Part shown: positions 1-32,000 of the stretch, one piece after another
How the letters are laid out: the number at the start of each line of letters is the position of its first letter
Numbering within the stretch: position 1 is the stretch's first letter
Source of the DNA: Nostoc sp. PCC 7120 = FACHB-418
GTDB lineage: Bacteria; Cyanobacteriota; Cyanobacteriia; Cyanobacteriales; Nostocaceae
Reading direction: 5' to 3'
Length of the DNA stretch: 32,000 bases
NCBI RefSeq assembly: GCF_000009705.1
Contig: NC_003272.1
Span: 4,350,001 to 4,382,000 of the forward strand
Translations under genes and position numbers: made by a program
The notes under the pieces: model-generated
What the model saw: the letters and a program-made list of their open reading frames with translations, nothing else
What the model was told of the DNA's origin: nothing
Databases searched by the model: none

Positions 1-501
1 AATTACGCGGTCTTTAAACTGTAACTGCTCTAGTAGTTTTTCTTTCTCTTGTTTGAGATTGAATATTTCGTCTGAAAGCCGTAACAGCTCTGCCGAAACA
101 GCGACAGAATTGATAGTTGATTGAGGTTGTGCCACCCGGCCATTATCATCTACACGTTCTTGCAAGTCCTCTTGCAACTTTGCATAGGTATCTGCTGCTG
201 CTTGCCAGCGCGGCCACAAATTTTTCAGTTGGGTGATGATGTTACTACCGGCTAAAATCTGCCTGGGTTCTGGATGAATTTTAATTAGAGCTGGTGTTGC
301 TACTAACTTAAAATGTTCTGCCAAGTATGGTTGTTGCCCGACATCAATGATTTGAAGTTCAAAGTTATACTCAGCCTGCAAGTCTTTTAAGTAAGCACGG
401 ATACGCTGCACCTGCTGTTTGGACTTGGGTCGTCCATCGACGAACAATAACAGCTGGAGTGGAGCCTCAGAATAAATAGGCTGATCCTGGGAAACTTGCA
501 T
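1..501 (-). CDS. sasA: Sensor histidine kinase SasA, N-terminal KaiB-like domain (gene continues past the window start)
   Basis: Absent from the ORF track because it runs off the window. Reverse translation from the ATG at 501-499 gives [41 protein letters not shown]...[22 protein letters not shown], a KaiB/thioredoxin-like module as in SasA. It stays open for 167 codons to position 1. Confidence 0.7.
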
Positions 502-643
502 GGAATCGTGTTTCAGCACTGGTAACAACCCGGCGACGCTTTGCGGAAATTAGAATAGACTGACAGGTGTCGATGGTCGTTCTTTTTTCAATTTAATATC
601 TATTTTAGGTTTTTACTACACCTATCCACACAGGGTTTTTGAG

Positions 644-2140
644 ATGAGATACATATTTCTTGGCCTTTTATTACCTTTTTGTGTTGCTAGCTTGGAGAGA
701 AATGCTCTTGCCCTAGAATATCAGTCTCCGTCTCATAATCATACTCTGGCGGTTGAGTCAACTGATGGGAATTTTTATACTAAGGCTAGTTACCTGCTTC
801 AGCAGCAGTTGGATTTGATTGTACGCATTGAACAAGCTTTAGTTTCTCCAGATGCTAATCGGATGCGTGCTGTCCGGGGACAATTAATTTTTCAAGCTAA
901 AACGGTAGACAGTTTTCTCCAGCGCGACAAGGGCAACCATTTTTGTAATCTTGCAAACGATTCCCCTGACATAAGCGAATCACAAACAAAAATTTATTGC
1001 GCGCTGTCTGCTTCTAGCCAGGAATTATTAAAGCTTGCGCCTTTGCTAGATAATCTTTTGTCTCGTCGAGGTGAATTAGGTTTAGTTAGACGCTTACCCT
1101 TGGTGAGTGGTGAACGTAAGCTCGATCCTATACTGACTATTGCACCAATACAACAGCCAAACCTGGGGAAGCCAGCAGCGCCTTTATCAACCAGAGAACC
1201 AAATTTAGCACCGACCAATCAACAGACTACCACAGTGACTTCGCCATCTGGACTACCAATTATTGGCAGAGTTACGAAAACAGCTATAGTTAATTATCAG
1301 CCGCCGATACAACCTGCGATCGCACCACCTGATACGGCACTGCATATACTAGCAAATGCCAAGCGGTGGTTGACAGCAGCACAGATAGCATTTCCCCCAG
1401 AAACAAAATTTAGAGATGCACAGGAGACCGCGAGAGTACTTGACCGTTTTGCTTACGGACTTGACCCACAAGAACCGGAAACTTACGCTAAGTTTTTAAG
1501 ATTGCCACGTACTGGGATTTTTCGGGTTTTACCTGCTTCAGCTTACCAGCGTCCGCTAAATACTTTGTGGAATAGATTACAGCCCAATGTGAGTGAGCGC
1601 TATTCTTTTCCGACTTTGGGTAATACTCAGGGAGGACTTAATCCTAGTTTAACACTCCAGGTTGTAGAAGAGAACTTTCAATTTCAGCATCAGGGCATAG
1701 ACTATAGTTTTATGGTAGATGTGGGTGATGTGCCATTAGAGAAATTGGACAATAGCCTGAAAGTCTTACCCTCATCAAAAAAAGATTTTTTCTTAAACTA
1801 CCAACCCCCCAAACAGTTAGAAGCCTTACAAGCAGACAGAAGAAGGTTTGTGACTGGTAAAGACCAAAATTGGCAGCAAAATCAGGTAATTCTCACCCAT
1901 GCCACCGCTAAATTGAATCATACTTATTTAGTGCGATCGCTACAATTCCAACTGCCAGAGATTATTCTCAATGGTCAATTTGCCAACTTAGACAAAAGCA
2001 GCTACATAGACCAATTAAAACAAATTCGCAGCAGTGATATGATTATTGCCTTTCGACCAGTCCGTAGGCGTTCCGATGGTAGTTATACTATACTTTGGCG
2101 GGTGCTAAATGAGTTACCCTCACCACAGATTCAAAACTAG
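644..2140 (+). CDS. Hypothetical secreted protein (N-terminal signal peptide)
   Basis: 498-aa ORF with a hydrophobic N-terminus (MRYIFLGLLLPFCVASL). I recognise no family. Confidence 0.6.
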   Translation: MRYIFLGLLLPFCVASLERNALALEYQSPSHNHTLAVESTDGNFYTKASYLLQQQLDLIVRIEQALVSPDANRMRAVRGQLIFQAKTVDSFLQRDKGNHFCNLANDSPDISESQTKIYCALSASSQELLKLAPLLDNLLSRRGELGLVRRLPLVSGERKLDPILTIAPIQQPNLGKPAAPLSTREPNLAPTNQQTTTVTSPSGLPIIGRVTKTAIVNYQPPIQPAIAPPDTALHILANAKRWLTAAQIAFPPETKFRDAQETARVLDRFAYGLDPQEPETYAKFLRLPRTGIFRVLPASAYQRPLNTLWNRLQPNVSERYSFPTLGNTQGGLNPSLTLQVVEENFQFQHQGIDYSFMVDVGDVPLEKLDNSLKVLPSSKKDFFLNYQPPKQLEALQADRRRFVTGKDQNWQQNQVILTHATAKLNHTYLVRSLQFQLPEIILNGQFANLDKSSYIDQLKQIRSSDMIIAFRPVRRRSDGSYTILWRVLNELPSPQIQN

Positions 2141-2735
2141 GTAACGCAATTTGCTACTTATTTGGTAATGGGTAATTGAGCAGAAATTCTTACCCATTAC
2201 CAGTTATGAATTTAATGTGAGTCTCCAACAGAGGCGCACGTTAAATTCATAACCCAGGTGAAAAATAATTTAGCTTGACTTGTGCAGAGATTACAAGCTG
2301 GAAAAATTAGTCAATTTGGAGAACATTTGGCACAGAAATGAGGGCTAAACTTACAGAATTGGCTCCCCGTTTTGGCATAAGCCGTACAGTAAGGAAAACT
2401 TGTGATTCCCATACTGCTAGGAAGGGGTTTTGCACAGTTGGATAATCTTGGAGTGCGTTTGTTTGTAGGAGCCGAGAGAATCAAGGAAAGAAGTTTAGGT
2501 AAGCCCAAACAAGCGAAGATATTGATCAGCGTTAGTAAGAAAGCATCTAGTAACTCTATAGGTAATCACCCCCATTGGATAATCAGGTGGCTTCTGTTAT
2601 TGGCTGTCAATTTCATGCACCAGCTCGTACTCTCAGAACCATCAGTTCTAAGTTATATAAATTAACTTTAACATAAACTTTTACCAATACAACCGTGAAG
2701 GTCACGAAACTGCATACACCCAAGGTGGTGTAGAA

Positions 2736-4787
2736 ATGGAAAAGAGATATTCTAACGTAGTAGCAGAATTAATTAAGAAAAAACAATTTATTCCATTTGA
2801 GGTGTGCTTTATGACTAACAGTCAACCAGGATATTCATTACTATCCGATATTACAAAGGAACAAAGTAAAGAAATACAACGCTTAGTAGATTATACAAAT
2901 GTAGAGTCTTTACCAGAAATTTGGCCGATAGCTGGGAAGAAATTTGGTGAGACTTTAGCTCTTTACAATCCCCATGCTAAACCAGAGGTAAAGATTACTT
3001 ATCAACAACTAGCAGACAAAATCCAGCTATTTGCTTCTGGATTACAAGCATTGGGAGTTCAAGCAGGCGATCGCATCTCCCTAATAGCTGATAATAGTCC
3101 TCGGTGGTTCATTGCCGATCAAGGGATTATGACAGCCGGTGCAGTGGATGCGGTGCGTAGTTCCCAAGCCGAAAAGGAAGAATTACTTTATATTGTCGCT
3201 CATAGTGGCAGCACAGCTTTAGTTGTCGAAGATTTAAAGACATTCAATAAGCTGCAAGATAGACTCCACGACCTACCAATTCAAGTGGTAGTCATACTTA
3301 CCGACGAAACACCACCGACAGAACAAAGCCTCAAAGTATTGAACTTTCTTCAGTTAATCGAAGTTGGTAAAAATCATACTTTTGTCCCAGTCAAACGCAA
3401 ACGCAACGAACTGGCGACATTAATTTATACCTCTGGAACCACGGGAAAACCCAAAGGTGTAATGCTCAGTTATAGCAATCTCTTACATCAGGTCACAACC
3501 TTCCGAGTAGTAGTACAACCCAAAGTAGGTGATACGGCTCTCAGCATTTTACCTAGTTGGCACAGCTACGAACGGACTGTGGAATATTATTTATTGTCTC
3601 AAGGTTGCACACAAATTTATACAAATTTGCGCTCAGTTAAAGCTGACCTGAAACAATATAAACCCAACTACATGGTTGCTGTACCGCGTCTGTGGGAATC
3701 GATTTATGAAGGAGTGCAGAAGCAGTTCCGCGAACAGCCAGCAAACAAACAACGGCTGATTAAGTTTTTATTGGGCATGAGTGAAAAATATATCAAAGCC
3801 CAAAGAATTGCTCAAGGTACAAGTTTAGATCATCTCCATGCTTCATCGTTGGAACGATTAATCGCTAAGGTACTAGAATTTGCTTTTTTACCCTTCCATG
3901 TTTTAGGACAAAAGTTAGTGTATGGCAAAGTCAAGGAAGCAACAGGAGGAAGATTTAAACAAGTAATTAGCGGTGGCGGTGCATTACCAAAACACATCGA
4001 CACATTTTTTGAAATTATTGGCGTGCAGATTTTGCAAGGTTATGGTTTAACCGAAACATCCCCAGTCACCAACGTGCGCCGTCCCTGGCGTAATTTTATC
4101 GGGACATCCGGACAACCAATTCCCGGCACAGAAGTTAAAATCGTAGACCCTGAGACTCGCCAGCCTTTACCTGTTGGAAAACGAGGCTTGGTGTTATTGA
4201 AAGGGCCACAAGTCATGCAAGGCTATTACCAAAACCCAGAAGCAACTGCAAAAGCCATTGATCCTCAAGGTTGGTTTGATAGCGGTGACTTGGGTTGGGT
4301 AACACCAGATAATGAACTTGTGCTAACTGGCAGAGCAAAAGATACGATTGTTTTGTCCAATGGGGAAAATATCGAACCGCAGCCAATTGAGGATGCTTGT
4401 TTGCGATCGCCCTACATTGATCAGATTATGCTAGTGGGACAAGACCAACGTAGCATCGGTGCTTTAATTGTCCCCAACGTGGAAGCTTTGGCAAAGTGGG
4501 CAGAAAGCCAGAATCTCGTCTTGAGTGTAGAGGATGATAATTTAACCTCCTCATCCAGTCAAAAAATTAACCTGGAGAGTAAAATGATCCAGGGTTTATT
4601 TCGGCAAGAATTGAATCGGGAAGTGCAGAACCGTCCAGGTTATCGCCCAGATGACCGTGTTGGGCCGTTTAAACTGATTCTGGAGCCATTTTCCATTGAA
4701 AACGGCTTAATGACACAAACGCTGAAACTCCGGCGACACGTTGTCACAGAACGCTACCGCGATATTATCAACGCCATGTTTGCCTGA
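2736..4787 (+). CDS. aas: AMP-forming long-chain acyl-ACP/acyl-CoA synthetase
   Basis: Adenylate-forming enzyme motifs are present: YTSGTTGKPKGV (AMP-binding), GYGLTETS and the C-terminal KLRR. The true start may be the internal Met at about 2811 (MTNSQPGY). Confidence 0.85.
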   Translation: MEKRYSNVVAELIKKKQFIPFEVCFMTNSQPGYSLLSDITKEQSKEIQRLVDYTNVESLPEIWPIAGKKFGETLALYNPHAKPEVKITYQQLADKIQLFASGLQALGVQAGDRISLIADNSPRWFIADQGIMTAGAVDAVRSSQAEKEELLYIVAHSGSTALVVEDLKTFNKLQDRLHDLPIQVVVILTDETPPTEQSLKVLNFLQLIEVGKNHTFVPVKRKRNELATLIYTSGTTGKPKGVMLSYSNLLHQVTTFRVVVQPKVGDTALSILPSWHSYERTVEYYLLSQGCTQIYTNLRSVKADLKQYKPNYMVAVPRLWESIYEGVQKQFREQPANKQRLIKFLLGMSEKYIKAQRIAQGTSLDHLHASSLERLIAKVLEFAFLPFHVLGQKLVYGKVKEATGGRFKQVISGGGALPKHIDTFFEIIGVQILQGYGLTETSPVTNVRRPWRNFIGTSGQPIPGTEVKIVDPETRQPLPVGKRGLVLLKGPQVMQGYYQNPEATAKAIDPQGWFDSGDLGWVTPDNELVLTGRAKDTIVLSNGENIEPQPIEDACLRSPYIDQIMLVGQDQRSIGALIVPNVEALAKWAESQNLVLSVEDDNLTSSSSQKINLESKMIQGLFRQELNREVQNRPGYRPDDRVGPFKLILEPFSIENGLMTQTLKLRRHVVTERYRDIINAMFA

Positions 4788-4829
4788 TAATTCCACACTG
4801 CAAACTATTTAGAGTGAACGCGAAATTTT

Positions 4830-5282
4830 ATGACAGATGTCTCCAACCCTCAATTGTTGCTAAAGCGTGTCGTTAACGTCAAAGTTATCGTCACTCCCCT
4901 CTGGAAAGAGGAAGTACAACAGCAATTGCAAGCACAAATTAACCAACTTGATCAACAATTACAACAATTAGATCAAGAAGGACAAAGAGCGATCGCCGCT
5001 ATTCAAAAGCAAAGTCTCCAGCCACCAGGGCCCCAAACCCTGCAACAAATTGACAATATTCAACTCCAAGTCAATCAAAAGAAAAGCGAACTTCTAGAAC
5101 AAAAAAATCAAATGCTGCAAAACCTCCAGCAAGTACAATTGCTTGAGTTAGATCAAGAAGTCAATCAATTCCAGATGGAAGGTTTCTTCCGTGTCGAACG
5201 GGGAGATAACTTGATTAGCAAAATGCAGGTAGAAATCGTCATCCGCGATGGTGTTGTAGAAGATATTCGTGGCGACATTTAA
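4830..5282 (+). CDS. Hypothetical Gln-rich coiled-coil protein
   Basis: 150-aa ORF directly downstream of aas, with heptad-like Q/L-rich repeats. The family is uncertain. Confidence 0.55.
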   Translation: MTDVSNPQLLLKRVVNVKVIVTPLWKEEVQQQLQAQINQLDQQLQQLDQEGQRAIAAIQKQSLQPPGPQTLQQIDNIQLQVNQKKSELLEQKNQMLQNLQQVQLLELDQEVNQFQMEGFFRVERGDNLISKMQVEIVIRDGVVEDIRGDI

Positions 5283-5338
5283 ACGTTGCGGATTTTGAAT
5301 TGTAACTTTTGATTCCTCACACCACACTATTAACTCGT

Positions 5339-5890
5339 TCAATCACAACGTTGAGTTAAGTTACCCAAGGGTTGGTTACCATTTCCACATGATATTTGGG
5401 AACCAACCCAAACTATTTGCCATACAGGGGGTGAACTGGCAAAAAGCGATCGCCCAAAACTGTTCATCTCTAACCGATATTTGACTTCCCCAGATGTATC
5501 TTTGCTTTTTGAGACTTGTGTAACCGTGACTAAAGCTTGATTATGTTGAGGATAAGTTATCTCTACCTTGCGCTTACCACCCGCTACAGTCAAGTCATCC
5601 AGAAAATTGAGAGCTAAAGTTTTAGGGTCACTACCTTGCAGTGGAGAATTGATCCCTGACAATGGTATATTTTTATATTGAATCCTTTCTGTATCATGTA
5701 CAACTTCCTGAGAATTTTTCACAACTGATAATTGCTGTGGTGTGCTGCTGCTATTATCTACAATCAATGTAGGATTTTGGTACTGATGAAGATAAACACC
5801 AGCACCAGCAGTAGCAAAAAAACTAAGCAGCAAAATCAAAAACAATTTCAATTTTCCCGACATAGAATTAAACAAGTATTTCAACAACAC
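5339..5890 (-). CDS. Hypothetical membrane-anchored protein
   Basis: 183-aa ORF with one N-terminal TM/signal segment (LKLFLILLLSFFATAGAGVYL). Confidence 0.55.
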   Translation of the reverse strand: MLLKYLFNSMSGKLKLFLILLLSFFATAGAGVYLHQYQNPTLIVDNSSSTPQQLSVVKNSQEVVHDTERIQYKNIPLSGINSPLQGSDPKTLALNFLDDLTVAGGKRKVEITYPQHNQALVTVTQVSKSKDTSGEVKYRLEMNSFGRSLFASSPPVWQIVWVGSQISCGNGNQPLGNLTQRCD

Positions 5891-6092
5891 TAATTCTGAA
5901 TTTAGGGTTCTAAATTGGAGTTAAACTTCCACACCCTATCATCTACCTTGGGATAGCACCTGTGTCATGTTGATTAGTCATCAGCAACACAAATATACAT
6001 ATCTTGGATAGACCTGAAGTTGGTTTTGAAGTTCCAGGTTATAGGTAATAAGTAATGAGTAATCGGGACTACCAAGTAATTATTCCAATCCT

Positions 6093-6127
6093 CAATTACC
6101 AATTCCCAATTCCCAATTCCCAATTAC
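6093..6127. repeat. STRR-like heptamer tandem repeat, CAATTCC/CAATTAC x5
   Basis: caattac caattcc caattcc caattcc caattac, read directly. Inverted AGTAAT(N) heptamers lie at about 6047-6066. It sits upstream of pdhC. Confidence 0.85.
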
Positions 6128-6209
6128 TCAAAAACCCTCGTACCAAGATACAATTCGATCTGGCAAAAGCTGTTAAATTCCTTAAACCCATTGATTCTGA
6201 AACCACCCT

Positions 6210-7502
6210 ATGAGCATTCACGAAATCTTCATGCCGGCGCTGAGTTCCACCATGACCGAAGGCAAAATTGTCTCCTGGGTGAAATCGCCAGGCGATAAAG
6301 TGGAAAAAGGCGAAACAGTGGTGGTTGTCGAGTCAGACAAAGCAGATATGGATGTAGAAACCTTTTATGAAGGTTTTCTCGCCCACATCATTGTAGAAGC
6401 TGGTGATAGCGCACCTGTAGGAGCTGCGATCGCTTACGTAGCGGAAACCGAAGCCGAAATCGAAGCCGCTAAGTCTTTAGGCAGTTCTGGTGCTGCTGCG
6501 GCTACCCCTCCGGCCGCCCCTCAACCAGTCGCAACTACCGCCGCCGTAGGTGTACCAGCCACATCACAAAATGGCTCTAACCACCGTGAGGGTAGGCTTA
6601 TAGCTTCACCCCGCGCCCGCAAATTGGCAAAAGAACTGAAAGTTGATTTGACAAGTCTCAAAGGTAGTGGCCCCTACGGTCGCATTGTTGCCGATGACAT
6701 AGAATCTGCTGTTGGTAAAGTCAAGCAACCAGCCACGACACCATCTGCACCCACACCCACCTTTACCCCAGCCGCACCCCCAGCACCCCGCACTCCAGCA
6801 CCAGCGCCTGCACCAATAGCGGCTGCACCTGGGCAAGTAGTACCATTTAATACCCTACAAAACGCTGTCATTCGCAACATGGTGGCGAGCCTTGATGTAC
6901 CCGTGTTCCGTGTGGGTTACACAATCACCACCGATGGCTTAGACAAACTTTACAAACAAATTAAATCCAAAGGCGTAACCATGACAGCGCTACTGGCGAA
7001 AGCTGTGGCGGTGACATTACAAAAACATCCTTTATTAAATGCCAGCTATTCAGATCAAGGTCTTGTTTATCATCCTGACATCAATGTTGCGGTAGCTGTA
7101 GCGATGGATGGTGGCGGTTTAATTACACCAGTGTTAAAAAATGCCGACAAGATAGATATCTACTCCCTATCACGTACTTGGAAATCTCTAGTAGACAAAG
7201 CCAGGAGCAAACAACTACAACCAGACGAATACACTGGTGGTAATTTTACCCTGTCAAACTTGGGGATGTTTGGTGTCGATACATTTGATGCCATTTTACC
7301 CCCAGGACAAGGTTCAATTTTAGCGATCGGTGCATCTCGTCCCCAATTGGTAGCTACAGGCGATGGTTTATTTGGTGTCAAACAACAAATGCAGGTAAAT
7401 ATTACATCTGATCACCGGATTATTTACGGTGCTGATGCTGCCGCATTTTTACAAGATTTAGCCAAGTTGATTGAAACTGATGCTCAATCTTTGACACTGT
7501 AA
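6210..7502 (+). CDS. pdhC: Dihydrolipoamide acetyltransferase, E2 component of pyruvate dehydrogenase
   Basis: N-terminal lipoyl domain (VVESDKADMDVE), Ala/Pro-rich linkers, an E3-binding segment (ASPRARKLA...GSGPYGRI) and a catalytic domain with DHRIIYGA. Confidence 0.9.
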   Translation: MSIHEIFMPALSSTMTEGKIVSWVKSPGDKVEKGETVVVVESDKADMDVETFYEGFLAHIIVEAGDSAPVGAAIAYVAETEAEIEAAKSLGSSGAAAATPPAAPQPVATTAAVGVPATSQNGSNHREGRLIASPRARKLAKELKVDLTSLKGSGPYGRIVADDIESAVGKVKQPATTPSAPTPTFTPAAPPAPRTPAPAPAPIAAAPGQVVPFNTLQNAVIRNMVASLDVPVFRVGYTITTDGLDKLYKQIKSKGVTMTALLAKAVAVTLQKHPLLNASYSDQGLVYHPDINVAVAVAMDGGGLITPVLKNADKIDIYSLSRTWKSLVDKARSKQLQPDEYTGGNFTLSNLGMFGVDTFDAILPPGQGSILAIGASRPQLVATGDGLFGVKQQMQVNITSDHRIIYGADAAAFLQDLAKLIETDAQSLTL

Positions 7503-7503
7503 A

Positions 7504-7570
7504 GGTGTAAGGGTGTAAGGGTGAACTTTTCTGTATTCTCACCCCTATACCCCATACCCCTATACCCCCA
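7504..7570. repeat. Octamer tandem repeats (GGGTGTAA x2-3, then CCCCTATA/CCCCATAC x3)
   Basis: ggtgtaagggtgtaagggtga at 7504-7524 and cacccctataccccatacccctataccccca at 7540-7570. An inverted relative, ataccctcacacccctacacccttacacccgcc, lies at 8363-8395 on the other side of the TPR gene. Confidence 0.8.
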
Positions 7571-7615
7571 GCCTCGGTTTATCATAGATCAGAGCATGAT
7601 AGAGAGATTGGGGCG

Positions 7616-8314
7616 ATGAAGCAAAAAAGCCAGATGGAAACAAGATTTGTTAAACCTCTTAGCTGTCTAACGCTGAGTATCATTACAACCATTGGTATAT
7701 TGCCTCCCGCAACAGCACAGGAAACTTCCCCAGCGAAATCAGCCTGTGAGCAAGTTTTAAGCAACGCAGAACAAAAACCGCTCACCAAACAAGTACAAAA
7801 ACTGGCACAGTTTGCAGATCCCCAACAAGAGCGATCGCAAATGATTCAACAAGCTAATGCGCTATTTAGTCAAGGTGATTTACCAGGTGCAGAAGAAAAC
7901 CTGTGTAAATTCCTGAAAAAATACTCAGATGATGCCTTCGGACACTTTCAATTAGGCAATGTATTTTTCCGTGGGAAAAAAGTAGAAGCTGCAATCAGTG
8001 CCTATCAAGAAGCCATTCGCCTCAGATCGCGGTACGCCGTGGCTTACAATGCACTAGGCATAGTTTATGCTAGTCAAAGTCGCTGGAGTGAGGCGATCGT
8101 ACAATATCAAAAAGCTTTGGAAATTAATCCCGATTATGGCGATGCTTTAACTAACGTCGCTTTGGCATTGTGGCAAACAAATAAAAAAGATGAAGCACTA
8201 GCTTCTTTAGAAAAAGCTTTAAATATTTTCAAAAAACAGAACAGAAACGAAAAAGCTAACCAAGTCGAACAATTATTGCAGAGAATCAAAAACTCTGATG
8301 ATAATCTTTCATAA
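7616..8314 (+). CDS. TPR-repeat protein with signal peptide
   Basis: The 232-aa ORF has tandem TPR-like 34-mers (AISAYQEAIRLRSRYAVAYNALG; AIVQYQKALEINPDYGDALTNVA). Confidence 0.8.
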   Translation: MKQKSQMETRFVKPLSCLTLSIITTIGILPPATAQETSPAKSACEQVLSNAEQKPLTKQVQKLAQFADPQQERSQMIQQANALFSQGDLPGAEENLCKFLKKYSDDAFGHFQLGNVFFRGKKVEAAISAYQEAIRLRSRYAVAYNALGIVYASQSRWSEAIVQYQKALEINPDYGDALTNVALALWQTNKKDEALASLEKALNIFKKQNRNEKANQVEQLLQRIKNSDDNLS

Positions 8315-8532
8315 CTTTGGACAACGGATATAGGGATAAGAATAAAGAACAATTCAATTCTTATACCCTCACACCCCTACACCCTTACACCCGCCACAGG
8401 TGAAATTTTTCACCTTAATAAGGAAAATTTATGTAATTTCTTGCGAAACATAGCTGCTGATTTGCTAGTCATCCGGTATAGTTTGGCAGGGGTTTCTAGC
8501 TATATATCTGCTAAACAACCCAATTTAAGCAA

Positions 8533-10221
8533 TTGACAATCAGCAAATCACAGAAGCAAAAAATGAAACATCAGGGGTTTAACTTTTCTTCCTTAAGAAA
8601 TTTATTCTCGGTTTTATCCTTACCAACTGGAATCACAGCTTTATTAGTTGCTTCTAGCGGGTTCATGCTAGTACCTAGTGGAGTTAATGCTAGTGCTGCG
8701 CCAACGTTGACAGCGCAGGTTCCCACGACAGCGCCAGTAATTTATGTCAATCCAACAACTGGTGCAGATACGGCTAGCGGTGGTACGACAGCAGCAACAC
8801 CCTACAAAACAATTACCTTTGCGCTCAATCAAGCCCAACCAGGGGCGATTATTCAATTAGCACCCGGAAACTATAGCAGTGAAACTGGGGAACAATTCCC
8901 CTTAATTCTCAAACCAGGGGTGACGCTACAAGGTGATGAATCTACTAGAGGTCAAGGTGTCTTAATTACAGGTGGTGGTTTCTATACCAGCCGTACCTTC
9001 GCCAGACAAGATATTACCATTTTGGCTAATAACGATACCACGATCGCCGGCATCACCGCCACCAACCCCAATCAACGTGGTACTGCTGTGTGGGTAGAAT
9101 CCAGCAATCCCACCATTAGAAACAATACTTTTACCAATAGTGTTAGGGAAGGCGTTTTTGTCACTGGTACAGGAAACCCCAAAATTCAAGGTAATATTTT
9201 TATCCAAAACAAGGGTAATGGAATTTCTGTAGCCAGATCAGCTCAAGGAGAGATTAGTAATAACTTATTCCAAGATACTGGTTTTGGGATTGCGATCGGT
9301 GGTACTTCCACGCCTTTAGTAGCAGAAAACCAAATTGTACAGAACCAAGACGGTCTATACATCTCAGAGACAGCCAAGCCTGTTTTGCGTAAGAATGTTA
9401 TTCAAAACAATAAACGGGATGGCATAGTAGCAACCGTTAATGCTCAACCAGACCTTGGTACTAGTGAAAATCCTGGTGGTAATTTAATCCGCAGTAACGG
9501 TCGTTATGATGTAAACAACGCCACCAGAACAGTCCGCATTTTGGCTGTGGGTAATGATATTGACCAGAAAAAGATTTTTGGTCAGGTCGATTTCGTCGCT
9601 GCTACTGTTGAACCACCACCTTCTGGTCAAGGTACAGCCTTTACGGACGTAGCCACAAATTACTGGGCAAAAGGTTACATTGAAGCCTTAGCTTCCCAAA
9701 ATATTATTGCGGGTTTTCCTGACGGCACTTTTAGACCCAATGAGCCTGTCACCCGCGCCCAATTTGCCACTATTATCACCAAAGCCTTAACACCACAAGC
9801 TAAACGCAACGCCATTAATTTCCGAGATGTCAGCAGCAATTTCTGGGCTTTTGCAGCAATTCAAGCTGCATATCGGAGTCAATTTGTCTCCGGTTATCCC
9901 GATGGTACATTCAAACCACAGCAGGAAATTCCCAGAGTCCAAGCATTGGTGTCTTTAGCTAATGGACTAGGCTTAACTGCTAACAATCAAAATGTCATCT
10001 CTATCTATTCTGATGCTGGTCAAATTCCTGGTTATGCAGTTGGGCCAGTTGCAGCTGCTACCACAAGGCAATTAGTGATTAACTATCCTACAGTTAGTCA
10101 ACTCAATCCTAATCGTCCAGCTACCAGAGCAGAAATTGCTGCCTTTGTTTACCAAGCATTAGTCAATGCTGGACGCGCACAACCACTGCCATCATCTTAC
10201 CTAGTTCAAGTTCCCCAATAA
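8533..10221 (+). CDS. Cell-envelope protein: right-handed beta-helix repeats plus three C-terminal SLH domains
   Basis: Repeated N..I..N/G beta-helix motifs are followed by three SLH-like modules (FTDV..NYWAKGYIEAL...GFPDGTFRP; FRDVSSNFWAF...GYPDGTFKP; a third ends in RPATRAEIAAFVYQAL). The track start is TTG; the ATG at 8563 (MKHQ) is a likelier start. Confidence 0.8.
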   Translation: MTISKSQKQKMKHQGFNFSSLRNLFSVLSLPTGITALLVASSGFMLVPSGVNASAAPTLTAQVPTTAPVIYVNPTTGADTASGGTTAATPYKTITFALNQAQPGAIIQLAPGNYSSETGEQFPLILKPGVTLQGDESTRGQGVLITGGGFYTSRTFARQDITILANNDTTIAGITATNPNQRGTAVWVESSNPTIRNNTFTNSVREGVFVTGTGNPKIQGNIFIQNKGNGISVARSAQGEISNNLFQDTGFGIAIGGTSTPLVAENQIVQNQDGLYISETAKPVLRKNVIQNNKRDGIVATVNAQPDLGTSENPGGNLIRSNGRYDVNNATRTVRILAVGNDIDQKKIFGQVDFVAATVEPPPSGQGTAFTDVATNYWAKGYIEALASQNIIAGFPDGTFRPNEPVTRAQFATIITKALTPQAKRNAINFRDVSSNFWAFAAIQAAYRSQFVSGYPDGTFKPQQEIPRVQALVSLANGLGLTANNQNVISIYSDAGQIPGYAVGPVAAATTRQLVINYPTVSQLNPNRPATRAEIAAFVYQALVNAGRAQPLPSSYLVQVPQ

Positions 10222-10242
10222 AAAGCAAGGGGCAGTTATTAA

Positions 10243-10301
10243 ATATTCCAAGCGCCAGACAAGTATATACTCGTCTGGCGCTTGGAATATCGTGTTTTTT
10301 T
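10243..10301 (+). terminator. Rho-independent terminator after the SLH gene
   Basis: Perfect 18-bp stem: atattccaagcgccagac at 10243-10260 pairs with gtctggcgcttggaatat at 10273-10290. A T7 run follows at 10295-10301. Confidence 0.75.
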
Positions 10302-10601
10302 AACTTGGGGGTCTTTAAATTAGTTCGACCCCATTCAATGTGATCTGTCTATCTTCAGGGTCTTTATATTGGCTGACCCCGTTTGAACAATTACAAGTCT
10401 CTCAAAAAATCTATTAATTCCTCATTTCATAATATTTTTTTTATTTTTTATCGCTTTATATTTCATGATGTATAAAAACATAAATTATCTTAACGAATAT
10501 TAAGATAAATAAAGCCTGAAATTGACTACATTCAAAGCAAGAACAGTATTTATACTTATTAATCTAAGACTAGAGTATCTAGAGCAAAACTATTGTATTG
10601 C

Positions 10602-10868
10602 TTATGGCTTTTGGCGGCTTTGTTCCCAACGCCAGAGAAAAATCATCAGCCCCACAACTCCTACTTGCAGAGCGAAGTTAGGTAAAGCAGTTTCCACATC
10701 TCGCCCGGCTAGTAGTTGAAAAAAGAAGATAAATGCCCCTATAAAGCCAGAAGCACCAAAACCAATATAGAAAAGTTGCCGTAAGCCACGATATGGGGTC
10801 GCCATCTCTGCTTTCAGGCGGGCATATTGTTCAGGATTCAAACGCTTTTTGGGATTAGGTTCTACCAT
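10602..10868 (-). CDS. Small conserved membrane protein (two TM helices)
   Basis: 88-aa ORF with two hydrophobic helices (LFYIGFGASGFIGAFIFFFQLL; LQVGVVGLMIFLW). Its start lies 34 bp from the tRNA and it is divergent from it. Confidence 0.6.
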   Translation of the reverse strand: MVEPNPKKRLNPEQYARLKAEMATPYRGLRQLFYIGFGASGFIGAFIFFFQLLAGRDVETALPNFALQVGVVGLMIFLWRWEQSRQKP

Positions 10869-10901
10869 AAGTAAATAATGCTATAATCTCTTATCGTATA
10901 T

Positions 10902-10973
10902 GCCGATGTGGCTCAGTGGTAGAGCAGCTGATTCGTAATCAGCAGGCCGTGGGTTCAAATCCCATCATCGGCT
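10902..10973 (+). tRNA. tRNA-Thr (anticodon CGU)
   Basis: Manual cloverleaf: acceptor GCCGATG/CATCGGC, D arm GCTC-AGTGGTA-GAGC, anticodon arm GCTGA-TTCGTAA-TCAGC (U33, CGT, A37), variable AGGCC, T arm GTGGG-TTCAAAT-CCCAT, discriminator T. No CCA is encoded. Confidence 0.9.
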
Positions 10974-11123
10974 TGGTTTTCATAAAATCATATTTTTGTC
11001 TTGACTAATTCTTGTGTACAGTGACAAATTAGAGGCTATTTATAAAGTAAATCTAAAGGAGAGCTATCAGATAAAAAGGCAGCGATAAGATACTGTTTGT
11101 AGAGTGTATTTACATAGGAAACA

Positions 11124-11507
11124 ATGAGACGAAAGTCTTATTCTACAGACCTTAATGACTCAGAATGGGCAATTTTAGCTCCTTTGATTCCACCCGCTAA
11201 ATGCGGTGGGCATCCCCGAACAACTGATATGCGAGAAGTATGCAACGCTATCTACTACCATCTGAAAACAGGTTGTCAGTGGGATATGCTTCCAGGGGAT
11301 TTTCCTCCTAGTTCAACTGTTTACAGCTACTATCGTAAATGGCAAAAACGAGGTATCTGGGAGCAAATGAATCATACTTTGCGCGATCAAGTTCGTCAAA
11401 AAATGGGGAAGTCAACTCAACCCACGGCGATCGCGGCAGACAGCCAGTCGGTAAAAACGACTGAAAAAAGGGGGATGTGTACGGTTTTGATGGTGGCAAG
11501 AAGGTAA
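11124..11507 (+). CDS. IS5-family transposase, OrfA (N-terminal part)
   Basis: 127-aa ORF with the typical N-terminus (LNDSEWAILAPLIPP...GHPR...R...NAIYY.LKTGCQW..LP). Confidence 0.8.
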   Translation: MRRKSYSTDLNDSEWAILAPLIPPAKCGGHPRTTDMREVCNAIYYHLKTGCQWDMLPGDFPPSSTVYSYYRKWQKRGIWEQMNHTLRDQVRQKMGKSTQPTAIAADSQSVKTTEKRGMCTVLMVARR

Positions 11508-11917
11508 AAGGACGAAAGCGGCAAACTTTGGTTGATAGTCTGGGACTTTTGTTAAAAGTGGTTGTAAGTGAAGCAAATGCTGGAGAAAGATTACTTGCCG
11601 CCTATACTTTGATGGAACTGTTAGAAGAGCGTCCAGAATTACTGGAAAAAGTTGAAGTCATCTGGGTTGATTCCGGCTATGACGGTGATAAATTTGCGCT
11701 CTCTGTTTGGCTGATGATTCAAGCTCATGTTGAGGTAATCCGGCGTACTAATCAAGAATTTCAGGTTTTGCCCAAACGGTGGGTAGTAGAAAGAACATTT
11801 GGCTGGTTAAACCAGTACCGTCGTCTCAGTAAGGATTATGAGCGTCTCCCAGAAATGAGTGAGGCTGCCATATATGCCGTTATGACTCGTATTATGCTAC
11901 GTCGTCTAGTCGTCTAA
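11477..11917 (+). CDS. IS5-family transposase, OrfB (DDE part), probably fused to OrfA by a -1 frameshift
   Basis: It lies in the -1 frame relative to OrfA. The overlap contains AAAAAAG (11464-11470). Reading through gives ...TTEKKGDVYGFDGGKKVKGRKR..., a GKK.KGRKR motif I associate with IS5-family enzymes. Confidence 0.8.
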   Translation: MYGFDGGKKVKGRKRQTLVDSLGLLLKVVVSEANAGERLLAAYTLMELLEERPELLEKVEVIWVDSGYDGDKFALSVWLMIQAHVEVIRRTNQEFQVLPKRWVVERTFGWLNQYRRLSKDYERLPEMSEAAIYAVMTRIMLRRLVV

Positions 11918-12165
11918 AGATTTACTTTATAAATGGTCTCTTATTTGTCGTCGGTGACAAATTGATGTCGTTGTGACAAATTATTGTCATCCAACTTAGT
12001 AACTCGCTTCCATATATATTTGTGACAAATTATTGTCATTTTTCGGAAAAGCAACAATTTATATATGGAGTTTCTCTATATATTTAGCCCCTATTATAAG
12101 CGTTTGCATTCAAAAAGCTCTTTTAATCACTTCTATGAGTAGCTTATCCTGAATAACTTTAGTTA

Positions 12166-12222
12166 CAAGCCGATGACGGGATTTGCTTTCAACCCTCTAC
12201 TTCTTGGAAATTAATTACACCA
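12166..12222 (-). ncRNA. Delocalized (orphan) homing crRNA: degenerate repeat plus a tRNA-Thr-matching spacer
   Basis: On the minus strand, 12222 to 12186 is a degenerate repeat that keeps only the 3' handle GAGGGTTGAAAG. It is followed by CAAATCCCGTCATCGGCTTG (12185 to 12166). That spacer matches CAAATCCCATCATCGGCTTG at 10956-10975 at 19 of 20 positions. Confidence 0.8.
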
Positions 12223-12254
12223 TCAGACAACGTAAGGCAGTTTCATATCCAATT

Positions 12255-12577
12255 TGTTTTCACCATGTATTACCGGAAGGAGGGTTGCAACCTGACGGAG
12301 CAAGCTGATTTGGTAGAAGCTGTTAATCTTTCAACCCTCCCATTACTGGAAGGAGGGTTGCAACGATCGCGCACAATATAAAGTTCTGAATATTCAAACT
12401 TTCAACCCTCCCATTACTGGAAGGAGGGTTGCAACGTTAAATTTTGGATGCGATCGCCCCACCGCTTCCTTTCAACCCTCCCATTACTGGAAGGAGGGTT
12501 GCAACGCGATGGATAAAGATACTAACTTTTTCTTCATCAGCTTTCAACCCTCCCATTACTGGAAGGAGGGTTGCAAC
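12255..12577 (-). CRISPR. Type V-K CRISPR array: 4 perfect 37-bp repeats plus 1 degenerate terminal repeat, 4 spacers
   Basis: Plus-strand repeat CTTTCAACCCTCCCATTACTGGAAGGAGGGTTGCAAC occurs at 12541-12577, 12469-12505, 12399-12435 and 12328-12364, with a degenerate copy at 12255-12291. Spacers are 35, 33, 34 and 36 bp. In the transcribed (minus) orientation the repeat is GTTGCAACCCTCCTTCCAGTAATGGGAGGGTTGAAAG. Confidence 0.95.
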
Positions 12578-12774
12578 TGCCACTCTATGAAACGCTTGTC
12601 TAGCAAGGTTTTTGAAGCAGATTTGCGCGAACCTCATCAAATAGCCTCCCAGGATGTAATTTTTGAATTGTCTACAAAAGAAATTTACTCATAAATTCCT
12701 TGTAGGATAAGGTTTTCAGGATGTGCGCGAACCTAGATCGGAATTTTGACCTCTCTTTGGTGCGTCAAATCAAG

Positions 12775-13000
12775 AATTGGGGAGGGTTCCCCCTTGATCG
12801 GGGGTGATTGGGTAGCCACTACAGCAGTACATCCGCGCCCTTATTGCTGGGAGCGCACCTATCCTGTCTATTGGCAGCAGCATCAGGGTGAGCAGCTACC
12901 AGGGTCAGAAAGCAAGACTGTATTGCTACAGTCAAACTAACCCTCATTTAACACAATTCAGAGGCTGCAAGCAGCATGAACTGCGGCGCTATTACATATT
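12775..13000 (-). ncRNA. Cas12k tracrRNA locus (boundaries approximate)
   Basis: It lies between the cas12k stop and the array on the same strand. The minus-strand sequence ATATGTAATAGCGCCGCAGTTCATGCTGCTTGCAGCC...CACCCCCGATCAAGGGGGAACCCTCC is GC-rich and stem-rich. It is nearly colinear with the ShCAST tracrRNA/sgRNA scaffold as I recall it. It contains CCCTCC and GCTTTC segments complementary to the repeat 3' end GGGAGGGTTGAAAG. Confidence 0.8.
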
Positions 13001-13024
13001 ATATTTTCAAGGTTCAGATGTTTG

Positions 13025-14944
13025 TCAACTTCGCCTAGCTAGGCGGAGACTATAAGCATAGAGGGCTAATTCTTTTGCTTTATCCTGCGGACTGCCACGA
13101 ATAGGTTGTTTACCTTCCTCAATCACAATTCCTATCTGAGCAGCTTTACTTTGAATACTTTGAATTAATCTGCCATAGCTCCATTGATGGACGTTAACTC
13201 GATACTGTTTGGCATATTTTTGCTGTATTTCTGAGGAGCTAGGACATTTTGCTTCGGCTATAGCTTGAATTTCGCTTTGAACAATTTCTCGTATATCTCC
13301 TAACTTAGGTAGGACTATACTGCCTGCTTTATAGGTCTGTGCGATCGCTACAATTTCTTTAGCTAGTAATCGGTCTACATATTGCCCTAACTCAGATGCC
13401 CCAAATTGATTAGGAGAGAAACTTTTTTGTGCTTTATGGCGTTCGTGGGATAGCGATCGCTGTTGTCGTCGTTGACGATTTAGAAGTTCGTAATTGTCGC
13501 CTAGTAACTGGCGGAGACTCCGATAAGTTAAAACTTTACCTGCAATCGCATCAACTACAGCGATAGTTGCAGGTTTTTCTAGCCCCAAGCTTACTCCAAC
13601 CAAAATATGTGATTGACCCTGGTACAGGGGTTTACTAGGACGATCAAAGGAATTGTTGATGCGAGTCAGTGTTGATTCTTTACGTTTGATAAAAGCGAGT
13701 TGTGTTTCGCTAAGGTCACTTTTATCCTTCATCTTGGTGATGAATTTGGTAATCTCCTCTGCTTTCTCTTGACGAACTTGTTCTGTTCCTTCAGCAGTCC
13801 AAAGGCGATTGTCAACACAGCAGTAAAGAGCTAAGTGTCCAATATTCCAAGGTTCGCCTTTACCTTCACCTTGTTGCCAAGCTAAACGACCATTTCTGAG
13901 TGTAAATAAACCACTAGAATGCTGATTTTTACTTTTGCGTTTAGTTTGTTGGTCTTCCAAGAAGCGTTTAAACCAGTACAGTTGACGACTATCGCAGTAA
14001 ACTTCAAAAATTAAATCGCTTAAACCATTGAAGTGAACACATAATCTACCTTTTTCGTTTGTTGACCAAACTAAATCTTCATTAGTCTCAAAAACCACAG
14101 GAAAAGGGATAGAACTAGATCGGGTTAAGAGAATATCCTGCCAGCGTTTGGCTTCAGCATTATTTTCTGGAACGGTGGTTGTAGCGGTGAAGAGTGTTTC
14201 CAACCATTTAGAGTACGTTAAATCTCGTCCCTTGGGAATCCGACTTGTTAGTTTGTCTGTTAACCGTTGAATTTGGATTTCAACTTTACGGCGGCGTTTA
14301 GCAAATTTTTCGGGGTTTTCTTCTTTGTCATTGAGTTTGCAGCCATTTTTCAGCAGATAACTGATGGCACTACGACTGAGTATGTCGTCAGTTTCTTGGT
14401 AAGCGTCAAATAATTTACGAGATAAGCTTCGGTCAGGATTGGAAGCAGATGATTTTTTAGATTGTTTAGTTTTTCCTCTTTTAGTTAAAAGAGTTTTAGG
14501 ATCAGATTCTGGTGTAGTTATTGCCAAAATCTCAGATGCTTTGGTACGAATTGCCTCTAAGCTAAAACCACTAATTTCTACTAATTCAACATCGCTGTTG
14601 AACATTTCTATCCAGCGTAATTTGCCATCTAGCTGTTGTTGTAGCCGTTTCTGTATAGTCAGCCAAGATTTGTAGATGTAATCAACAATATGAATTGCTG
14701 ATATATAGAAACGACTAGGCTGACCTGTAAAACTAGGGTCAGTTTTCAGGGGTTGGCAAAGCTGGGAAACAACAGTTGATGGCAGTTTGCCATTTCTTCG
14801 CCATTTCTCAAAATCTGGATGTTTACTAAGCTGCTGAAGCAGTTCGTTAATTAGAGGTGTGTTCGATTCTGCCATTAACTTCCAGAGTTTTTGGCGGGTA
14901 GATTCACTGGCAATTAAGCGACATTGAATAGTTTTTTGGCTCAT
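13025..14944 (-). CDS. cas12k: Cas12k (type V-K effector, naturally nuclease-deficient)
   Basis: 639 aa counted from the Met of MSQKTIQCRLIASESTRQKLWKLMAESNTPLINELL. It is colinear over its full length with the ShCas12k sequence as I recall it, through ...QPIRGSPQDKAKELALYAYSLRLARRS. The 13 extra N-terminal codons in the track ORF (to 14983) would overlap the divergent promoter. Confidence 0.95.
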   Translation of the reverse strand: MSQKTIQCRLIASESTRQKLWKLMAESNTPLINELLQQLSKHPDFEKWRRNGKLPSTVVSQLCQPLKTDPSFTGQPSRFYISAIHIVDYIYKSWLTIQKRLQQQLDGKLRWIEMFNSDVELVEISGFSLEAIRTKASEILAITTPESDPKTLLTKRGKTKQSKKSSASNPDRSLSRKLFDAYQETDDILSRSAISYLLKNGCKLNDKEENPEKFAKRRRKVEIQIQRLTDKLTSRIPKGRDLTYSKWLETLFTATTTVPENNAEAKRWQDILLTRSSSIPFPVVFETNEDLVWSTNEKGRLCVHFNGLSDLIFEVYCDSRQLYWFKRFLEDQQTKRKSKNQHSSGLFTLRNGRLAWQQGEGKGEPWNIGHLALYCCVDNRLWTAEGTEQVRQEKAEEITKFITKMKDKSDLSETQLAFIKRKESTLTRINNSFDRPSKPLYQGQSHILVGVSLGLEKPATIAVVDAIAGKVLTYRSLRQLLGDNYELLNRQRRQQRSLSHERHKAQKSFSPNQFGASELGQYVDRLLAKEIVAIAQTYKAGSIVLPKLGDIREIVQSEIQAIAEAKCPSSSEIQQKYAKQYRVNVHQWSYGRLIQSIQSKAAQIGIVIEEGKQPIRGSPQDKAKELALYAYSLRLARRS

Positions 14945-14964
14945 AAAAATAAAATACCATACAA

Positions 14965-14979
14965 AACACATAATGTTAT
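14965..14979. promoter_or_regulatory. Candidate CvkR operator in the cas12k/cvkR divergent promoter
   Basis: AACACATAATGTTAT fits the published CvkR motif AnnACATnATGTnnT (recalled). It lies 21 bp upstream of the cas12k ATG (14944) and 48 bp upstream of the cvkR ATG (15027). Confidence 0.65.
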
Positions 14980-15026
14980 ACAAAGCACTAATGTGTTTTA
15001 GAAGATGCTTCTATAGGATGTTTCTT

Positions 15027-15479
15027 ATGGAAGGAAAGTTCTACACAAGCACAGAAGCATCAGAAATTACTCATTGCTCTCGCCGCCAGTTGCAGTATTG
15101 GCGAGAGAAAGGAGTTATAGTACCTACGGTTAACAGTAGTGGCAAAGGTCGTAATGTTTACTACTCTAAAGCTGATTTACTTGCATTAACAGTAATGGAG
15201 CAGTTGCTGTCTACTGGGTTAAATTTTGACCTTTGCTATGCAGCATTGCAAACACTGCGCAAACAGGAACCTTGGTTATTTGATGAGTCTGTCCCAGAAG
15301 AAAAGATGAAGCGGCTCATGTTATTACCCACGCGATCGCCTGAACAACCTTTGCAACTAGCAGAGTTTGACAAGCAAGCGGCACTAGAAGCACTTTGTCA
15401 TGGACAAACTGTGATTCCTTTTTGGAGCGATCGCATTCATCAACAATTAAGAGAGAATCTTAAAAGCTTTAGTAGCTAA
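15027..15479 (+). CDS. cvkR: MerR-type transcriptional repressor of V-K CAST (CvkR-like)
   Basis: It is divergent from cas12k. The MerR HTH (YTSTEASEITHCSRRQLQYWREKGVIVP) begins right at the N-terminus. I chose the Met of MEGKFY (150 aa), because the track start at 14973 would overlap the cas12k 5' end. Confidence 0.85.
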   Translation: MEGKFYTSTEASEITHCSRRQLQYWREKGVIVPTVNSSGKGRNVYYSKADLLALTVMEQLLSTGLNFDLCYAALQTLRKQEPWLFDESVPEEKMKRLMLLPTRSPEQPLQLAEFDKQAALEALCHGQTVIPFWSDRIHQQLRENLKSFSS

Positions 15480-15533
15480 TTGGACTTTGAATATAGAGCT
15501 TATGTGGTTGCCACATAGCACAATGCTAGTGGT

Positions 15534-17411
15534 TTAATATTTCTTGATAATTTCGGGATGCAGCTTATATTGTCTGCCATTCTCGTGATTATGCTCTCGA
15601 ACAAAATCCTCCGAAGATTCAAAACTTAAGCTTTTACCCATTGCTTTTCCAATTAGTGTTAGCAAATTATTTGCCCGCATCTGGAAGAAACCTTCAAAGT
15701 CATCTCGCCGCAAAGTTTTTGGAGATATAGCGTGCGATCGCAATATTTCATCAAGCCTTGTAGCTGATGTCCCACACAGTTCAAACTCCTCTAAATAAAC
15801 AGAAGGGGCTTTACTACCAATCTTTTTGTTTGTTTTGGCGCTTAAAGGTGTGCGATTAATCAAGCAGTTATACTTTTTGGGATCAATTCCTTTTTTGCGA
15901 CACCATGCCACAGGAAAGATATGGTGCGAATCTATCTTTTCTTCAAAATAAATCACATCATTGATTTCTTCCCCAGTACACCAATCAATTGCCCCCTCAC
16001 GTCGTAGTAAAGCAGCTAAACCTTGGTACACTGCCCCGTAACGTTTTCTAACGCCAATCAATCGATCAAAAGAAAAATCCGCTTGCACAATGGTGAGTGG
16101 TAGTGAACCACCTGCCAACCAATCTGGCACTTCTATAACGTCTCTTCCGGCTCGTGCCTCGTACCAGCGTGTATATATTTCACCAAACATCCCACACCAT
16201 AACCAGCGTTCCAGCATAGAGCGTACTTGAAAAGAACGGGAACGCTCTCCTAGAACAGTGAAAATGGCGCTGAGGATGACTAATTGAATGGGGTAAGCTA
16301 AATCATCTGCATCGAAGATTTTTTGGTTATGAAGAAAACGAGCAGACTCTTCAAAACCTTTAGTAATTGGGTCAGCCCATTTCTGATACTCCTCTTTGGT
16401 GAGTTTCAAAACTTCAGCGCGATCGCCTGCAACGCCTGGTAATTTATCGATGTTCCAACCTTGTTTAGTAGCTTCTATCCTCTTGGCGTAACCAGCAACC
16501 AAAGTAACTGCTTGGACAAAATCGGTGCTGCGTAGCTTACGTAAGACTTTTAAAGATTGGAAGCGATTTTCGCGCTGTTTCCAATCATCTCTTAAACTAA
16601 AGTCGGAAGTGCAATAGCTGGAACTCATTAAGTCAAAATAATTGAGGTCACATCCAGAAGTGTTTGTATCTTCAAAGACTTGACAAACGGCTTCTTTTGG
16701 TAAAGAGTCACGCAGTTGGATCACAGGTATTTGATAATGCTCAAATTTTTTGAGAATTTCTAGTTCTAAGATGTCAATTAGCTCCAGTTTTTGAGGATCG
16801 TACTGCCAATATTTAGAAAATTTACTCCGCCATTCAGAAAAAAAGAAAACTTTGGATAAGGGGAACAATAGCGCCTCATATTCTTTTTCAGGAGTAGAAC
16901 AATCAATCAGACCACCCGTGAATATTCGCGCAATTTTCGATTCAGGTAAGGCAATGATTGCACTACGACGATCGCATTCTGAATTAAGGCATTTTTTAAT
17001 ATCTAGGTAGTACCACTTTTTAATAATTTTTTGGCTTTTCTGGTCTTTAATGATTACAGGTAGCTCAGATAACAACACCATAAACATGGTTGTCAGGCGT
17101 TGCTGTCCATCAAGAATTAATAAGTTTGGCTCATGATTTTCTGGTTTTAATACCCCATCAACTAGGCGGGGTTTGAATTGTCGGCTTTGAATGCTTTGTT
17201 GGAGCATCATGACTACGCCAATTGGATAAGCAAGAGATATGCTGGTAAGCAAACGACGTACACGGGTATCATCCCAAACCCAATCTCTTTGAAAATCTGG
17301 AAGTTGAATGCGTCCATTTTTGATATCTTTCAGGACATCAAGGAGAAAATACTTAGTGATGTCAAAGGTAGAGATTGAGTTCATTTGGTGTTCTGCCATT
17401 TTTGTCCTCAA
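15534..17411 (-). CDS. DUF262/DUF1524 (GmrSD-like) putative type IV restriction / modified-DNA nuclease
   Basis: N-terminal DUF262 motifs (LPDFQRDWVWDD; ILDGQQRLTT) and a C-terminal His-Me/HNH-like DUF1524 motif (IDSHHIFP...NRTPLSAKTNKKIG). Confidence 0.8.
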   Translation of the reverse strand: MRTKMAEHQMNSISTFDITKYFLLDVLKDIKNGRIQLPDFQRDWVWDDTRVRRLLTSISLAYPIGVVMMLQQSIQSRQFKPRLVDGVLKPENHEPNLLILDGQQRLTTMFMVLLSELPVIIKDQKSQKIIKKWYYLDIKKCLNSECDRRSAIIALPESKIARIFTGGLIDCSTPEKEYEALLFPLSKVFFFSEWRSKFSKYWQYDPQKLELIDILELEILKKFEHYQIPVIQLRDSLPKEAVCQVFEDTNTSGCDLNYFDLMSSSYCTSDFSLRDDWKQRENRFQSLKVLRKLRSTDFVQAVTLVAGYAKRIEATKQGWNIDKLPGVAGDRAEVLKLTKEEYQKWADPITKGFEESARFLHNQKIFDADDLAYPIQLVILSAIFTVLGERSRSFQVRSMLERWLWCGMFGEIYTRWYEARAGRDVIEVPDWLAGGSLPLTIVQADFSFDRLIGVRKRYGAVYQGLAALLRREGAIDWCTGEEINDVIYFEEKIDSHHIFPVAWCRKKGIDPKKYNCLINRTPLSAKTNKKIGSKAPSVYLEEFELCGTSATRLDEILRSHAISPKTLRRDDFEGFFQMRANNLLTLIGKAMGKSLSFESSEDFVREHNHENGRQYKLHPEIIKKY

Positions 17412-17526
17412 GAAAGATGCGACTGTTCGTCATAGTTAGTACCTATGTACCTCAGCCTAAGATTCTCCTTGTGTTAACAGCAAGGGGTTTTTGGAGCAAT
17501 TGGTCGTGAGTAGCGATCGCTTTTAC

Positions 17527-17841
17527 TTATTCTTGAGGGAAGTCTGGAGGTAAAGCCACAATTCCTTTTGCAACAAGTTGTCTAAATTGGTTGAGCAAGT
17601 CTGCTTGCCGTAATATGCGGGTAACGTATTTAGGTCGTCGGCGAAAATTAGTTCCCCAGTCTTTAACAGTTTTTGGGCTAGTACCTGTAACTTGGGCGAT
17701 CGCGTTAATGCAGGCTTTGCGATAATTACGTCCTGCTTCTTGTCTAACCCAACGGCGACAATACTCCGTCGGTTCAAGGGGCAATAGACGGAGCAGATCA
17801 ATTGAATAATTATTCTCATGGGAGTCTCTCCCAGTCTGCAT
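17527..17841 (-). CDS. Small HTH-containing protein (paralog 1)
   Basis: The 104-aa protein is clearly paralogous to the 18001-18318 product (shared EP.EYC.RWV....GYRKACI.A.A..TG.S..T...WG.NF.RRP.YVT.ILR.AD.LNQ). This supports this frame over the overlapping 17523-17900 ORF. Confidence 0.6.
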   Translation of the reverse strand: MQTGRDSHENNYSIDLLRLLPLEPTEYCRRWVRQEAGRNYRKACINAIAQVTGTSPKTVKDWGTNFRRRPKYVTRILRQADLLNQFRQLVAKGIVALPPDFPQE

Positions 17842-18000
17842 CTTTGGTTTTGATGAGTCAGATTAACCCAGCAGAGGCAGGGAGTATGAGGAAATGCCAC
17901 TCAGCTAACCTTTTACTCCTATGAATCCTGTGCTTGCTAAACCCAAATTAGAAAATATCTGCTCAAAGTACAAGTATTTTAGTCACGAATCACGACCAAA

Positions 18001-18318
18001 TTATTTTTGAGGATAATCAGGAGGTAAGACTATTTTTCTAATTTGGTTAAGCATATCTGCCATGCGTAGTATATGTGTCACATAGTTTGGTCTCCTGTCA
18101 AAGTTTTGTCCCCAATTTCCTATAGTTCTCTCACTTAGCCCGGTTGCTTCAGCTAAAGCAGCAATACAGGCTTTTCTGTATCCCCTTTCTTCAGAGGACA
18201 ACTCAACCCATCGTTGGCAATATTCCAAAGGCTCCAAAGGCTCCTCACTGAGCGCATCGATTCTATATTGAGTTGTCTGGGGATTACTGTCTATTACTCG
18301 GTTTATTCTTAATTGCAC
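18001..18318 (-). CDS. Small HTH-containing protein (paralog 2)
   Basis: 105 aa, paralog of 17527-17841. It is flanked by AGTCACGA(A/T)T motifs at about 17981, 18330 (inverted) and 18355. Confidence 0.6.
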   Translation of the reverse strand: MQLRINRVIDSNPQTTQYRIDALSEEPLEPLEYCQRWVELSSEERGYRKACIAALAEATGLSERTIGNWGQNFDRRPNYVTHILRMADMLNQIRKIVLPPDYPQK

Positions 18319-18408
18319 AATAACTCATGAATCGTGACTAGTTCAAAAATATTATGAGTCACGATTTGTGTAAAAAACACTGCAATGCCTGCGGCGGGCT
18401 ACGCCAAC

Positions 18409-18470
18409 GCATTCATCAACAATTCAGGGGCAATCTTCAAAGCTTTAGTAGCTAATTTGACGTTAAATAT
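18409..18470 (+). other. Relic of a second cvkR 3' end (last ~16 codons plus downstream sequence)
   Basis: By my manual alignment, about 54 of 62 positions are identical to 15433-15494. The frame and stop are preserved: RIHQQFRGNLQSFSS* against RIHQQLRENLKSFSS*. Weaker similarity continues about 25 bp further (TGTGGCTGCCA against TGTGGTTGCCA). Confidence 0.6.
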
Positions 18471-18582
18471 GTTAAGTTCTGTGGCTGCCATCTGGGAAAA
18501 TTATAGTTTTATACTTAACAACAGCAAATGAGAAAGCGTAGAATTATACCAAGCATCCTCTTAACCGAAAGCCGACCCTTTT

Positions 18583-20913
18583 ATGTCAGAAGTAATTGAC
18601 AAGAAATCTTTGAGTGAACGTGATATCTGTACAAAGTTTATTACACCTGCTTTAACTAATCGGGGATGGAATATCAGCACTCAGATTCGTGAGGAAGTGA
18701 CGCTGACAAAAGGTAGGGTGATTGTTAGGGGTAAGCTTACTAGTCGAGGTGAGCAGAAACGCGCTGATTATGTGCTGTATCACAAACCGGGTGTACCACT
18801 GGCTGTGATTGAAGCTAAAGATAATAATCACAGTGTCAGTGCGGGAATGCAGCAAGCGATCGCAACTGGTGAACTAATTGATGTACCATTCATCTTTAGC
18901 TCGAATGGCGACGCTTTTATGATGTGTGACTGTACAGTCACCGAAGGACAGCGAGAACGGGAAATTCCCCTCAATCAGTTCCCGACACCGGAAGAACTTT
19001 GGCAAAAATACTGCGATTGGAAGGGAATTGACTTACATATTCAGCCGATTGTGGCTCAAGATTATTATCCTAGTCCTGATAAAAAACAGCCACGCTATTA
19101 TCAACAGATTGCCATTAACCGGACAATTGAGGCGATCGCTAAAGGAGAAAACCGCATTCTGTTAGTGATGGCGACGGGTACGGGTAAGACTTTTACAGCT
19201 TTTCAGATTATCTGGCGGTTGTGGAAGTCAGGGGCGAAAAAGCGTATTCTGTTCTTGGCAGACCGCAACATTTTGGTTGATCAAACTAGAGTTAATGACT
19301 TTAAACCCTTTGGCTCAAAAATGACCAAAATTAAGCAGCGACAGATAGATACATCTTACGAGATTTATCTATGTCTGTATCAGGCGGTAACGGGAAATGA
19401 AGAGGCGAAAAACATTTATCGGCAGTTTTCACCAGGTTTTTTTGACTTAATTATTATAGATGAGTGCCATCGGGGAAGCGCGTCTGAAGATTCGGCATGG
19501 CGAGATATTTTGGCATATTTTAGCAGTGCAACGCAGATTGGCTTGACTGCTACCCCAAGGGAAACAGAAGAAGTTTCTAATAGTCTTTATTTTGGCGATT
19601 CAATTTTTACCTATTCGCTCAAACAAGGGATTGAAGATGGCTTTTTAGCTCCCTATAAAGTTATTCGCATTGACTTTGATACAGATTTGAGTGGCTGGAA
19701 ACCGAAGCCAGGACAAAGAGATAAATATGGTAAAGAAATTCCTGACCAAGTATTTAATCAGCGAGATTTTGATAGAACTCTGGTTTTAGAGAAGCGTACC
19801 GAGTTAGTCGCGCGGATTATTTCTGATTATCTCAAATCAAGCGATCGCTTTGCCAAAACTATCGTTTTTTGTGAGACGACTGACCACGCAGAACGGATGC
19901 GGGTGGCGTTGGTGAATGAGAATGCTGATTTGATGGCGGAGAATAGCCGCTACATTATGCGAATTACTGGGGATGATGCTCAGGGTAAAGCAGAATTAGA
20001 TAATTTCATTGACCCTGAAAGTAAATATCCTACGATTGTTACTACCTCTGAGTTACTGACGACTGGCGTTGATGCTAAAACTTGCAAGTTGATTGTTTTA
20101 GACCAGCGCATCCTGTCTATGACTAAATTTAAGCAAATTGTTGGTCGCGGTACGCGCATTGATGAAGACTATGGCAAAATGTTCTTCACCATTATCGATT
20201 TTAAGAAAGCAACACAGTTATTTGCTGACCCTGAGTTTGATGGTGAACCTGTACAAATTTATCAGCCCAAACCAGTTGATCCAATTGTTCCACCCGATAA
20301 TGGAGACGATGAGGTAATCATTGATGGTGAGATTACCCGCAAGCAAAAGCGGGAGAAGTATGTAATTGCAGACGAAGAGGTGTCTGTTGCTTTTATTCGT
20401 GAGCAGTACCACGGTAAGGACGGTAAGCTGATTACGGAATCGATTAAAGACTATACTCGCAAAACAGTTAGTCAGGAGTACGCCTCATTAGATGCTTTCT
20501 TGAAGAAATGGCACTCTACCGAACAAAAGCAGGCTATTATCCAAGAGCTACAGGAATTGGGTGTACCTTTGGAAGCGTTAGAAAAAGAGATTGGCAAGGG
20601 TTTTGACCCATTAGACTTGATTTGTCATGTTGTCTTTGACCAACCGCCACTAACACGGAAAGAAAGGGCGAACAATGTCCGCAAGCGTAATTATTTTAGC
20701 AAGTATAGTGAACAGGCTCGTAAGGTAATAGATGCGCTTTTGGATAAATATGCGGATGAAGGGATTGAAGATATTGAAAAATTGGATGTGCTGAAGGTTC
20801 ATCCTTTTGATAAAGTGGGTACACCAATAGAAATTATTCAGCTTTTTGGCAGTAGAAAAGAATATCTTAATGTACTTCAGCAGCTAAAAACGCAACTTTA
20901 TGAGATAGCCTAG
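18583..20913 (+). CDS. hsdR: Type I restriction enzyme, R subunit (HsdR)
   Basis: N-terminal PD-(D/E)xK nuclease region (ADYVLY...AVIEAKD) and SF2 helicase motifs (VMATGTGKT, IIDECHR, GLTATP, TTGVD, QIVGRGTR). Confidence 0.9.
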   Translation: MSEVIDKKSLSERDICTKFITPALTNRGWNISTQIREEVTLTKGRVIVRGKLTSRGEQKRADYVLYHKPGVPLAVIEAKDNNHSVSAGMQQAIATGELIDVPFIFSSNGDAFMMCDCTVTEGQREREIPLNQFPTPEELWQKYCDWKGIDLHIQPIVAQDYYPSPDKKQPRYYQQIAINRTIEAIAKGENRILLVMATGTGKTFTAFQIIWRLWKSGAKKRILFLADRNILVDQTRVNDFKPFGSKMTKIKQRQIDTSYEIYLCLYQAVTGNEEAKNIYRQFSPGFFDLIIIDECHRGSASEDSAWRDILAYFSSATQIGLTATPRETEEVSNSLYFGDSIFTYSLKQGIEDGFLAPYKVIRIDFDTDLSGWKPKPGQRDKYGKEIPDQVFNQRDFDRTLVLEKRTELVARIISDYLKSSDRFAKTIVFCETTDHAERMRVALVNENADLMAENSRYIMRITGDDAQGKAELDNFIDPESKYPTIVTTSELLTTGVDAKTCKLIVLDQRILSMTKFKQIVGRGTRIDEDYGKMFFTIIDFKKATQLFADPEFDGEPVQIYQPKPVDPIVPPDNGDDEVIIDGEITRKQKREKYVIADEEVSVAFIREQYHGKDGKLITESIKDYTRKTVSQEYASLDAFLKKWHSTEQKQAIIQELQELGVPLEALEKEIGKGFDPLDLICHVVFDQPPLTRKERANNVRKRNYFSKYSEQARKVIDALLDKYADEGIEDIEKLDVLKVHPFDKVGTPIEIIQLFGSRKEYLNVLQQLKTQLYEIA

Positions 20914-20938
20914 TTAATCATCTTTAAATTTGTTTTGT

Positions 20939-21931
20939 ATGGACGATCCAATAAAATACATTGACTCATCTATTAAAGGTTTACAGGATAAACTATCTAC
21001 ATCTAATTCGGTGTTAGATATTGAAGTACAGGCAGAACTTTCTCATATTTTATCTATCTACCGACGATTAAAAACTGCTTTTTTAATTGCCAAGGTTCAA
21101 GATAACAAAAATAAGCTAGAACATATTGAAGCAATAGCGCCTAATCTTAATTTGGCAATTTCTGCATTACAAGTAAATTCTAACAAGGTTTTGGCAAGGA
21201 ACATTAGGCGAGATGCAGAATACTTCATACGGAGAATTGAAAATCCTGTCACTGCATTTTTCGTGAATAATTTCTTTAAATTTCTTTATTCTACAGAAAC
21301 TCATACAAAAGTAGTTATCGGTCTGTTTTTAGCTTTACCTATTCATCTATTAGCACCGATTGTTTTAGCATATATACTTAGTACATCCAATCTTTATTTA
21401 AAACCTTTATTTAAAGAACAATTAACAAAGCCCATATCTTCAGAAAATTTAGTAGAAGCACAAAAGCCAGAAGTAAAAACTCAAATAAAGTTGACAGAAT
21501 ATGAGTTTTATGAGGCATCCGTGCTGCTGGTATTATCAGCAATGTCAGGAGCGACTGGTAGTGTTGTAAGTATTATGTTGAGGCTGGATCAATATGGCAA
21601 TCCACGGTATAAAGAAACCTTACTTCCTATATTTGTGGGAGCATTCAAGCCAGCAATTGGGGCATTTTTAGGGATTTTTGTTTTTGCTCTCATCAATTCT
21701 ACACTTCTGCCTATTACAATTTCTAAAGATGAGGAAAAGCCAATTAATAGATGGTTGGCGTTTTTAGCAATTACTTTTGTTGTGGGCTTTAGTGAAAGAC
21801 TAGCAAATGATGTTGTTAGTCAAGCAGAAAGAATTGTACCAGGGAGAGGTGCTTCACAGGAAAAAAGCGAAACTTCTGCATCACAATTATCTGCACCTAC
21901 AGAAGAAGATAAAGAAAACGATAAAAGTTAA
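20939..21931 (+). CDS. Uncharacterised membrane protein (soluble N-domain plus ~4 TM helices) inside the type I R-M operon
   Basis: The ORF lies between hsdR and hsdM with 25-bp and 7-bp gaps. TM segments include VVIGLFLALPIHLLAPIVLAYIL, ASVLLVLSAMSGATGSVVSIML, LLPIFVGAFKPAIGAFLGIFVFALI and WLAFLAITFVVGF. I recognise no family. Confidence 0.6.
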   Translation: MDDPIKYIDSSIKGLQDKLSTSNSVLDIEVQAELSHILSIYRRLKTAFLIAKVQDNKNKLEHIEAIAPNLNLAISALQVNSNKVLARNIRRDAEYFIRRIENPVTAFFVNNFFKFLYSTETHTKVVIGLFLALPIHLLAPIVLAYILSTSNLYLKPLFKEQLTKPISSENLVEAQKPEVKTQIKLTEYEFYEASVLLVLSAMSGATGSVVSIMLRLDQYGNPRYKETLLPIFVGAFKPAIGAFLGIFVFALINSTLLPITISKDEEKPINRWLAFLAITFVVGFSERLANDVVSQAERIVPGRGASQEKSETSASQLSAPTEEDKENDKS

Positions 21932-21938
21932 GTAAGCA

Positions 21939-23393
21939 ATGTCAATTAGCACTACAATTAAGACTATTCAAGATATCATGCGGAAAGATGCGGGCGTTGA
22001 TGGTGACGCGCAACGCATTAACCAGTTAGTTTGGATGATATTCCTCAAGGTTTTTGATGCCCGTGAAGAAGAATATGAACTGTTAGAAGATAATTATAAA
22101 TCTCCCATTCCTGAAGGTTTGCGTTGGCGGAACTGGGCAGCAGATTCCGAAGGTATCACAGGAGATGGTTTACTAGATTTTGTAGATAATGCTTTATTTA
22201 AAACCCTTAAAGAACTAAGAACTACGGCAACTGATGCCCGTGGGCAGATGATTGGTAAGGTGTTTGAGGATGCCTACAACTATATGAAAAATGGCACTCT
22301 CATCCGCCAAGTAATTAATAAGCTCAATGAAGTTGATTTTAATAAAAAAGACCAGAAAAAACAGTTTAGCGAAATTTACGAGAAGATTCTCAAAGATTTG
22401 CAGAGTGCGGGGAATGCCGGAGAATATTATACTCCCCGTGCGGTGACAAAGTTTATTGTAGATAGAATTAAGCCGCAATTAGGGGAAATTGTATTTGACC
22501 CTGCTTGCGGTACAGGTGGCTTTTTAACCGCAGCAATTGATTACATTCGCCAACATTTTCAAAGTGCTGATGTGCCAGAAATTCTGCAACGGACGATTCG
22601 CGGAACTGAGAAAAAGCCGTTACCTTATAACCTGTGCATAACGAATTTGATTTTACATGGTATTGATGTGCCAGAAGCAGAACATGATAATACTTTGGCA
22701 CGACCATTGCGCGATTACAGTCCTCACGAACGGGTGGATGTAATTATCACTAATCCGCCTTTTGGTGGGATGGAAGAAGATGGAATTGAGGACAATTTCC
22801 CAGCTACCTTCCGCACCAGAGAAACGGCAGATTTATTTCTGGTGCTGATTGCTCATTTACTCAAGGAAGGCGGTAGAGGTGCAATAGTTTTACCAGATGG
22901 TACGCTGTTTGGCGAAGGTGTAAAAACGCGGATTAAAGAAAAACTCCTGCAAGATTGCAATCTGCATACAATTGTGCGCTTACCAAATGGCGTATTTAAT
23001 CCCTACACAGGTATTAAAACTAATCTGCTATTTTTCACTAAAGGGGAACCCACAGAAACGATTTGGTATTATGAACACCCTTACCCAGCAGGTTATAAGT
23101 CATACTCGAAAACTAAGCCGATTCGCTTTGAGGAGTTTGCACCGGAGCAAGAATGGTGGGATAACCGCGAGGAAAATGAATTTGCTTGGAAAGTTTCAAT
23201 TGCAGATTTGAAGGCGAATAATTACAACCTAGATATTAAAAATCCTCACAAAGTTGATGTAGAACACGCTGATTTAGATGAAATGTTAGCAGATCATCAA
23301 AAACTTATGGCTGAATTGGGTGAGGTGCGGAGTAAATTGAAATTTGAGTTGATAGAAGCGTTGAATGATCAAGTTGATAAAACTATAGAATAG
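21939..23393 (+). CDS. hsdM: Type I R-M N6-adenine DNA methyltransferase (HsdM)
   Basis: HsdM N-terminal domain, AdoMet motif I (VFDPACGTGGFL) and motif IV (IITNPPFGG). Confidence 0.9.
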   Translation: MSISTTIKTIQDIMRKDAGVDGDAQRINQLVWMIFLKVFDAREEEYELLEDNYKSPIPEGLRWRNWAADSEGITGDGLLDFVDNALFKTLKELRTTATDARGQMIGKVFEDAYNYMKNGTLIRQVINKLNEVDFNKKDQKKQFSEIYEKILKDLQSAGNAGEYYTPRAVTKFIVDRIKPQLGEIVFDPACGTGGFLTAAIDYIRQHFQSADVPEILQRTIRGTEKKPLPYNLCITNLILHGIDVPEAEHDNTLARPLRDYSPHERVDVIITNPPFGGMEEDGIEDNFPATFRTRETADLFLVLIAHLLKEGGRGAIVLPDGTLFGEGVKTRIKEKLLQDCNLHTIVRLPNGVFNPYTGIKTNLLFFTKGEPTETIWYYEHPYPAGYKSYSKTKPIRFEEFAPEQEWWDNREENEFAWKVSIADLKANNYNLDIKNPHKVDVEHADLDEMLADHQKLMAELGEVRSKLKFELIEALNDQVDKTIE

Positions 23394-23435
23394 TAGATAG
23401 AAACAAAATATCTTAAAATATATGGAGATTAGATT

Positions 23436-23660
23436 ATGCAGATGGAAGTAGTAGAATTTCAAGGTATTGTCAAAGATGGTGTAATTCAAATTCCTGAAAT
23501 TTATAAAGGAGAGCTAGATGGAGAATCTGTCAAAGTAATTGTTATGAAAAAAGTTAGAAAAACAGCAGCAGTAGATATTATTGCTGAACTCATCGAGCAT
23601 CCGGTGGAGTTTGAATGGCCTCCTTTGAACCGAGAAGAGATTTATGACCGCAATTCATGA
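23436..23660 (+). CDS. Putative antitoxin (AbrB/SpoVT-like) of a VapBC-type pair
   Basis: This 74-aa ORF overlaps the downstream PIN gene by 17 bp. Its N-terminus resembles a swapped-hairpin domain (GIVKDGVIQIPEIYKGEL). Confidence 0.55.
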   Translation: MQMEVVEFQGIVKDGVIQIPEIYKGELDGESVKVIVMKKVRKTAAVDIIAELIEHPVEFEWPPLNREEIYDRNS

Positions 23661-24066
23661 AAATGGCTATTTTCTAGATTCTAATATCTGGATTTATGCT
23701 CTAGCGAACAATCAAGATATTAACAAACGCAATATAGCTTGTCGTCTAATTGATGCTGAAGGAGTAATCATTAGTACACAAGTTATTAATGAAGTCTGTC
23801 TAAATCTAATTAAAAAATCTTCTTTCACTGAGCAACAAATAACACAGTTAATCGAGGCATTTTATAAAGGTTCTCACATCATTTCATTTAATCGTGATAT
23901 TTTGGTGAACTCTTCTAATCTTCGCAGTAGATATAAGTTGTCTTTTTGGGATAGTTTAATTGTTGCTTGTGCTTTAGCTGCGGGAGCAAGTATTCTCTAT
24001 TCTGAAGATATGCAGGATGGGTTAGTGGTAGATAGTCAATTACAAATTGTGAATCCGTTTAAATGA
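23644..24066 (+). CDS. PIN-domain toxin (VapC-like)
   Basis: Acidic PIN residues fall in the expected contexts (FLDSNIWIYAL; VINEV; FWDSLIVACA; SEDMQDG). Its stop overlaps the hsdS ATG (ATGA). Confidence 0.8.
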   Translation: MTAIHENGYFLDSNIWIYALANNQDINKRNIACRLIDAEGVIISTQVINEVCLNLIKKSSFTEQQITQLIEAFYKGSHIISFNRDILVNSSNLRSRYKLSFWDSLIVACALAAGASILYSEDMQDGLVVDSQLQIVNPFK

Positions 24067-24476
24067 AAGTAGATACATTTTTTCAAAATTTTGAATTGTT
24101 AACTGATGCGCCAAATGCAGTAGTAAAGCTGCGTGATTTGATTCTACAATTAGCTGTGAGAGGTAAACTTGTTTTCCAAAATAATAACGATGAACCAGCT
24201 AAAATATTGCTAAATAGAATTAAAGCCGAAAAGCAGGAAACATATTCCCAAAAAAGGGTGAAAACTATTAAATCTTTACCCCCGATTTGTGAACATGAAA
24301 CTCATTTTAAAAAGCCTCAAAATTGGGAATGGTGTCGTTTAGGAGATATTATTCATATTTCTTCTGGTAACTATCTTCCATCACACAAAATGGCAGATGA
24401 TGGACAAATACCTGTCTACGGTGGAAATGGTATTACAGGGTATCATGATCAAAATAATATTAATAAGCCTACTTTA

Positions 24477-25503
24477 CGCCATGTGCGACTTAATATTCTG
24501 TAACAAGATCGTCGAACTGAAGAGGGTCACAATTGTGGCGATTAAGCCAGAAACAGACGGTATGAGCTAAAATCTTGCGATTGAGCCGACTGGTAAGATG
24601 CCACATATCTCTCGCTCGAATCTTCTCTATATGAAATCTCTCAACTAATTGACCAATTACTGTTTCAATTAGGCGACGAAAGCGTTGCATTAATCGCACT
24701 GAAGATCGGCTACGAGAGTCAGACATATTAGAACGCAAAGGGGTTTGTAAAGTAATACCCACTTCTTTAAGTTCTCCTGACAAGAACTGACTTAAATAGC
24801 CCTTATCTCCGATTAATAAACCTTTAATTCGCGTGATTAAATCCCAAAGTGCGTCCCGTTCACTGCCATTTGCCGGAGTCAGGGTAAACCCACTAATAAC
24901 TCCTGTGCCACTAACGATTAAATGCCCATGAAACCCATAGTACGTCTGTTTTTTAGCAGCACAAAAACCATAATCTGCAAGGGATTTAAAACTTCGGCAG
25001 TTGGGAGCGCGACTCAAGCCACACAAAGGTATTGGTAATCCATCAATCAAATGAAGTTGATCAGAGTATGCTCCTAAATACTGTGCTAATTTTTGTTGTA
25101 TGAGTTCCTTGTACTGCCAACAATTAGCTGCTTGACGAATAAAAGCATAGCGACTCTTTAACTGAGGAAATAGCCCTAACCAGTGACGGTGAAAGTATTT
25201 CCAAATGTCTTTGTCAGCATCTATTCCCAAAAACTCTGCCACTACTTCCATTGTTAAAACTTCACTCTCCCTTAAACTCGGAGCAAAACCTCGTCTCTTG
25301 ATTGGGTATATCTGGGTGATTTCCATCAGCACGTCGTCAACACAGCAAAATACGGCAATGATAAACTCTTCAATAGAAAACATTTTTCCCGCATTCCATT
25401 CACTGGTAACGATTTTCTCGCTCCAGTGCGGATTGTGGGAATTTTCTTTTCAATCGTTCATACACCGAACTTGTGTAACGAAACAATAAGTCGCACATCG
25501 CGT
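24477..25503 (-). mobile_element. IS982-like insertion sequence (~1.03 kb) inside hsdS
   Basis: Inverted ends are CGCCATGTGCGACTTAAT... (24477 onward) and the reverse complement of 25503 downward, ACGCGATGTGCGACTTATT.... The flanking direct repeat TACTTTA is at 24470-24476 and 25504-25510 (the boundary is ambiguous by 1 bp). It carries a single transposase ORF. Confidence 0.8.
24490..25383 (-). CDS. IS982-family DDE transposase
   Basis: 297 aa with FCCVDD near the N-terminus, IDGLPIPLC, YGFCAAKKQTYYGFHGHL and LIGDKGY. I associate these with IS982-type enzymes; the family call is from memory. Confidence 0.8.
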   Translation of the reverse strand: MFSIEEFIIAVFCCVDDVLMEITQIYPIKRRGFAPSLRESEVLTMEVVAEFLGIDADKDIWKYFHRHWLGLFPQLKSRYAFIRQAANCWQYKELIQQKLAQYLGAYSDQLHLIDGLPIPLCGLSRAPNCRSFKSLADYGFCAAKKQTYYGFHGHLIVSGTGVISGFTLTPANGSERDALWDLITRIKGLLIGDKGYLSQFLSGELKEVGITLQTPLRSNMSDSRSRSSVRLMQRFRRLIETVIGQLVERFHIEKIRARDMWHLTSRLNRKILAHTVCFWLNRHNCDPLQFDDLVTEY

Positions 25504-26789
25504 TACTTTAGTAATTGGTAGAGTTGGCTATTATTGTGGCAGCATTCACATAACTCCGAATTCTGCTTGGATTACAGATAACGCGTTCGTAACCTATTTC
25601 TCAGAATCAAATATATACATTCGCTTTTTATATTGGCTTTTGAAGGCAACAAATCTTCAAGAAAATAATAATGCTACTGCACAACCTGTGATTTCTGGAG
25701 GTAAAGTATATCCCATCGTTGTTTGCTTACCACCACTTACAGAACAAAAACGTATTGTAGAGAAGTGCGATCGCCTGCTCTCAACCTGCGACGAAATCGA
25801 AAAACGCCAGCAGCAAAGGCAACAGAGCATTTTGAGGATGAATGAGAGTGCGATCGCTCAACTCCTCTCCTCCCAAAATTCCGACGAATTCCGCCAACAC
25901 TGGCGGCGCATTTGCAATAATTTTGACCTACTCTACAGCATCCCTGAAACAATTCCTAAACTGCGTCAGGCGATTTTGCAATTGGCTGTGCAGGGTAAAC
26001 TTGTGCGTCAAGATCCAAATGATGAACCTGCCAGTTTGTTGCTTGAAAAAATAAAGGTTAAAAAGGAAAAGCTGATTCAAGACAAGAAGCTTAAAGAGAC
26101 TCCATTATTACCTGCAATTACTCAAAATGAAATAGAGTACACGATACCAAATACATGGTGTTGGGCAAGGTTAGCTAATATTTGTGAGTTTATAACAGAT
26201 GGAACTCACTATACACCCAAGTATACCGAGCATGGGCGAATATTCTTATCATCTCAAAACGTTAAACCTTTTTCTTTCATGCCAAACAATCATAAGTTTG
26301 TTTCTGAAGAAGCATATCAAGGCTATATCAAAAATCGAAAACCAGAATTTGAAGATATACTTTTGACACGAGTTGGTGCTGGAATTGGAGAAGCTGCTGT
26401 TATAGATCAAAAATTAGAATTTGCAATTTATGTAAGTTTAGGATTGCTACGTCCATTCAAAGAATTCATAGATCCTTATTATTTAGTAATCTGGCTTAAC
26501 TCTCCGATAGGCACTAAACATTCTCAGAAAAATACCTATGGAAAAGGTGTTTCACAGGGTAATTTGAATTTAGGATTAATCCGAGGATTTGTTGTGTCTG
26601 TTCCACCACTTGCAGAACAAAAACGGATTGTAGAGAAGTGCGATCGCCTGATGTTCCTCTGCGATACCCTAGAAGCCAAATTGAAACAAGGGCGAGACAG
26701 CAGCGAGAAACTGATGGAAGTCGCAGCAAGGCAAGTGTTGGCGGTATAGGAATAGATTAGTTGTAGCGAAATTTCCTACTACCTCTTAT

Positions 26790-27194
26790 TCAGTTGTGAA
26801 TTGACAAAACCCCTGTAACCAACCATGACTGGATAACGATACCAATATAAGCAACCCATCCTACAAAAGTAACTATAGGAACAATTGTTTTAATTTGGTT
26901 AATCGTCTCTGTAATCAGCATAGGCATCACCTTCTCTTTTTTCATTTTTGAACTGAACAATAGGTACAGAAGGCTGCATACTAAACTGATAATAAAAGTC
27001 GCACCTCCAATCATGTCGCGGAATTGAACCGCAAGGGTTGTCCCAAAATCTGTATATTTTGTATTTTTTGAATTATAAGCTATAAGAAAATTTGTTAGGG
27101 GTGAGTTTTTGCTACTTGACCTTTTCTCCAAATTTTGTAAAGCAACAACACAAGACAGCATGAAATATGGTGGCAAAATGAATACCTTTGCCAA
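26790..27194 (-). CDS. Hypothetical small membrane protein
   Basis: 134-aa AT-rich ORF with 3-4 hydrophobic segments and no recognisable family. It could be spurious. Confidence 0.35.
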   Translation of the reverse strand: MAKVFILPPYFMLSCVVALQNLEKRSSSKNSPLTNFLIAYNSKNTKYTDFGTTLAVQFRDMIGGATFIISLVCSLLYLLFSSKMKKEKVMPMLITETINQIKTIVPIVTFVGWVAYIGIVIQSWLVTGVLSIHN

Positions 27195-27294
27195 TGGCTG
27201 AAATTCCTCTTAGTAGCGATTACCACTGTTAATATTGATTAACAGATTCTACCCAAATGAGTCTGGGTATATTTTGGTAGTTTGAGGATTCAGG

Positions 27295-28410
27295 ATGGCA
27301 AGCCTATCGATACTAGACATCGAAGAACTATCAGAAGGTTGTGATGTTGAAGCTAAACAATCATCTGGTTGAGACGGACAAGGTGAATTACCTAAAAGTT
27401 TCTTCGATTCATATTCTGCGATGGCTAACACCTACGGGGGTGTAATTTTTTTGGGAATTGAAGAAAAGCCCAAAGGAAGATTCAGTGTTACAGGTATTGC
27501 TGTTCCAGAACGTGTCCTCAAAGCTCTTTGGGATGGGCTTAATAATCGCCAACGGATAAGTATAAATTTGCTTACCGATAAAATGGTGGAAGTTATTGAG
27601 ATACAAGGCAAGCAAGTAATCCGCATCCAAGTACCGCGAGCGCGGCGAGCGCAACGACCTGTTTATGTAGGACAGAATCCGTTAACAGGCACTTATCGTA
27701 GAAATTATGAAGGTGACTACCTATGCGACGAAGAAACTATTAAGCGTATGCTTGCAGAGCAAGTAGAGGAAGTACGAGATGCTCGGTTACTCGAAAATTA
27801 CGGTTTTGATGATATCGAGCCAAATACACTAAAAGCATATCGAAATCAATATGATTTAACAAAAGCTTTGTCCGCTCTTGTTAGAGATGGCTTCCTTGAA
27901 TCTGGAGGTATTGCACGCGGAACTTTCTATTTTTTTCCAGGAGAGCCTCCTAATGCAGAAGCTGACTTGGTAGCTCAAAACTATAAGTTTGTAGAAAAAA
28001 GCAGTCCTGAAGATTTATTGTTAGGAATTATACCAAAAGAAATTTTTGATGATTTGAAGCCAAGCTCCGATGATTTAAAGCCAAGCTCTGATGATTTAGA
28101 GCCAAGCTCCGATGATTTAGAGCCAAGCTCCGATGATTGGCAATCGCTAATGGCGATCGCTGTAACTATCAGAAATAAGGGCAAGGTATCAACGGATATT
28201 ATGGAAGCAACAATTCTCAGACTTTGCCAGGGAAGGTTTTTGAACCATAAACAACTTCAAGAATTGTTAGATCGTTCTTACAATACCTTAAGGCTCGGCT
28301 ACCTGAGCAAGATGCACAAGAAAGGTCAACTGGAGTTGCGATATCCTGACAAACTTACTCACCCCAATCAGGGATATCGTACCAAAAATTCAAGCAGTAG
28401 TGATTTTTAA
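27295..28410 (+). pseudogene. AlbA_2 (Schlafen/divergent AAA_4-type) DNA-binding protein gene with an in-frame TGA
   Basis: The ATG at 27295 opens MASLSILDIEELSEGCDVEAKQSSG. A TGA at 27370-27372 follows, and the same frame continues DGQGELPKSFFDSYSAMANTYGGVIFLGIEE..., the typical AlbA_2 N-terminal signature. The track ORF restarts at Met 27421. The C-terminus carries a winged-helix-like tail (YPDKLTHPNQGYRTK). Confidence 0.7.
28048..28138 (+). repeat. 21-bp in-frame tandem repeat x4.3 (DDLKPSS/DDLEPSS)
   Basis: The unit gatgattt(g/a)(a/g)agccaagctc(c/t) starts at 28048, 28069, 28090 and 28111, with a partial fifth copy. Confidence 0.9.
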
Positions 28411-28413
28411 GAC

Positions 28414-28920
28414 TCAGGTAATTTTTTGATACTTAGTCATTTCTGCAAAAGGTGTTCGACACCTATGACAACACTTATCCTCCCACAGCGCAGGTATTTT
28501 GAAAGGTGCTTCACAATTTGGACACTTCGCTAAAATCTTGAGTTCGTGGCGATCGCATTTCCATACTGATTTATACTGCCACTCAATTCGGTGACAAGGT
28601 GCTTCAGCATAACAAGCTCCACACAGGCGTATTGGCTCATGCTGCATACCAACTCCCAAAGGTGGCAGCATTTGAGCTAACCTGTCTGCATCTACTTCTA
28701 CTAGAGATGCGATCGCTTCTAATTCTTTTTGGCTAGGACGAGGATTAAAGTGAAATCGCTCCCACCTTGCAACTACTGCACCAATTCCTGCCAATTTACC
28801 CAACCCACTAGCAGATAAATGGTTAGCACGTCTAAATCGACCTAGAAAATGGCTCAAGCTTTCCCCTTCATAAGGTTGGATAATAAAAAGCCAAGGCTTA
28901 ACATCTGGTGCTGCCATCAC
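28414..28920 (-). CDS. tniQ: TniQ (short V-K type target-selector adaptor)
   Basis: 168 aa with PDVKPWLFIIQPYEGESLSHFLGRFRRANHLS and Cys-rich zinc-ribbon motifs (CGACY...CPNC...CHRC). It is near-colinear with ShTniQ as recalled. It overlaps the tnsC stop by 4 bp. Confidence 0.9.
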   Translation of the reverse strand: MMAAPDVKPWLFIIQPYEGESLSHFLGRFRRANHLSASGLGKLAGIGAVVARWERFHFNPRPSQKELEAIASLVEVDADRLAQMLPPLGVGMQHEPIRLCGACYAEAPCHRIEWQYKSVWKCDRHELKILAKCPNCEAPFKIPALWEDKCCHRCRTPFAEMTKYQKIT

Positions 28921-29747
28921 TTATACTCCTGCGCCACTTCCTGTAAAACAGGCTTGTCAATTTTCTTTAATCCCCTTGATAGAGAACGAATTGCTGCTTC
29001 CCTGAGAATTTCATCTAACCGACCAATGTAACCTTCTGTTGCCGAAGTTAAAATCCGCAGCATATCCTTGCTAATGAGATTAGAAGGCAATGGTAACTTT
29101 AAAATCTTATCCTCCCAGGCTTGTACAGTATCCTGGAAATCTTTCCCTGACAACTTTCCAAAACGATGACAAGCCCGAAAGCGGTTATAAACTTGTTCAT
29201 CTCGCTTAATTACTGCTTCTAATCGATCAGTTCCTACTAAAACAACAGCAATGCCCAACTTGTCATAAATATCACGCACCTCTGCAAAAGTCTCAGGCTT
29301 GAGGCGGTCAGCTTCATCAACAATAATCATTTCTACGCCACAGCCTTTTAAAACCTCCATTGTTCTGCCACGAAAATCTGATACTGTTCCCTTAGTTGCT
29401 TTAAATTTTAGATACTCAATAATTTCTTGAAACAAATCCTTAGCACCGCATTTTTGGGGTGGCTGAATATAAACCACAGGGACAATTGGTGGTCGTCCCA
29501 CCTCCGCCTGTACTTTTTGTCTGTATCTGTACGCATCACAAGCAACTGTTTTCCCCGTGCGTGATTCTCCAACTACTCGGCAAAATTGTCGTGCTTTACG
29601 TTTTCCATCCAACCAATCATGCAAAGACCTCACTTGCTGTAATGGAACAATACTCTTACCCTTGAGACGAGCAATTTCAGCTTGCAACCATTCTTCATCC
29701 GGTTTCACCCCACCTAACTGTTGAGCGATCGCTTTGGCATCTGTCAT
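28917..29747 (-). CDS. tnsC: TnsC AAA+ ATPase
   Basis: 276 aa with Walker A (GESRTGKT) and Walker B (IIVDEADRL). It is colinear with ShTnsC as recalled. Confidence 0.9.
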   Translation of the reverse strand: MTDAKAIAQQLGGVKPDEEWLQAEIARLKGKSIVPLQQVRSLHDWLDGKRKARQFCRVVGESRTGKTVACDAYRYRQKVQAEVGRPPIVPVVYIQPPQKCGAKDLFQEIIEYLKFKATKGTVSDFRGRTMEVLKGCGVEMIIVDEADRLKPETFAEVRDIYDKLGIAVVLVGTDRLEAVIKRDEQVYNRFRACHRFGKLSGKDFQDTVQAWEDKILKLPLPSNLISKDMLRILTSATEGYIGRLDEILREAAIRSLSRGLKKIDKPVLQEVAQEYK

Positions 29748-29750
29748 TGT

Positions 29751-31364
29751 TTAAAATCCGTATTCTTCACGCAGTTGTTCATAGTCCCAAACCTCTAGTT
29801 CTGAGGATGAAGATTGAACCTCAGTAGTAGATTCCACTTCTTCTGCTTCCATAACAGAAGATGCTAGGGACTCAGTTTTACTTTCATTCACCGCAGCAGA
29901 ACGCAAAATTGCCTGCTCTAATTTTTGACGTTCCTTGCGACTTTTCTTGTTTGCTACCATCGCGTCACGCTCAAGGACTTCTTGCAATAAGGCTTGGTTA
30001 CTGACAGTCTTTCCTGCATTACGCAGTCTACGACTAGCTGCTTCAGCTTCATCTAATGAAAGTTGCTCAGTCTCCAAACCTTGAGCATGAGTGCGAGTCA
30101 GAAAAACTTCTTGGCTTTTCTCTTGGCGATAAACCAGCACCGTTGTAATATCTCTGGGGTCATATCTTAAATTAACTGTCTCCCCTGCATATCCTGCTAG
30201 ATACTCCCCTCGATACATCACATTTTGAAACTGTAAGCATCCGCCTCTTTGTACTGTGCGCCGTGACTGTTTCATCAAGCAGATATCTAAATCACGTTCT
30301 TCGATTGGCACTGGTACTGAAGGCAATCCCGCTTCCCAACGCCCAAAGCGGGTTTGATCGCCCATTCGCGCATCAATACTTTGGTTATAGCGGTCAACAA
30401 TGTAGCGAACGAGTAATTGTTCTAGTTCCCGCAAGGTTAGTTTTGCATCCTTCTCTGCATCTTCAAGGCGTTCCTGTACATTAGATCCGGTATAACCTGG
30501 AAGTGTTGAAAATAGTTGGTCATTCAGTGTCTTAAAAGGACGCTCAACAATACCACCTTCACTGGGGCGATCGCGTAAATGACAAACAAACCCCAATTGC
30601 GCCCCGATTTGACTTAAATGGTTTGAACGAAAATCTTTACCCCCATCAGTATAAAAATGTTCTGGCTTACCGTAAGTTCCCCATTCGCAGTGCAGTTTGT
30701 ACTCTGCACCATATTTTTTCGGCAAAATCGCATGGCGTAATGCTAAAGCTACTACAACTGAACTAGGCGCATCAAAGCCCAAATTAATACCCATGATGCA
30801 ACGAGAATAAGTATCAATTACAGTTGTCAGCCAGGGACGACTTAAAAGTTCACCATGCTGATCTACCAGCAGTACATCTACACGAGTATGGTCACATTGC
30901 CAAACATGGTTGCTGTAATCGACTGATAAATCTTGTCCCTCACGAGTTTTAACGGAAAGTGTTGTCCCCCTCCAACCAGGGCTGCGGATACTCTTAGTTT
31001 TTTCTTTTTGTTCCAAGATTGGAGCTAATACCCTTAAAACTGTCCTGTAATTAGGAGGCTTGGAATCGCCTAGTTCACGCGCTTTAGCTTGAACCCTCAA
31101 GGCAACTTGTTTGGGTGTCATGCGTTTACTACCCTTATTACCTTCCTTGTAAGTTTTGATGATGAAGTTTTCCCAAAACTCACCAATTCGATGTTTTCCT
31201 TTATCCGCCCTACCTGTCTGAATGAATCCAACTAAGCCATCCTCTTCCCATTTTTTCACCAAACGCTGCACCGTTCGCACTGTCACACCCAGTGTGTCCG
31301 CAGCCTCCTTCAACTTCTGCCCATAAGTTGTGCGATCGCAAGGCTCAAGTAAAGTTTGGATCAC
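29751..31364 (-). CDS. tnsB: TnsB DDE transposase (Mu/Tn7 type); its conserved N-terminal ~42 codons are in another frame upstream
   Basis: HTH (TVRTVQRLVKKWEEDGL) and DDE core (WQCDHT...YTDGGKDF...PSEGGIVER), colinear with ShTnsB as recalled. The track start is a GTG. Homologous sequence (VTELSEEAQLKLEV) continues upstream, and an ATG at 31498 is out of frame because of an 8-bp duplication. Confidence 0.9.
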   Translation of the reverse strand: MIQTLLEPCDRTTYGQKLKEAADTLGVTVRTVQRLVKKWEEDGLVGFIQTGRADKGKHRIGEFWENFIIKTYKEGNKGSKRMTPKQVALRVQAKARELGDSKPPNYRTVLRVLAPILEQKEKTKSIRSPGWRGTTLSVKTREGQDLSVDYSNHVWQCDHTRVDVLLVDQHGELLSRPWLTTVIDTYSRCIMGINLGFDAPSSVVVALALRHAILPKKYGAEYKLHCEWGTYGKPEHFYTDGGKDFRSNHLSQIGAQLGFVCHLRDRPSEGGIVERPFKTLNDQLFSTLPGYTGSNVQERLEDAEKDAKLTLRELEQLLVRYIVDRYNQSIDARMGDQTRFGRWEAGLPSVPVPIEERDLDICLMKQSRRTVQRGGCLQFQNVMYRGEYLAGYAGETVNLRYDPRDITTVLVYRQEKSQEVFLTRTHAQGLETEQLSLDEAEAASRRLRNAGKTVSNQALLQEVLERDAMVANKKSRKERQKLEQAILRSAAVNESKTESLASSVMEAEEVESTTEVQSSSSELEVWDYEQLREEYGF

Positions 31365-31533
31365 CTCTAGCTTGAGTTGGGCTTCCTCTGAGAGTTCTGT
31401 AACAATCAGATTCGTCTCAGGAGGTGAGGAGGTGTGTTGTTGTCTTGTAATAAAGCTTCCGCAGTATCCACTGCGGTATGAACAGTAAAATCAGACATAA
31501 GATTTTTTGTTCATGAAACAAAGGTAATTTATA

Positions 31534-31548
31534 AATACATAATGTTAT
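31534..31548. promoter_or_regulatory. Second candidate CvkR operator, upstream of tnsB
   Basis: AATACATAATGTTAT fits AnnACATnATGTnnT and is 13/15 identical to the box at 14965-14979. It lies 36 bp upstream of the tnsB ATG at 31498. Confidence 0.6.
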
Positions 31549-31565
31549 TCTAAACGTGGAGAAAA

Positions 31566-31776
31566 CGACAGTCAATTTGTCATTATGAAAATATACAAAA
31601 CCTTTTTTGTAATTACTGAAGCGACAGTTAATTTGTCATTTTTGCGGAAAACGACATTTATTTAGTCACGTATGAGAAATAATGTAATAACTCTTAAATA
31701 GCTAAAACCTTTGTATTGCAAGGATTCATTCGACGACATTAATTTGTCACGACGACAAACAATTAGTCACTGTACA
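31566..31776. repeat. CAST end proximal to tnsB (I believe RE in ShCAST nomenclature) with five TnsB-type repeats
   Basis: ~18-bp repeats: CGACAGTCAATTTGTCAT at 31566-31583, CGACAGTTAATTTGTCAT at 31622-31639, CGACATTTATTTAGTCAC at 31652-31669, CGACATTAATTTGTCAC at 31734-31750 and CGACAAACAATTAGTCAC at 31753-31770. The terminal TGTACA is at 31771-31776. Confidence 0.85.
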
Positions 31777-31848
31777 TCTTGTGTACAGTGACAAATAATT
31801 AGTCACTGTACATCTTGTGTACAGTGACAAATAATTAGTCACTGTACA
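31777..31848. repeat. Two tandem 36-bp units, each TCTTG plus a 31-bp palindromic end-to-end mini-element
   Basis: TCTTG (31777-31781) is followed by TGTACAGTGACAAATAATTAGTCACTGTACA (31782-31812). TCTTG (31813-31817) is followed by an identical 31-mer (31818-31848). Each 31-mer joins the first 15 nt of one CAST terminus to the last 16 nt of the other. Confidence 0.9.
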
Positions 31849-32000
31849 TCAAAGTTGAATAAACCAAGCGCACAAAGAGGCAACTTGGTCAGGCTGAGTG
31901 AGGTTTGCTGCATTAGTAAGAATGCCAGAATTTAGTTGATGCCAAATTTCTTCTGCCATGCTTTTTTCTATAGCAGATCCCACAAAAAAAGTATATGGCT

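Follow-up and report, generated by a model that had tools for sequence, protein, structure and literature searches.

The window, by which we mean the whole stretch of 32,000 nucleotides that was analysed, carries an intact tRNA-Thr(CGU) gene on its plus strand (10902-10973; found by ARAGORN and as Rfam RF00005 with 76 bits), which is the chromosomal attachment target of a complete type V-K CAST with Cas12k, tracrRNA, CRISPR array, CvkR, TniQ, TnsC and TnsB, and no TnsA. The element is the published AnCAST of Anabaena sp. PCC 7120. Its deposited LE and RE coordinates, 4361015 and 4381776, correspond to 11015 and 31776 of the window (BA000019.2 numbering minus 4,350,000), and the published coordinates of cas12k (all3613) and cvkR (alr3614) agree as well.

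The cas12k gene (13025-14944, minus strand) encodes a protein of 639 aa that is 100% identical to the annotated Cas12k P0001 and was aligned by phmmer over its full length with the ShCas12k chains of the PDB (7N3O, 7PLA; E=0, 1160 bits, about 81% identity). Directly downstream lies the tracrRNA region (12706-13024, minus strand), which was assigned from its similarity to ShCAST and from the literature (PMC9938897): window positions 13030-12706 show 89.5% identity over 325 nt to the region that follows cas12k in ShCAST (our locus L021). The same publication places the tracrRNA TSS 35 nt past the cas12k stop. An Rfam search of the window found only the tRNA, and no tracrRNA or crRNA family was matched. 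The CRISPR array (12252-12578, minus strand) comprises four 37-nt repeats, GTTGCAACCCTCCTTCCAGTAATGGGAGGGTTGAAAG, and one degenerate terminal repeat, and its repeats end in GGTTGAAAG. Array and tracrRNA are both situated between cas12k and the LE, on the cas12k strand. Divergent from cas12k, cvkR (14973-15479, plus strand) encodes a MerR-type repressor (Pfam MerR_1, 1.8e-15; PMC9938897).

The cargo of about 13 kb (15534-28410) is of the defence type according to Pfam and includes a GmrSD-like nuclease, a type I R-M system (hsdR, hsdM, hsdS), a PIN toxin and a Schlafen/AlbA_2 protein, among others; its hsdS gene is interrupted by an insertion sequence (IS) at 24490-25383. Beside the other end of the element, the tnsB-tnsC-tniQ operon occupies 28414-31364 on the minus strand (tniQ 28414-28920, tnsC 28917-29747, tnsB 29751-31364; Pfam TniQ, TniB/AAA_22 and Mu-transpos_C/rve, respectively). 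TniQ is present as a single copy of 167-168 aa in which Pfam found no domain beyond TniQ, and no ORF of at least 100 aa in the element matched a TnsA family in Pfam. A tblastn search with TnsB against plasmids returned only distant relatives with at most 58% identity.

Both ends are Tn7-like, with TGTACA termini (TGT...ACA) and several TnsB-binding-like repeats. The LE opens at 11015 with TGTACAGTGACAAAT / tgtacagtgacaaat, and the RE (31560-31776, plus strand), which contains TnsB-binding-site-like repeats recognized as inverted repeats, ends in ...GACAAACAATTAGTCACTGTACA / ...AGTCACTGTACA at 31776, immediately before a TCTTG. The LE is split by a second IS, which severs its first 17 bp, TGTACAGTGACAAATTA (11015-11031, plus strand), from the remainder (11944-12040, plus strand), where direct repeats and alignment to the ShCAST LE revealed repeated TnsB-binding-site-like 19-mers (GTGACAAATT..TGTC..). 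This IS belongs to the IS5 family and, together with the second copy of its TTA target duplication, fills 11032-11943 (plus strand). The IS itself measures 909 bp (11032-11940), has inverted repeats of 23 bp that match at 21/23 positions, contains two ORFs (11124-11507 and 11477-11917; Pfam DUF4096 and DDE_Tnp_1) and is bordered by TTA at 11029-11031 and 11941-11943. Only 17 bp of the LE precede the IS, which thereby interrupts the terminal TnsB-binding site; with the IS removed in silico, the LE aligns with that of ShCAST. In PMC12416283 the IS is listed as alr3610/alr3611 of the IS1031 group and termed 'adjacent' to AnCAST, whereas we place it inside the LE.

From its sequence the tRNA-Thr was resolved into an acceptor stem (GCCGATG/CATCGGC), a T stem (GTGGG/CCCAT) and a T loop (TTCAAAT). 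It follows from this layout that in the GGTT at 10952-10955 (plus strand), a PAM of the GTN type, the GG ends the 5' strand of the T stem and the TT opens the T loop, which corresponds to the canonical G52 G53 T54 psi55. The adjoining anchor (homing) protospacer of 20 nt, caaatcccatcatcggcttg / CAAATCCCATCATCGGCTTG (10956-10975, plus strand), was identified as one arm of an inverted repeat and by pattern search. It begins at C56 and covers the rest of the T loop, the 3' strands of the T stem and the acceptor stem, the discriminator base and 2 nt beyond the tRNA. An initial annotation of this DNA had placed the PAM inside the T-arm and had let the protospacer run from the T loop across the acceptor 3' strand to 2 nt past the gene, and the sequence, ARAGORN, Rfam and the derived arms bear this out.

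The same annotation had the transposon start at 11015, 60 bp from the last PAM base, which is correct (11015 - 10955 = 60, with 59 bp in between), and had the insertion leave the tRNA gene intact, as is indeed the case: the resident gene is identical at 72/72 positions to the tRNA at two unoccupied sites, in loci L153 and L171. Its claim that TCTTG at 11010-11014 is duplicated also holds, since the motif recurs directly behind the RE at 31777-31781, giving a 5-bp target-site duplication on both sides of the element. A third TCTTG (31813-31817) and the two mini units that it separates, which are described below, had gone unmentioned. As the right-hand TCTTG adjoins these mini units and not native DNA, the duplication is not the clean signature of a single event. 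Among five other complete small natural V-K elements that were checked, four were without matching 5-bp flanks.

The guide for this target is found beside the array. A delocalized homing crRNA unit (12166-12209, minus strand) consists of a truncated CRISPR repeat (...AGAAGTAGAGGGTTGAAAG, 12186-12209), which ends in ...GGGTTGAAAG, and of the anchor spacer CAAATCCCGTCATCGGCTTG (12166-12185), which starts right after it. The unit is set apart from the array and lies near the LE, and its spacer matches the protospacer just beyond that end. Spacer and protospacer agree at 19/20 positions, with one mismatch at position 9 (A in the target, G in the spacer). In 100 shuffles there were 0 hits at 3 or fewer mismatches, so the match is not a product of chance. 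At present the unit lies 1,152 bp inside the LE. Without the IS the distance would be about 240 bp, which is typical when compared with the protospacer-to-spacer separations of 155-630 bp in other V-K loci. A promoter and terminator scan of 10850-13100 yielded nothing above shuffle expectation, upstream of the homing unit included, and this result speaks neither for nor against a separate promoter of the delocalized crRNA.

The single mismatch is not random. The anchor spacer fits another allele of tRNA-Thr(CGU) at 20/20 positions in L091, while L137, L196 and L210 match at 19/20; in the L091 allele the T stem is ACGGG/CCCGT and differs from that of the resident tRNA-Thr by a compensatory change, and CCCGT is also present in L137 and L210. 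Likewise, the spacer of locus L011 fits a CCCAC allele that was seen in L144. That the spacers match other tRNA-Thr alleles suggests that the guides became fixed while the elements resided in earlier hosts, and that a mismatch in the middle of the spacer is tolerated.

One might suppose that the 20-nt match is no functional guide at all but was left behind by the insertion, for instance as a duplicated 3' end of the tRNA (an att repeat), or else arose by coincidence. Integrative islands do leave duplicated tRNA 3' ends behind, and the homing unit is without a promoter-like site above chance. The copy is, however, inverted relative to the tRNA and begins exactly after the 3' end of a CRISPR repeat (GGTTGAAAG), its target is flanked by a Cas12k PAM, and coincidence is at odds with the shuffling result. 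Moreover, a spacer that is perfect for a different allele was not copied from the resident tRNA, and the same arrangement of truncated repeat and spacer recurs in 60 other V-K loci with many different tRNAs. We therefore regard a leftover or chance match as extremely improbable.

These 60 loci come from a survey of 80 Cas12k loci, one genome per species, in which they and the window yielded a guide-target pair (n=61). A locus counted if a spacer behind a repeat end GAAAG matched DNA on the side that faces away from cas12k; PAM and distance played no part in the search. All 61 loci nevertheless have GT at PAM positions -3/-2 (GTT in 29, GTA in 17, GTG in 13 and GTC in 2), in line with the GTN-type PAM of a Cas12k system that had been proposed for the window. 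Counted from the last PAM base, the first LE base lies at a median of 61 bp and a mean of 61.1 bp (sd 3.95), and in 57/61 loci the value is within 58-67. A lone value of 37, in L007, is due to a 23-bp LE remnant of another CAST, the true LE of L007 being at 65. The 60 bp of the window fit these values and also the range of 60-66 bp which the initial annotation had invoked and which was reported for ShCAST (PMC9798831).

The PAMs occupy quite different places in the tRNAs, namely positions 17-23 in the D-arm, 28 and 36 near the anticodon and 54-64 in the T-arm. In 48 loci for which the distance from the LE to the tRNA end was determined, this distance varies from 3 to 45 bp with an sd of 14.5, as against an sd of 4.2 for the PAM-to-LE distance in the same 48. 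Because of this difference it is the distance from the PAM that is invariant and not the distance from the tRNA end. A fixed offset from the PAM is what an RNA-guided ruler predicts, unlike a protein that recognizes the end of the tRNA.

This bears directly on the view that the tRNA was recognized by a protein, either a TnsD-like TniQ or a tyrosine integrase as in the I-B2/I-D CASTs and the tRNA islands, the match of the spacer then being incidental. Both integrase islands and Tn7-like elements of the TnsD type commonly insert at tRNA genes, and CASTs of types I-D and I-B2 insert 29 +/- 1 bp past tRNA-Leu via TnsD (PMC9881144). In AnCAST, however, the sole TniQ is short and has no extra Pfam domain, neither an integrase nor a second TniQ was found in the element, and there is no partial direct repeat of the tRNA at its far side. 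Together with the variable tRNA offset, the PAM-to-LE distance of 61 +/- 4 bp and the observation that every surveyed element encodes a guide specific to the particular tRNA at which it sits, this makes guidance by a protein very unlikely.

For a comparison at the same tRNA, metagenomes were scanned with the 3' sequence of the tRNA-Thr. The identical tRNA-Thr is unoccupied in L153 and L171 and has a V-K LE at 61 bp in L165. Other V-K elements use the same T-arm PAM, with distances of 65 bp in L011, at the same tRNA, and of 60 bp in L204, at a related tRNA, so that the PAM-to-end spacing at the equivalent tRNA, which the initial annotation had suggested counting, proved conserved. In addition, L167 contains a homologue of the 41-bp spacer that separates tRNA and LE in the window, with no element in it.

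All sequence components were observed, as were the match of guide and target, the PAM and its spacing from the element, the orientation and the duplication, and both PAM and spacing are conserved in related elements. We are highly confident that this interval is the attachment (homing) site of AnCAST and that it was used through the element's own crRNA-guided Cas12k mechanism. A short crRNA would be transcribed from the truncated repeat and anchor spacer just inside the LE, would pair with the tracrRNA and would be loaded into nuclease-dead Cas12k. The complex would then read as its PAM the GGTT, the GGTpsiC that nearly all tRNAs have in their T-arm, and form an R-loop across the final 18 nt of tRNA-Thr and the 2 nt beyond. 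From the PAM-distal side TniQ and a TnsC filament would extend and serve as the ruler, and TnsB would join the transposon about 60 bp from the PAM, the CRISPR-proximal LE toward the target, whereby 5 bp (TCTTG) would be duplicated. An insertion point 41 bp past the tRNA leaves the gene intact. By analogy with the biochemistry and structures of ShCAST, the R-loop, the capping by TniQ, the TnsC-filament ruler and the LE-proximal strand transfer by TnsB about 60 bp downstream may be expected here as well. To our knowledge, ShCAST and a few relatives are the only elements whose insertion is reported to depend on crRNA, Cas12k, TniQ, TnsC and TnsB. Against the homing interpretation we counted the one mismatch of the guide, the IS in the LE, a frameshift in tnsB, the unclean duplication, the mismatched flanks of 4/5 other elements and the empty promoter scan.

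Homing of V-K elements has been established since 2021-2023, and the present locus has been annotated in the literature. The anchor-spacer homing geometry was reportedly described by Saito in 2021, and homing of ShCAST at tRNA-Leu via a delocalized crRNA is said to go back to that work together with Strecker 2019. The geometry is thus already known, for this exact locus too, and our finding is confirmatory. Ziemann et al. (2023, Nat Commun; PMC9938897) surveyed 118 V-K CASTs and named the anchor spacer and the anchor protospacer and gave a GTN PAM, PAM-to-LE distances of 46-82 nt and an LE beside the tRNA. The general architecture published there also agrees with the claim of the initial annotation that the CRISPR-proximal end, the LE, faces the target (PMC9938897). 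For V1 systems a mean PAM-to-LE distance of 62 nt is stated by Ziemann et al. (2025, Microlife; PMC12416283). The element in these two studies is the same DNA and does not differ in kind from ours; the values specific to AnCAST, that is the T-arm GGTT, the 60 bp, the TCTTG and the 20-nt spacer with its mismatch at position 9, do not appear in the portions of both texts that we consulted. Besides the 60-66 bp for ShCAST, Schmitz et al. (2022; PMC9798831) quote homing via delocalized crRNAs and the TnsC ruler, and according to the review by Peters nearly all att crRNAs of V-K elements are truncated, lie apart from the array and are aimed at tRNA genes (PMC11406308).

Apart from the published AnCAST itself, a close known system is ShCAST (Tn7747) from Scytonema hofmanni UTEX 2349, which resembles AnCAST in Cas12k (81%), in the tracrRNA region (89.5%), in the LE terminus (TGTACAGTGACAAATTAT.TGTCGTCGGTGAC), in the T-arm GGTT PAM and in an LE that faces the tRNA. 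The native ShCAST locus differs in its target, which is tRNA-Leu(UAG) instead of tRNA-Thr(CGU), in a perfectly matching 17-nt spacer as opposed to 20 nt with one mismatch, and in a PAM-to-LE distance of 65 bp instead of 60; the IS in the LE and the tnsB frameshift are peculiar to AnCAST in this comparison. Type I-F3 CASTs, with homing spacers next to atypical repeats, and Tn7, with TnsD and attTn7, share the logic of two pathways: a dedicated and specially marked guide or protein directs the element to a conserved gene of the chromosome, and insertion occurs at a fixed offset that leaves this gene unharmed (PMC11406308). However, type I-F3 elements use Cascade and lie about 50 bp from the target with their right end toward it, Tn7 is directed to glmS by the protein TnsD, and both possess TnsA and move by cut-and-paste, whereas V-K elements are without TnsA. 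The type I-B2/I-D CASTs PmcCAST and McCAST are likewise cyanobacterial Tn7-like elements downstream of tRNA genes, but they are guided by the TnsD protein to 29 +/- 1 bp past the tRNA end (PMC9881144), in contrast to the 3-45 bp and the constant PAM offset of V-K elements.

The state of the present copy has to be considered separately from its targeting. In tnsB, 5 extra nucleotides (GACAA) break the reading frame behind codon 18, and the 5' part of the gene, which reaches to an ATG at 31498, is out of frame. The reference for this frameshift is an in-frame allele of 580 aa without GACAA (P0121/L219) from one metagenome assembly, which also has a broken tnsC, so that its quality is uncertain. 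L081 and L084 contain the same frameshifted sequence as the window, and other assemblies of the L081-L090 series have tnsB called as 537 or 566 aa. The calls of 566 aa (L084, L087) were considered as an in-frame allele, which was rejected: L084, which was checked, has the same DNA with an ATT start call.

Given the IS in the LE and the frameshift in the 5' part of tnsB, the present AnCAST copy is probably no longer mobile, and the geometry then records a past event and not a currently working site. We lean slightly toward this view of a fossil site, in which the geometry is real, the element is now immobile, and the CvkR-repressed Cas12k, the tracrRNA and the crRNAs are a decaying or domesticated remnant. 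It agrees with the splitting of the terminal TnsB site, with the presence of the frameshift in L081 and L084, with the IS in the cargo hsdS and with a study in which ShCAST proteins were expressed in PCC 7120 and no remobilisation of endogenous elements was seen (PMC10949235). On the other hand, TnsB made from an internal GTG or ATT start could still be active, the in-frame allele exists, and loss of the IS would restore the LE. Moreover, Cas12k, tracrRNA, array and tnsB are expressed and regulated according to PMC9938897. Immobility of the present copy complements the explanation by crRNA-guided homing and does not contradict it.

Beyond the right target-site duplication follow two identical fused-end mini units of 31 bp, TGTACAGTGACAAATAATTAGTCACTGTACA, at 31782-31812 and 31818-31848 (together 31782-31848), with the third TCTTG between them. 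They were recognized by direct and inverted repeats; each is a single quasi-palindromic terminal TnsB-binding-like site with TGTACA at either end. Immediately after the last unit stands TCAAAG with the stop codon of a BsobI-like endonuclease gene. Because the mini units are identical in 8/9 other assemblies that span this junction, we reject an assembly artefact. None of 7 RE flanks of close relatives contains them; in a scan of all 210 fetched loci they occur only in PCC 7120-type assemblies and are absent from the other 202, and a scan of viral_contigs for the fused-end unit gave 0 hits. In the genomes with an empty site the tRNA is directly followed by a peptidase M42 gene, while in PCC 7120 the CAST, the mini units and a type II R-M module of 2.6 kb lie in between. 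This module was considered as old CAST cargo or as an integrase island, and no ends, TnsB sites or repeat of the tRNA 3' end were found in the 3.9 kb past the mini units. In L007, L053, L060 and L074, too, one and the same att site holds remnant or tandem ends.

We offer tentatively, and with the balance of probability somewhat against it, the interpretation that the 31-bp units are traces of several rounds of crRNA-guided homing at this one tRNA-Thr site. Recombination between the GACAAAT motifs at both ends would have shrunk earlier copies to about 31 bp, or one collapsed unit would have been duplicated as a 36-bp repeat, and finally the present copy would have inserted at the same 5 bp. In the simplest history that we could construct, an older copy with mismatched flanks (TCTTG...TCAAA) would have collapsed to 31 bp via GACAAAT, after which the 36-bp unit would have been duplicated and the present copy would have entered the TCTTG that lies 60 bp past the PAM. 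If true, the units would be natural evidence for leaky target immunity in V-K elements and would hint at how elements without TnsA are cleared, and the extra TnsB sites might now add to immunity at the site.

What this analysis adds to the known homing geometry is an independent survey of 61 loci, according to which the offset from the PAM rather than from the tRNA is invariant, and details of AnCAST that bear on its mobility and history: the IS that interrupts the LE, the two mini units of fused ends, and the fit of the guide to another tRNA allele. The homing logic of V-K elements is that a short guide encoded by the element uses the conserved GGTpsiC of tRNAs as PAM and seed context, while a protein ruler sets the element safely past the gene, which is of relevance for safe-harbour targeting and for the engineering of CASTs.

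The left end (LE) of the type V-K transposon AnCAST is interrupted by an insertion sequence (IS) of the IS5 family (alr3610/alr3611), which occupies positions 11029-11943 including its TTA duplication, is itself 909 bp long and cuts the terminal TnsB-binding site in two at 17 bp from the transposon end. In the literature this IS is described as 'adjacent' to the system, whereas it lies within the LE here, and it has probably immobilised AnCAST. In addition, the 5' end of tnsB (31364-31498, minus strand) is frameshifted, so that the main reading frame is not continuous with the ATG at 31498 owing to five extra nucleotides (GACAA) past codon 18. An in-frame allele encoding 580 amino acids (P0121) is found at the same locus in one JGI assembly (L219), which also contains a broken tnsC, so that its quality is uncertain.

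The cargo carries a second IS with a DDE_Tnp_1_3 transposase (24490-25383) and inverted repeats of 30 bp (24476-24505 and 25474-25503), which breaks the type I restriction-modification (R-M) specificity gene hsdS into two fragments (24063-24503 and 25640-26749). An hsdS fragment nearly identical in sequence to the cargo hsdS repeat (...GAACAAAAACGGATTGTAGAGAAGTGCGATCGCCTGATG...) starts about 50 bp past an identical tRNA-Thr in a metagenome contig (L184), and no LE, array or cas12k is present between this tRNA and the fragment. The contig may represent a CAST whose left part was lost.

The anchor spacer (12166-12185), which serves as homing guide, differs from the protospacer in the resident tRNA (10956-10975) only at position 9. 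The base at this position fits another natural allele of tRNA-Thr(CGU), in which a compensatory pair change gives the T stem ACGGG/CCCGT; the spacer matches at all 20 positions in L091 and at 19 of 20 in L137, L196 and L210. The spacer of L011 fits a CCCAC allele, present in L144, in like manner. Because the spacers match other tRNA-Thr alleles, the sequences suggest that the guides came down from former hosts and that a mismatch in the middle of the spacer is tolerated.

On the 3' side of the AnCAST right end (RE), two identical fused-end mini units of 31 bp each (TGTACAGTGACAAATAATTAGTCACTGTACA) occupy positions 31782-31848. Each consists of a single quasi-palindromic terminal TnsB site with a TGTACA cap at either side. 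One copy of TCTTG, the target-site duplication of AnCAST, precedes the units (31777-31781) and another forms the spacer between them (31813-31817); the last unit is adjoined by TCAAAG and not by TCTTG. The units are unchanged in eight of the nine other PCC 7120-type assemblies covering the RE junction, and they were not found in seven RE flanks of close relatives, in 202 other loci or in viral contigs. They are probable, though unproven, leftovers of prior insertions at the AnCAST attachment site.

In genomes with an empty site (L137, L208, L171) a peptidase M42 gene directly follows tRNA-Thr. A type II R-M module of about 2.6 kb, encoding an N6/N4 methyltransferase and a BsobI-like endonuclease, is located in PCC 7120 between the mini units and the peptidase gene (past position 31849, L081). 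The stop codon of the endonuclease gene abuts the last mini unit; transposon ends, TnsB sites and a tRNA repeat are all absent from the flanks of the module.

Of five small natural V-K CASTs that are complete and have their two ends in a single locus (L016, L032, L060, L074, L063), four lack matching 5-bp flanks, the exception being L063 with a match of 4 bp (TTAA). Mismatched flanks are unexpected under simple insertion and may reflect recombination of tandem copies inserted at slightly differing offsets. Furthermore, in four loci the resident element has beside it, at the same tRNA site, ends of another and different V-K element, either truncated or complete. These are LE remnants of 23 bp (L007) and 37 bp (L053), situated after the PAM and before the present LE, and an RE adjoining the LE of another element with a gap of 2 bp (L060) or 5 bp (L074). 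The attachment sites are evidently reused.

Follow-up and report, generated by a model that had tools for sequence, protein, structure and literature searches.

AnCAST, a type V-K CRISPR-associated transposon beside tRNA-Thr(CGU) of Nostoc sp. PCC 7120, carries three disruptive mutations

A type V-K CRISPR-associated transposon (CAST) of 20,762 bp, inserted beside tRNA-Thr(CGU), was found at positions 11015-31776 of the window, the 32,000-nucleotide stretch of the Nostoc sp. PCC 7120 chromosome that was analysed. It is almost certainly AnCAST, the V-K CAST of subgroup V1 in Anabaena/Nostoc sp. PCC 7120. AnCAST has already been published and studied experimentally (Ziemann et al., 2023; PMC9938897) and the identity of the element is not new. 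What is new in the present analysis are three disruptive mutations in the PCC 7120 copy. The element was recognized as AnCAST because the exact proteins occur on PCC 7120-type chromosomes and the published landmarks fit. By exact-protein look-up TnsC and the flanking DUF3493 proteins were found in the same gene order on CP183817.1 and AP018216.1. The landmarks that agreed were the distances from the tracrRNA start site, the two CvkR operators, the size of ~21 kb and the description of the cargo, which passages of PMC9938897 give as transposases, a toxin-antitoxin pair and a restriction-modification system. Besides, an excerpt of PMC12416283 places the V-K_V1 system of PCC 7120 next to the IS genes alr3610/alr3611. 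The published AnCAST (all3613 cas12k, alr3614 cvkR, all3630 tnsB) is the same element, and no sequence differences from it were seen.

The cas12k gene (all3613) occupies 13025-14944 on the minus strand. Its product of 639 aa scored 982 bits against NCBIfam NF038191 V_Cas12k (cut-off 150) and aligned from residue 1-639 to residue 1-639 of ShCas12k with zero gaps, 520 of the 639 residues (81.4%) being identical. Judged solely by this gapless 81% identity, we infer that the Cas12k of AnCAST has no nuclease activity (inactive RuvC). Downstream of cas12k lies a structured region of 226 nt with a fold z of -3.2, the tracrRNA region (12765-12990, minus strand), whose 5' end was taken from the published start site and whose 3' end is approximate; it gave zero Rfam matches at the gathering threshold. 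According to passages of PMC9938897 the tracrRNA starts 35 nt past the cas12k stop codon and 413 nt from the first repeat, and the latter distance agrees with 12990 to 12577 in the window. The CRISPR array (12255-12577, minus strand) reads towards the left end and contains four good 37-nt repeats (12541-77, 12469-505, 12399-435 and 12328-64) and one degenerate copy (12255-91) of GTTGCAACCCTCCTTCCAGTAATGGGAGGGTTGAAAG, with spacers of 33-36 nt. The repeat is predicted to form a duplex with the tracrRNA anti-repeat AACCCUCCC. The tracrRNA of ShCAST is presumably close in sequence to that of AnCAST.

At the other end of the element a Tn7-like tnsB-tnsC-tniQ operon adjoins the right end and points inward, all three genes lying on the minus strand. 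tnsB (all3630; 29751-31498, ATG at 31498) matched Pfam rve and Mu-transpos_C and has a broken frame. With the PDB chains of ShTnsB it scored 1092-1120 bits, 486 of 557 residues (87.3%) being identical, and the contexts of the DDE motif, WQCDHTRVD, FYTDGGKDF and RPSEGG, were kept in the alignment. The 276-aa product of tnsC (28917-29747; Pfam TniB/AAA_22), the translation of which contains the Walker A motif GESRTGKT, scored 498 bits with ShTnsC over residues 1-276. TniQ (28414-28920; 167-168 aa, Pfam TniQ) scored 360 bits with ShTniQ and has a Cys-rich C-terminus.

Divergent from cas12k is cvkR (alr3614), which encodes a MerR-type repressor (Pfam MerR_1) and spans 14973-15479 on the plus strand as its longest ORF; annotations of its start vary, giving 150-168 aa. 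CvkR scored 334.6 bits over 153 residues with PDB 7XN2, the crystallized 'Alr3614 protein'. CvkR is reported to repress the promoters of cas12k and tnsB, and its footprint on PtnsB overlaps the tnsB transcription start site (passages of PMC9938897). The published CvkR motif ANNACATNATGTNNT occurred exactly twice in the window, versus 0.07 matches expected, and both matches were at the published promoters: one predicted operator, AACACATAATGTTAT, at 14965-14979 in the cas12k/cvkR intergenic promoter, and the other at 31534-31548 in the tnsB promoter. As described in the same passages, transcripts of cas12k, tnsB, tracrRNA and the array are produced and regulated in vivo.

An earlier note on this DNA, made from the letters and their translations, had proposed a type V-K CAST at precisely 11015-31776. 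Its claims of a 639-aa Cas12k encoded at 13025-14944, a structured tracrRNA locus of ~225 nt, an array with a V-K-type repeat, a divergent MerR-type gene and, at the other end, minus-strand tnsB (DDE), tnsC with GESRTGKT and a short zinc-ribbon tniQ were all borne out by the matches given above, in which the four core proteins hit the named families and their ShCAST counterparts with very high scores. No evidence against the identification as a V-K CAST was found.

AnCAST shares the set of four proteins and their lengths with ShCAST of Scytonema hofmannii (Strecker et al., 2019; PDB 7N3O, 7SVW, 7M99, 7N6I, 8EA3), its TnsC and TniQ aligning end to end with their counterparts. The ends of both elements are of the TGTACAGTGAC type and the 3' ends of their repeats are alike, whereas host, attachment tRNA and cargo differ, the cargo of AnCAST lying between cvkR and tniQ. 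In the PCC 7120 copy, unlike in ShCAST, the 5' region of tnsB is broken and the left end interrupted. By analogy with ShCAST, for which the steps are established, and in view of the 81-87% identity of the proteins, Cas12k with tracrRNA and crRNA would bind a target beside a GTN PAM without cutting the DNA, and TniQ and a filament of the TnsC ATPase would mark the site. The DDE transposase TnsB would then join the ends ~60 bp downstream, the left end nearest to the target, with a 5-bp duplication being made.

The attachment target, tRNA-Thr(CGU), is located at 10902-10973 on the plus strand (ARAGORN; Rfam tRNA, 76 bits). It contains a GTT PAM (10953-10955) followed by the anchor protospacer CAAATCCCATCATCGGC (10956-10972). 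From the PAM to the first base of the element 59 nt were counted, inside the 46-82 nt given for the distance between PAM and left end in passages of PMC9938897. Apart from the array a homing (anchor) crRNA unit was found at 12169-12200 on the minus strand, consisting of the truncated repeat R* GTAGAGGGTTGAAAG (12200 down to 12186) and the 17-nt anchor spacer CAAATCCCGTCATCGGC (12185 down to 12169), a layout that agrees with the description in those passages. The anchor spacer matches the host tRNA-Thr at 16 of its 17 positions and is a perfect match to the variant of this tRNA that many other Nostocales carry. Pairing of R* with the 3' tail of the tracrRNA was predicted at -17.5 kcal/mol. The sequence thus shows that the AnCAST copy homed to tRNA-Thr(CGU) by means of an anchor crRNA with a truncated repeat.

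In the V-K literature the end beside the tRNA and the array is called the left end, as stated in a passage of PMC9938897. This naming convention was absent from the earlier note, as were the prior publication, the insertion sequence in the left end and the tnsB frameshift. The left end starts with the outer 17 bp of the terminal repeat, TGTACAGTGACAAATTA (11015-11031, plus strand), which an IS has severed from the remaining left end (11944-12039, plus strand). The latter starts with TTTGTCGTCG and comprises what is left of the terminal repeat (11944-11953), followed by three internal TnsB-type sites (11954-11971, 11973-11990 and 12022-12039). The right end (31565-31776, minus strand) contains sites at 31565-83, 31621-39, 31651-69 and 31733-50 and a terminal site at 31751-76 that ends in GTCACTGTACA. 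The inverted termini announced by the earlier note are present as sequences; the left one is not contiguous, and its 27-bp form appears only after removal of 912 bp. That note's count of 4-5 internal repeats per end had to be lowered to three (left) and four (right), four and five being the numbers with the terminal sites included. In the window TGTACAGTGAC is limited to the tips of the element and two scars (six matches versus 0.01 expected).

Both tips are flanked by TCTTG (11010-11014 and 31777-31781), read in the earlier note as a 5-bp target duplication. Nostoc parmelioides FACHB-3921 shares the tRNA-Thr flank and the right flank, has a single TCTTG and lacks the transposon; with the element, a single scar and two of the TCTTG copies removed, 139 of 146 positions were identical to this unoccupied site. 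The 5-bp duplication is therefore real, as confirmed against the N. parmelioides site. A plain empty site was present in four other Nostocales, so that the empty tRNA-Thr site which the earlier note proposed to look for in relatives was indeed found.

The array with its four spacers of normal length would also suit an ordinary CRISPR-Cas immune locus that happens to have an unrelated Tn7-like transposon as its neighbour. We regard this as wildly improbable. In family scans and precomputed Pfam assignments of the called genes, the ORFs of the element gave no match to TnsA, Cas1, Cas2, Cas4 or a nuclease Cas effector, as the earlier note had maintained; four short ORFs lay outside the individual scan, those at 17527, 22215 and 25205, each of which overlaps a scanned gene, and 27409-27654, which overlaps the scanned gene 27421-28410 on the opposite strand. 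Moreover, cas12k and the transposase genes are enclosed by one pair of inverted ends and one 5-bp duplication, the entire block is missing from the N. parmelioides site, and the target of the anchor spacer is a tRNA of the host itself, beside the insertion point. This supports the view, also that of the earlier note, that the locus is an RNA-guided insertion system and not an immune one.

The cargo (15534-28410), whose genes were assigned by Pfam and family scans, measures 12.9 kb between cvkR and tniQ, close to the ~13 kb estimated before. It begins with a gene for a GmrSD_N protein (15534-17411, minus strand), followed by hsdR (18583-20913), an ORF (20930-21931) and hsdM (21939-23393). A 74-aa ORF (23436-23660) overlaps a PIN gene (23644-24066), with which it forms a toxin-antitoxin-like pair. 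Next come an N-terminal fragment of hsdS (24063-24475), an IS982-family IS (24476-25503) with TACTTT flanking both sides, and the remainder of hsdS, which extends up to 26749. A 134-aa ORF (26790-27194, minus strand) and a gene for an SLFN/AlbA_2 protein (27421-28410) complete the cargo.

Beyond the right end, outside the element, two identical 31-bp scars TGTACAGTGACAAATAATTAGTCACTGTACA are located at 31782-31812 and 31818-31848 with TCTTG between them. Each consists of 15 bp of the left-end tip joined to 16 bp of the right-end tip, and N. parmelioides has one copy at its unoccupied site. The outermost scar has TCTTG on its left and TCAAA on its right, without a matching duplication. Nearly precise excision of composite transposons such as Tn10 leaves a short palindromic remnant of two inverted tips at the old site. 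The AnCAST scars resemble such remnants in their fused inverted tips and in a candidate slippage repeat, the 6-bp direct repeat GACAAA in both element ends, which could mediate the slippage leaving a scar; they differ in the missing target duplication of the outermost scar. We know of no CAST for which Tn10-like remnants have been shown. The 31-bp sequences might instead not be transposon footprints at all, one being an old palindrome of chance or structural origin, the other a product of slippage in which a 36-bp unit was duplicated between the 16-bp direct repeats AATTAGTCACTGTACA. This we hold to be quite possible, though not favoured: the copies are identical, the unit of TCTTG and 31 bp is repeated exactly, the matching duplication is missing right of the outermost scar, and for the second copy slippage is more economical than a whole additional cycle of insertion and loss. 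However, every base of the halves agrees with the left-end and right-end tips, down to the A/T difference at position 12, and no further TGTACAGTGAC occurs in the window. Besides, Calothrix NIES-2100 has a different 51-bp end fusion at this tRNA-Thr, and two Nostoc genomes have left-end remnants without cas12k. On these grounds at least the first scar is derived from CAST ends.

The IS in the left end (alr3610/alr3611; 11032-11940, plus strand) measures 909 bp, has 23-bp inverted ends and belongs to the IS5 family (NF033580 at 124 and 116 bits; Pfam DUF4096 and DDE_Tnp_1_2), its two overlapping frames meeting around an A7G5 run. It was assigned to the IS1031 group in an excerpt of PMC12416283. 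TTA is duplicated on either side (11029-11031 and 11941-11943). The insertion cuts the left terminal TnsB site after 17 of its ~27 bp and places 912 bp (the IS and TTA) ahead of the next sites. The second lesion is an 8-bp tandem duplication in tnsB, CACCTCCT CACCTCCT on the minus strand (31419-31434 on the plus strand), which puts the natural ATG out of frame: the frame is lost after codon 24, and removal of one copy restored a single ORF of 579 aa. The N-termini of ShTnsB and of database relatives run uninterrupted across this region. The tnsB sequence was identical in four assemblies; all assemblies found represent one strain lineage, and among them no intact sister copy of AnCAST was found. 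Thirdly, the type I restriction specificity gene hsdS is broken by the IS982-family IS. Neither these three lesions nor the 31-bp scars are mentioned in the keyword-searched text on AnCAST, and the passages of PMC9938897 retrieved in this way report no transposition activity of AnCAST itself.

The element could still be fully functional and autonomously mobile, with the IS and the frameshift being tolerated, if translation of TnsB began at an internal or non-canonical codon and the transpososome spanned the IS using the outer 17 bp, which are intact, and the inner sites. Apart from these lesions the core genes have open frames and share 81-87% identity with those of the active ShCAST, and the promoters are active and regulated (passages of PMC9938897). 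Some activity might be kept by a TnsB of 566 aa, for which one annotation pipeline calls an ATT start, or by the longest intact ORF, which starts at GTG 31364 and encodes 537 aa. This we consider unlikely, as the frame opened by the natural ATG is broken by the 8-bp duplication, the conserved N-terminal stretch of TnsB upstream of GTG 31364 contains no in-frame ATG, GTG or TTG, and the terminal TnsB site is broken by the 912 bp. Furthermore, when ShCAST was expressed in PCC 7120, its proteins did not remobilize the endogenous elements in six clones (PMC10949235), which is consistent with immobility.

Within the family, subgroup V2 CASTs are relatives of AnCAST, but AnCAST is assigned to V1 in an excerpt of PMC12416283; its tracrRNA directly follows cas12k. 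PCC 7120 has a V2 system elsewhere in its genome, the tracrRNA of which has been hit by a further IS of the kind present in the left end of AnCAST (same excerpt). With its left terminal TnsB site divided, the tnsB frame lost and hsdS split, all signs of decay, the AnCAST copy of PCC 7120 is probably decaying and no longer autonomously mobile.

The element occupies 20,762 bp (11015-31776) and is bounded by inverted TGTACAGTGAC tips. In the whole window this 11-mer has six occurrences (0.01 expected), each at one of the two tips or in two 31-bp scars that lie just outside the right tip. The only tRNA in the window, tRNA-Thr(CGU) (10902-10973), adjoins the left end; the tRNA and array side is called left and the tnsB side right, following the convention of the V-K literature. 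Inwards from 31776 the minus strand carries tnsB, tnsC and tniQ. These are followed by some 12.9 kb of cargo, by an oppositely oriented MerR gene and then by cas12k, after which come structured non-coding sequence and the CRISPR array. Cas12k (13025-14944, 639 aa) scored 982 bits on NCBIfam NF038191 (V_Cas12k), for which the cut-off is 150, and aligned without gaps with Cas12k of the Scytonema hofmannii transposon ShCAST (PDB 7N3O; 1-639 on 1-639, 520 identical positions). TnsB contains rve and Mu-transpos_C domains, is 87.3% identical to ShTnsB across 557 residues and retains the DDE motif contexts in that alignment. TnsC gave a TniB/AAA_22 match, contains GESRTGKT and was matched end to end by ShTnsC (498 bits), and TniQ, which has a cysteine-rich C-terminus, matched Pfam TniQ and ShTniQ (360 bits). 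The MerR protein matched PDB 7XN2 ('Alr3614 protein') with 334.6 bits over 153 residues. Family searches with the open reading frames of the block returned no match to TnsA, Cas1, Cas2 or a nuclease effector. The earlier note had described these four core proteins, a MerR-type gene divergent from cas12k, some 13 kb of cargo and the lack of tnsA and of adaptation and interference genes. All of this was borne out; the observation is thus confirmed and its interpretation as a type V-K CRISPR-associated transposon (CAST) supported.

The element is the published AnCAST of Anabaena sp. PCC 7120, and is already known and well studied. In its description (Ziemann et al., 2023; PMC9938897) the genes cas12k (all3613), cvkR (alr3614) and tnsB (all3630) correspond in identity and order to those in the window. 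The size given there is about 21 kb, and the additional transposases, toxin-antitoxin pair and restriction-modification system that it mentions were all found in the cargo. Its tracrRNA start site, 35 nt past cas12k, corresponds to position 12990, and the distance of 413 nt from there to the first repeat to the interval from 12990 to 12577. The CvkR motif ANNACATNATGTNNT that it places at the cas12k and tnsB promoters has exactly two matches in the window (14965-79 and 31534-48; 0.07 expected). A later paper (PMC12416283, 2025) names the element as the PCC 7120 V-K_V1 system and calls the insertion sequence (IS) alr3610/alr3611 'adjacent'. TnsC and the flanking DUF3493 protein also have exact-sequence matches, in the same gene order, on CP183817.1 and AP018216.1.

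The RNA components likewise agree with the array and structured tracrRNA that had been claimed. On the minus strand the repeat reads GTTGCAACCCTCCTTCCAGTAATGGGAGGGTTGAAAG; of its five copies four are good and one is degenerate, and the spacers measure 33-36 nt. Of 200 shuffled versions of the 226 nt that follow cas12k, none folds as well as the native sequence (z = -3.2), which contains AACCCUCCC, predicted to pair with the repeat; at the Rfam gathering threshold the tRNA was the sole match in the window. A 15-nt motif, GAT(T/G)TGCGCGAACCT, is found twice, 100 nt apart (12620-12634 and 12720-12734), in the interval that separates the tracrRNA from the first repeat. The five spacers had no plasmid match, no further match inside the window and, among phages, chance-level matches only (E = 0.7). 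In the interval from the array to the left end there is a truncated repeat, GTAGAGGGTTGAAAG, with the anchor spacer CAAATCCCGTCATCGGC (12185 down to 12169) behind it. Of the 17 bases of this spacer, 16 agree with tRNA-Thr (10956-10972), where an adjoining GTT PAM lies 59 nt from the element; the range in the literature is 46-82 nt. The single mismatch is at position 9, G in the spacer and A in the host tRNA-Thr. Because the spacer fits perfectly the CCCGTCATC tRNA variant carried by many other Nostocales (loci L013-L088), its sequence suggests that the element is tuned to, or derived from, a host with that variant.

The inverted termini of the earlier note stood as far as the tips are concerned; the left terminal repeat itself was found not to be contiguous. 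After TGTACAGTGACAAATTA (11015-11031) the repeat is interrupted by an IS5-family element of 909 bp, which has inverted ends of 23 bp and a duplicated TTA; it resumes at 11944 with TTTGTCGTCG. Once this IS is taken out, four TnsB-type sites can be counted at the left end, as against five at the right end. Another insertion lies in the cargo, where the type I restriction specificity gene hsdS is split (24063-24475 and 25504-26749) by a 1028-bp IS982-family element (24476-25503) that encodes a 297-aa transposase and has 30-nt imperfect inverted ends with TACTTT on both sides. The cargo also encodes a GmrSD_N-domain protein (15534-17411) and a Schlafen/AlbA_2-domain protein (27421-28410). GmrSD_N is a family of restriction endonucleases acting on modified DNA, and both proteins may represent defence genes.

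A further lesion was found in the 5' part of tnsB. From the ATG at 31498 the frame stops after 30 codons, and homology to ShTnsB extends upstream of the GTG start of the longest open reading frame (31364), in frame and without a canonical start codon. The frame is lost after codon 24 at an exact 8-bp tandem duplication, CACCTCCT CACCTCCT (on the plus strand AGGAGGTG twice, 31419-31434), and deletion of one copy yields a single reading frame of 579 aa. A programmed frameshift was considered and rejected: the change of frame coincides with the duplication, and the N-termini of ShTnsB and of database relatives run continuously across this region in one reading frame. Nor is the duplication a read error, since four assemblies, all of one strain lineage, carry it; they are identical across the region and no intact allele was present among them. 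The 566-aa gene calls for tnsB differ solely by their non-canonical start, and a 95%-identical database protein proved to be the same frameshifted frame.

Because the left terminal repeat is split and tnsB is frameshifted, this copy of AnCAST is, judged from its sequence, probably not autonomously mobile. When ShCAST was expressed in PCC 7120 the endogenous elements were not remobilised in six clones (PMC10949235), which is weakly consistent with immobility. Counting against it, the AnCAST genes are transcribed and regulated according to PMC9938897.

To place the insertion site in context, 77 loci from other species were collected via the flanking DUF3493 gene. TCTTG borders the element at both tips. 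In Nostoc parmelioides FACHB-3921 the transposon is missing, and the same left and right flanks enclose a single TCTTG and a single 31-bp scar. The window, once the element, one scar and two TCTTG copies are taken out, agrees with this locus at 139 of 146 positions. Four other genomes (L013, L018, L042 and L044) have a plain empty site. An exact pattern of tRNA 3' end, 30-60 nt gap and right flank had no match in species-representative genomes, because the closest relative carries the scar and more distant relatives have another right flank. Other occupants were also present: an Aphanizomenon locus has a cas12k-bearing element at the same tRNA-Thr, two Nostoc MAGs (L034 and L086) have left ends downstream of it with no cas12k within 4.9 kb, and Calothrix sp. 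NIES-2100 has a 51-bp end fusion there, consisting of left-end bases 1-45 followed by TGTACA. These empty sites and other occupants show that tRNA-Thr is a recurrent V-K attachment site and that the proposed 5-bp TCTTG duplication is genuine.

Outside the right end the order is TCTTG, a 31-bp unit, TCTTG, an identical 31-bp unit and TCAAAG, in which TCA is the reverse-strand stop codon of a BsobI-like endonuclease gene; the two units and the TCTTG that separates them occupy 31782-31848. The endonuclease gene and an N6/N4 methylase gene form a pair of about 2.6 kb (window 31849-32000 and L001:5483-7899), which in both PCC 7120 and N. parmelioides has the attachment site on one side and a peptidase M42 gene on the other. 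In Anabaena azotica the pair is absent and the M42 gene lies about 630 bp past the tRNA. The pair was rejected as part of the element, being outside its right end and present in the transposon-free N. parmelioides; a search beyond it revealed neither right-end-like sequence nor a transposon end, and the pair appears to form an island of its own at this tRNA.

The 31-bp unit, TGTACAGTGACAAATAATTAGTCACTGTACA, joins 15 bp of a left-end tip to 16 bp of a right-end tip, and one copy is present in N. parmelioides. That it is a spreading miniature element was rejected, because a metagenome search with TGTACAGTGAC-N9-GTCACTGTAC gave two matches, whose centres are unrelated and which have no tRNA in their vicinity; the scar itself was found nowhere else in that collection. 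Both ends share a GACAAA direct repeat at the scar junction, so slippage there could, from the sequence, yield a tip-to-tip fusion. The second copy could reflect another cycle of insertion and loss, or slippage that simply doubled a 36-bp unit. No matching duplication accompanies the outermost scar, which is bordered by TCTTG on the left and by TCAAA on the right. Our tentative reading, to which we give rather less than even weight, bears on the attachment site more than on the element: the 31-bp fusions, and the 51-bp analogue in Calothrix, would be traces of former V-K CASTs whose loss was nearly clean, and in addition the present copy would itself be defective.

V-K CASTs are important as programmable DNA-insertion tools, and AnCAST has been published, genetically dissected and used as the source of a crystal structure, so that re-finding it adds nothing; the modest new points are that the model copy has three lesions and that end-fusion scars lie at its attachment site. 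For those who study CAST regulation in vivo with PCC 7120 as their model, the apparent defects of the native copy are of practical concern: the broken 5' end of tnsB and the split left end would account for any lack of mobility and call for repair before activity assays. Excision is not expected of TnsA-less CASTs. If the footprint reading is true, a pathway of the host, or one linked to the transposase, would regularly eliminate such elements by joining their two terminal TnsB sites, and the same tRNA site would be reoccupied after their loss. The end-to-end scars at tRNA-Thr are a minor clue to the way in which genomes lose such transposons.

Follow-up and report, generated by a model that had tools for sequence, protein, structure and literature searches.

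The question raised by this locus is what is encoded on the minus strand at positions 12166-12222 of the window (the whole stretch of 32,000 nucleotides of Anabaena/Nostoc sp. PCC 7120 DNA that was analysed), where a remnant of a CRISPR repeat, here called R*, is followed by a short spacer resembling a nearby tRNA gene. The evidence presented below leads us to conclude with high confidence that the homing guide encoded here belongs to AnCAST, the CRISPR-associated transposon (CAST) of type V-K in this strain. On sequence features, the identification of its guide RNA with what Saito et al. 2021 termed the "delocalized crRNA" and Ziemann et al. 2023 the "anchor spacer" is likewise supported.

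The ends published for the element "Anabaena sp. PCC 7120_(1)", 4361015 and 4381776 (PMC9938897), correspond to positions 11015 and 31776 of the window and the transcription start of the tracrRNA, published at 4,362,990 (PMC9938897), to position 12990. Since all of these coincide with the window at an offset of exactly 4,350,000, the window spans chromosome positions 4,350,001–4,382,000 and the element is the published AnCAST. The full V-K gene set (cas12k, tracrRNA, array, tnsB, tnsC and tniQ) is present in the window in minus orientation (Table 1), the product of cas12k giving no match in Pfam. The cas12k-proximal terminus starts with TGTACAGTGAC at 11015 (TGTACA terminus) and the far terminus is written ...GTCACTGTACA at 31776, both being flanked by TCTTG, and the GTGACAAATT-type motifs of the ends are presumed to be TnsB-binding repeats. 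Between cas12k and the array lies a 216-nt stretch, 96.8% identical to the tracrRNA region of the Scytonema hofmanni ShCAST locus; its anti-repeat AACCCTCC begins at 12788 and a second segment, CTTTC, is found at 12912 (minus strand, towards lower coordinates). The tracrRNA, array and cas12k are known to be expressed and regulated, the published Northern blot covering the array only (PMC9938897).

The cargo (noted at 15534–27400) includes a GmrSD-family nuclease (15534–17411) and an ORF of 776 aa (18583–20913) with the type I restriction HsdR-type domains HSDR_N, ResIII and EcoEI_R_C, while a Schlafen/AlbA_2-domain protein is encoded at 27421–28410. These proteins fit the defence cargo published for AnCAST.

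Table 1. Features of the AnCAST locus and its attachment site, in window positions unless another locus is named.
Feature	Position	Strand	Evidence or remark
tRNA-Thr(CGT), directed toward the transposon, attachment site	10902..10973	+	ARAGORN; Rfam RF00005, 76 bits
GTT PAM, immediately 5' of the protospacer	10953..10955	+	sequence
Anchor protospacer: tRNA T-loop, 3' T-stem, acceptor 3' strand and 2 nt beyond the tRNA	10956..10975	+	19/20 match
5-bp target-site duplication TCTTG, tRNA-side copy	11010..11014	.	same pentamer at 31777-31781 by the other end
cas12k-proximal/tRNA-side end (LE of Ziemann et al.), terminal 17 bp TGTACAGTGACAAATTA	11015..11031	+	direct-repeat family D4; published LE
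IS5-family (IS1031-group) IS, 909 bp, inside the CAST end	11032..11940	+	inverted repeat I1; Pfam DUF4096, DDE_Tnp_1
Rest of tRNA-side end, repeated GTGACAAATT-type motifs, presumed TnsB-binding repeats	11944..12039	+	families D3, D4; aligns with related ends
Anchor (homing) spacer CAAATCCCGTCATCGGCTTG	12166..12185	-	sequence; identical across all PCC 7120-lineage assemblies
R*, retained 3' handle, 12 nt, GAGGGTTGAAAG	12186..12197	-	tracrRNA-pairing part of the repeat; exact match to repeat end
R*, degenerate 5' part, repeat likeness lost	12198..12222	-	kept in sister elements L010, L011, L006
Pseudo-spacer of 32 nt and degenerate terminal array repeat (12255-12291)	12223..12291	-	family D1, 68%
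CRISPR array: four 37-nt repeats GTTGCAACCCTCCTTCCAGTAATGGGAGGGTTGAAAG and spacers S1-S4	12292..12577	-	repeat finder
tracrRNA	12775..12990	-	96.8% identical to Scytonema hofmanni ShCAST locus L021; duplex prediction; published TSS
cas12k (all3613)	13025..14944	-	100% identical to Cas12k cluster of Anabaena sp.; 81% to ShCas12k
cvkR (alr3614), MerR-type repressor, divergent	15027..15479	+	Pfam MerR_1; PMC9938897
tniQ	28414-28920	-	Pfam TniQ
tnsC	28917-29747	-	Pfam TniB/AAA_22
tnsB	29751-31364, homology on to ~31420 in start-less frame	-	Pfam rve/Mu-transpos_C
tnsB-proximal end (RE of Ziemann et al.), terminating ...AATTAGTCACTGTACA at 31776	31540..31776	+	published RE 4381776
TCTTG duplication, then two identical 31-bp end-fusion scars (31782-31812, 31818-31848) with TCTTG between	31777..31848	+	sequence; TRF
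R*-spacer module of L011	8971-9027 of L011		compared with window 12166-12222

When analysing the stretch from the array to the cas12k-proximal end (11015), R* was found on the same strand as array and tracrRNA. An in-register alignment with the array repeat shows R* (12222–12186) to be identical at 20 of 37 positions, the match over its last 12 nt being unbroken and the remaining 25 nt diverged. Five copies of the handle GAGGGTTGAAAG were counted in the window, one in each of the four good repeats and one in R*, where 0.18 would be expected. The degenerate repeat at 12291–12255 is the opposite of R* in that its 5' half is kept and its 3' handle lost. The R* handle retains both segments complementary to the tracrRNA, GAGGGTT against AACCCTC (~12788) and GAAAG against CTTTC (~12912). 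In duplex predictions the canonical handle reached -18.2 kcal/mol at the anti-repeat and the handle of the degenerate array repeat stayed at the level of shuffled sequence; these values refer to a comparison of 14-nt handles only, as RNAduplex runs on whole 37-nt repeats were dominated by alternative pairings. In the single-guide design of ShCAST only ~13 nt of the repeat are needed, which fits the extent of the retained handle.

The spacer following this handle, read from 12185 to 12166 on the minus strand, was recovered by the repeat finder as one arm of an inverted pair (I3), the other arm being the 3' end of the tRNA gene at 10956–10975 on the plus strand, which reads CAAATCCCATCATCGGCTTG. 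The two are identical at 19 of 20 positions, the match extending 2 nt beyond the 3' end of the tRNA and the single mismatch, at spacer position 9, setting a G of the spacer against an A of the tRNA, and past position 20 the sequences part (TAAC... versus GTTT...). When allowing up to three mismatches the tRNA site is the only other match to the 20-mer in the window and none is expected, as judged from 100 dinucleotide-preserving shuffles. No PAM-flanked match elsewhere in the window was found for the array spacers S1–S4, the best reaching 17 of 20 positions and lacking a GTN PAM. The insertion geometry could also be read from the sequence; between the PAM and the start of the element at 11015 lie 59 nt, and the end adjoining the tRNA is the cas12k/array-proximal one. 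According to published rules for V-K systems the PAM is GTN and the distance from PAM to end 46–82 nt, with a mean of 62 (PMC9938897; PMC12416283), and a truncated repeat R* of ~12 nt is combined with an anchor spacer of ~17 nt (Ziemann et al. 2023, PMC9938897). The GTT PAM, the distance of 59 nt, the tRNA pointing towards the element and the cas12k-proximal end found here all fit these rules.

The original prediction, made from raw sequence without tools, had proposed a repeat remnant about 30 bp past the degenerate last repeat, with only its 3' handle kept and with a spacer matching the 3' end of tRNA-Thr at 19 of 20 positions. R*, handle and spacer were all present where it had placed them, the measured gap is 32 nt, and the position of the mismatch and the loss of identity after position 20 were confirmed. 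Its assignment to the V-K homing-guide architecture holds, every sequence-level feature defining that architecture being found here, and the comparison of S1–S4 agrees with its statement that the regular spacers of the array have no match to the resident site. The word "delocalized" is only relative, since R* is situated 142 nt (2 × 71) from repeat 4 and is thus in phase with the array in this element and not randomly displaced. A reading without tools rightly spotted a subtle and functionally important element, the guide by which a CRISPR-guided transposon obtains its safe chromosomal landing site.

To address how such a guide could be made, the surrounding sequence was scanned against consensus signals. 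No promoter-like site was found upstream of R*, and no terminator-like site either after the spacer or between the array and the orphan unit. A dedicated R* promoter was considered on the basis of TGTAAT at 12219–12214, which is kept as NNTAAT in four relatives, and was rejected, as -10-like hexamers are not enriched; they are present upstream of R* in 10 of 30 non-redundant loci compared with a shuffle mean of 13.3, and 95% of the shuffles reach the observed number. A conserved block upstream of R* was likewise dismissed as a functional element because the sequence downstream of the spacer is, by eye, about equally alignable in the same relatives, so that shared ancestry suffices as an explanation. 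With no promoter or terminator signal specific to R*, the simplest reading is read-through from the published tracrRNA/array precursor.

The guide would accordingly most likely be transcribed from the minus strand as the 3' part of a tracrRNA-CRISPR precursor starting at 12990. Its handle of 12–13 nt would then pair with the anti-repeat segments of the tracrRNA (GAGGGUU/AACCCUC and GAAAG/CUUUC), for which the complementarity has been computed, and by homology with ShCAST, Cas12k would be loaded with a guide that over its first 20 nt corresponds to the T-arm and acceptor 3' strand of tRNA-Thr(CGT). In analogy with ShCAST, Cas12k would read the GTT PAM at 10953–10955 and form a short R-loop on the tRNA gene, whereupon TniQ, TnsC and TnsB would insert the element ~60 bp downstream, with the cas12k-proximal end first and a 5-bp duplication; here the geometry is seen in the sequence and the mechanism is taken from ShCAST. 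The outcome would be a safe and conserved chromosomal landing site just beyond the tRNA gene.

As had been suggested together with the original prediction, other V-K CASTs were searched for orphan repeats. The comparison comprised 80 loci with relatives of Cas12k (58–88% identity). In each of them the first opposing tRNA downstream of cas12k was taken, and its longest inverted match in the interval from cas12k to this tRNA was determined, the handle not being used. An opposing tRNA within 5.5 kb was found in 49 of the 80 loci, and in 44 of these 49 the longest tRNA match lies directly after a GGTTGAAAG handle. The anchor matches are 12–21 nt long, mostly 17–18, all except one of the 44 are perfect, and the anchor spacer changes with the tRNA, of which ten types are represented (Leu, Thr, Val, Gly, Cys, Lys, Arg, Pro, Asp and Ser). 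The same procedure picked up ShCAST itself, with a spacer against tRNA-Leu, and a lower seed brought in the modules of L011 and L010. Three more Val loci, fetched by protein identity, showed 18/18 matches, each tracking its own tRNA-Val variant. A GTN PAM is present in 32 of 32 scored loci and the distances from PAM to end cluster at 57–64 nt across related loci. By its sequence, the element in the window is a typical member of the V-K family.

When R* was compared with the array repeat across 40 loci, identity at positions 1–24 was at background (0.03–0.47) and at positions 25–37 it was 0.8–1.0, save for one systematically different position. A spacing of R* at 2.0 periods, in phase with the array, is shared by the window, L006, L011, L056 and L070, and in most loci the spacing is non-integer, ranging from 0.6 to 4.8 periods. 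The idea that R* is in general a decayed last unit of the array was for this reason rejected; it is plausible for this subfamily only. Two loci of the survey are mentioned for their context. In Microcoleus vaginatus (L032, 8850–13600) the CAST adjoins a cluster of 24 tRNA genes and the anchor match, to tRNA-Lys(CTT), is just 12 nt long. A contig labelled "MAG: Rhizobium sp. Q54" (L066) carries a Cas12k locus of cyanobacterial type with an anchor spacer against tRNA-Asp and is probably mis-binned.

The V-K delocalized crRNA was described by Saito et al. 2021 (Cell 184:2441), as summarised in citing papers, and the anchor spacer with its truncated repeat R* by Ziemann et al. 2023 (PMC9938897), whose dataset includes AnCAST itself. 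The AnCAST guide resembles these in position, strand, handle of ~12 nt, tRNA-matching spacer, GTN PAM, distance of ~60 nt and tRNA orientation. It differs from the usual V-K anchor in its 20-nt match with one mismatch, compared with 17–18 nt, and in the spacing of R* from the last good repeat, which is exactly two repeat-spacer periods. A further close system, ShCAST of Scytonema hofmanni UTEX 2349 (L021), has a Cas12k 81% and a tracrRNA 96.8% identical to those of AnCAST, and its guide consists of the handle GGTGGGTTGAAAG and a 17-nt spacer, with a GTT PAM and 64 nt from PAM to end, but its target is tRNA Leu-TAG instead of Thr-CGT and its match is perfect. The short crRNA of ShCAST has reportedly been validated experimentally. 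Type I-F3 CASTs (Petassi et al. 2020) are similar to V-K in that a privatised guide with a divergent repeat homes to a conserved site while ordinary spacers serve other targets, but they use a Cascade/TniQ effector, a full-length atypical repeat and protein-coding or SRP-RNA genes as targets.

The kind of feature, its mechanism and the AnCAST locus are thus already known, and since both the architecture and the locus in this model organism have been published, little is added for the field in these respects. The sequence of the AnCAST anchor spacer is not printed in the available parts of the text and supplements of PMC9938897. In the accessible portions of the published descriptions we have not met the guide mismatches at positions 9–10, the IS in the tRNA-side end, the two 31-bp scars or the apparent 5' frameshift of tnsB.

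The lesions bear on an alternative in which the region is a homing guide in origin and, functionally, a fossil; AnCAST would be immobilised and decaying and its R*-spacer unit would no longer direct transposition. The IS is inserted 17 bp inward from the terminus, where it splits the terminal TGTACAGTGACAAATTA from the remaining end repeats. It is flanked by a TTA duplication (11029–31 and 11941–43) and encodes orfA (11124–11507) and orfB (11477–11917), annotated as alr3610/alr3611, a frameshifted orfA/orfB pair. When the IS is removed in silico the end aligns with those of L003 and L011, and assemblies of the PCC 7120 lineage either contain the IS or break there. Its family has been given in the literature and it was there termed "adjacent" to the system (PMC12416283, 2025 Microlife); its position inside the end probably impairs the mobility of the element. 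A further locus, L082, was considered as the same CAST in a different genomic context but actually has a scaffold gap (Ns) at the IS, which makes it uninformative.

The second lesion concerns tnsB, the product of which aligns with ShTnsB (PDB 7svw, chain residues 28–584). The homology begins at residue 28, in a frame that holds no ATG, GTG or TTG until the GTG at 31364, corresponding to about residue 47 of ShTnsB, and just upstream of tnsB, in a different frame, there is a 30-codon ORF with an ATG near 31498 (minus strand). This arrangement suggests either a frameshift in the 5' region of tnsB or an N-terminally shortened TnsB.

The mismatch in the guide, in a family where 43 of 44 relatives match perfectly, the IS in the end, the missing in-frame start of tnsB and a sister element (L010) with two mismatches and a mutated handle all speak for such a fossil. 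Against it, the ORFs of cas12k, tnsC, tniQ and, for the most part, tnsB are intact, as are the handle and the tracrRNA, the mismatch is an rG:dT wobble with the target strand, and the tracrRNA, array and cas12k are expressed and regulated (PMC9938897). Weighing both sides, we regard a guide that has lost its function as possible but not probable. Present-day activity of the PCC 7120 copy is itself doubtful given the guide mismatch, the split end and the lack of an in-frame start in tnsB upstream of 31364, and anyone using PCC 7120 as a native model of CAST mobility needs to reckon with the IS in the end and the possible frameshift in tnsB.

A guide that leads Cas12k to bind the tRNA gene without insertion, marking the site as occupied or modulating transcription of tRNA-Thr, would be in line with a complementarity that is short (20 nt) and imperfect, with the nuclease-dead nature of Cas12k and with the regulatory roles noted in the literature for derived repeats in other systems. 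We consider it very unlikely, as a PAM-to-end distance of ~60 nt fixed over dozens of loci and a scar with the same target pentamer are both signatures of insertion; moreover, the protospacer strand is the sense strand of the tRNA, which would place the R-loop on the template strand. A chance match, or a duplication of the tRNA 3' end of the integrase att type, as commonly carried by genomic islands inserted in tRNA genes, is effectively refuted by the absence of matches in the shuffles, by the recurrence of the same arrangement with ten tRNA types and by the conservation of repeat positions 25–37 in R*. The copy is moreover inverted, abuts a crRNA handle and lies at a depth of ~1.15 kb in the element (~240 bp once the IS is discounted), and the element has Tn7-like ends with a 5-bp duplication, with no integrase seen among the scanned proteins.

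Returning to the homing guide, its mismatch was compared with those of sister elements. The two sister CASTs at tRNA-Thr(CGT), L011 and L010, harbour homologous R*-spacer modules in which the mismatches are confined to positions 9–10. At these positions the guide reads GT in the window, AC in L011 (one mismatch) and GC in L010 (two mismatches), while all three tRNAs read AT. In the module of L010 (3922–3980) the handle is mutated as well (GAGAG, GGGTTGAGAG). Guide positions 9–10 correspond to nucleotides 64–65 of the tRNA, in the T-stem, and among 120 metagenomic tRNA-Thr genes sharing the flanking sequence, GC was found in 49, AT in 34, AC in 22 and GT in 15. One reading of these data, drawn from three elements, is inheritance of the guide from a host whose T-stem reads GC or GT. 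A scan of metagenomes for CASTs next to tRNA-Thr variants gave only one short contig with an end (L178) and no R*. That these native guides are imperfect at positions 9–10 is relevant to how far short Cas12k guides tolerate mismatches and to the way in which homing guides follow the tRNAs of their hosts.

When analysing the sequence beyond the tnsB-proximal end, TRF reported a 36-bp period with 2.7 copies (31754–31850). The layout is the end, TCTTG, a 31-bp unit, TCTTG, an identical 31-bp unit and then TCAAAG, so that the last unit is not followed by TCTTG. The unit is the near-palindrome TGTACAGTGACAAATAATTAGTCACTGTACA and agrees at 30 of 31 positions with the product predicted for a deletion between GACAAA direct repeats located 9–14 nt from one terminus and 18–23 nt from the other, from which we infer that the units are scars of earlier CAST copies lost by GACAAA-mediated deletion. 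As scar and resident element have the TCTTG target in common, the same nucleotide position has been hit at least twice, and this repeated use fits guide-directed homing. The two scars may represent two events, or one event followed by a tandem duplication. No match to the 31-bp sequence was found in the 89 loci searched.

In the nearly precise excision of Tn10, deletion between short direct repeats within the inverted termini leaves a palindromic remnant and the target duplication is kept. The scars described here are like those remnants in being small palindromic end-to-end pieces flanked by the target duplication, and differ in deriving from a Tn7-like CAST, in the 6-bp GACAAA repeat and in the remnant being present twice in tandem. 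They suggest that CASTs have repeatedly homed to one site and been lost from it.

Taken together with the mismatches, the scars allow a tentative picture, which we put forward as conceivable rather than likely: guides would be inherited from the tRNA of a previous host, tolerated when mismatched in the middle of the spacer and slowly corrected towards the new host, and the TCTTG scars would record repeated guide-directed visits to one nucleotide, each ended by microhomology-mediated loss. If true, the guide would keep a record of host jumps and partly set the host range. In L006, a 28-bp piece of a different CAST end (TGTACATTCACAAATTAGATGTCGCTGT) is located between the tRNA (9585–9656) and the terminus of the resident element, which from its sequence may be taken as a further indication that one attachment site received several insertions in succession.

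Follow-up and report, generated by a model that had tools for sequence, protein, structure and literature searches.

The window, the whole 32,000-nucleotide stretch of Nostoc sp. PCC 7120 DNA that was analyzed, contains the type V-K CAST of Anabaena/Nostoc PCC 7120 (AnCAST), which is homed to a tRNA-Thr gene. The homing target, tRNA-Thr(CGT), was identified by ARAGORN at 10902..10973 on the plus strand, and the target region includes a GGTT PAM (10952-10955) and a protospacer (10956-10975) that shares 19 of its 20 positions with the anchor spacer (12166-12185). The anchor (homing) spacer lies with a truncated repeat at 12166..12209 on the minus strand, as an inverted match to the 3' part of the tRNA (repeat family D2), and a CRISPR array of five repeats (repeat family D1) occupies 12252..12578 on the same strand. 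The minus strand also encodes cas12k (13025..14983; 1162 bits to ShCas12k PDB chains), tniQ (28414-28920; Pfam TniQ), tnsC (28917-29747; Pfam TniB/AAA_22), and tnsB (29751-31364; Pfam Mu-transpos_C/rve; 1091 bits to ShTnsB). The element combines cas12k, tnsB, tnsC, and tniQ with a left end (LE) beside the tRNA, an anchor spacer that matches the tRNA next to a GTN PAM, and a target duplication of 5 bp, and its layout is the same as the anchor-spacer architecture reported for AnCAST (PMC9938897). No TnsA-like domain was found in the 10 of 25 large ORFs of the window that were scanned against Pfam, and V-K CASTs as a family lack both TnsA and a resolvase (2024 review, PMC11406308).

The LE, proximal to the tRNA and the CRISPR array, was placed at 11015..12040 on the plus strand from its sequence, repeat family D3, and a TnsB half-site scan, where its first base follows the last PAM base by 60 nt and its tip reads TGTACAGTGACAAATTA. 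An IS5-family insertion sequence of 909 bp (11032-11940), which has inverted repeats, DUF4096 and DDE_Tnp_1 domains, and a TTA duplication, separates the LE tip from the other TnsB sites. Immediately before the LE, the pentamer TCTTG (11010..11014) is both the native target and the left copy of the target-site duplication; it occurs at the equivalent position in the empty site of a relative (L062) and is repeated at 31777-31781. The tnsB-proximal right end (RE) extends over 31563..31776 on the minus strand and contains five TnsB sites (repeat family D2, half-site scan), of which the terminal one is GACGACAAACAATTAGTCAC, followed by TGTACA.

A sequence check reproduced the RE junction as it was read in the preliminary description: RE ...TGTACA (31776), TCTTG, a 31-mer, TCTTG, the same 31-mer, and TCAAAG. 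The CAST end, ...GACGACAAACAATTAGTCACTGTACA, has its last base at 31776 and is followed by the right-hand TCTTG of the present CAST's target-site duplication (31777-31781), an inner 31-mer with TCTTG on either side (31782-31812; TGTACAGTGACAAATAATTAGTCACTGTACA), the separating TCTTG (31813-31817), and an outer 31-mer (31818-31848) that is identical to the inner one, precedes TCAAAG, and has no duplication on its right side. Each 31-mer is a fusion of the LE tip with the RE tip, and the earlier parse into 15 nt of the former and 16 nt of the latter is literally right. The right-hand 23 nt of the 31-mers differ from the RE tip at a single position, where the RE has C and both 31-mers have T. Tandem Repeats Finder reported an array at 31754-31850 with a period of 36 bp, 2.7 copies, and 98% matches, in which the unit consists of 23 nt of the RE tip, TCTTG, and 8 nt of the LE tip. 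The noted recurrence of the left junction (11010-11029) was also found, with the 20-mer TCTTGTGTACAGTGACAAAT starting at 11010, 31777, and 31813 and none expected by chance, and the terminal 11-mer TGTACAGTGAC had eight occurrences at up to one mismatch, compared with 0.42 expected. As DNA hairpins, the inner 31-mer was predicted at -10.2 kcal/mol (z-score -5.5) and a 51-mer of the kind found in other genomes, with arms of 23 nt, at -23.1 kcal/mol. The entire junction (RE-TCTTG-31-TCTTG-31-TCAAAG) was identical in eight PCC 7120-type assemblies, two of them complete chromosomes and several of them metagenome contigs, and a ninth has an N gap spanning the repeat; the assemblies with the double scar represent one strain lineage. 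An assembly artefact was rejected on this agreement. Foldback of a single end was also rejected for the window, as the two arms differ, the left being LE-type (GTGACAAAT) and the right RE-type (GTGACTAAT).

In Trichormus variabilis (L027-L030, L032, and L034), where no CAST is present, the tRNA-Thr region continues into TCTTG TGTACtttacAGTGACAAATAATTAGTCACTGTACA TCAAAT, a single scar at the same place and with the same flanks (TCTTG and TCAAA) as the outer scar of the window. Between PCC 7120 and T. variabilis, the scar carries no substitutions, the 41-bp spacer carries five, and the right flank shows two differences in 152 nt; the five additional nucleotides of the T. variabilis scar were counted against the explanation favored below. 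Judged by these sequences, one LE-tip/RE-tip fusion at this exact nucleotide predates the arrival of AnCAST, which was inserted at the TCTTG directly abutting the old scar, duplicating TCTTG and displacing the scar outward. The present CAST lies at the exact tRNA-side boundary of the scar with TCTTG on both of its sides, and this comparison, together with the flank, excludes 31848 as the functional terminus. The CAST-free scar of T. variabilis also bears out, for the outer 31-mer, the earlier suggestion of collapsed CAST copies at one PAM-defined position. Recurrent use of the site was additionally observed in Anabaena subtropica, where a different CAST lies 4 bp nearer the same tRNA.

The outermost flank is TCAAA and not TCTTG, which had been raised as a misfit with simple serial insertion; the observation stands, and flank replacement explains it. 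At the empty sites of two relatives (L062 and L063), the sequence is ...GACCGAATCTTG|ACCATTTACGCC, with the junction TCTTG|ACCATTTA, and hence the DNA on the right side of the outer scar does not represent the original target flank but a replacement. To the right of the outer scar lies the 3' end of an AvaI/BsoBI-family restriction endonuclease gene (31849..32000, minus strand, by translation; gene called in L014-L022), whose natural stop TGA (TCA on the plus strand) abuts the scar. Truncation of this gene by the scar was ruled out, as the C-terminus of the AvaI-family endonuclease is flush with those of eight homologues. An AvaI restriction-modification island probably replaced the RE-side flank of a progenitor, possibly through a novel joint made by the transposase or through recombination between CAST copies. 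Synteny was not recovered through the AvaI homologues, of which P0002 and P0003 occur in unrelated contexts.

A pattern scan of 185,579 species genomes identified eight CAST-type scars, all solitary and in other cyanobacterial genomes; the scan applied an exact pattern to species representatives, and the T. variabilis scar was missed by that pattern. Four are 31-bp scars (L006, L008, L011, and L012) and four are 51-52-bp scars (L001, L003, L004, and L007). Those of L008 and L011 are identical to the window 31-mer, and identical 31-mers span three genera. Seven of the eight lie beside a tRNA-Val, tRNA-His, or tRNA-Leu, at the homing position or close to it. For example, the scar starts 7-8 bp from a tRNA-Val or tRNA-His at L006, L011, and L012, and about 35-40 bp from the 3' part of a tRNA-Leu bearing a group I intron at L001 and L003. 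The scars of L007 and L008 lie within degenerate CASTs at tRNA-Val, and at these occupied sites the LE starts at 5-7 bp, matching the 7-8 bp of the solitary scars. No RNA gene or recognizable CAST feature was found near the L004 scar, which was counted against the favored explanation, and no CAST genes were found beside the solitary scars within the loci examined. Target duplications were retained around the inner scar of the window, and none was found at the outer scar or at any of the nine solitary scars; a search for hidden duplications at small offsets returned two offset matches only (L007 and L008), compatible with chance. In metagenomes, the same pattern matched 22 loci, including 21 unrelated palindromes with only the arms in common and one duplicate of L004. 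A blastn search of plasmids with window positions 31777-31853 returned ordinary RE tips only, and the three RE regions inspected among 12 plasmid-survey records from a tblastn search with TnsB lacked the ShCAST-type terminus (TGTACAGTGAC) and were not comparable. The V-K CAST literature on remnants, scars, tandem copies, and excision yielded no account of such units, and no earlier description of LE/RE-fusion scars at landing sites was found for CASTs.

The preferred reading, to which a probability of about 0.7 was assigned, is that the 31-mers are inert, immobile scars of earlier type V-K CAST occupancy at the homing site. More broadly, the scars at cyanobacterial landing sites most likely record repeated CAST arrival and loss. 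In the proposed mechanism, the interior of a resident CAST would be wholly deleted between short direct homologies, which occur in both the LE and the RE because TnsB sites are pseudo-palindromic. If GACAAAT of LE site 1 paired with GACAAA(T/C) of RE site 1, 31 bp would remain, and if TTTGTC of LE site 1 paired with RE site 2, 51-52 bp would remain. The observed junctions fall in such short direct repeats, GACAAAT being shared by the LE tip and natural RE tips of the T type, and TTTGTC serving for the 51-mers. A natural RE tip of the T type, ...GATGACAAATAATTAGTCACTGTACA, was found on the Crinalium plasmid pCRI9333.02; with this type of RE, the 31-mer is composed of LE(1-8), the common 7-nt GACAAAT, and RE(last 16), and the 51-mers are composed of LE(1-20) and RE(last 31). 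Both termini are retained in inverted orientation, as 15 nt of the LE and 16 nt of the RE in the 31-mer and as 23-nt arms in the 51-mers. The ends of AnCAST itself have 6 nt in common (GACAAA), and since its present RE has C where the scars have T, the scars did not arise from this copy via microhomology. The likely route would be replication slippage or abortive gap repair aided by the terminal inverted repeats, comparable to the nearly precise excision of Tn10. Scars with both copies of the duplication would probably be lost fast by precise excision, so that duplication-less ones remain as solitary fossils, a survivorship account of the absent duplications that we infer from Tn10.

For the inner copy, two origins were considered, namely duplication of a 36-bp unit by slippage and collapse of a second element. 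Slippage, the second option of the preliminary description, was favored as the simplest account. The slip would have taken place between two 23-nt direct repeats 36 bp apart, one at the RE tip and the other in the right-hand portion of the scar. Such a slip predicts a C,T,T pattern along the array, as observed, and the period of 36, the 2.7 copies, the 98% matches, and the 22/23-identical seed repeat are those of a slippage-derived tandem repeat. TCTTG flanks both the CAST and the inner scar, and the stability of this duplication-flanked scar in all PCC 7120-type assemblies, though they form one strain lineage, was counted against the favored explanation. A distinctly less probable but still credible alternative is strict serial insertion, where both scars are separately collapsed CASTs and a CAST with a T-type RE homed and collapsed before AnCAST homed. 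It is consistent with the TCTTG on both sides of the inner scar, as for a collapsed simple insertion, with the natural occurrence of T-type RE tips, and with the reuse of the site seen in T. variabilis (older scar) and A. subtropica (other CAST). However, it requires three rare events (insertion, collapse, and insertion) in place of one slip, its intermediate state was found in no strain, the two scars are identical at 31 of 31 positions, and the C,T,T pattern is what slippage of the RE tip against the scar would give.

With regard to the collapse itself, homologies of 6-7 nt that are 20 kb apart are a poor substrate for slippage unless a process such as TnsB synapsis juxtaposes the ends. It is conceivable, although improbable, that the scars are products of a TnsB-dependent exit pathway, in which LE/RE synapsis would align the pseudo-palindromic sites and the interior of the TnsA-less CAST would be removed. 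Such a pathway would explain both the 31-bp scars (site 1 on site 1) and the 51-52-bp scars (site 1 on site 2). V-K CASTs would thereby have an unrecognized route to leave sites or to dispose of tandem or cointegrate copies, and the scars might then modulate re-homing.

A functional role of the scars, as TnsB decoys, target-immunity elements, alternative ends for cleavage, or hairpins blocking read-through from avaIR to tnsB, appears unlikely. The putative TnsB-site core of each scar scores as well as the true terminal site, the minus-strand RE-tip/TCTTG/LE-tip junctions are terminator-like (11-bp stem, 5-nt loop, and T-rich tail), and the scar is unchanged relative to T. variabilis while the 41-bp spacer is not. 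In contrast, 31 unchanged nucleotides are within chance given the divergence of the right flank, the terminator scan reports a consensus match only, and solitary scars elsewhere sit in unrelated contexts. AnCAST was also integrated directly next to a scar, which indicates that one scar gives no immunity.

Even smaller odds were given to a composite right end, in which AnCAST would have taken up the inner scar at an earlier tRNA-Thr site and arrived in one piece beside the resident outer scar, with the mobile unit ending at 31812 (RE-TCTTG-scar). Both 31776 and 31812 precede TCTTG, and target duplications therefore fit either position equally and cannot decide which is the CAST end. The terminal TnsB half-site of the scar scores 13.3 bits, equal to the genuine RE terminal site, and the anchor spacer fits the tRNA-Thr of other species better than that of the host, which suggests that the element came from elsewhere. 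However, a composite end needs the internal 5-mer of the earlier site to be identical to the new target 5-mer, it would place 17 bp of non-site DNA between the terminal TnsB site and the second one, whereas true RE sites abut, and such an end was found at no other locus.

That the 31-mers are MITE-like elements moved in trans by CAST proteins, a dispersed repeat, or an assembly artefact is very improbable: perfect inverted repeats at the termini, with the TnsB cleavage sequence at their ends, the 5-bp duplication at the inner 31-mer, and identical 31-mers in three genera would suit a mobile element, but 31 bp hold at most one full TnsB site and the scars generally one or two, compared with four or five at real ends, 31 bp would be too short to bend both ends into one transpososome as seen in ShTnsB strand-transfer structures (PMC9527255), the PCC 7120-type assemblies agree, and dispersed copies each with its own duplication were not observed. 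Neither the label of mini-transposon, in the sense of a mobile unit, nor a generic dispersed repeat fits the data, where one copy occurs per locus, nearly all lie on or close to tRNA homing positions, and all nine solitary copies are without duplication.

According to a 2024 review (PMC11406308), the handling of V-K CAST cointegrates in native hosts is unknown, and a comparison of V-K CAST target immunity with that of Tn7 is lacking. As natural records, the scars have a bearing on both questions. They point to one tRNA landing site struck repeatedly at the same nucleotide, integration that went ahead despite a resident TnsB site adjoining the target, the disappearance of complete elements with defined LE/RE fusions left behind, and replacement of the RE-side flank, as expected of a replicative element. 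The scar signature also provides a simple means to spot former CAST sites in genomes now without the element. For engineering, ShCAST-type ends contain built-in direct microhomologies through which cargo could be deleted.

Among known systems, Tn10 carries IS10 arms that are inverted and 1.3 kb long, its direct repeats measure 24 bp, and its remnant retains the 9-bp duplication. Like the CAST scars, nearly precise excision of Tn10 leaves a short palindrome after deletion between direct repeats inside inverted termini, with both termini retained. Slippage-type excision of IS10/Tn10 has been described (Ross, Swan & Kleckner 1979; Foster et al. 1981; both as cited in 10.1101/2023.06.07.543989). 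The Tn10 remnant is a by-product of replication or repair and not of transposition chemistry, and by analogy the CAST scars may be as well. Unlike in Tn10, the inverted repeat of the CAST scars is only about 11-23 bp, the homology is 6-7 nt across 20 kb, and the solitary scars are without target duplication.

The P element KP, Ac/Ds, and many MITEs include internally deleted derivatives that result from abortive gap repair. These derivatives resemble the CAST scars in that the termini are kept, the interior is gone, and the junctions lie at microhomologies, and the likeness extends to multiple chromosome copies that serve as a repair template. In contrast, they are mobile and dispersing, whereas the CAST scars are single, lie at homing sites, and fall far short of the minimal length of an end. 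As TnsA is missing from V-K CASTs, their transposition does not include programmed double-strand breaks in the donor (PMC11406308).

Stacked elements and end remnants of the Tn7 family are known from attachment-site islands, such as the nrdB site of A. baumannii (PMC11014353), where, as with the CAST scars, a fixed, offset-defined site is reused and older occupants decay in place. The Tn7-family remnants are degraded and their ends are hard to recognize, whereas the CAST scars are sharp LE/RE fusions of 31 or 51-52 bp, whose sizes follow the register of TnsB sites. The tips of the scars coincide exactly with the termini of the ShCAST type, TGTACAGTGACAAAT (LE) and TGTACAGTGACTAAT (RE) (PMC9527255, PMC9938897). 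A functional ShCAST or AnCAST end contains three to five TnsB sites within 100-200 bp, compared with one in a 31-bp scar and two in a 51-bp scar.

The transposon in the window is the type V-K CRISPR-associated transposon (CAST) of Anabaena/Nostoc sp. PCC 7120 published as AnCAST (PMC9938897), and its ends are named as in that study: LE is the tRNA/CRISPR-proximal end and RE the tnsB-proximal end. AnCAST spans 11015-31776 (20,762 bp), with TCTTG at either side. Its target is a tRNA-Thr(CGT) gene (10902-10973), which includes a GGTT PAM (10952-10955) and a protospacer (10956-10975) matching the anchor spacer (12166-12185, adjoining a truncated repeat) at 19 of 20 positions, and the distance from the last PAM base to the first LE base is 60 nt. 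The element further includes a CRISPR array (12252-12578), cas12k (13025-14983; 1162 bits to ShCas12k), cargo between cas12k and tniQ that contains GmrSD and a type I restriction-modification system, the tniQ, tnsC, and tnsB genes (28414-31364), and the RE with five TnsB sites, ending at 31776. The anchor spacer CAAATCCCGTCATCGGCTTG differs at one position from the tRNA-Thr of PCC 7120 (CCCATCATC) and matches perfectly the variant CCCGTCATC of three related species (tRNA-Thr loci L060, L062, and L063); the sequences suggest that the CAST came from a host with this G variant. A 909-bp IS5-family insertion sequence (11032-11940), with a TTA duplication and ORFs containing DUF4096 and DDE_Tnp_1 domains, splits the first TnsB site of the LE, the terminal 17 nt now lying 912 bp from the other sites (11029-11943). 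Without the insertion the LE tip reads TGTACAGTGACAAATTATTTGTCGTC; because the LE is split, AnCAST is probably immobile at present. A 16-bp palindrome within the cargo gene hsdR (GTGACTGTACAGTCAC, 18926-18941) is similar to a pair of abutted end tips, each with one mismatch, and most likely reflects chance.

Beyond the RE end ...GACGACAAACAATTAGTCACTGTACA (31776), the sequence continues with TCTTG (31777-31781), an inner 31-mer TGTACAGTGACAAATAATTAGTCACTGTACA (31782-31812), a second TCTTG (31813-31817), and an identical outer 31-mer (31818-31848) followed by TCAAAG. A re-reading of the sequence bore out the preliminary description of this arrangement, including its repetition of the LE junction: the 20-mer TCTTGTGTACAGTGACAAAT is present at 11010, 31777, and 31813, against none expected by chance. 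A repeat search and Tandem Repeats Finder both resolved 31754-31850 into 2.7 copies of a 36-bp unit (98% matches). The first unit starts within the CAST, and over their last 23 nt the RE (GACAAACAATTAGTCACTGTACA) and each 31-mer (GACAAATAATTAGTCACTGTACA) differ solely by C versus T. An exact-protein look-up of TnsC identified ten loci in PCC 7120-type genomes and metagenome contigs, which represent essentially one strain lineage and are uninformative on variation in unit copy number. The arrangement was exactly reproduced in eight of them, while one had an N gap across the region and one was too short; the assembly artefact that had been considered earlier is therefore ruled out.

The composition of the 31-mer is recognizable from ShCAST-type termini, known from primers as TGTACAGTGACAAAT... 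for the LE and TGTACAGTGACTAAT... for the RE (PMC9527255). Its left part is of the LE type and its right part of the RE type, so it is a fusion of the two end tips, termed a scar here; a foldback of one end was excluded, as the two arms belong to different end types. Since TnsB sites are pseudo-palindromic (GTGAC-AAATTATTT-GTCGTC), the first LE and first RE sites share direct homology even though they are mutually inverted. An RE tip with the T occurs naturally in Crinalium pCRI9333.02 (...GATGACAAATAATTAGTCACTGTACA), and with such an RE the 31-mer equals LE(1-8), a common 7-nt GACAAAT, and RE(last 16), which is a classic microhomology deletion junction. Each 31-mer retains a minus-strand TnsB half-site core of 13.3 bits, equal to the genuine RE terminal site, and a weaker plus-strand half-site. 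As single-stranded DNA it is predicted to fold into an 11-13-bp hairpin (-10.2 kcal/mol, z-score -5.5).

Similar scars were found in other cyanobacteria by scanning one genome for each of 185,579 species with the pattern TGTACAGTGAC-N(0-30)-GTCACTGTACA; this exact pattern misses variants, and the counts are thus lower bounds. Of the 13 loci recovered, five were unrelated palindromes in Pseudoalteromonas and other non-cyanobacteria, and the eight cyanobacterial scars had TnsB-site sequence at their centres. Two size classes were observed. The 31-mers occurred in Aulosira (L006), Nostoc (L008), Leptolyngbyaceae (L011), and Phormidium (L012), those of L008 and L011 being identical to the 31-mer of the window. 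The scars of 51-52 bp occurred in Nostoc species (L001, L003, L004, and L007) and consist of LE(1-20) and RE(last 31), joined in a TTTGTC that LE site 1 shares with RE site 2; that of L007 forms a perfect palindrome whose arms measure 23 bp (-23.1 kcal/mol). The size of a scar hence corresponds to a register of LE site 1 on RE site 1 (31 bp) or on RE site 2 (51-52 bp).

Most of these scars lie near RNA genes. The L006 and L011 scars are 7-8 bp from a tRNA-Val(GAC) and the L012 scar is 8 bp from a tRNA-His, matching the LE start 5-7 bp from tRNA-Val in the occupied sites L007 and L008, while the L001 and L003 scars lie ~35-40 bp from the 3' exon of a tRNA-Leu bearing a group I intron. No RNA gene or CAST feature was recognizable near the L004 scar, and a metagenome scan yielded nothing new. 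At tRNA-Val, L007 (4873-5352) and L008 (2472-2802) contain degenerate CASTs of 330-480 bp, each comprising, besides an LE and an anchor crRNA, two or three CRISPR repeats and then a scar (51 bp in L007 and 31 bp in L008), with no cas or tns genes in the fetched DNA. In these, the scar's LE terminus borders sequence internal to the array, implying that the array received an insertion, or a self-insertion, before the collapse.

The tRNA-Thr site was fetched from relatives with the conserved DUF3493 gene to the left of the tRNA as an anchor. The 3' flank of the tRNA (10974-11014 in the window, compared with L031, L033, L059, L060, L062, and L063) is a rearrangement hot spot that exists in five states among close relatives. 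Empty sites, which the preliminary description had proposed to look for, were seen in Anabaena azotica (L062 and L063), where a homologous spacer of 41-42 nt with the end ...GACCGAATCTTG separates the tRNA from ACCATTTACGCC, and ~560 bp lie between there and a peptidase M42 gene. Six T. variabilis loci have a scar only: the spacer ends with TCTTG, followed by one scar (TGTAC-TTTAC-AGTGACAAATAATTAGTCACTGTACA), TCAAAT, and AvaI-family R and M genes. PCC 7120 resembles this state with AnCAST and a second scar added. In Anabaena subtropica, another CAST (LE TGTACGGTGACTAATT...) lies 4 bp nearer the tRNA, and in L031, L033, and L060 the tRNA abuts the peptidase M42 gene, everything between being missing. 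The T. variabilis scar (L027, reverse strand, ~40 nt after tRNA-Thr) is 36 bp long, with five extra nt in its LE tip (TGTAC-TTTAC-AGTGAC); in size this equals a Tn7-type target duplication, and the insert is one substitution away from a duplication of TGTAC.

The flanks of the CAST-free T. variabilis scar are those of the outer scar of PCC 7120 (the two differ at 5 of the 41 spacer nt and at 2 of 152 nt of the right flank), and the outer scar is thus older than AnCAST. AnCAST integrated into the TCTTG directly abutting it, at the same nucleotide as the earlier occupant, in agreement with the prediction of the PAM-distance ruler; the adjoining TnsB site in the scar was no bar to integration. 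The earlier proposal of serial homing to one position accordingly holds for the outer copy, while re-homing ranks below slippage for the inner one. Given a starting arrangement of TCTTG[AnCAST]TCTTG[scar]TCAAA, 23-nt direct repeats (22/23 identical) lie 36 bp apart in the RE tip and the scar, and a single replication slip adding one 36-bp unit would give exactly the observed C,T,T pattern. Slippage, already among the suggested origins, is placed first on parsimony. A second cycle of insertion and collapse by a T-type CAST, or an AnCAST that arrived with a scar already attached (terminus 31812), would fit the TCTTG pattern too, and both rank lower on the same ground. Of the termini at issue, both the T. 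variabilis comparison and the flank rule out 31848; the target duplication is compatible with 31776 as well as with 31812, and with 31776 the first two RE sites also remain abutting.

The mismatch of the outermost TCAAA with TCTTG, which had counted against serial insertion, is explained by the empty sites: the DNA right of the outer scar differs from the original target flank (ACCATTTA...), which a 2.75-kb AvaI restriction-modification island appears to have replaced. The AvaI/BsoBI-family endonuclease gene, which reaches into the window at 31849-32000, is complete, with its stop codon directly against the RE terminus. The restriction-modification pair (L015 5504-7899) is missing from several relatives and has unrelated contexts in other cyanobacteria. 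A clean joint of a transposon terminus to foreign DNA marks either a junction made by transposase or recombination of two CAST copies whose flanks differed. The 5-bp duplication is absent in all nine solitary scars, T. variabilis included. Flank replacement, as at this site, is one cause; repeated homing at slightly shifted offsets, seen at this tRNA in the 4-bp shift of the A. subtropica CAST, is another possible cause, and LE-tip recombination, if it followed, would also leave mismatched flanks. The remnant that nearly precise excision of Tn10 leaves behind is in turn removed precisely at high frequency. By analogy, we infer that palindromes between direct repeats may be lost fast to yield empty sites, so that mainly duplication-less scars persist.

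The scars are regarded as inert. They leave AnCAST bordered on both sides by 20-bp perfect direct repeats, through which the entire element could be deleted with a scar remaining. On the minus strand (31766-31828), the RE-tip/TCTTG/LE-tip junctions form 11-bp stems with 5-nt loops and T-rich tails, terminator-like by consensus match only, between avaIR and tnsB, which share that coding strand.

The junctions of the scars fall in short direct homologies provided by the pseudo-palindromic TnsB sites, beside strong terminal inverted repeats. The interior would be lost through replication slippage, or through abortive gap repair that is primed by microhomology and uses another chromosome copy. A homology of 6-7 nt at 20 kb is a poor spontaneous substrate; since it is so short and so far apart, TnsB-mediated pairing of the ends might be needed to bring the sites together, though we consider such a requirement unlikely. 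The searched literature, including the studies of AnCAST, of the TnsB structure, and of the V-K subgroup as well as the Hsieh & Peters preprint and 2024 review, makes no mention of V-K CASTs leaving remnants or excision scars or occurring in tandem copies. As a natural record of CAST turnover the scars are useful, but they do not amount to a new system. Excision remnants of transposons are a known phenomenon, with nearly precise excision of Tn10 as the nearest precedent, and appear to be undescribed for CASTs, whose scars are distinctive in their two size classes set by TnsB-site register and in their location at RNA-guided homing sites.
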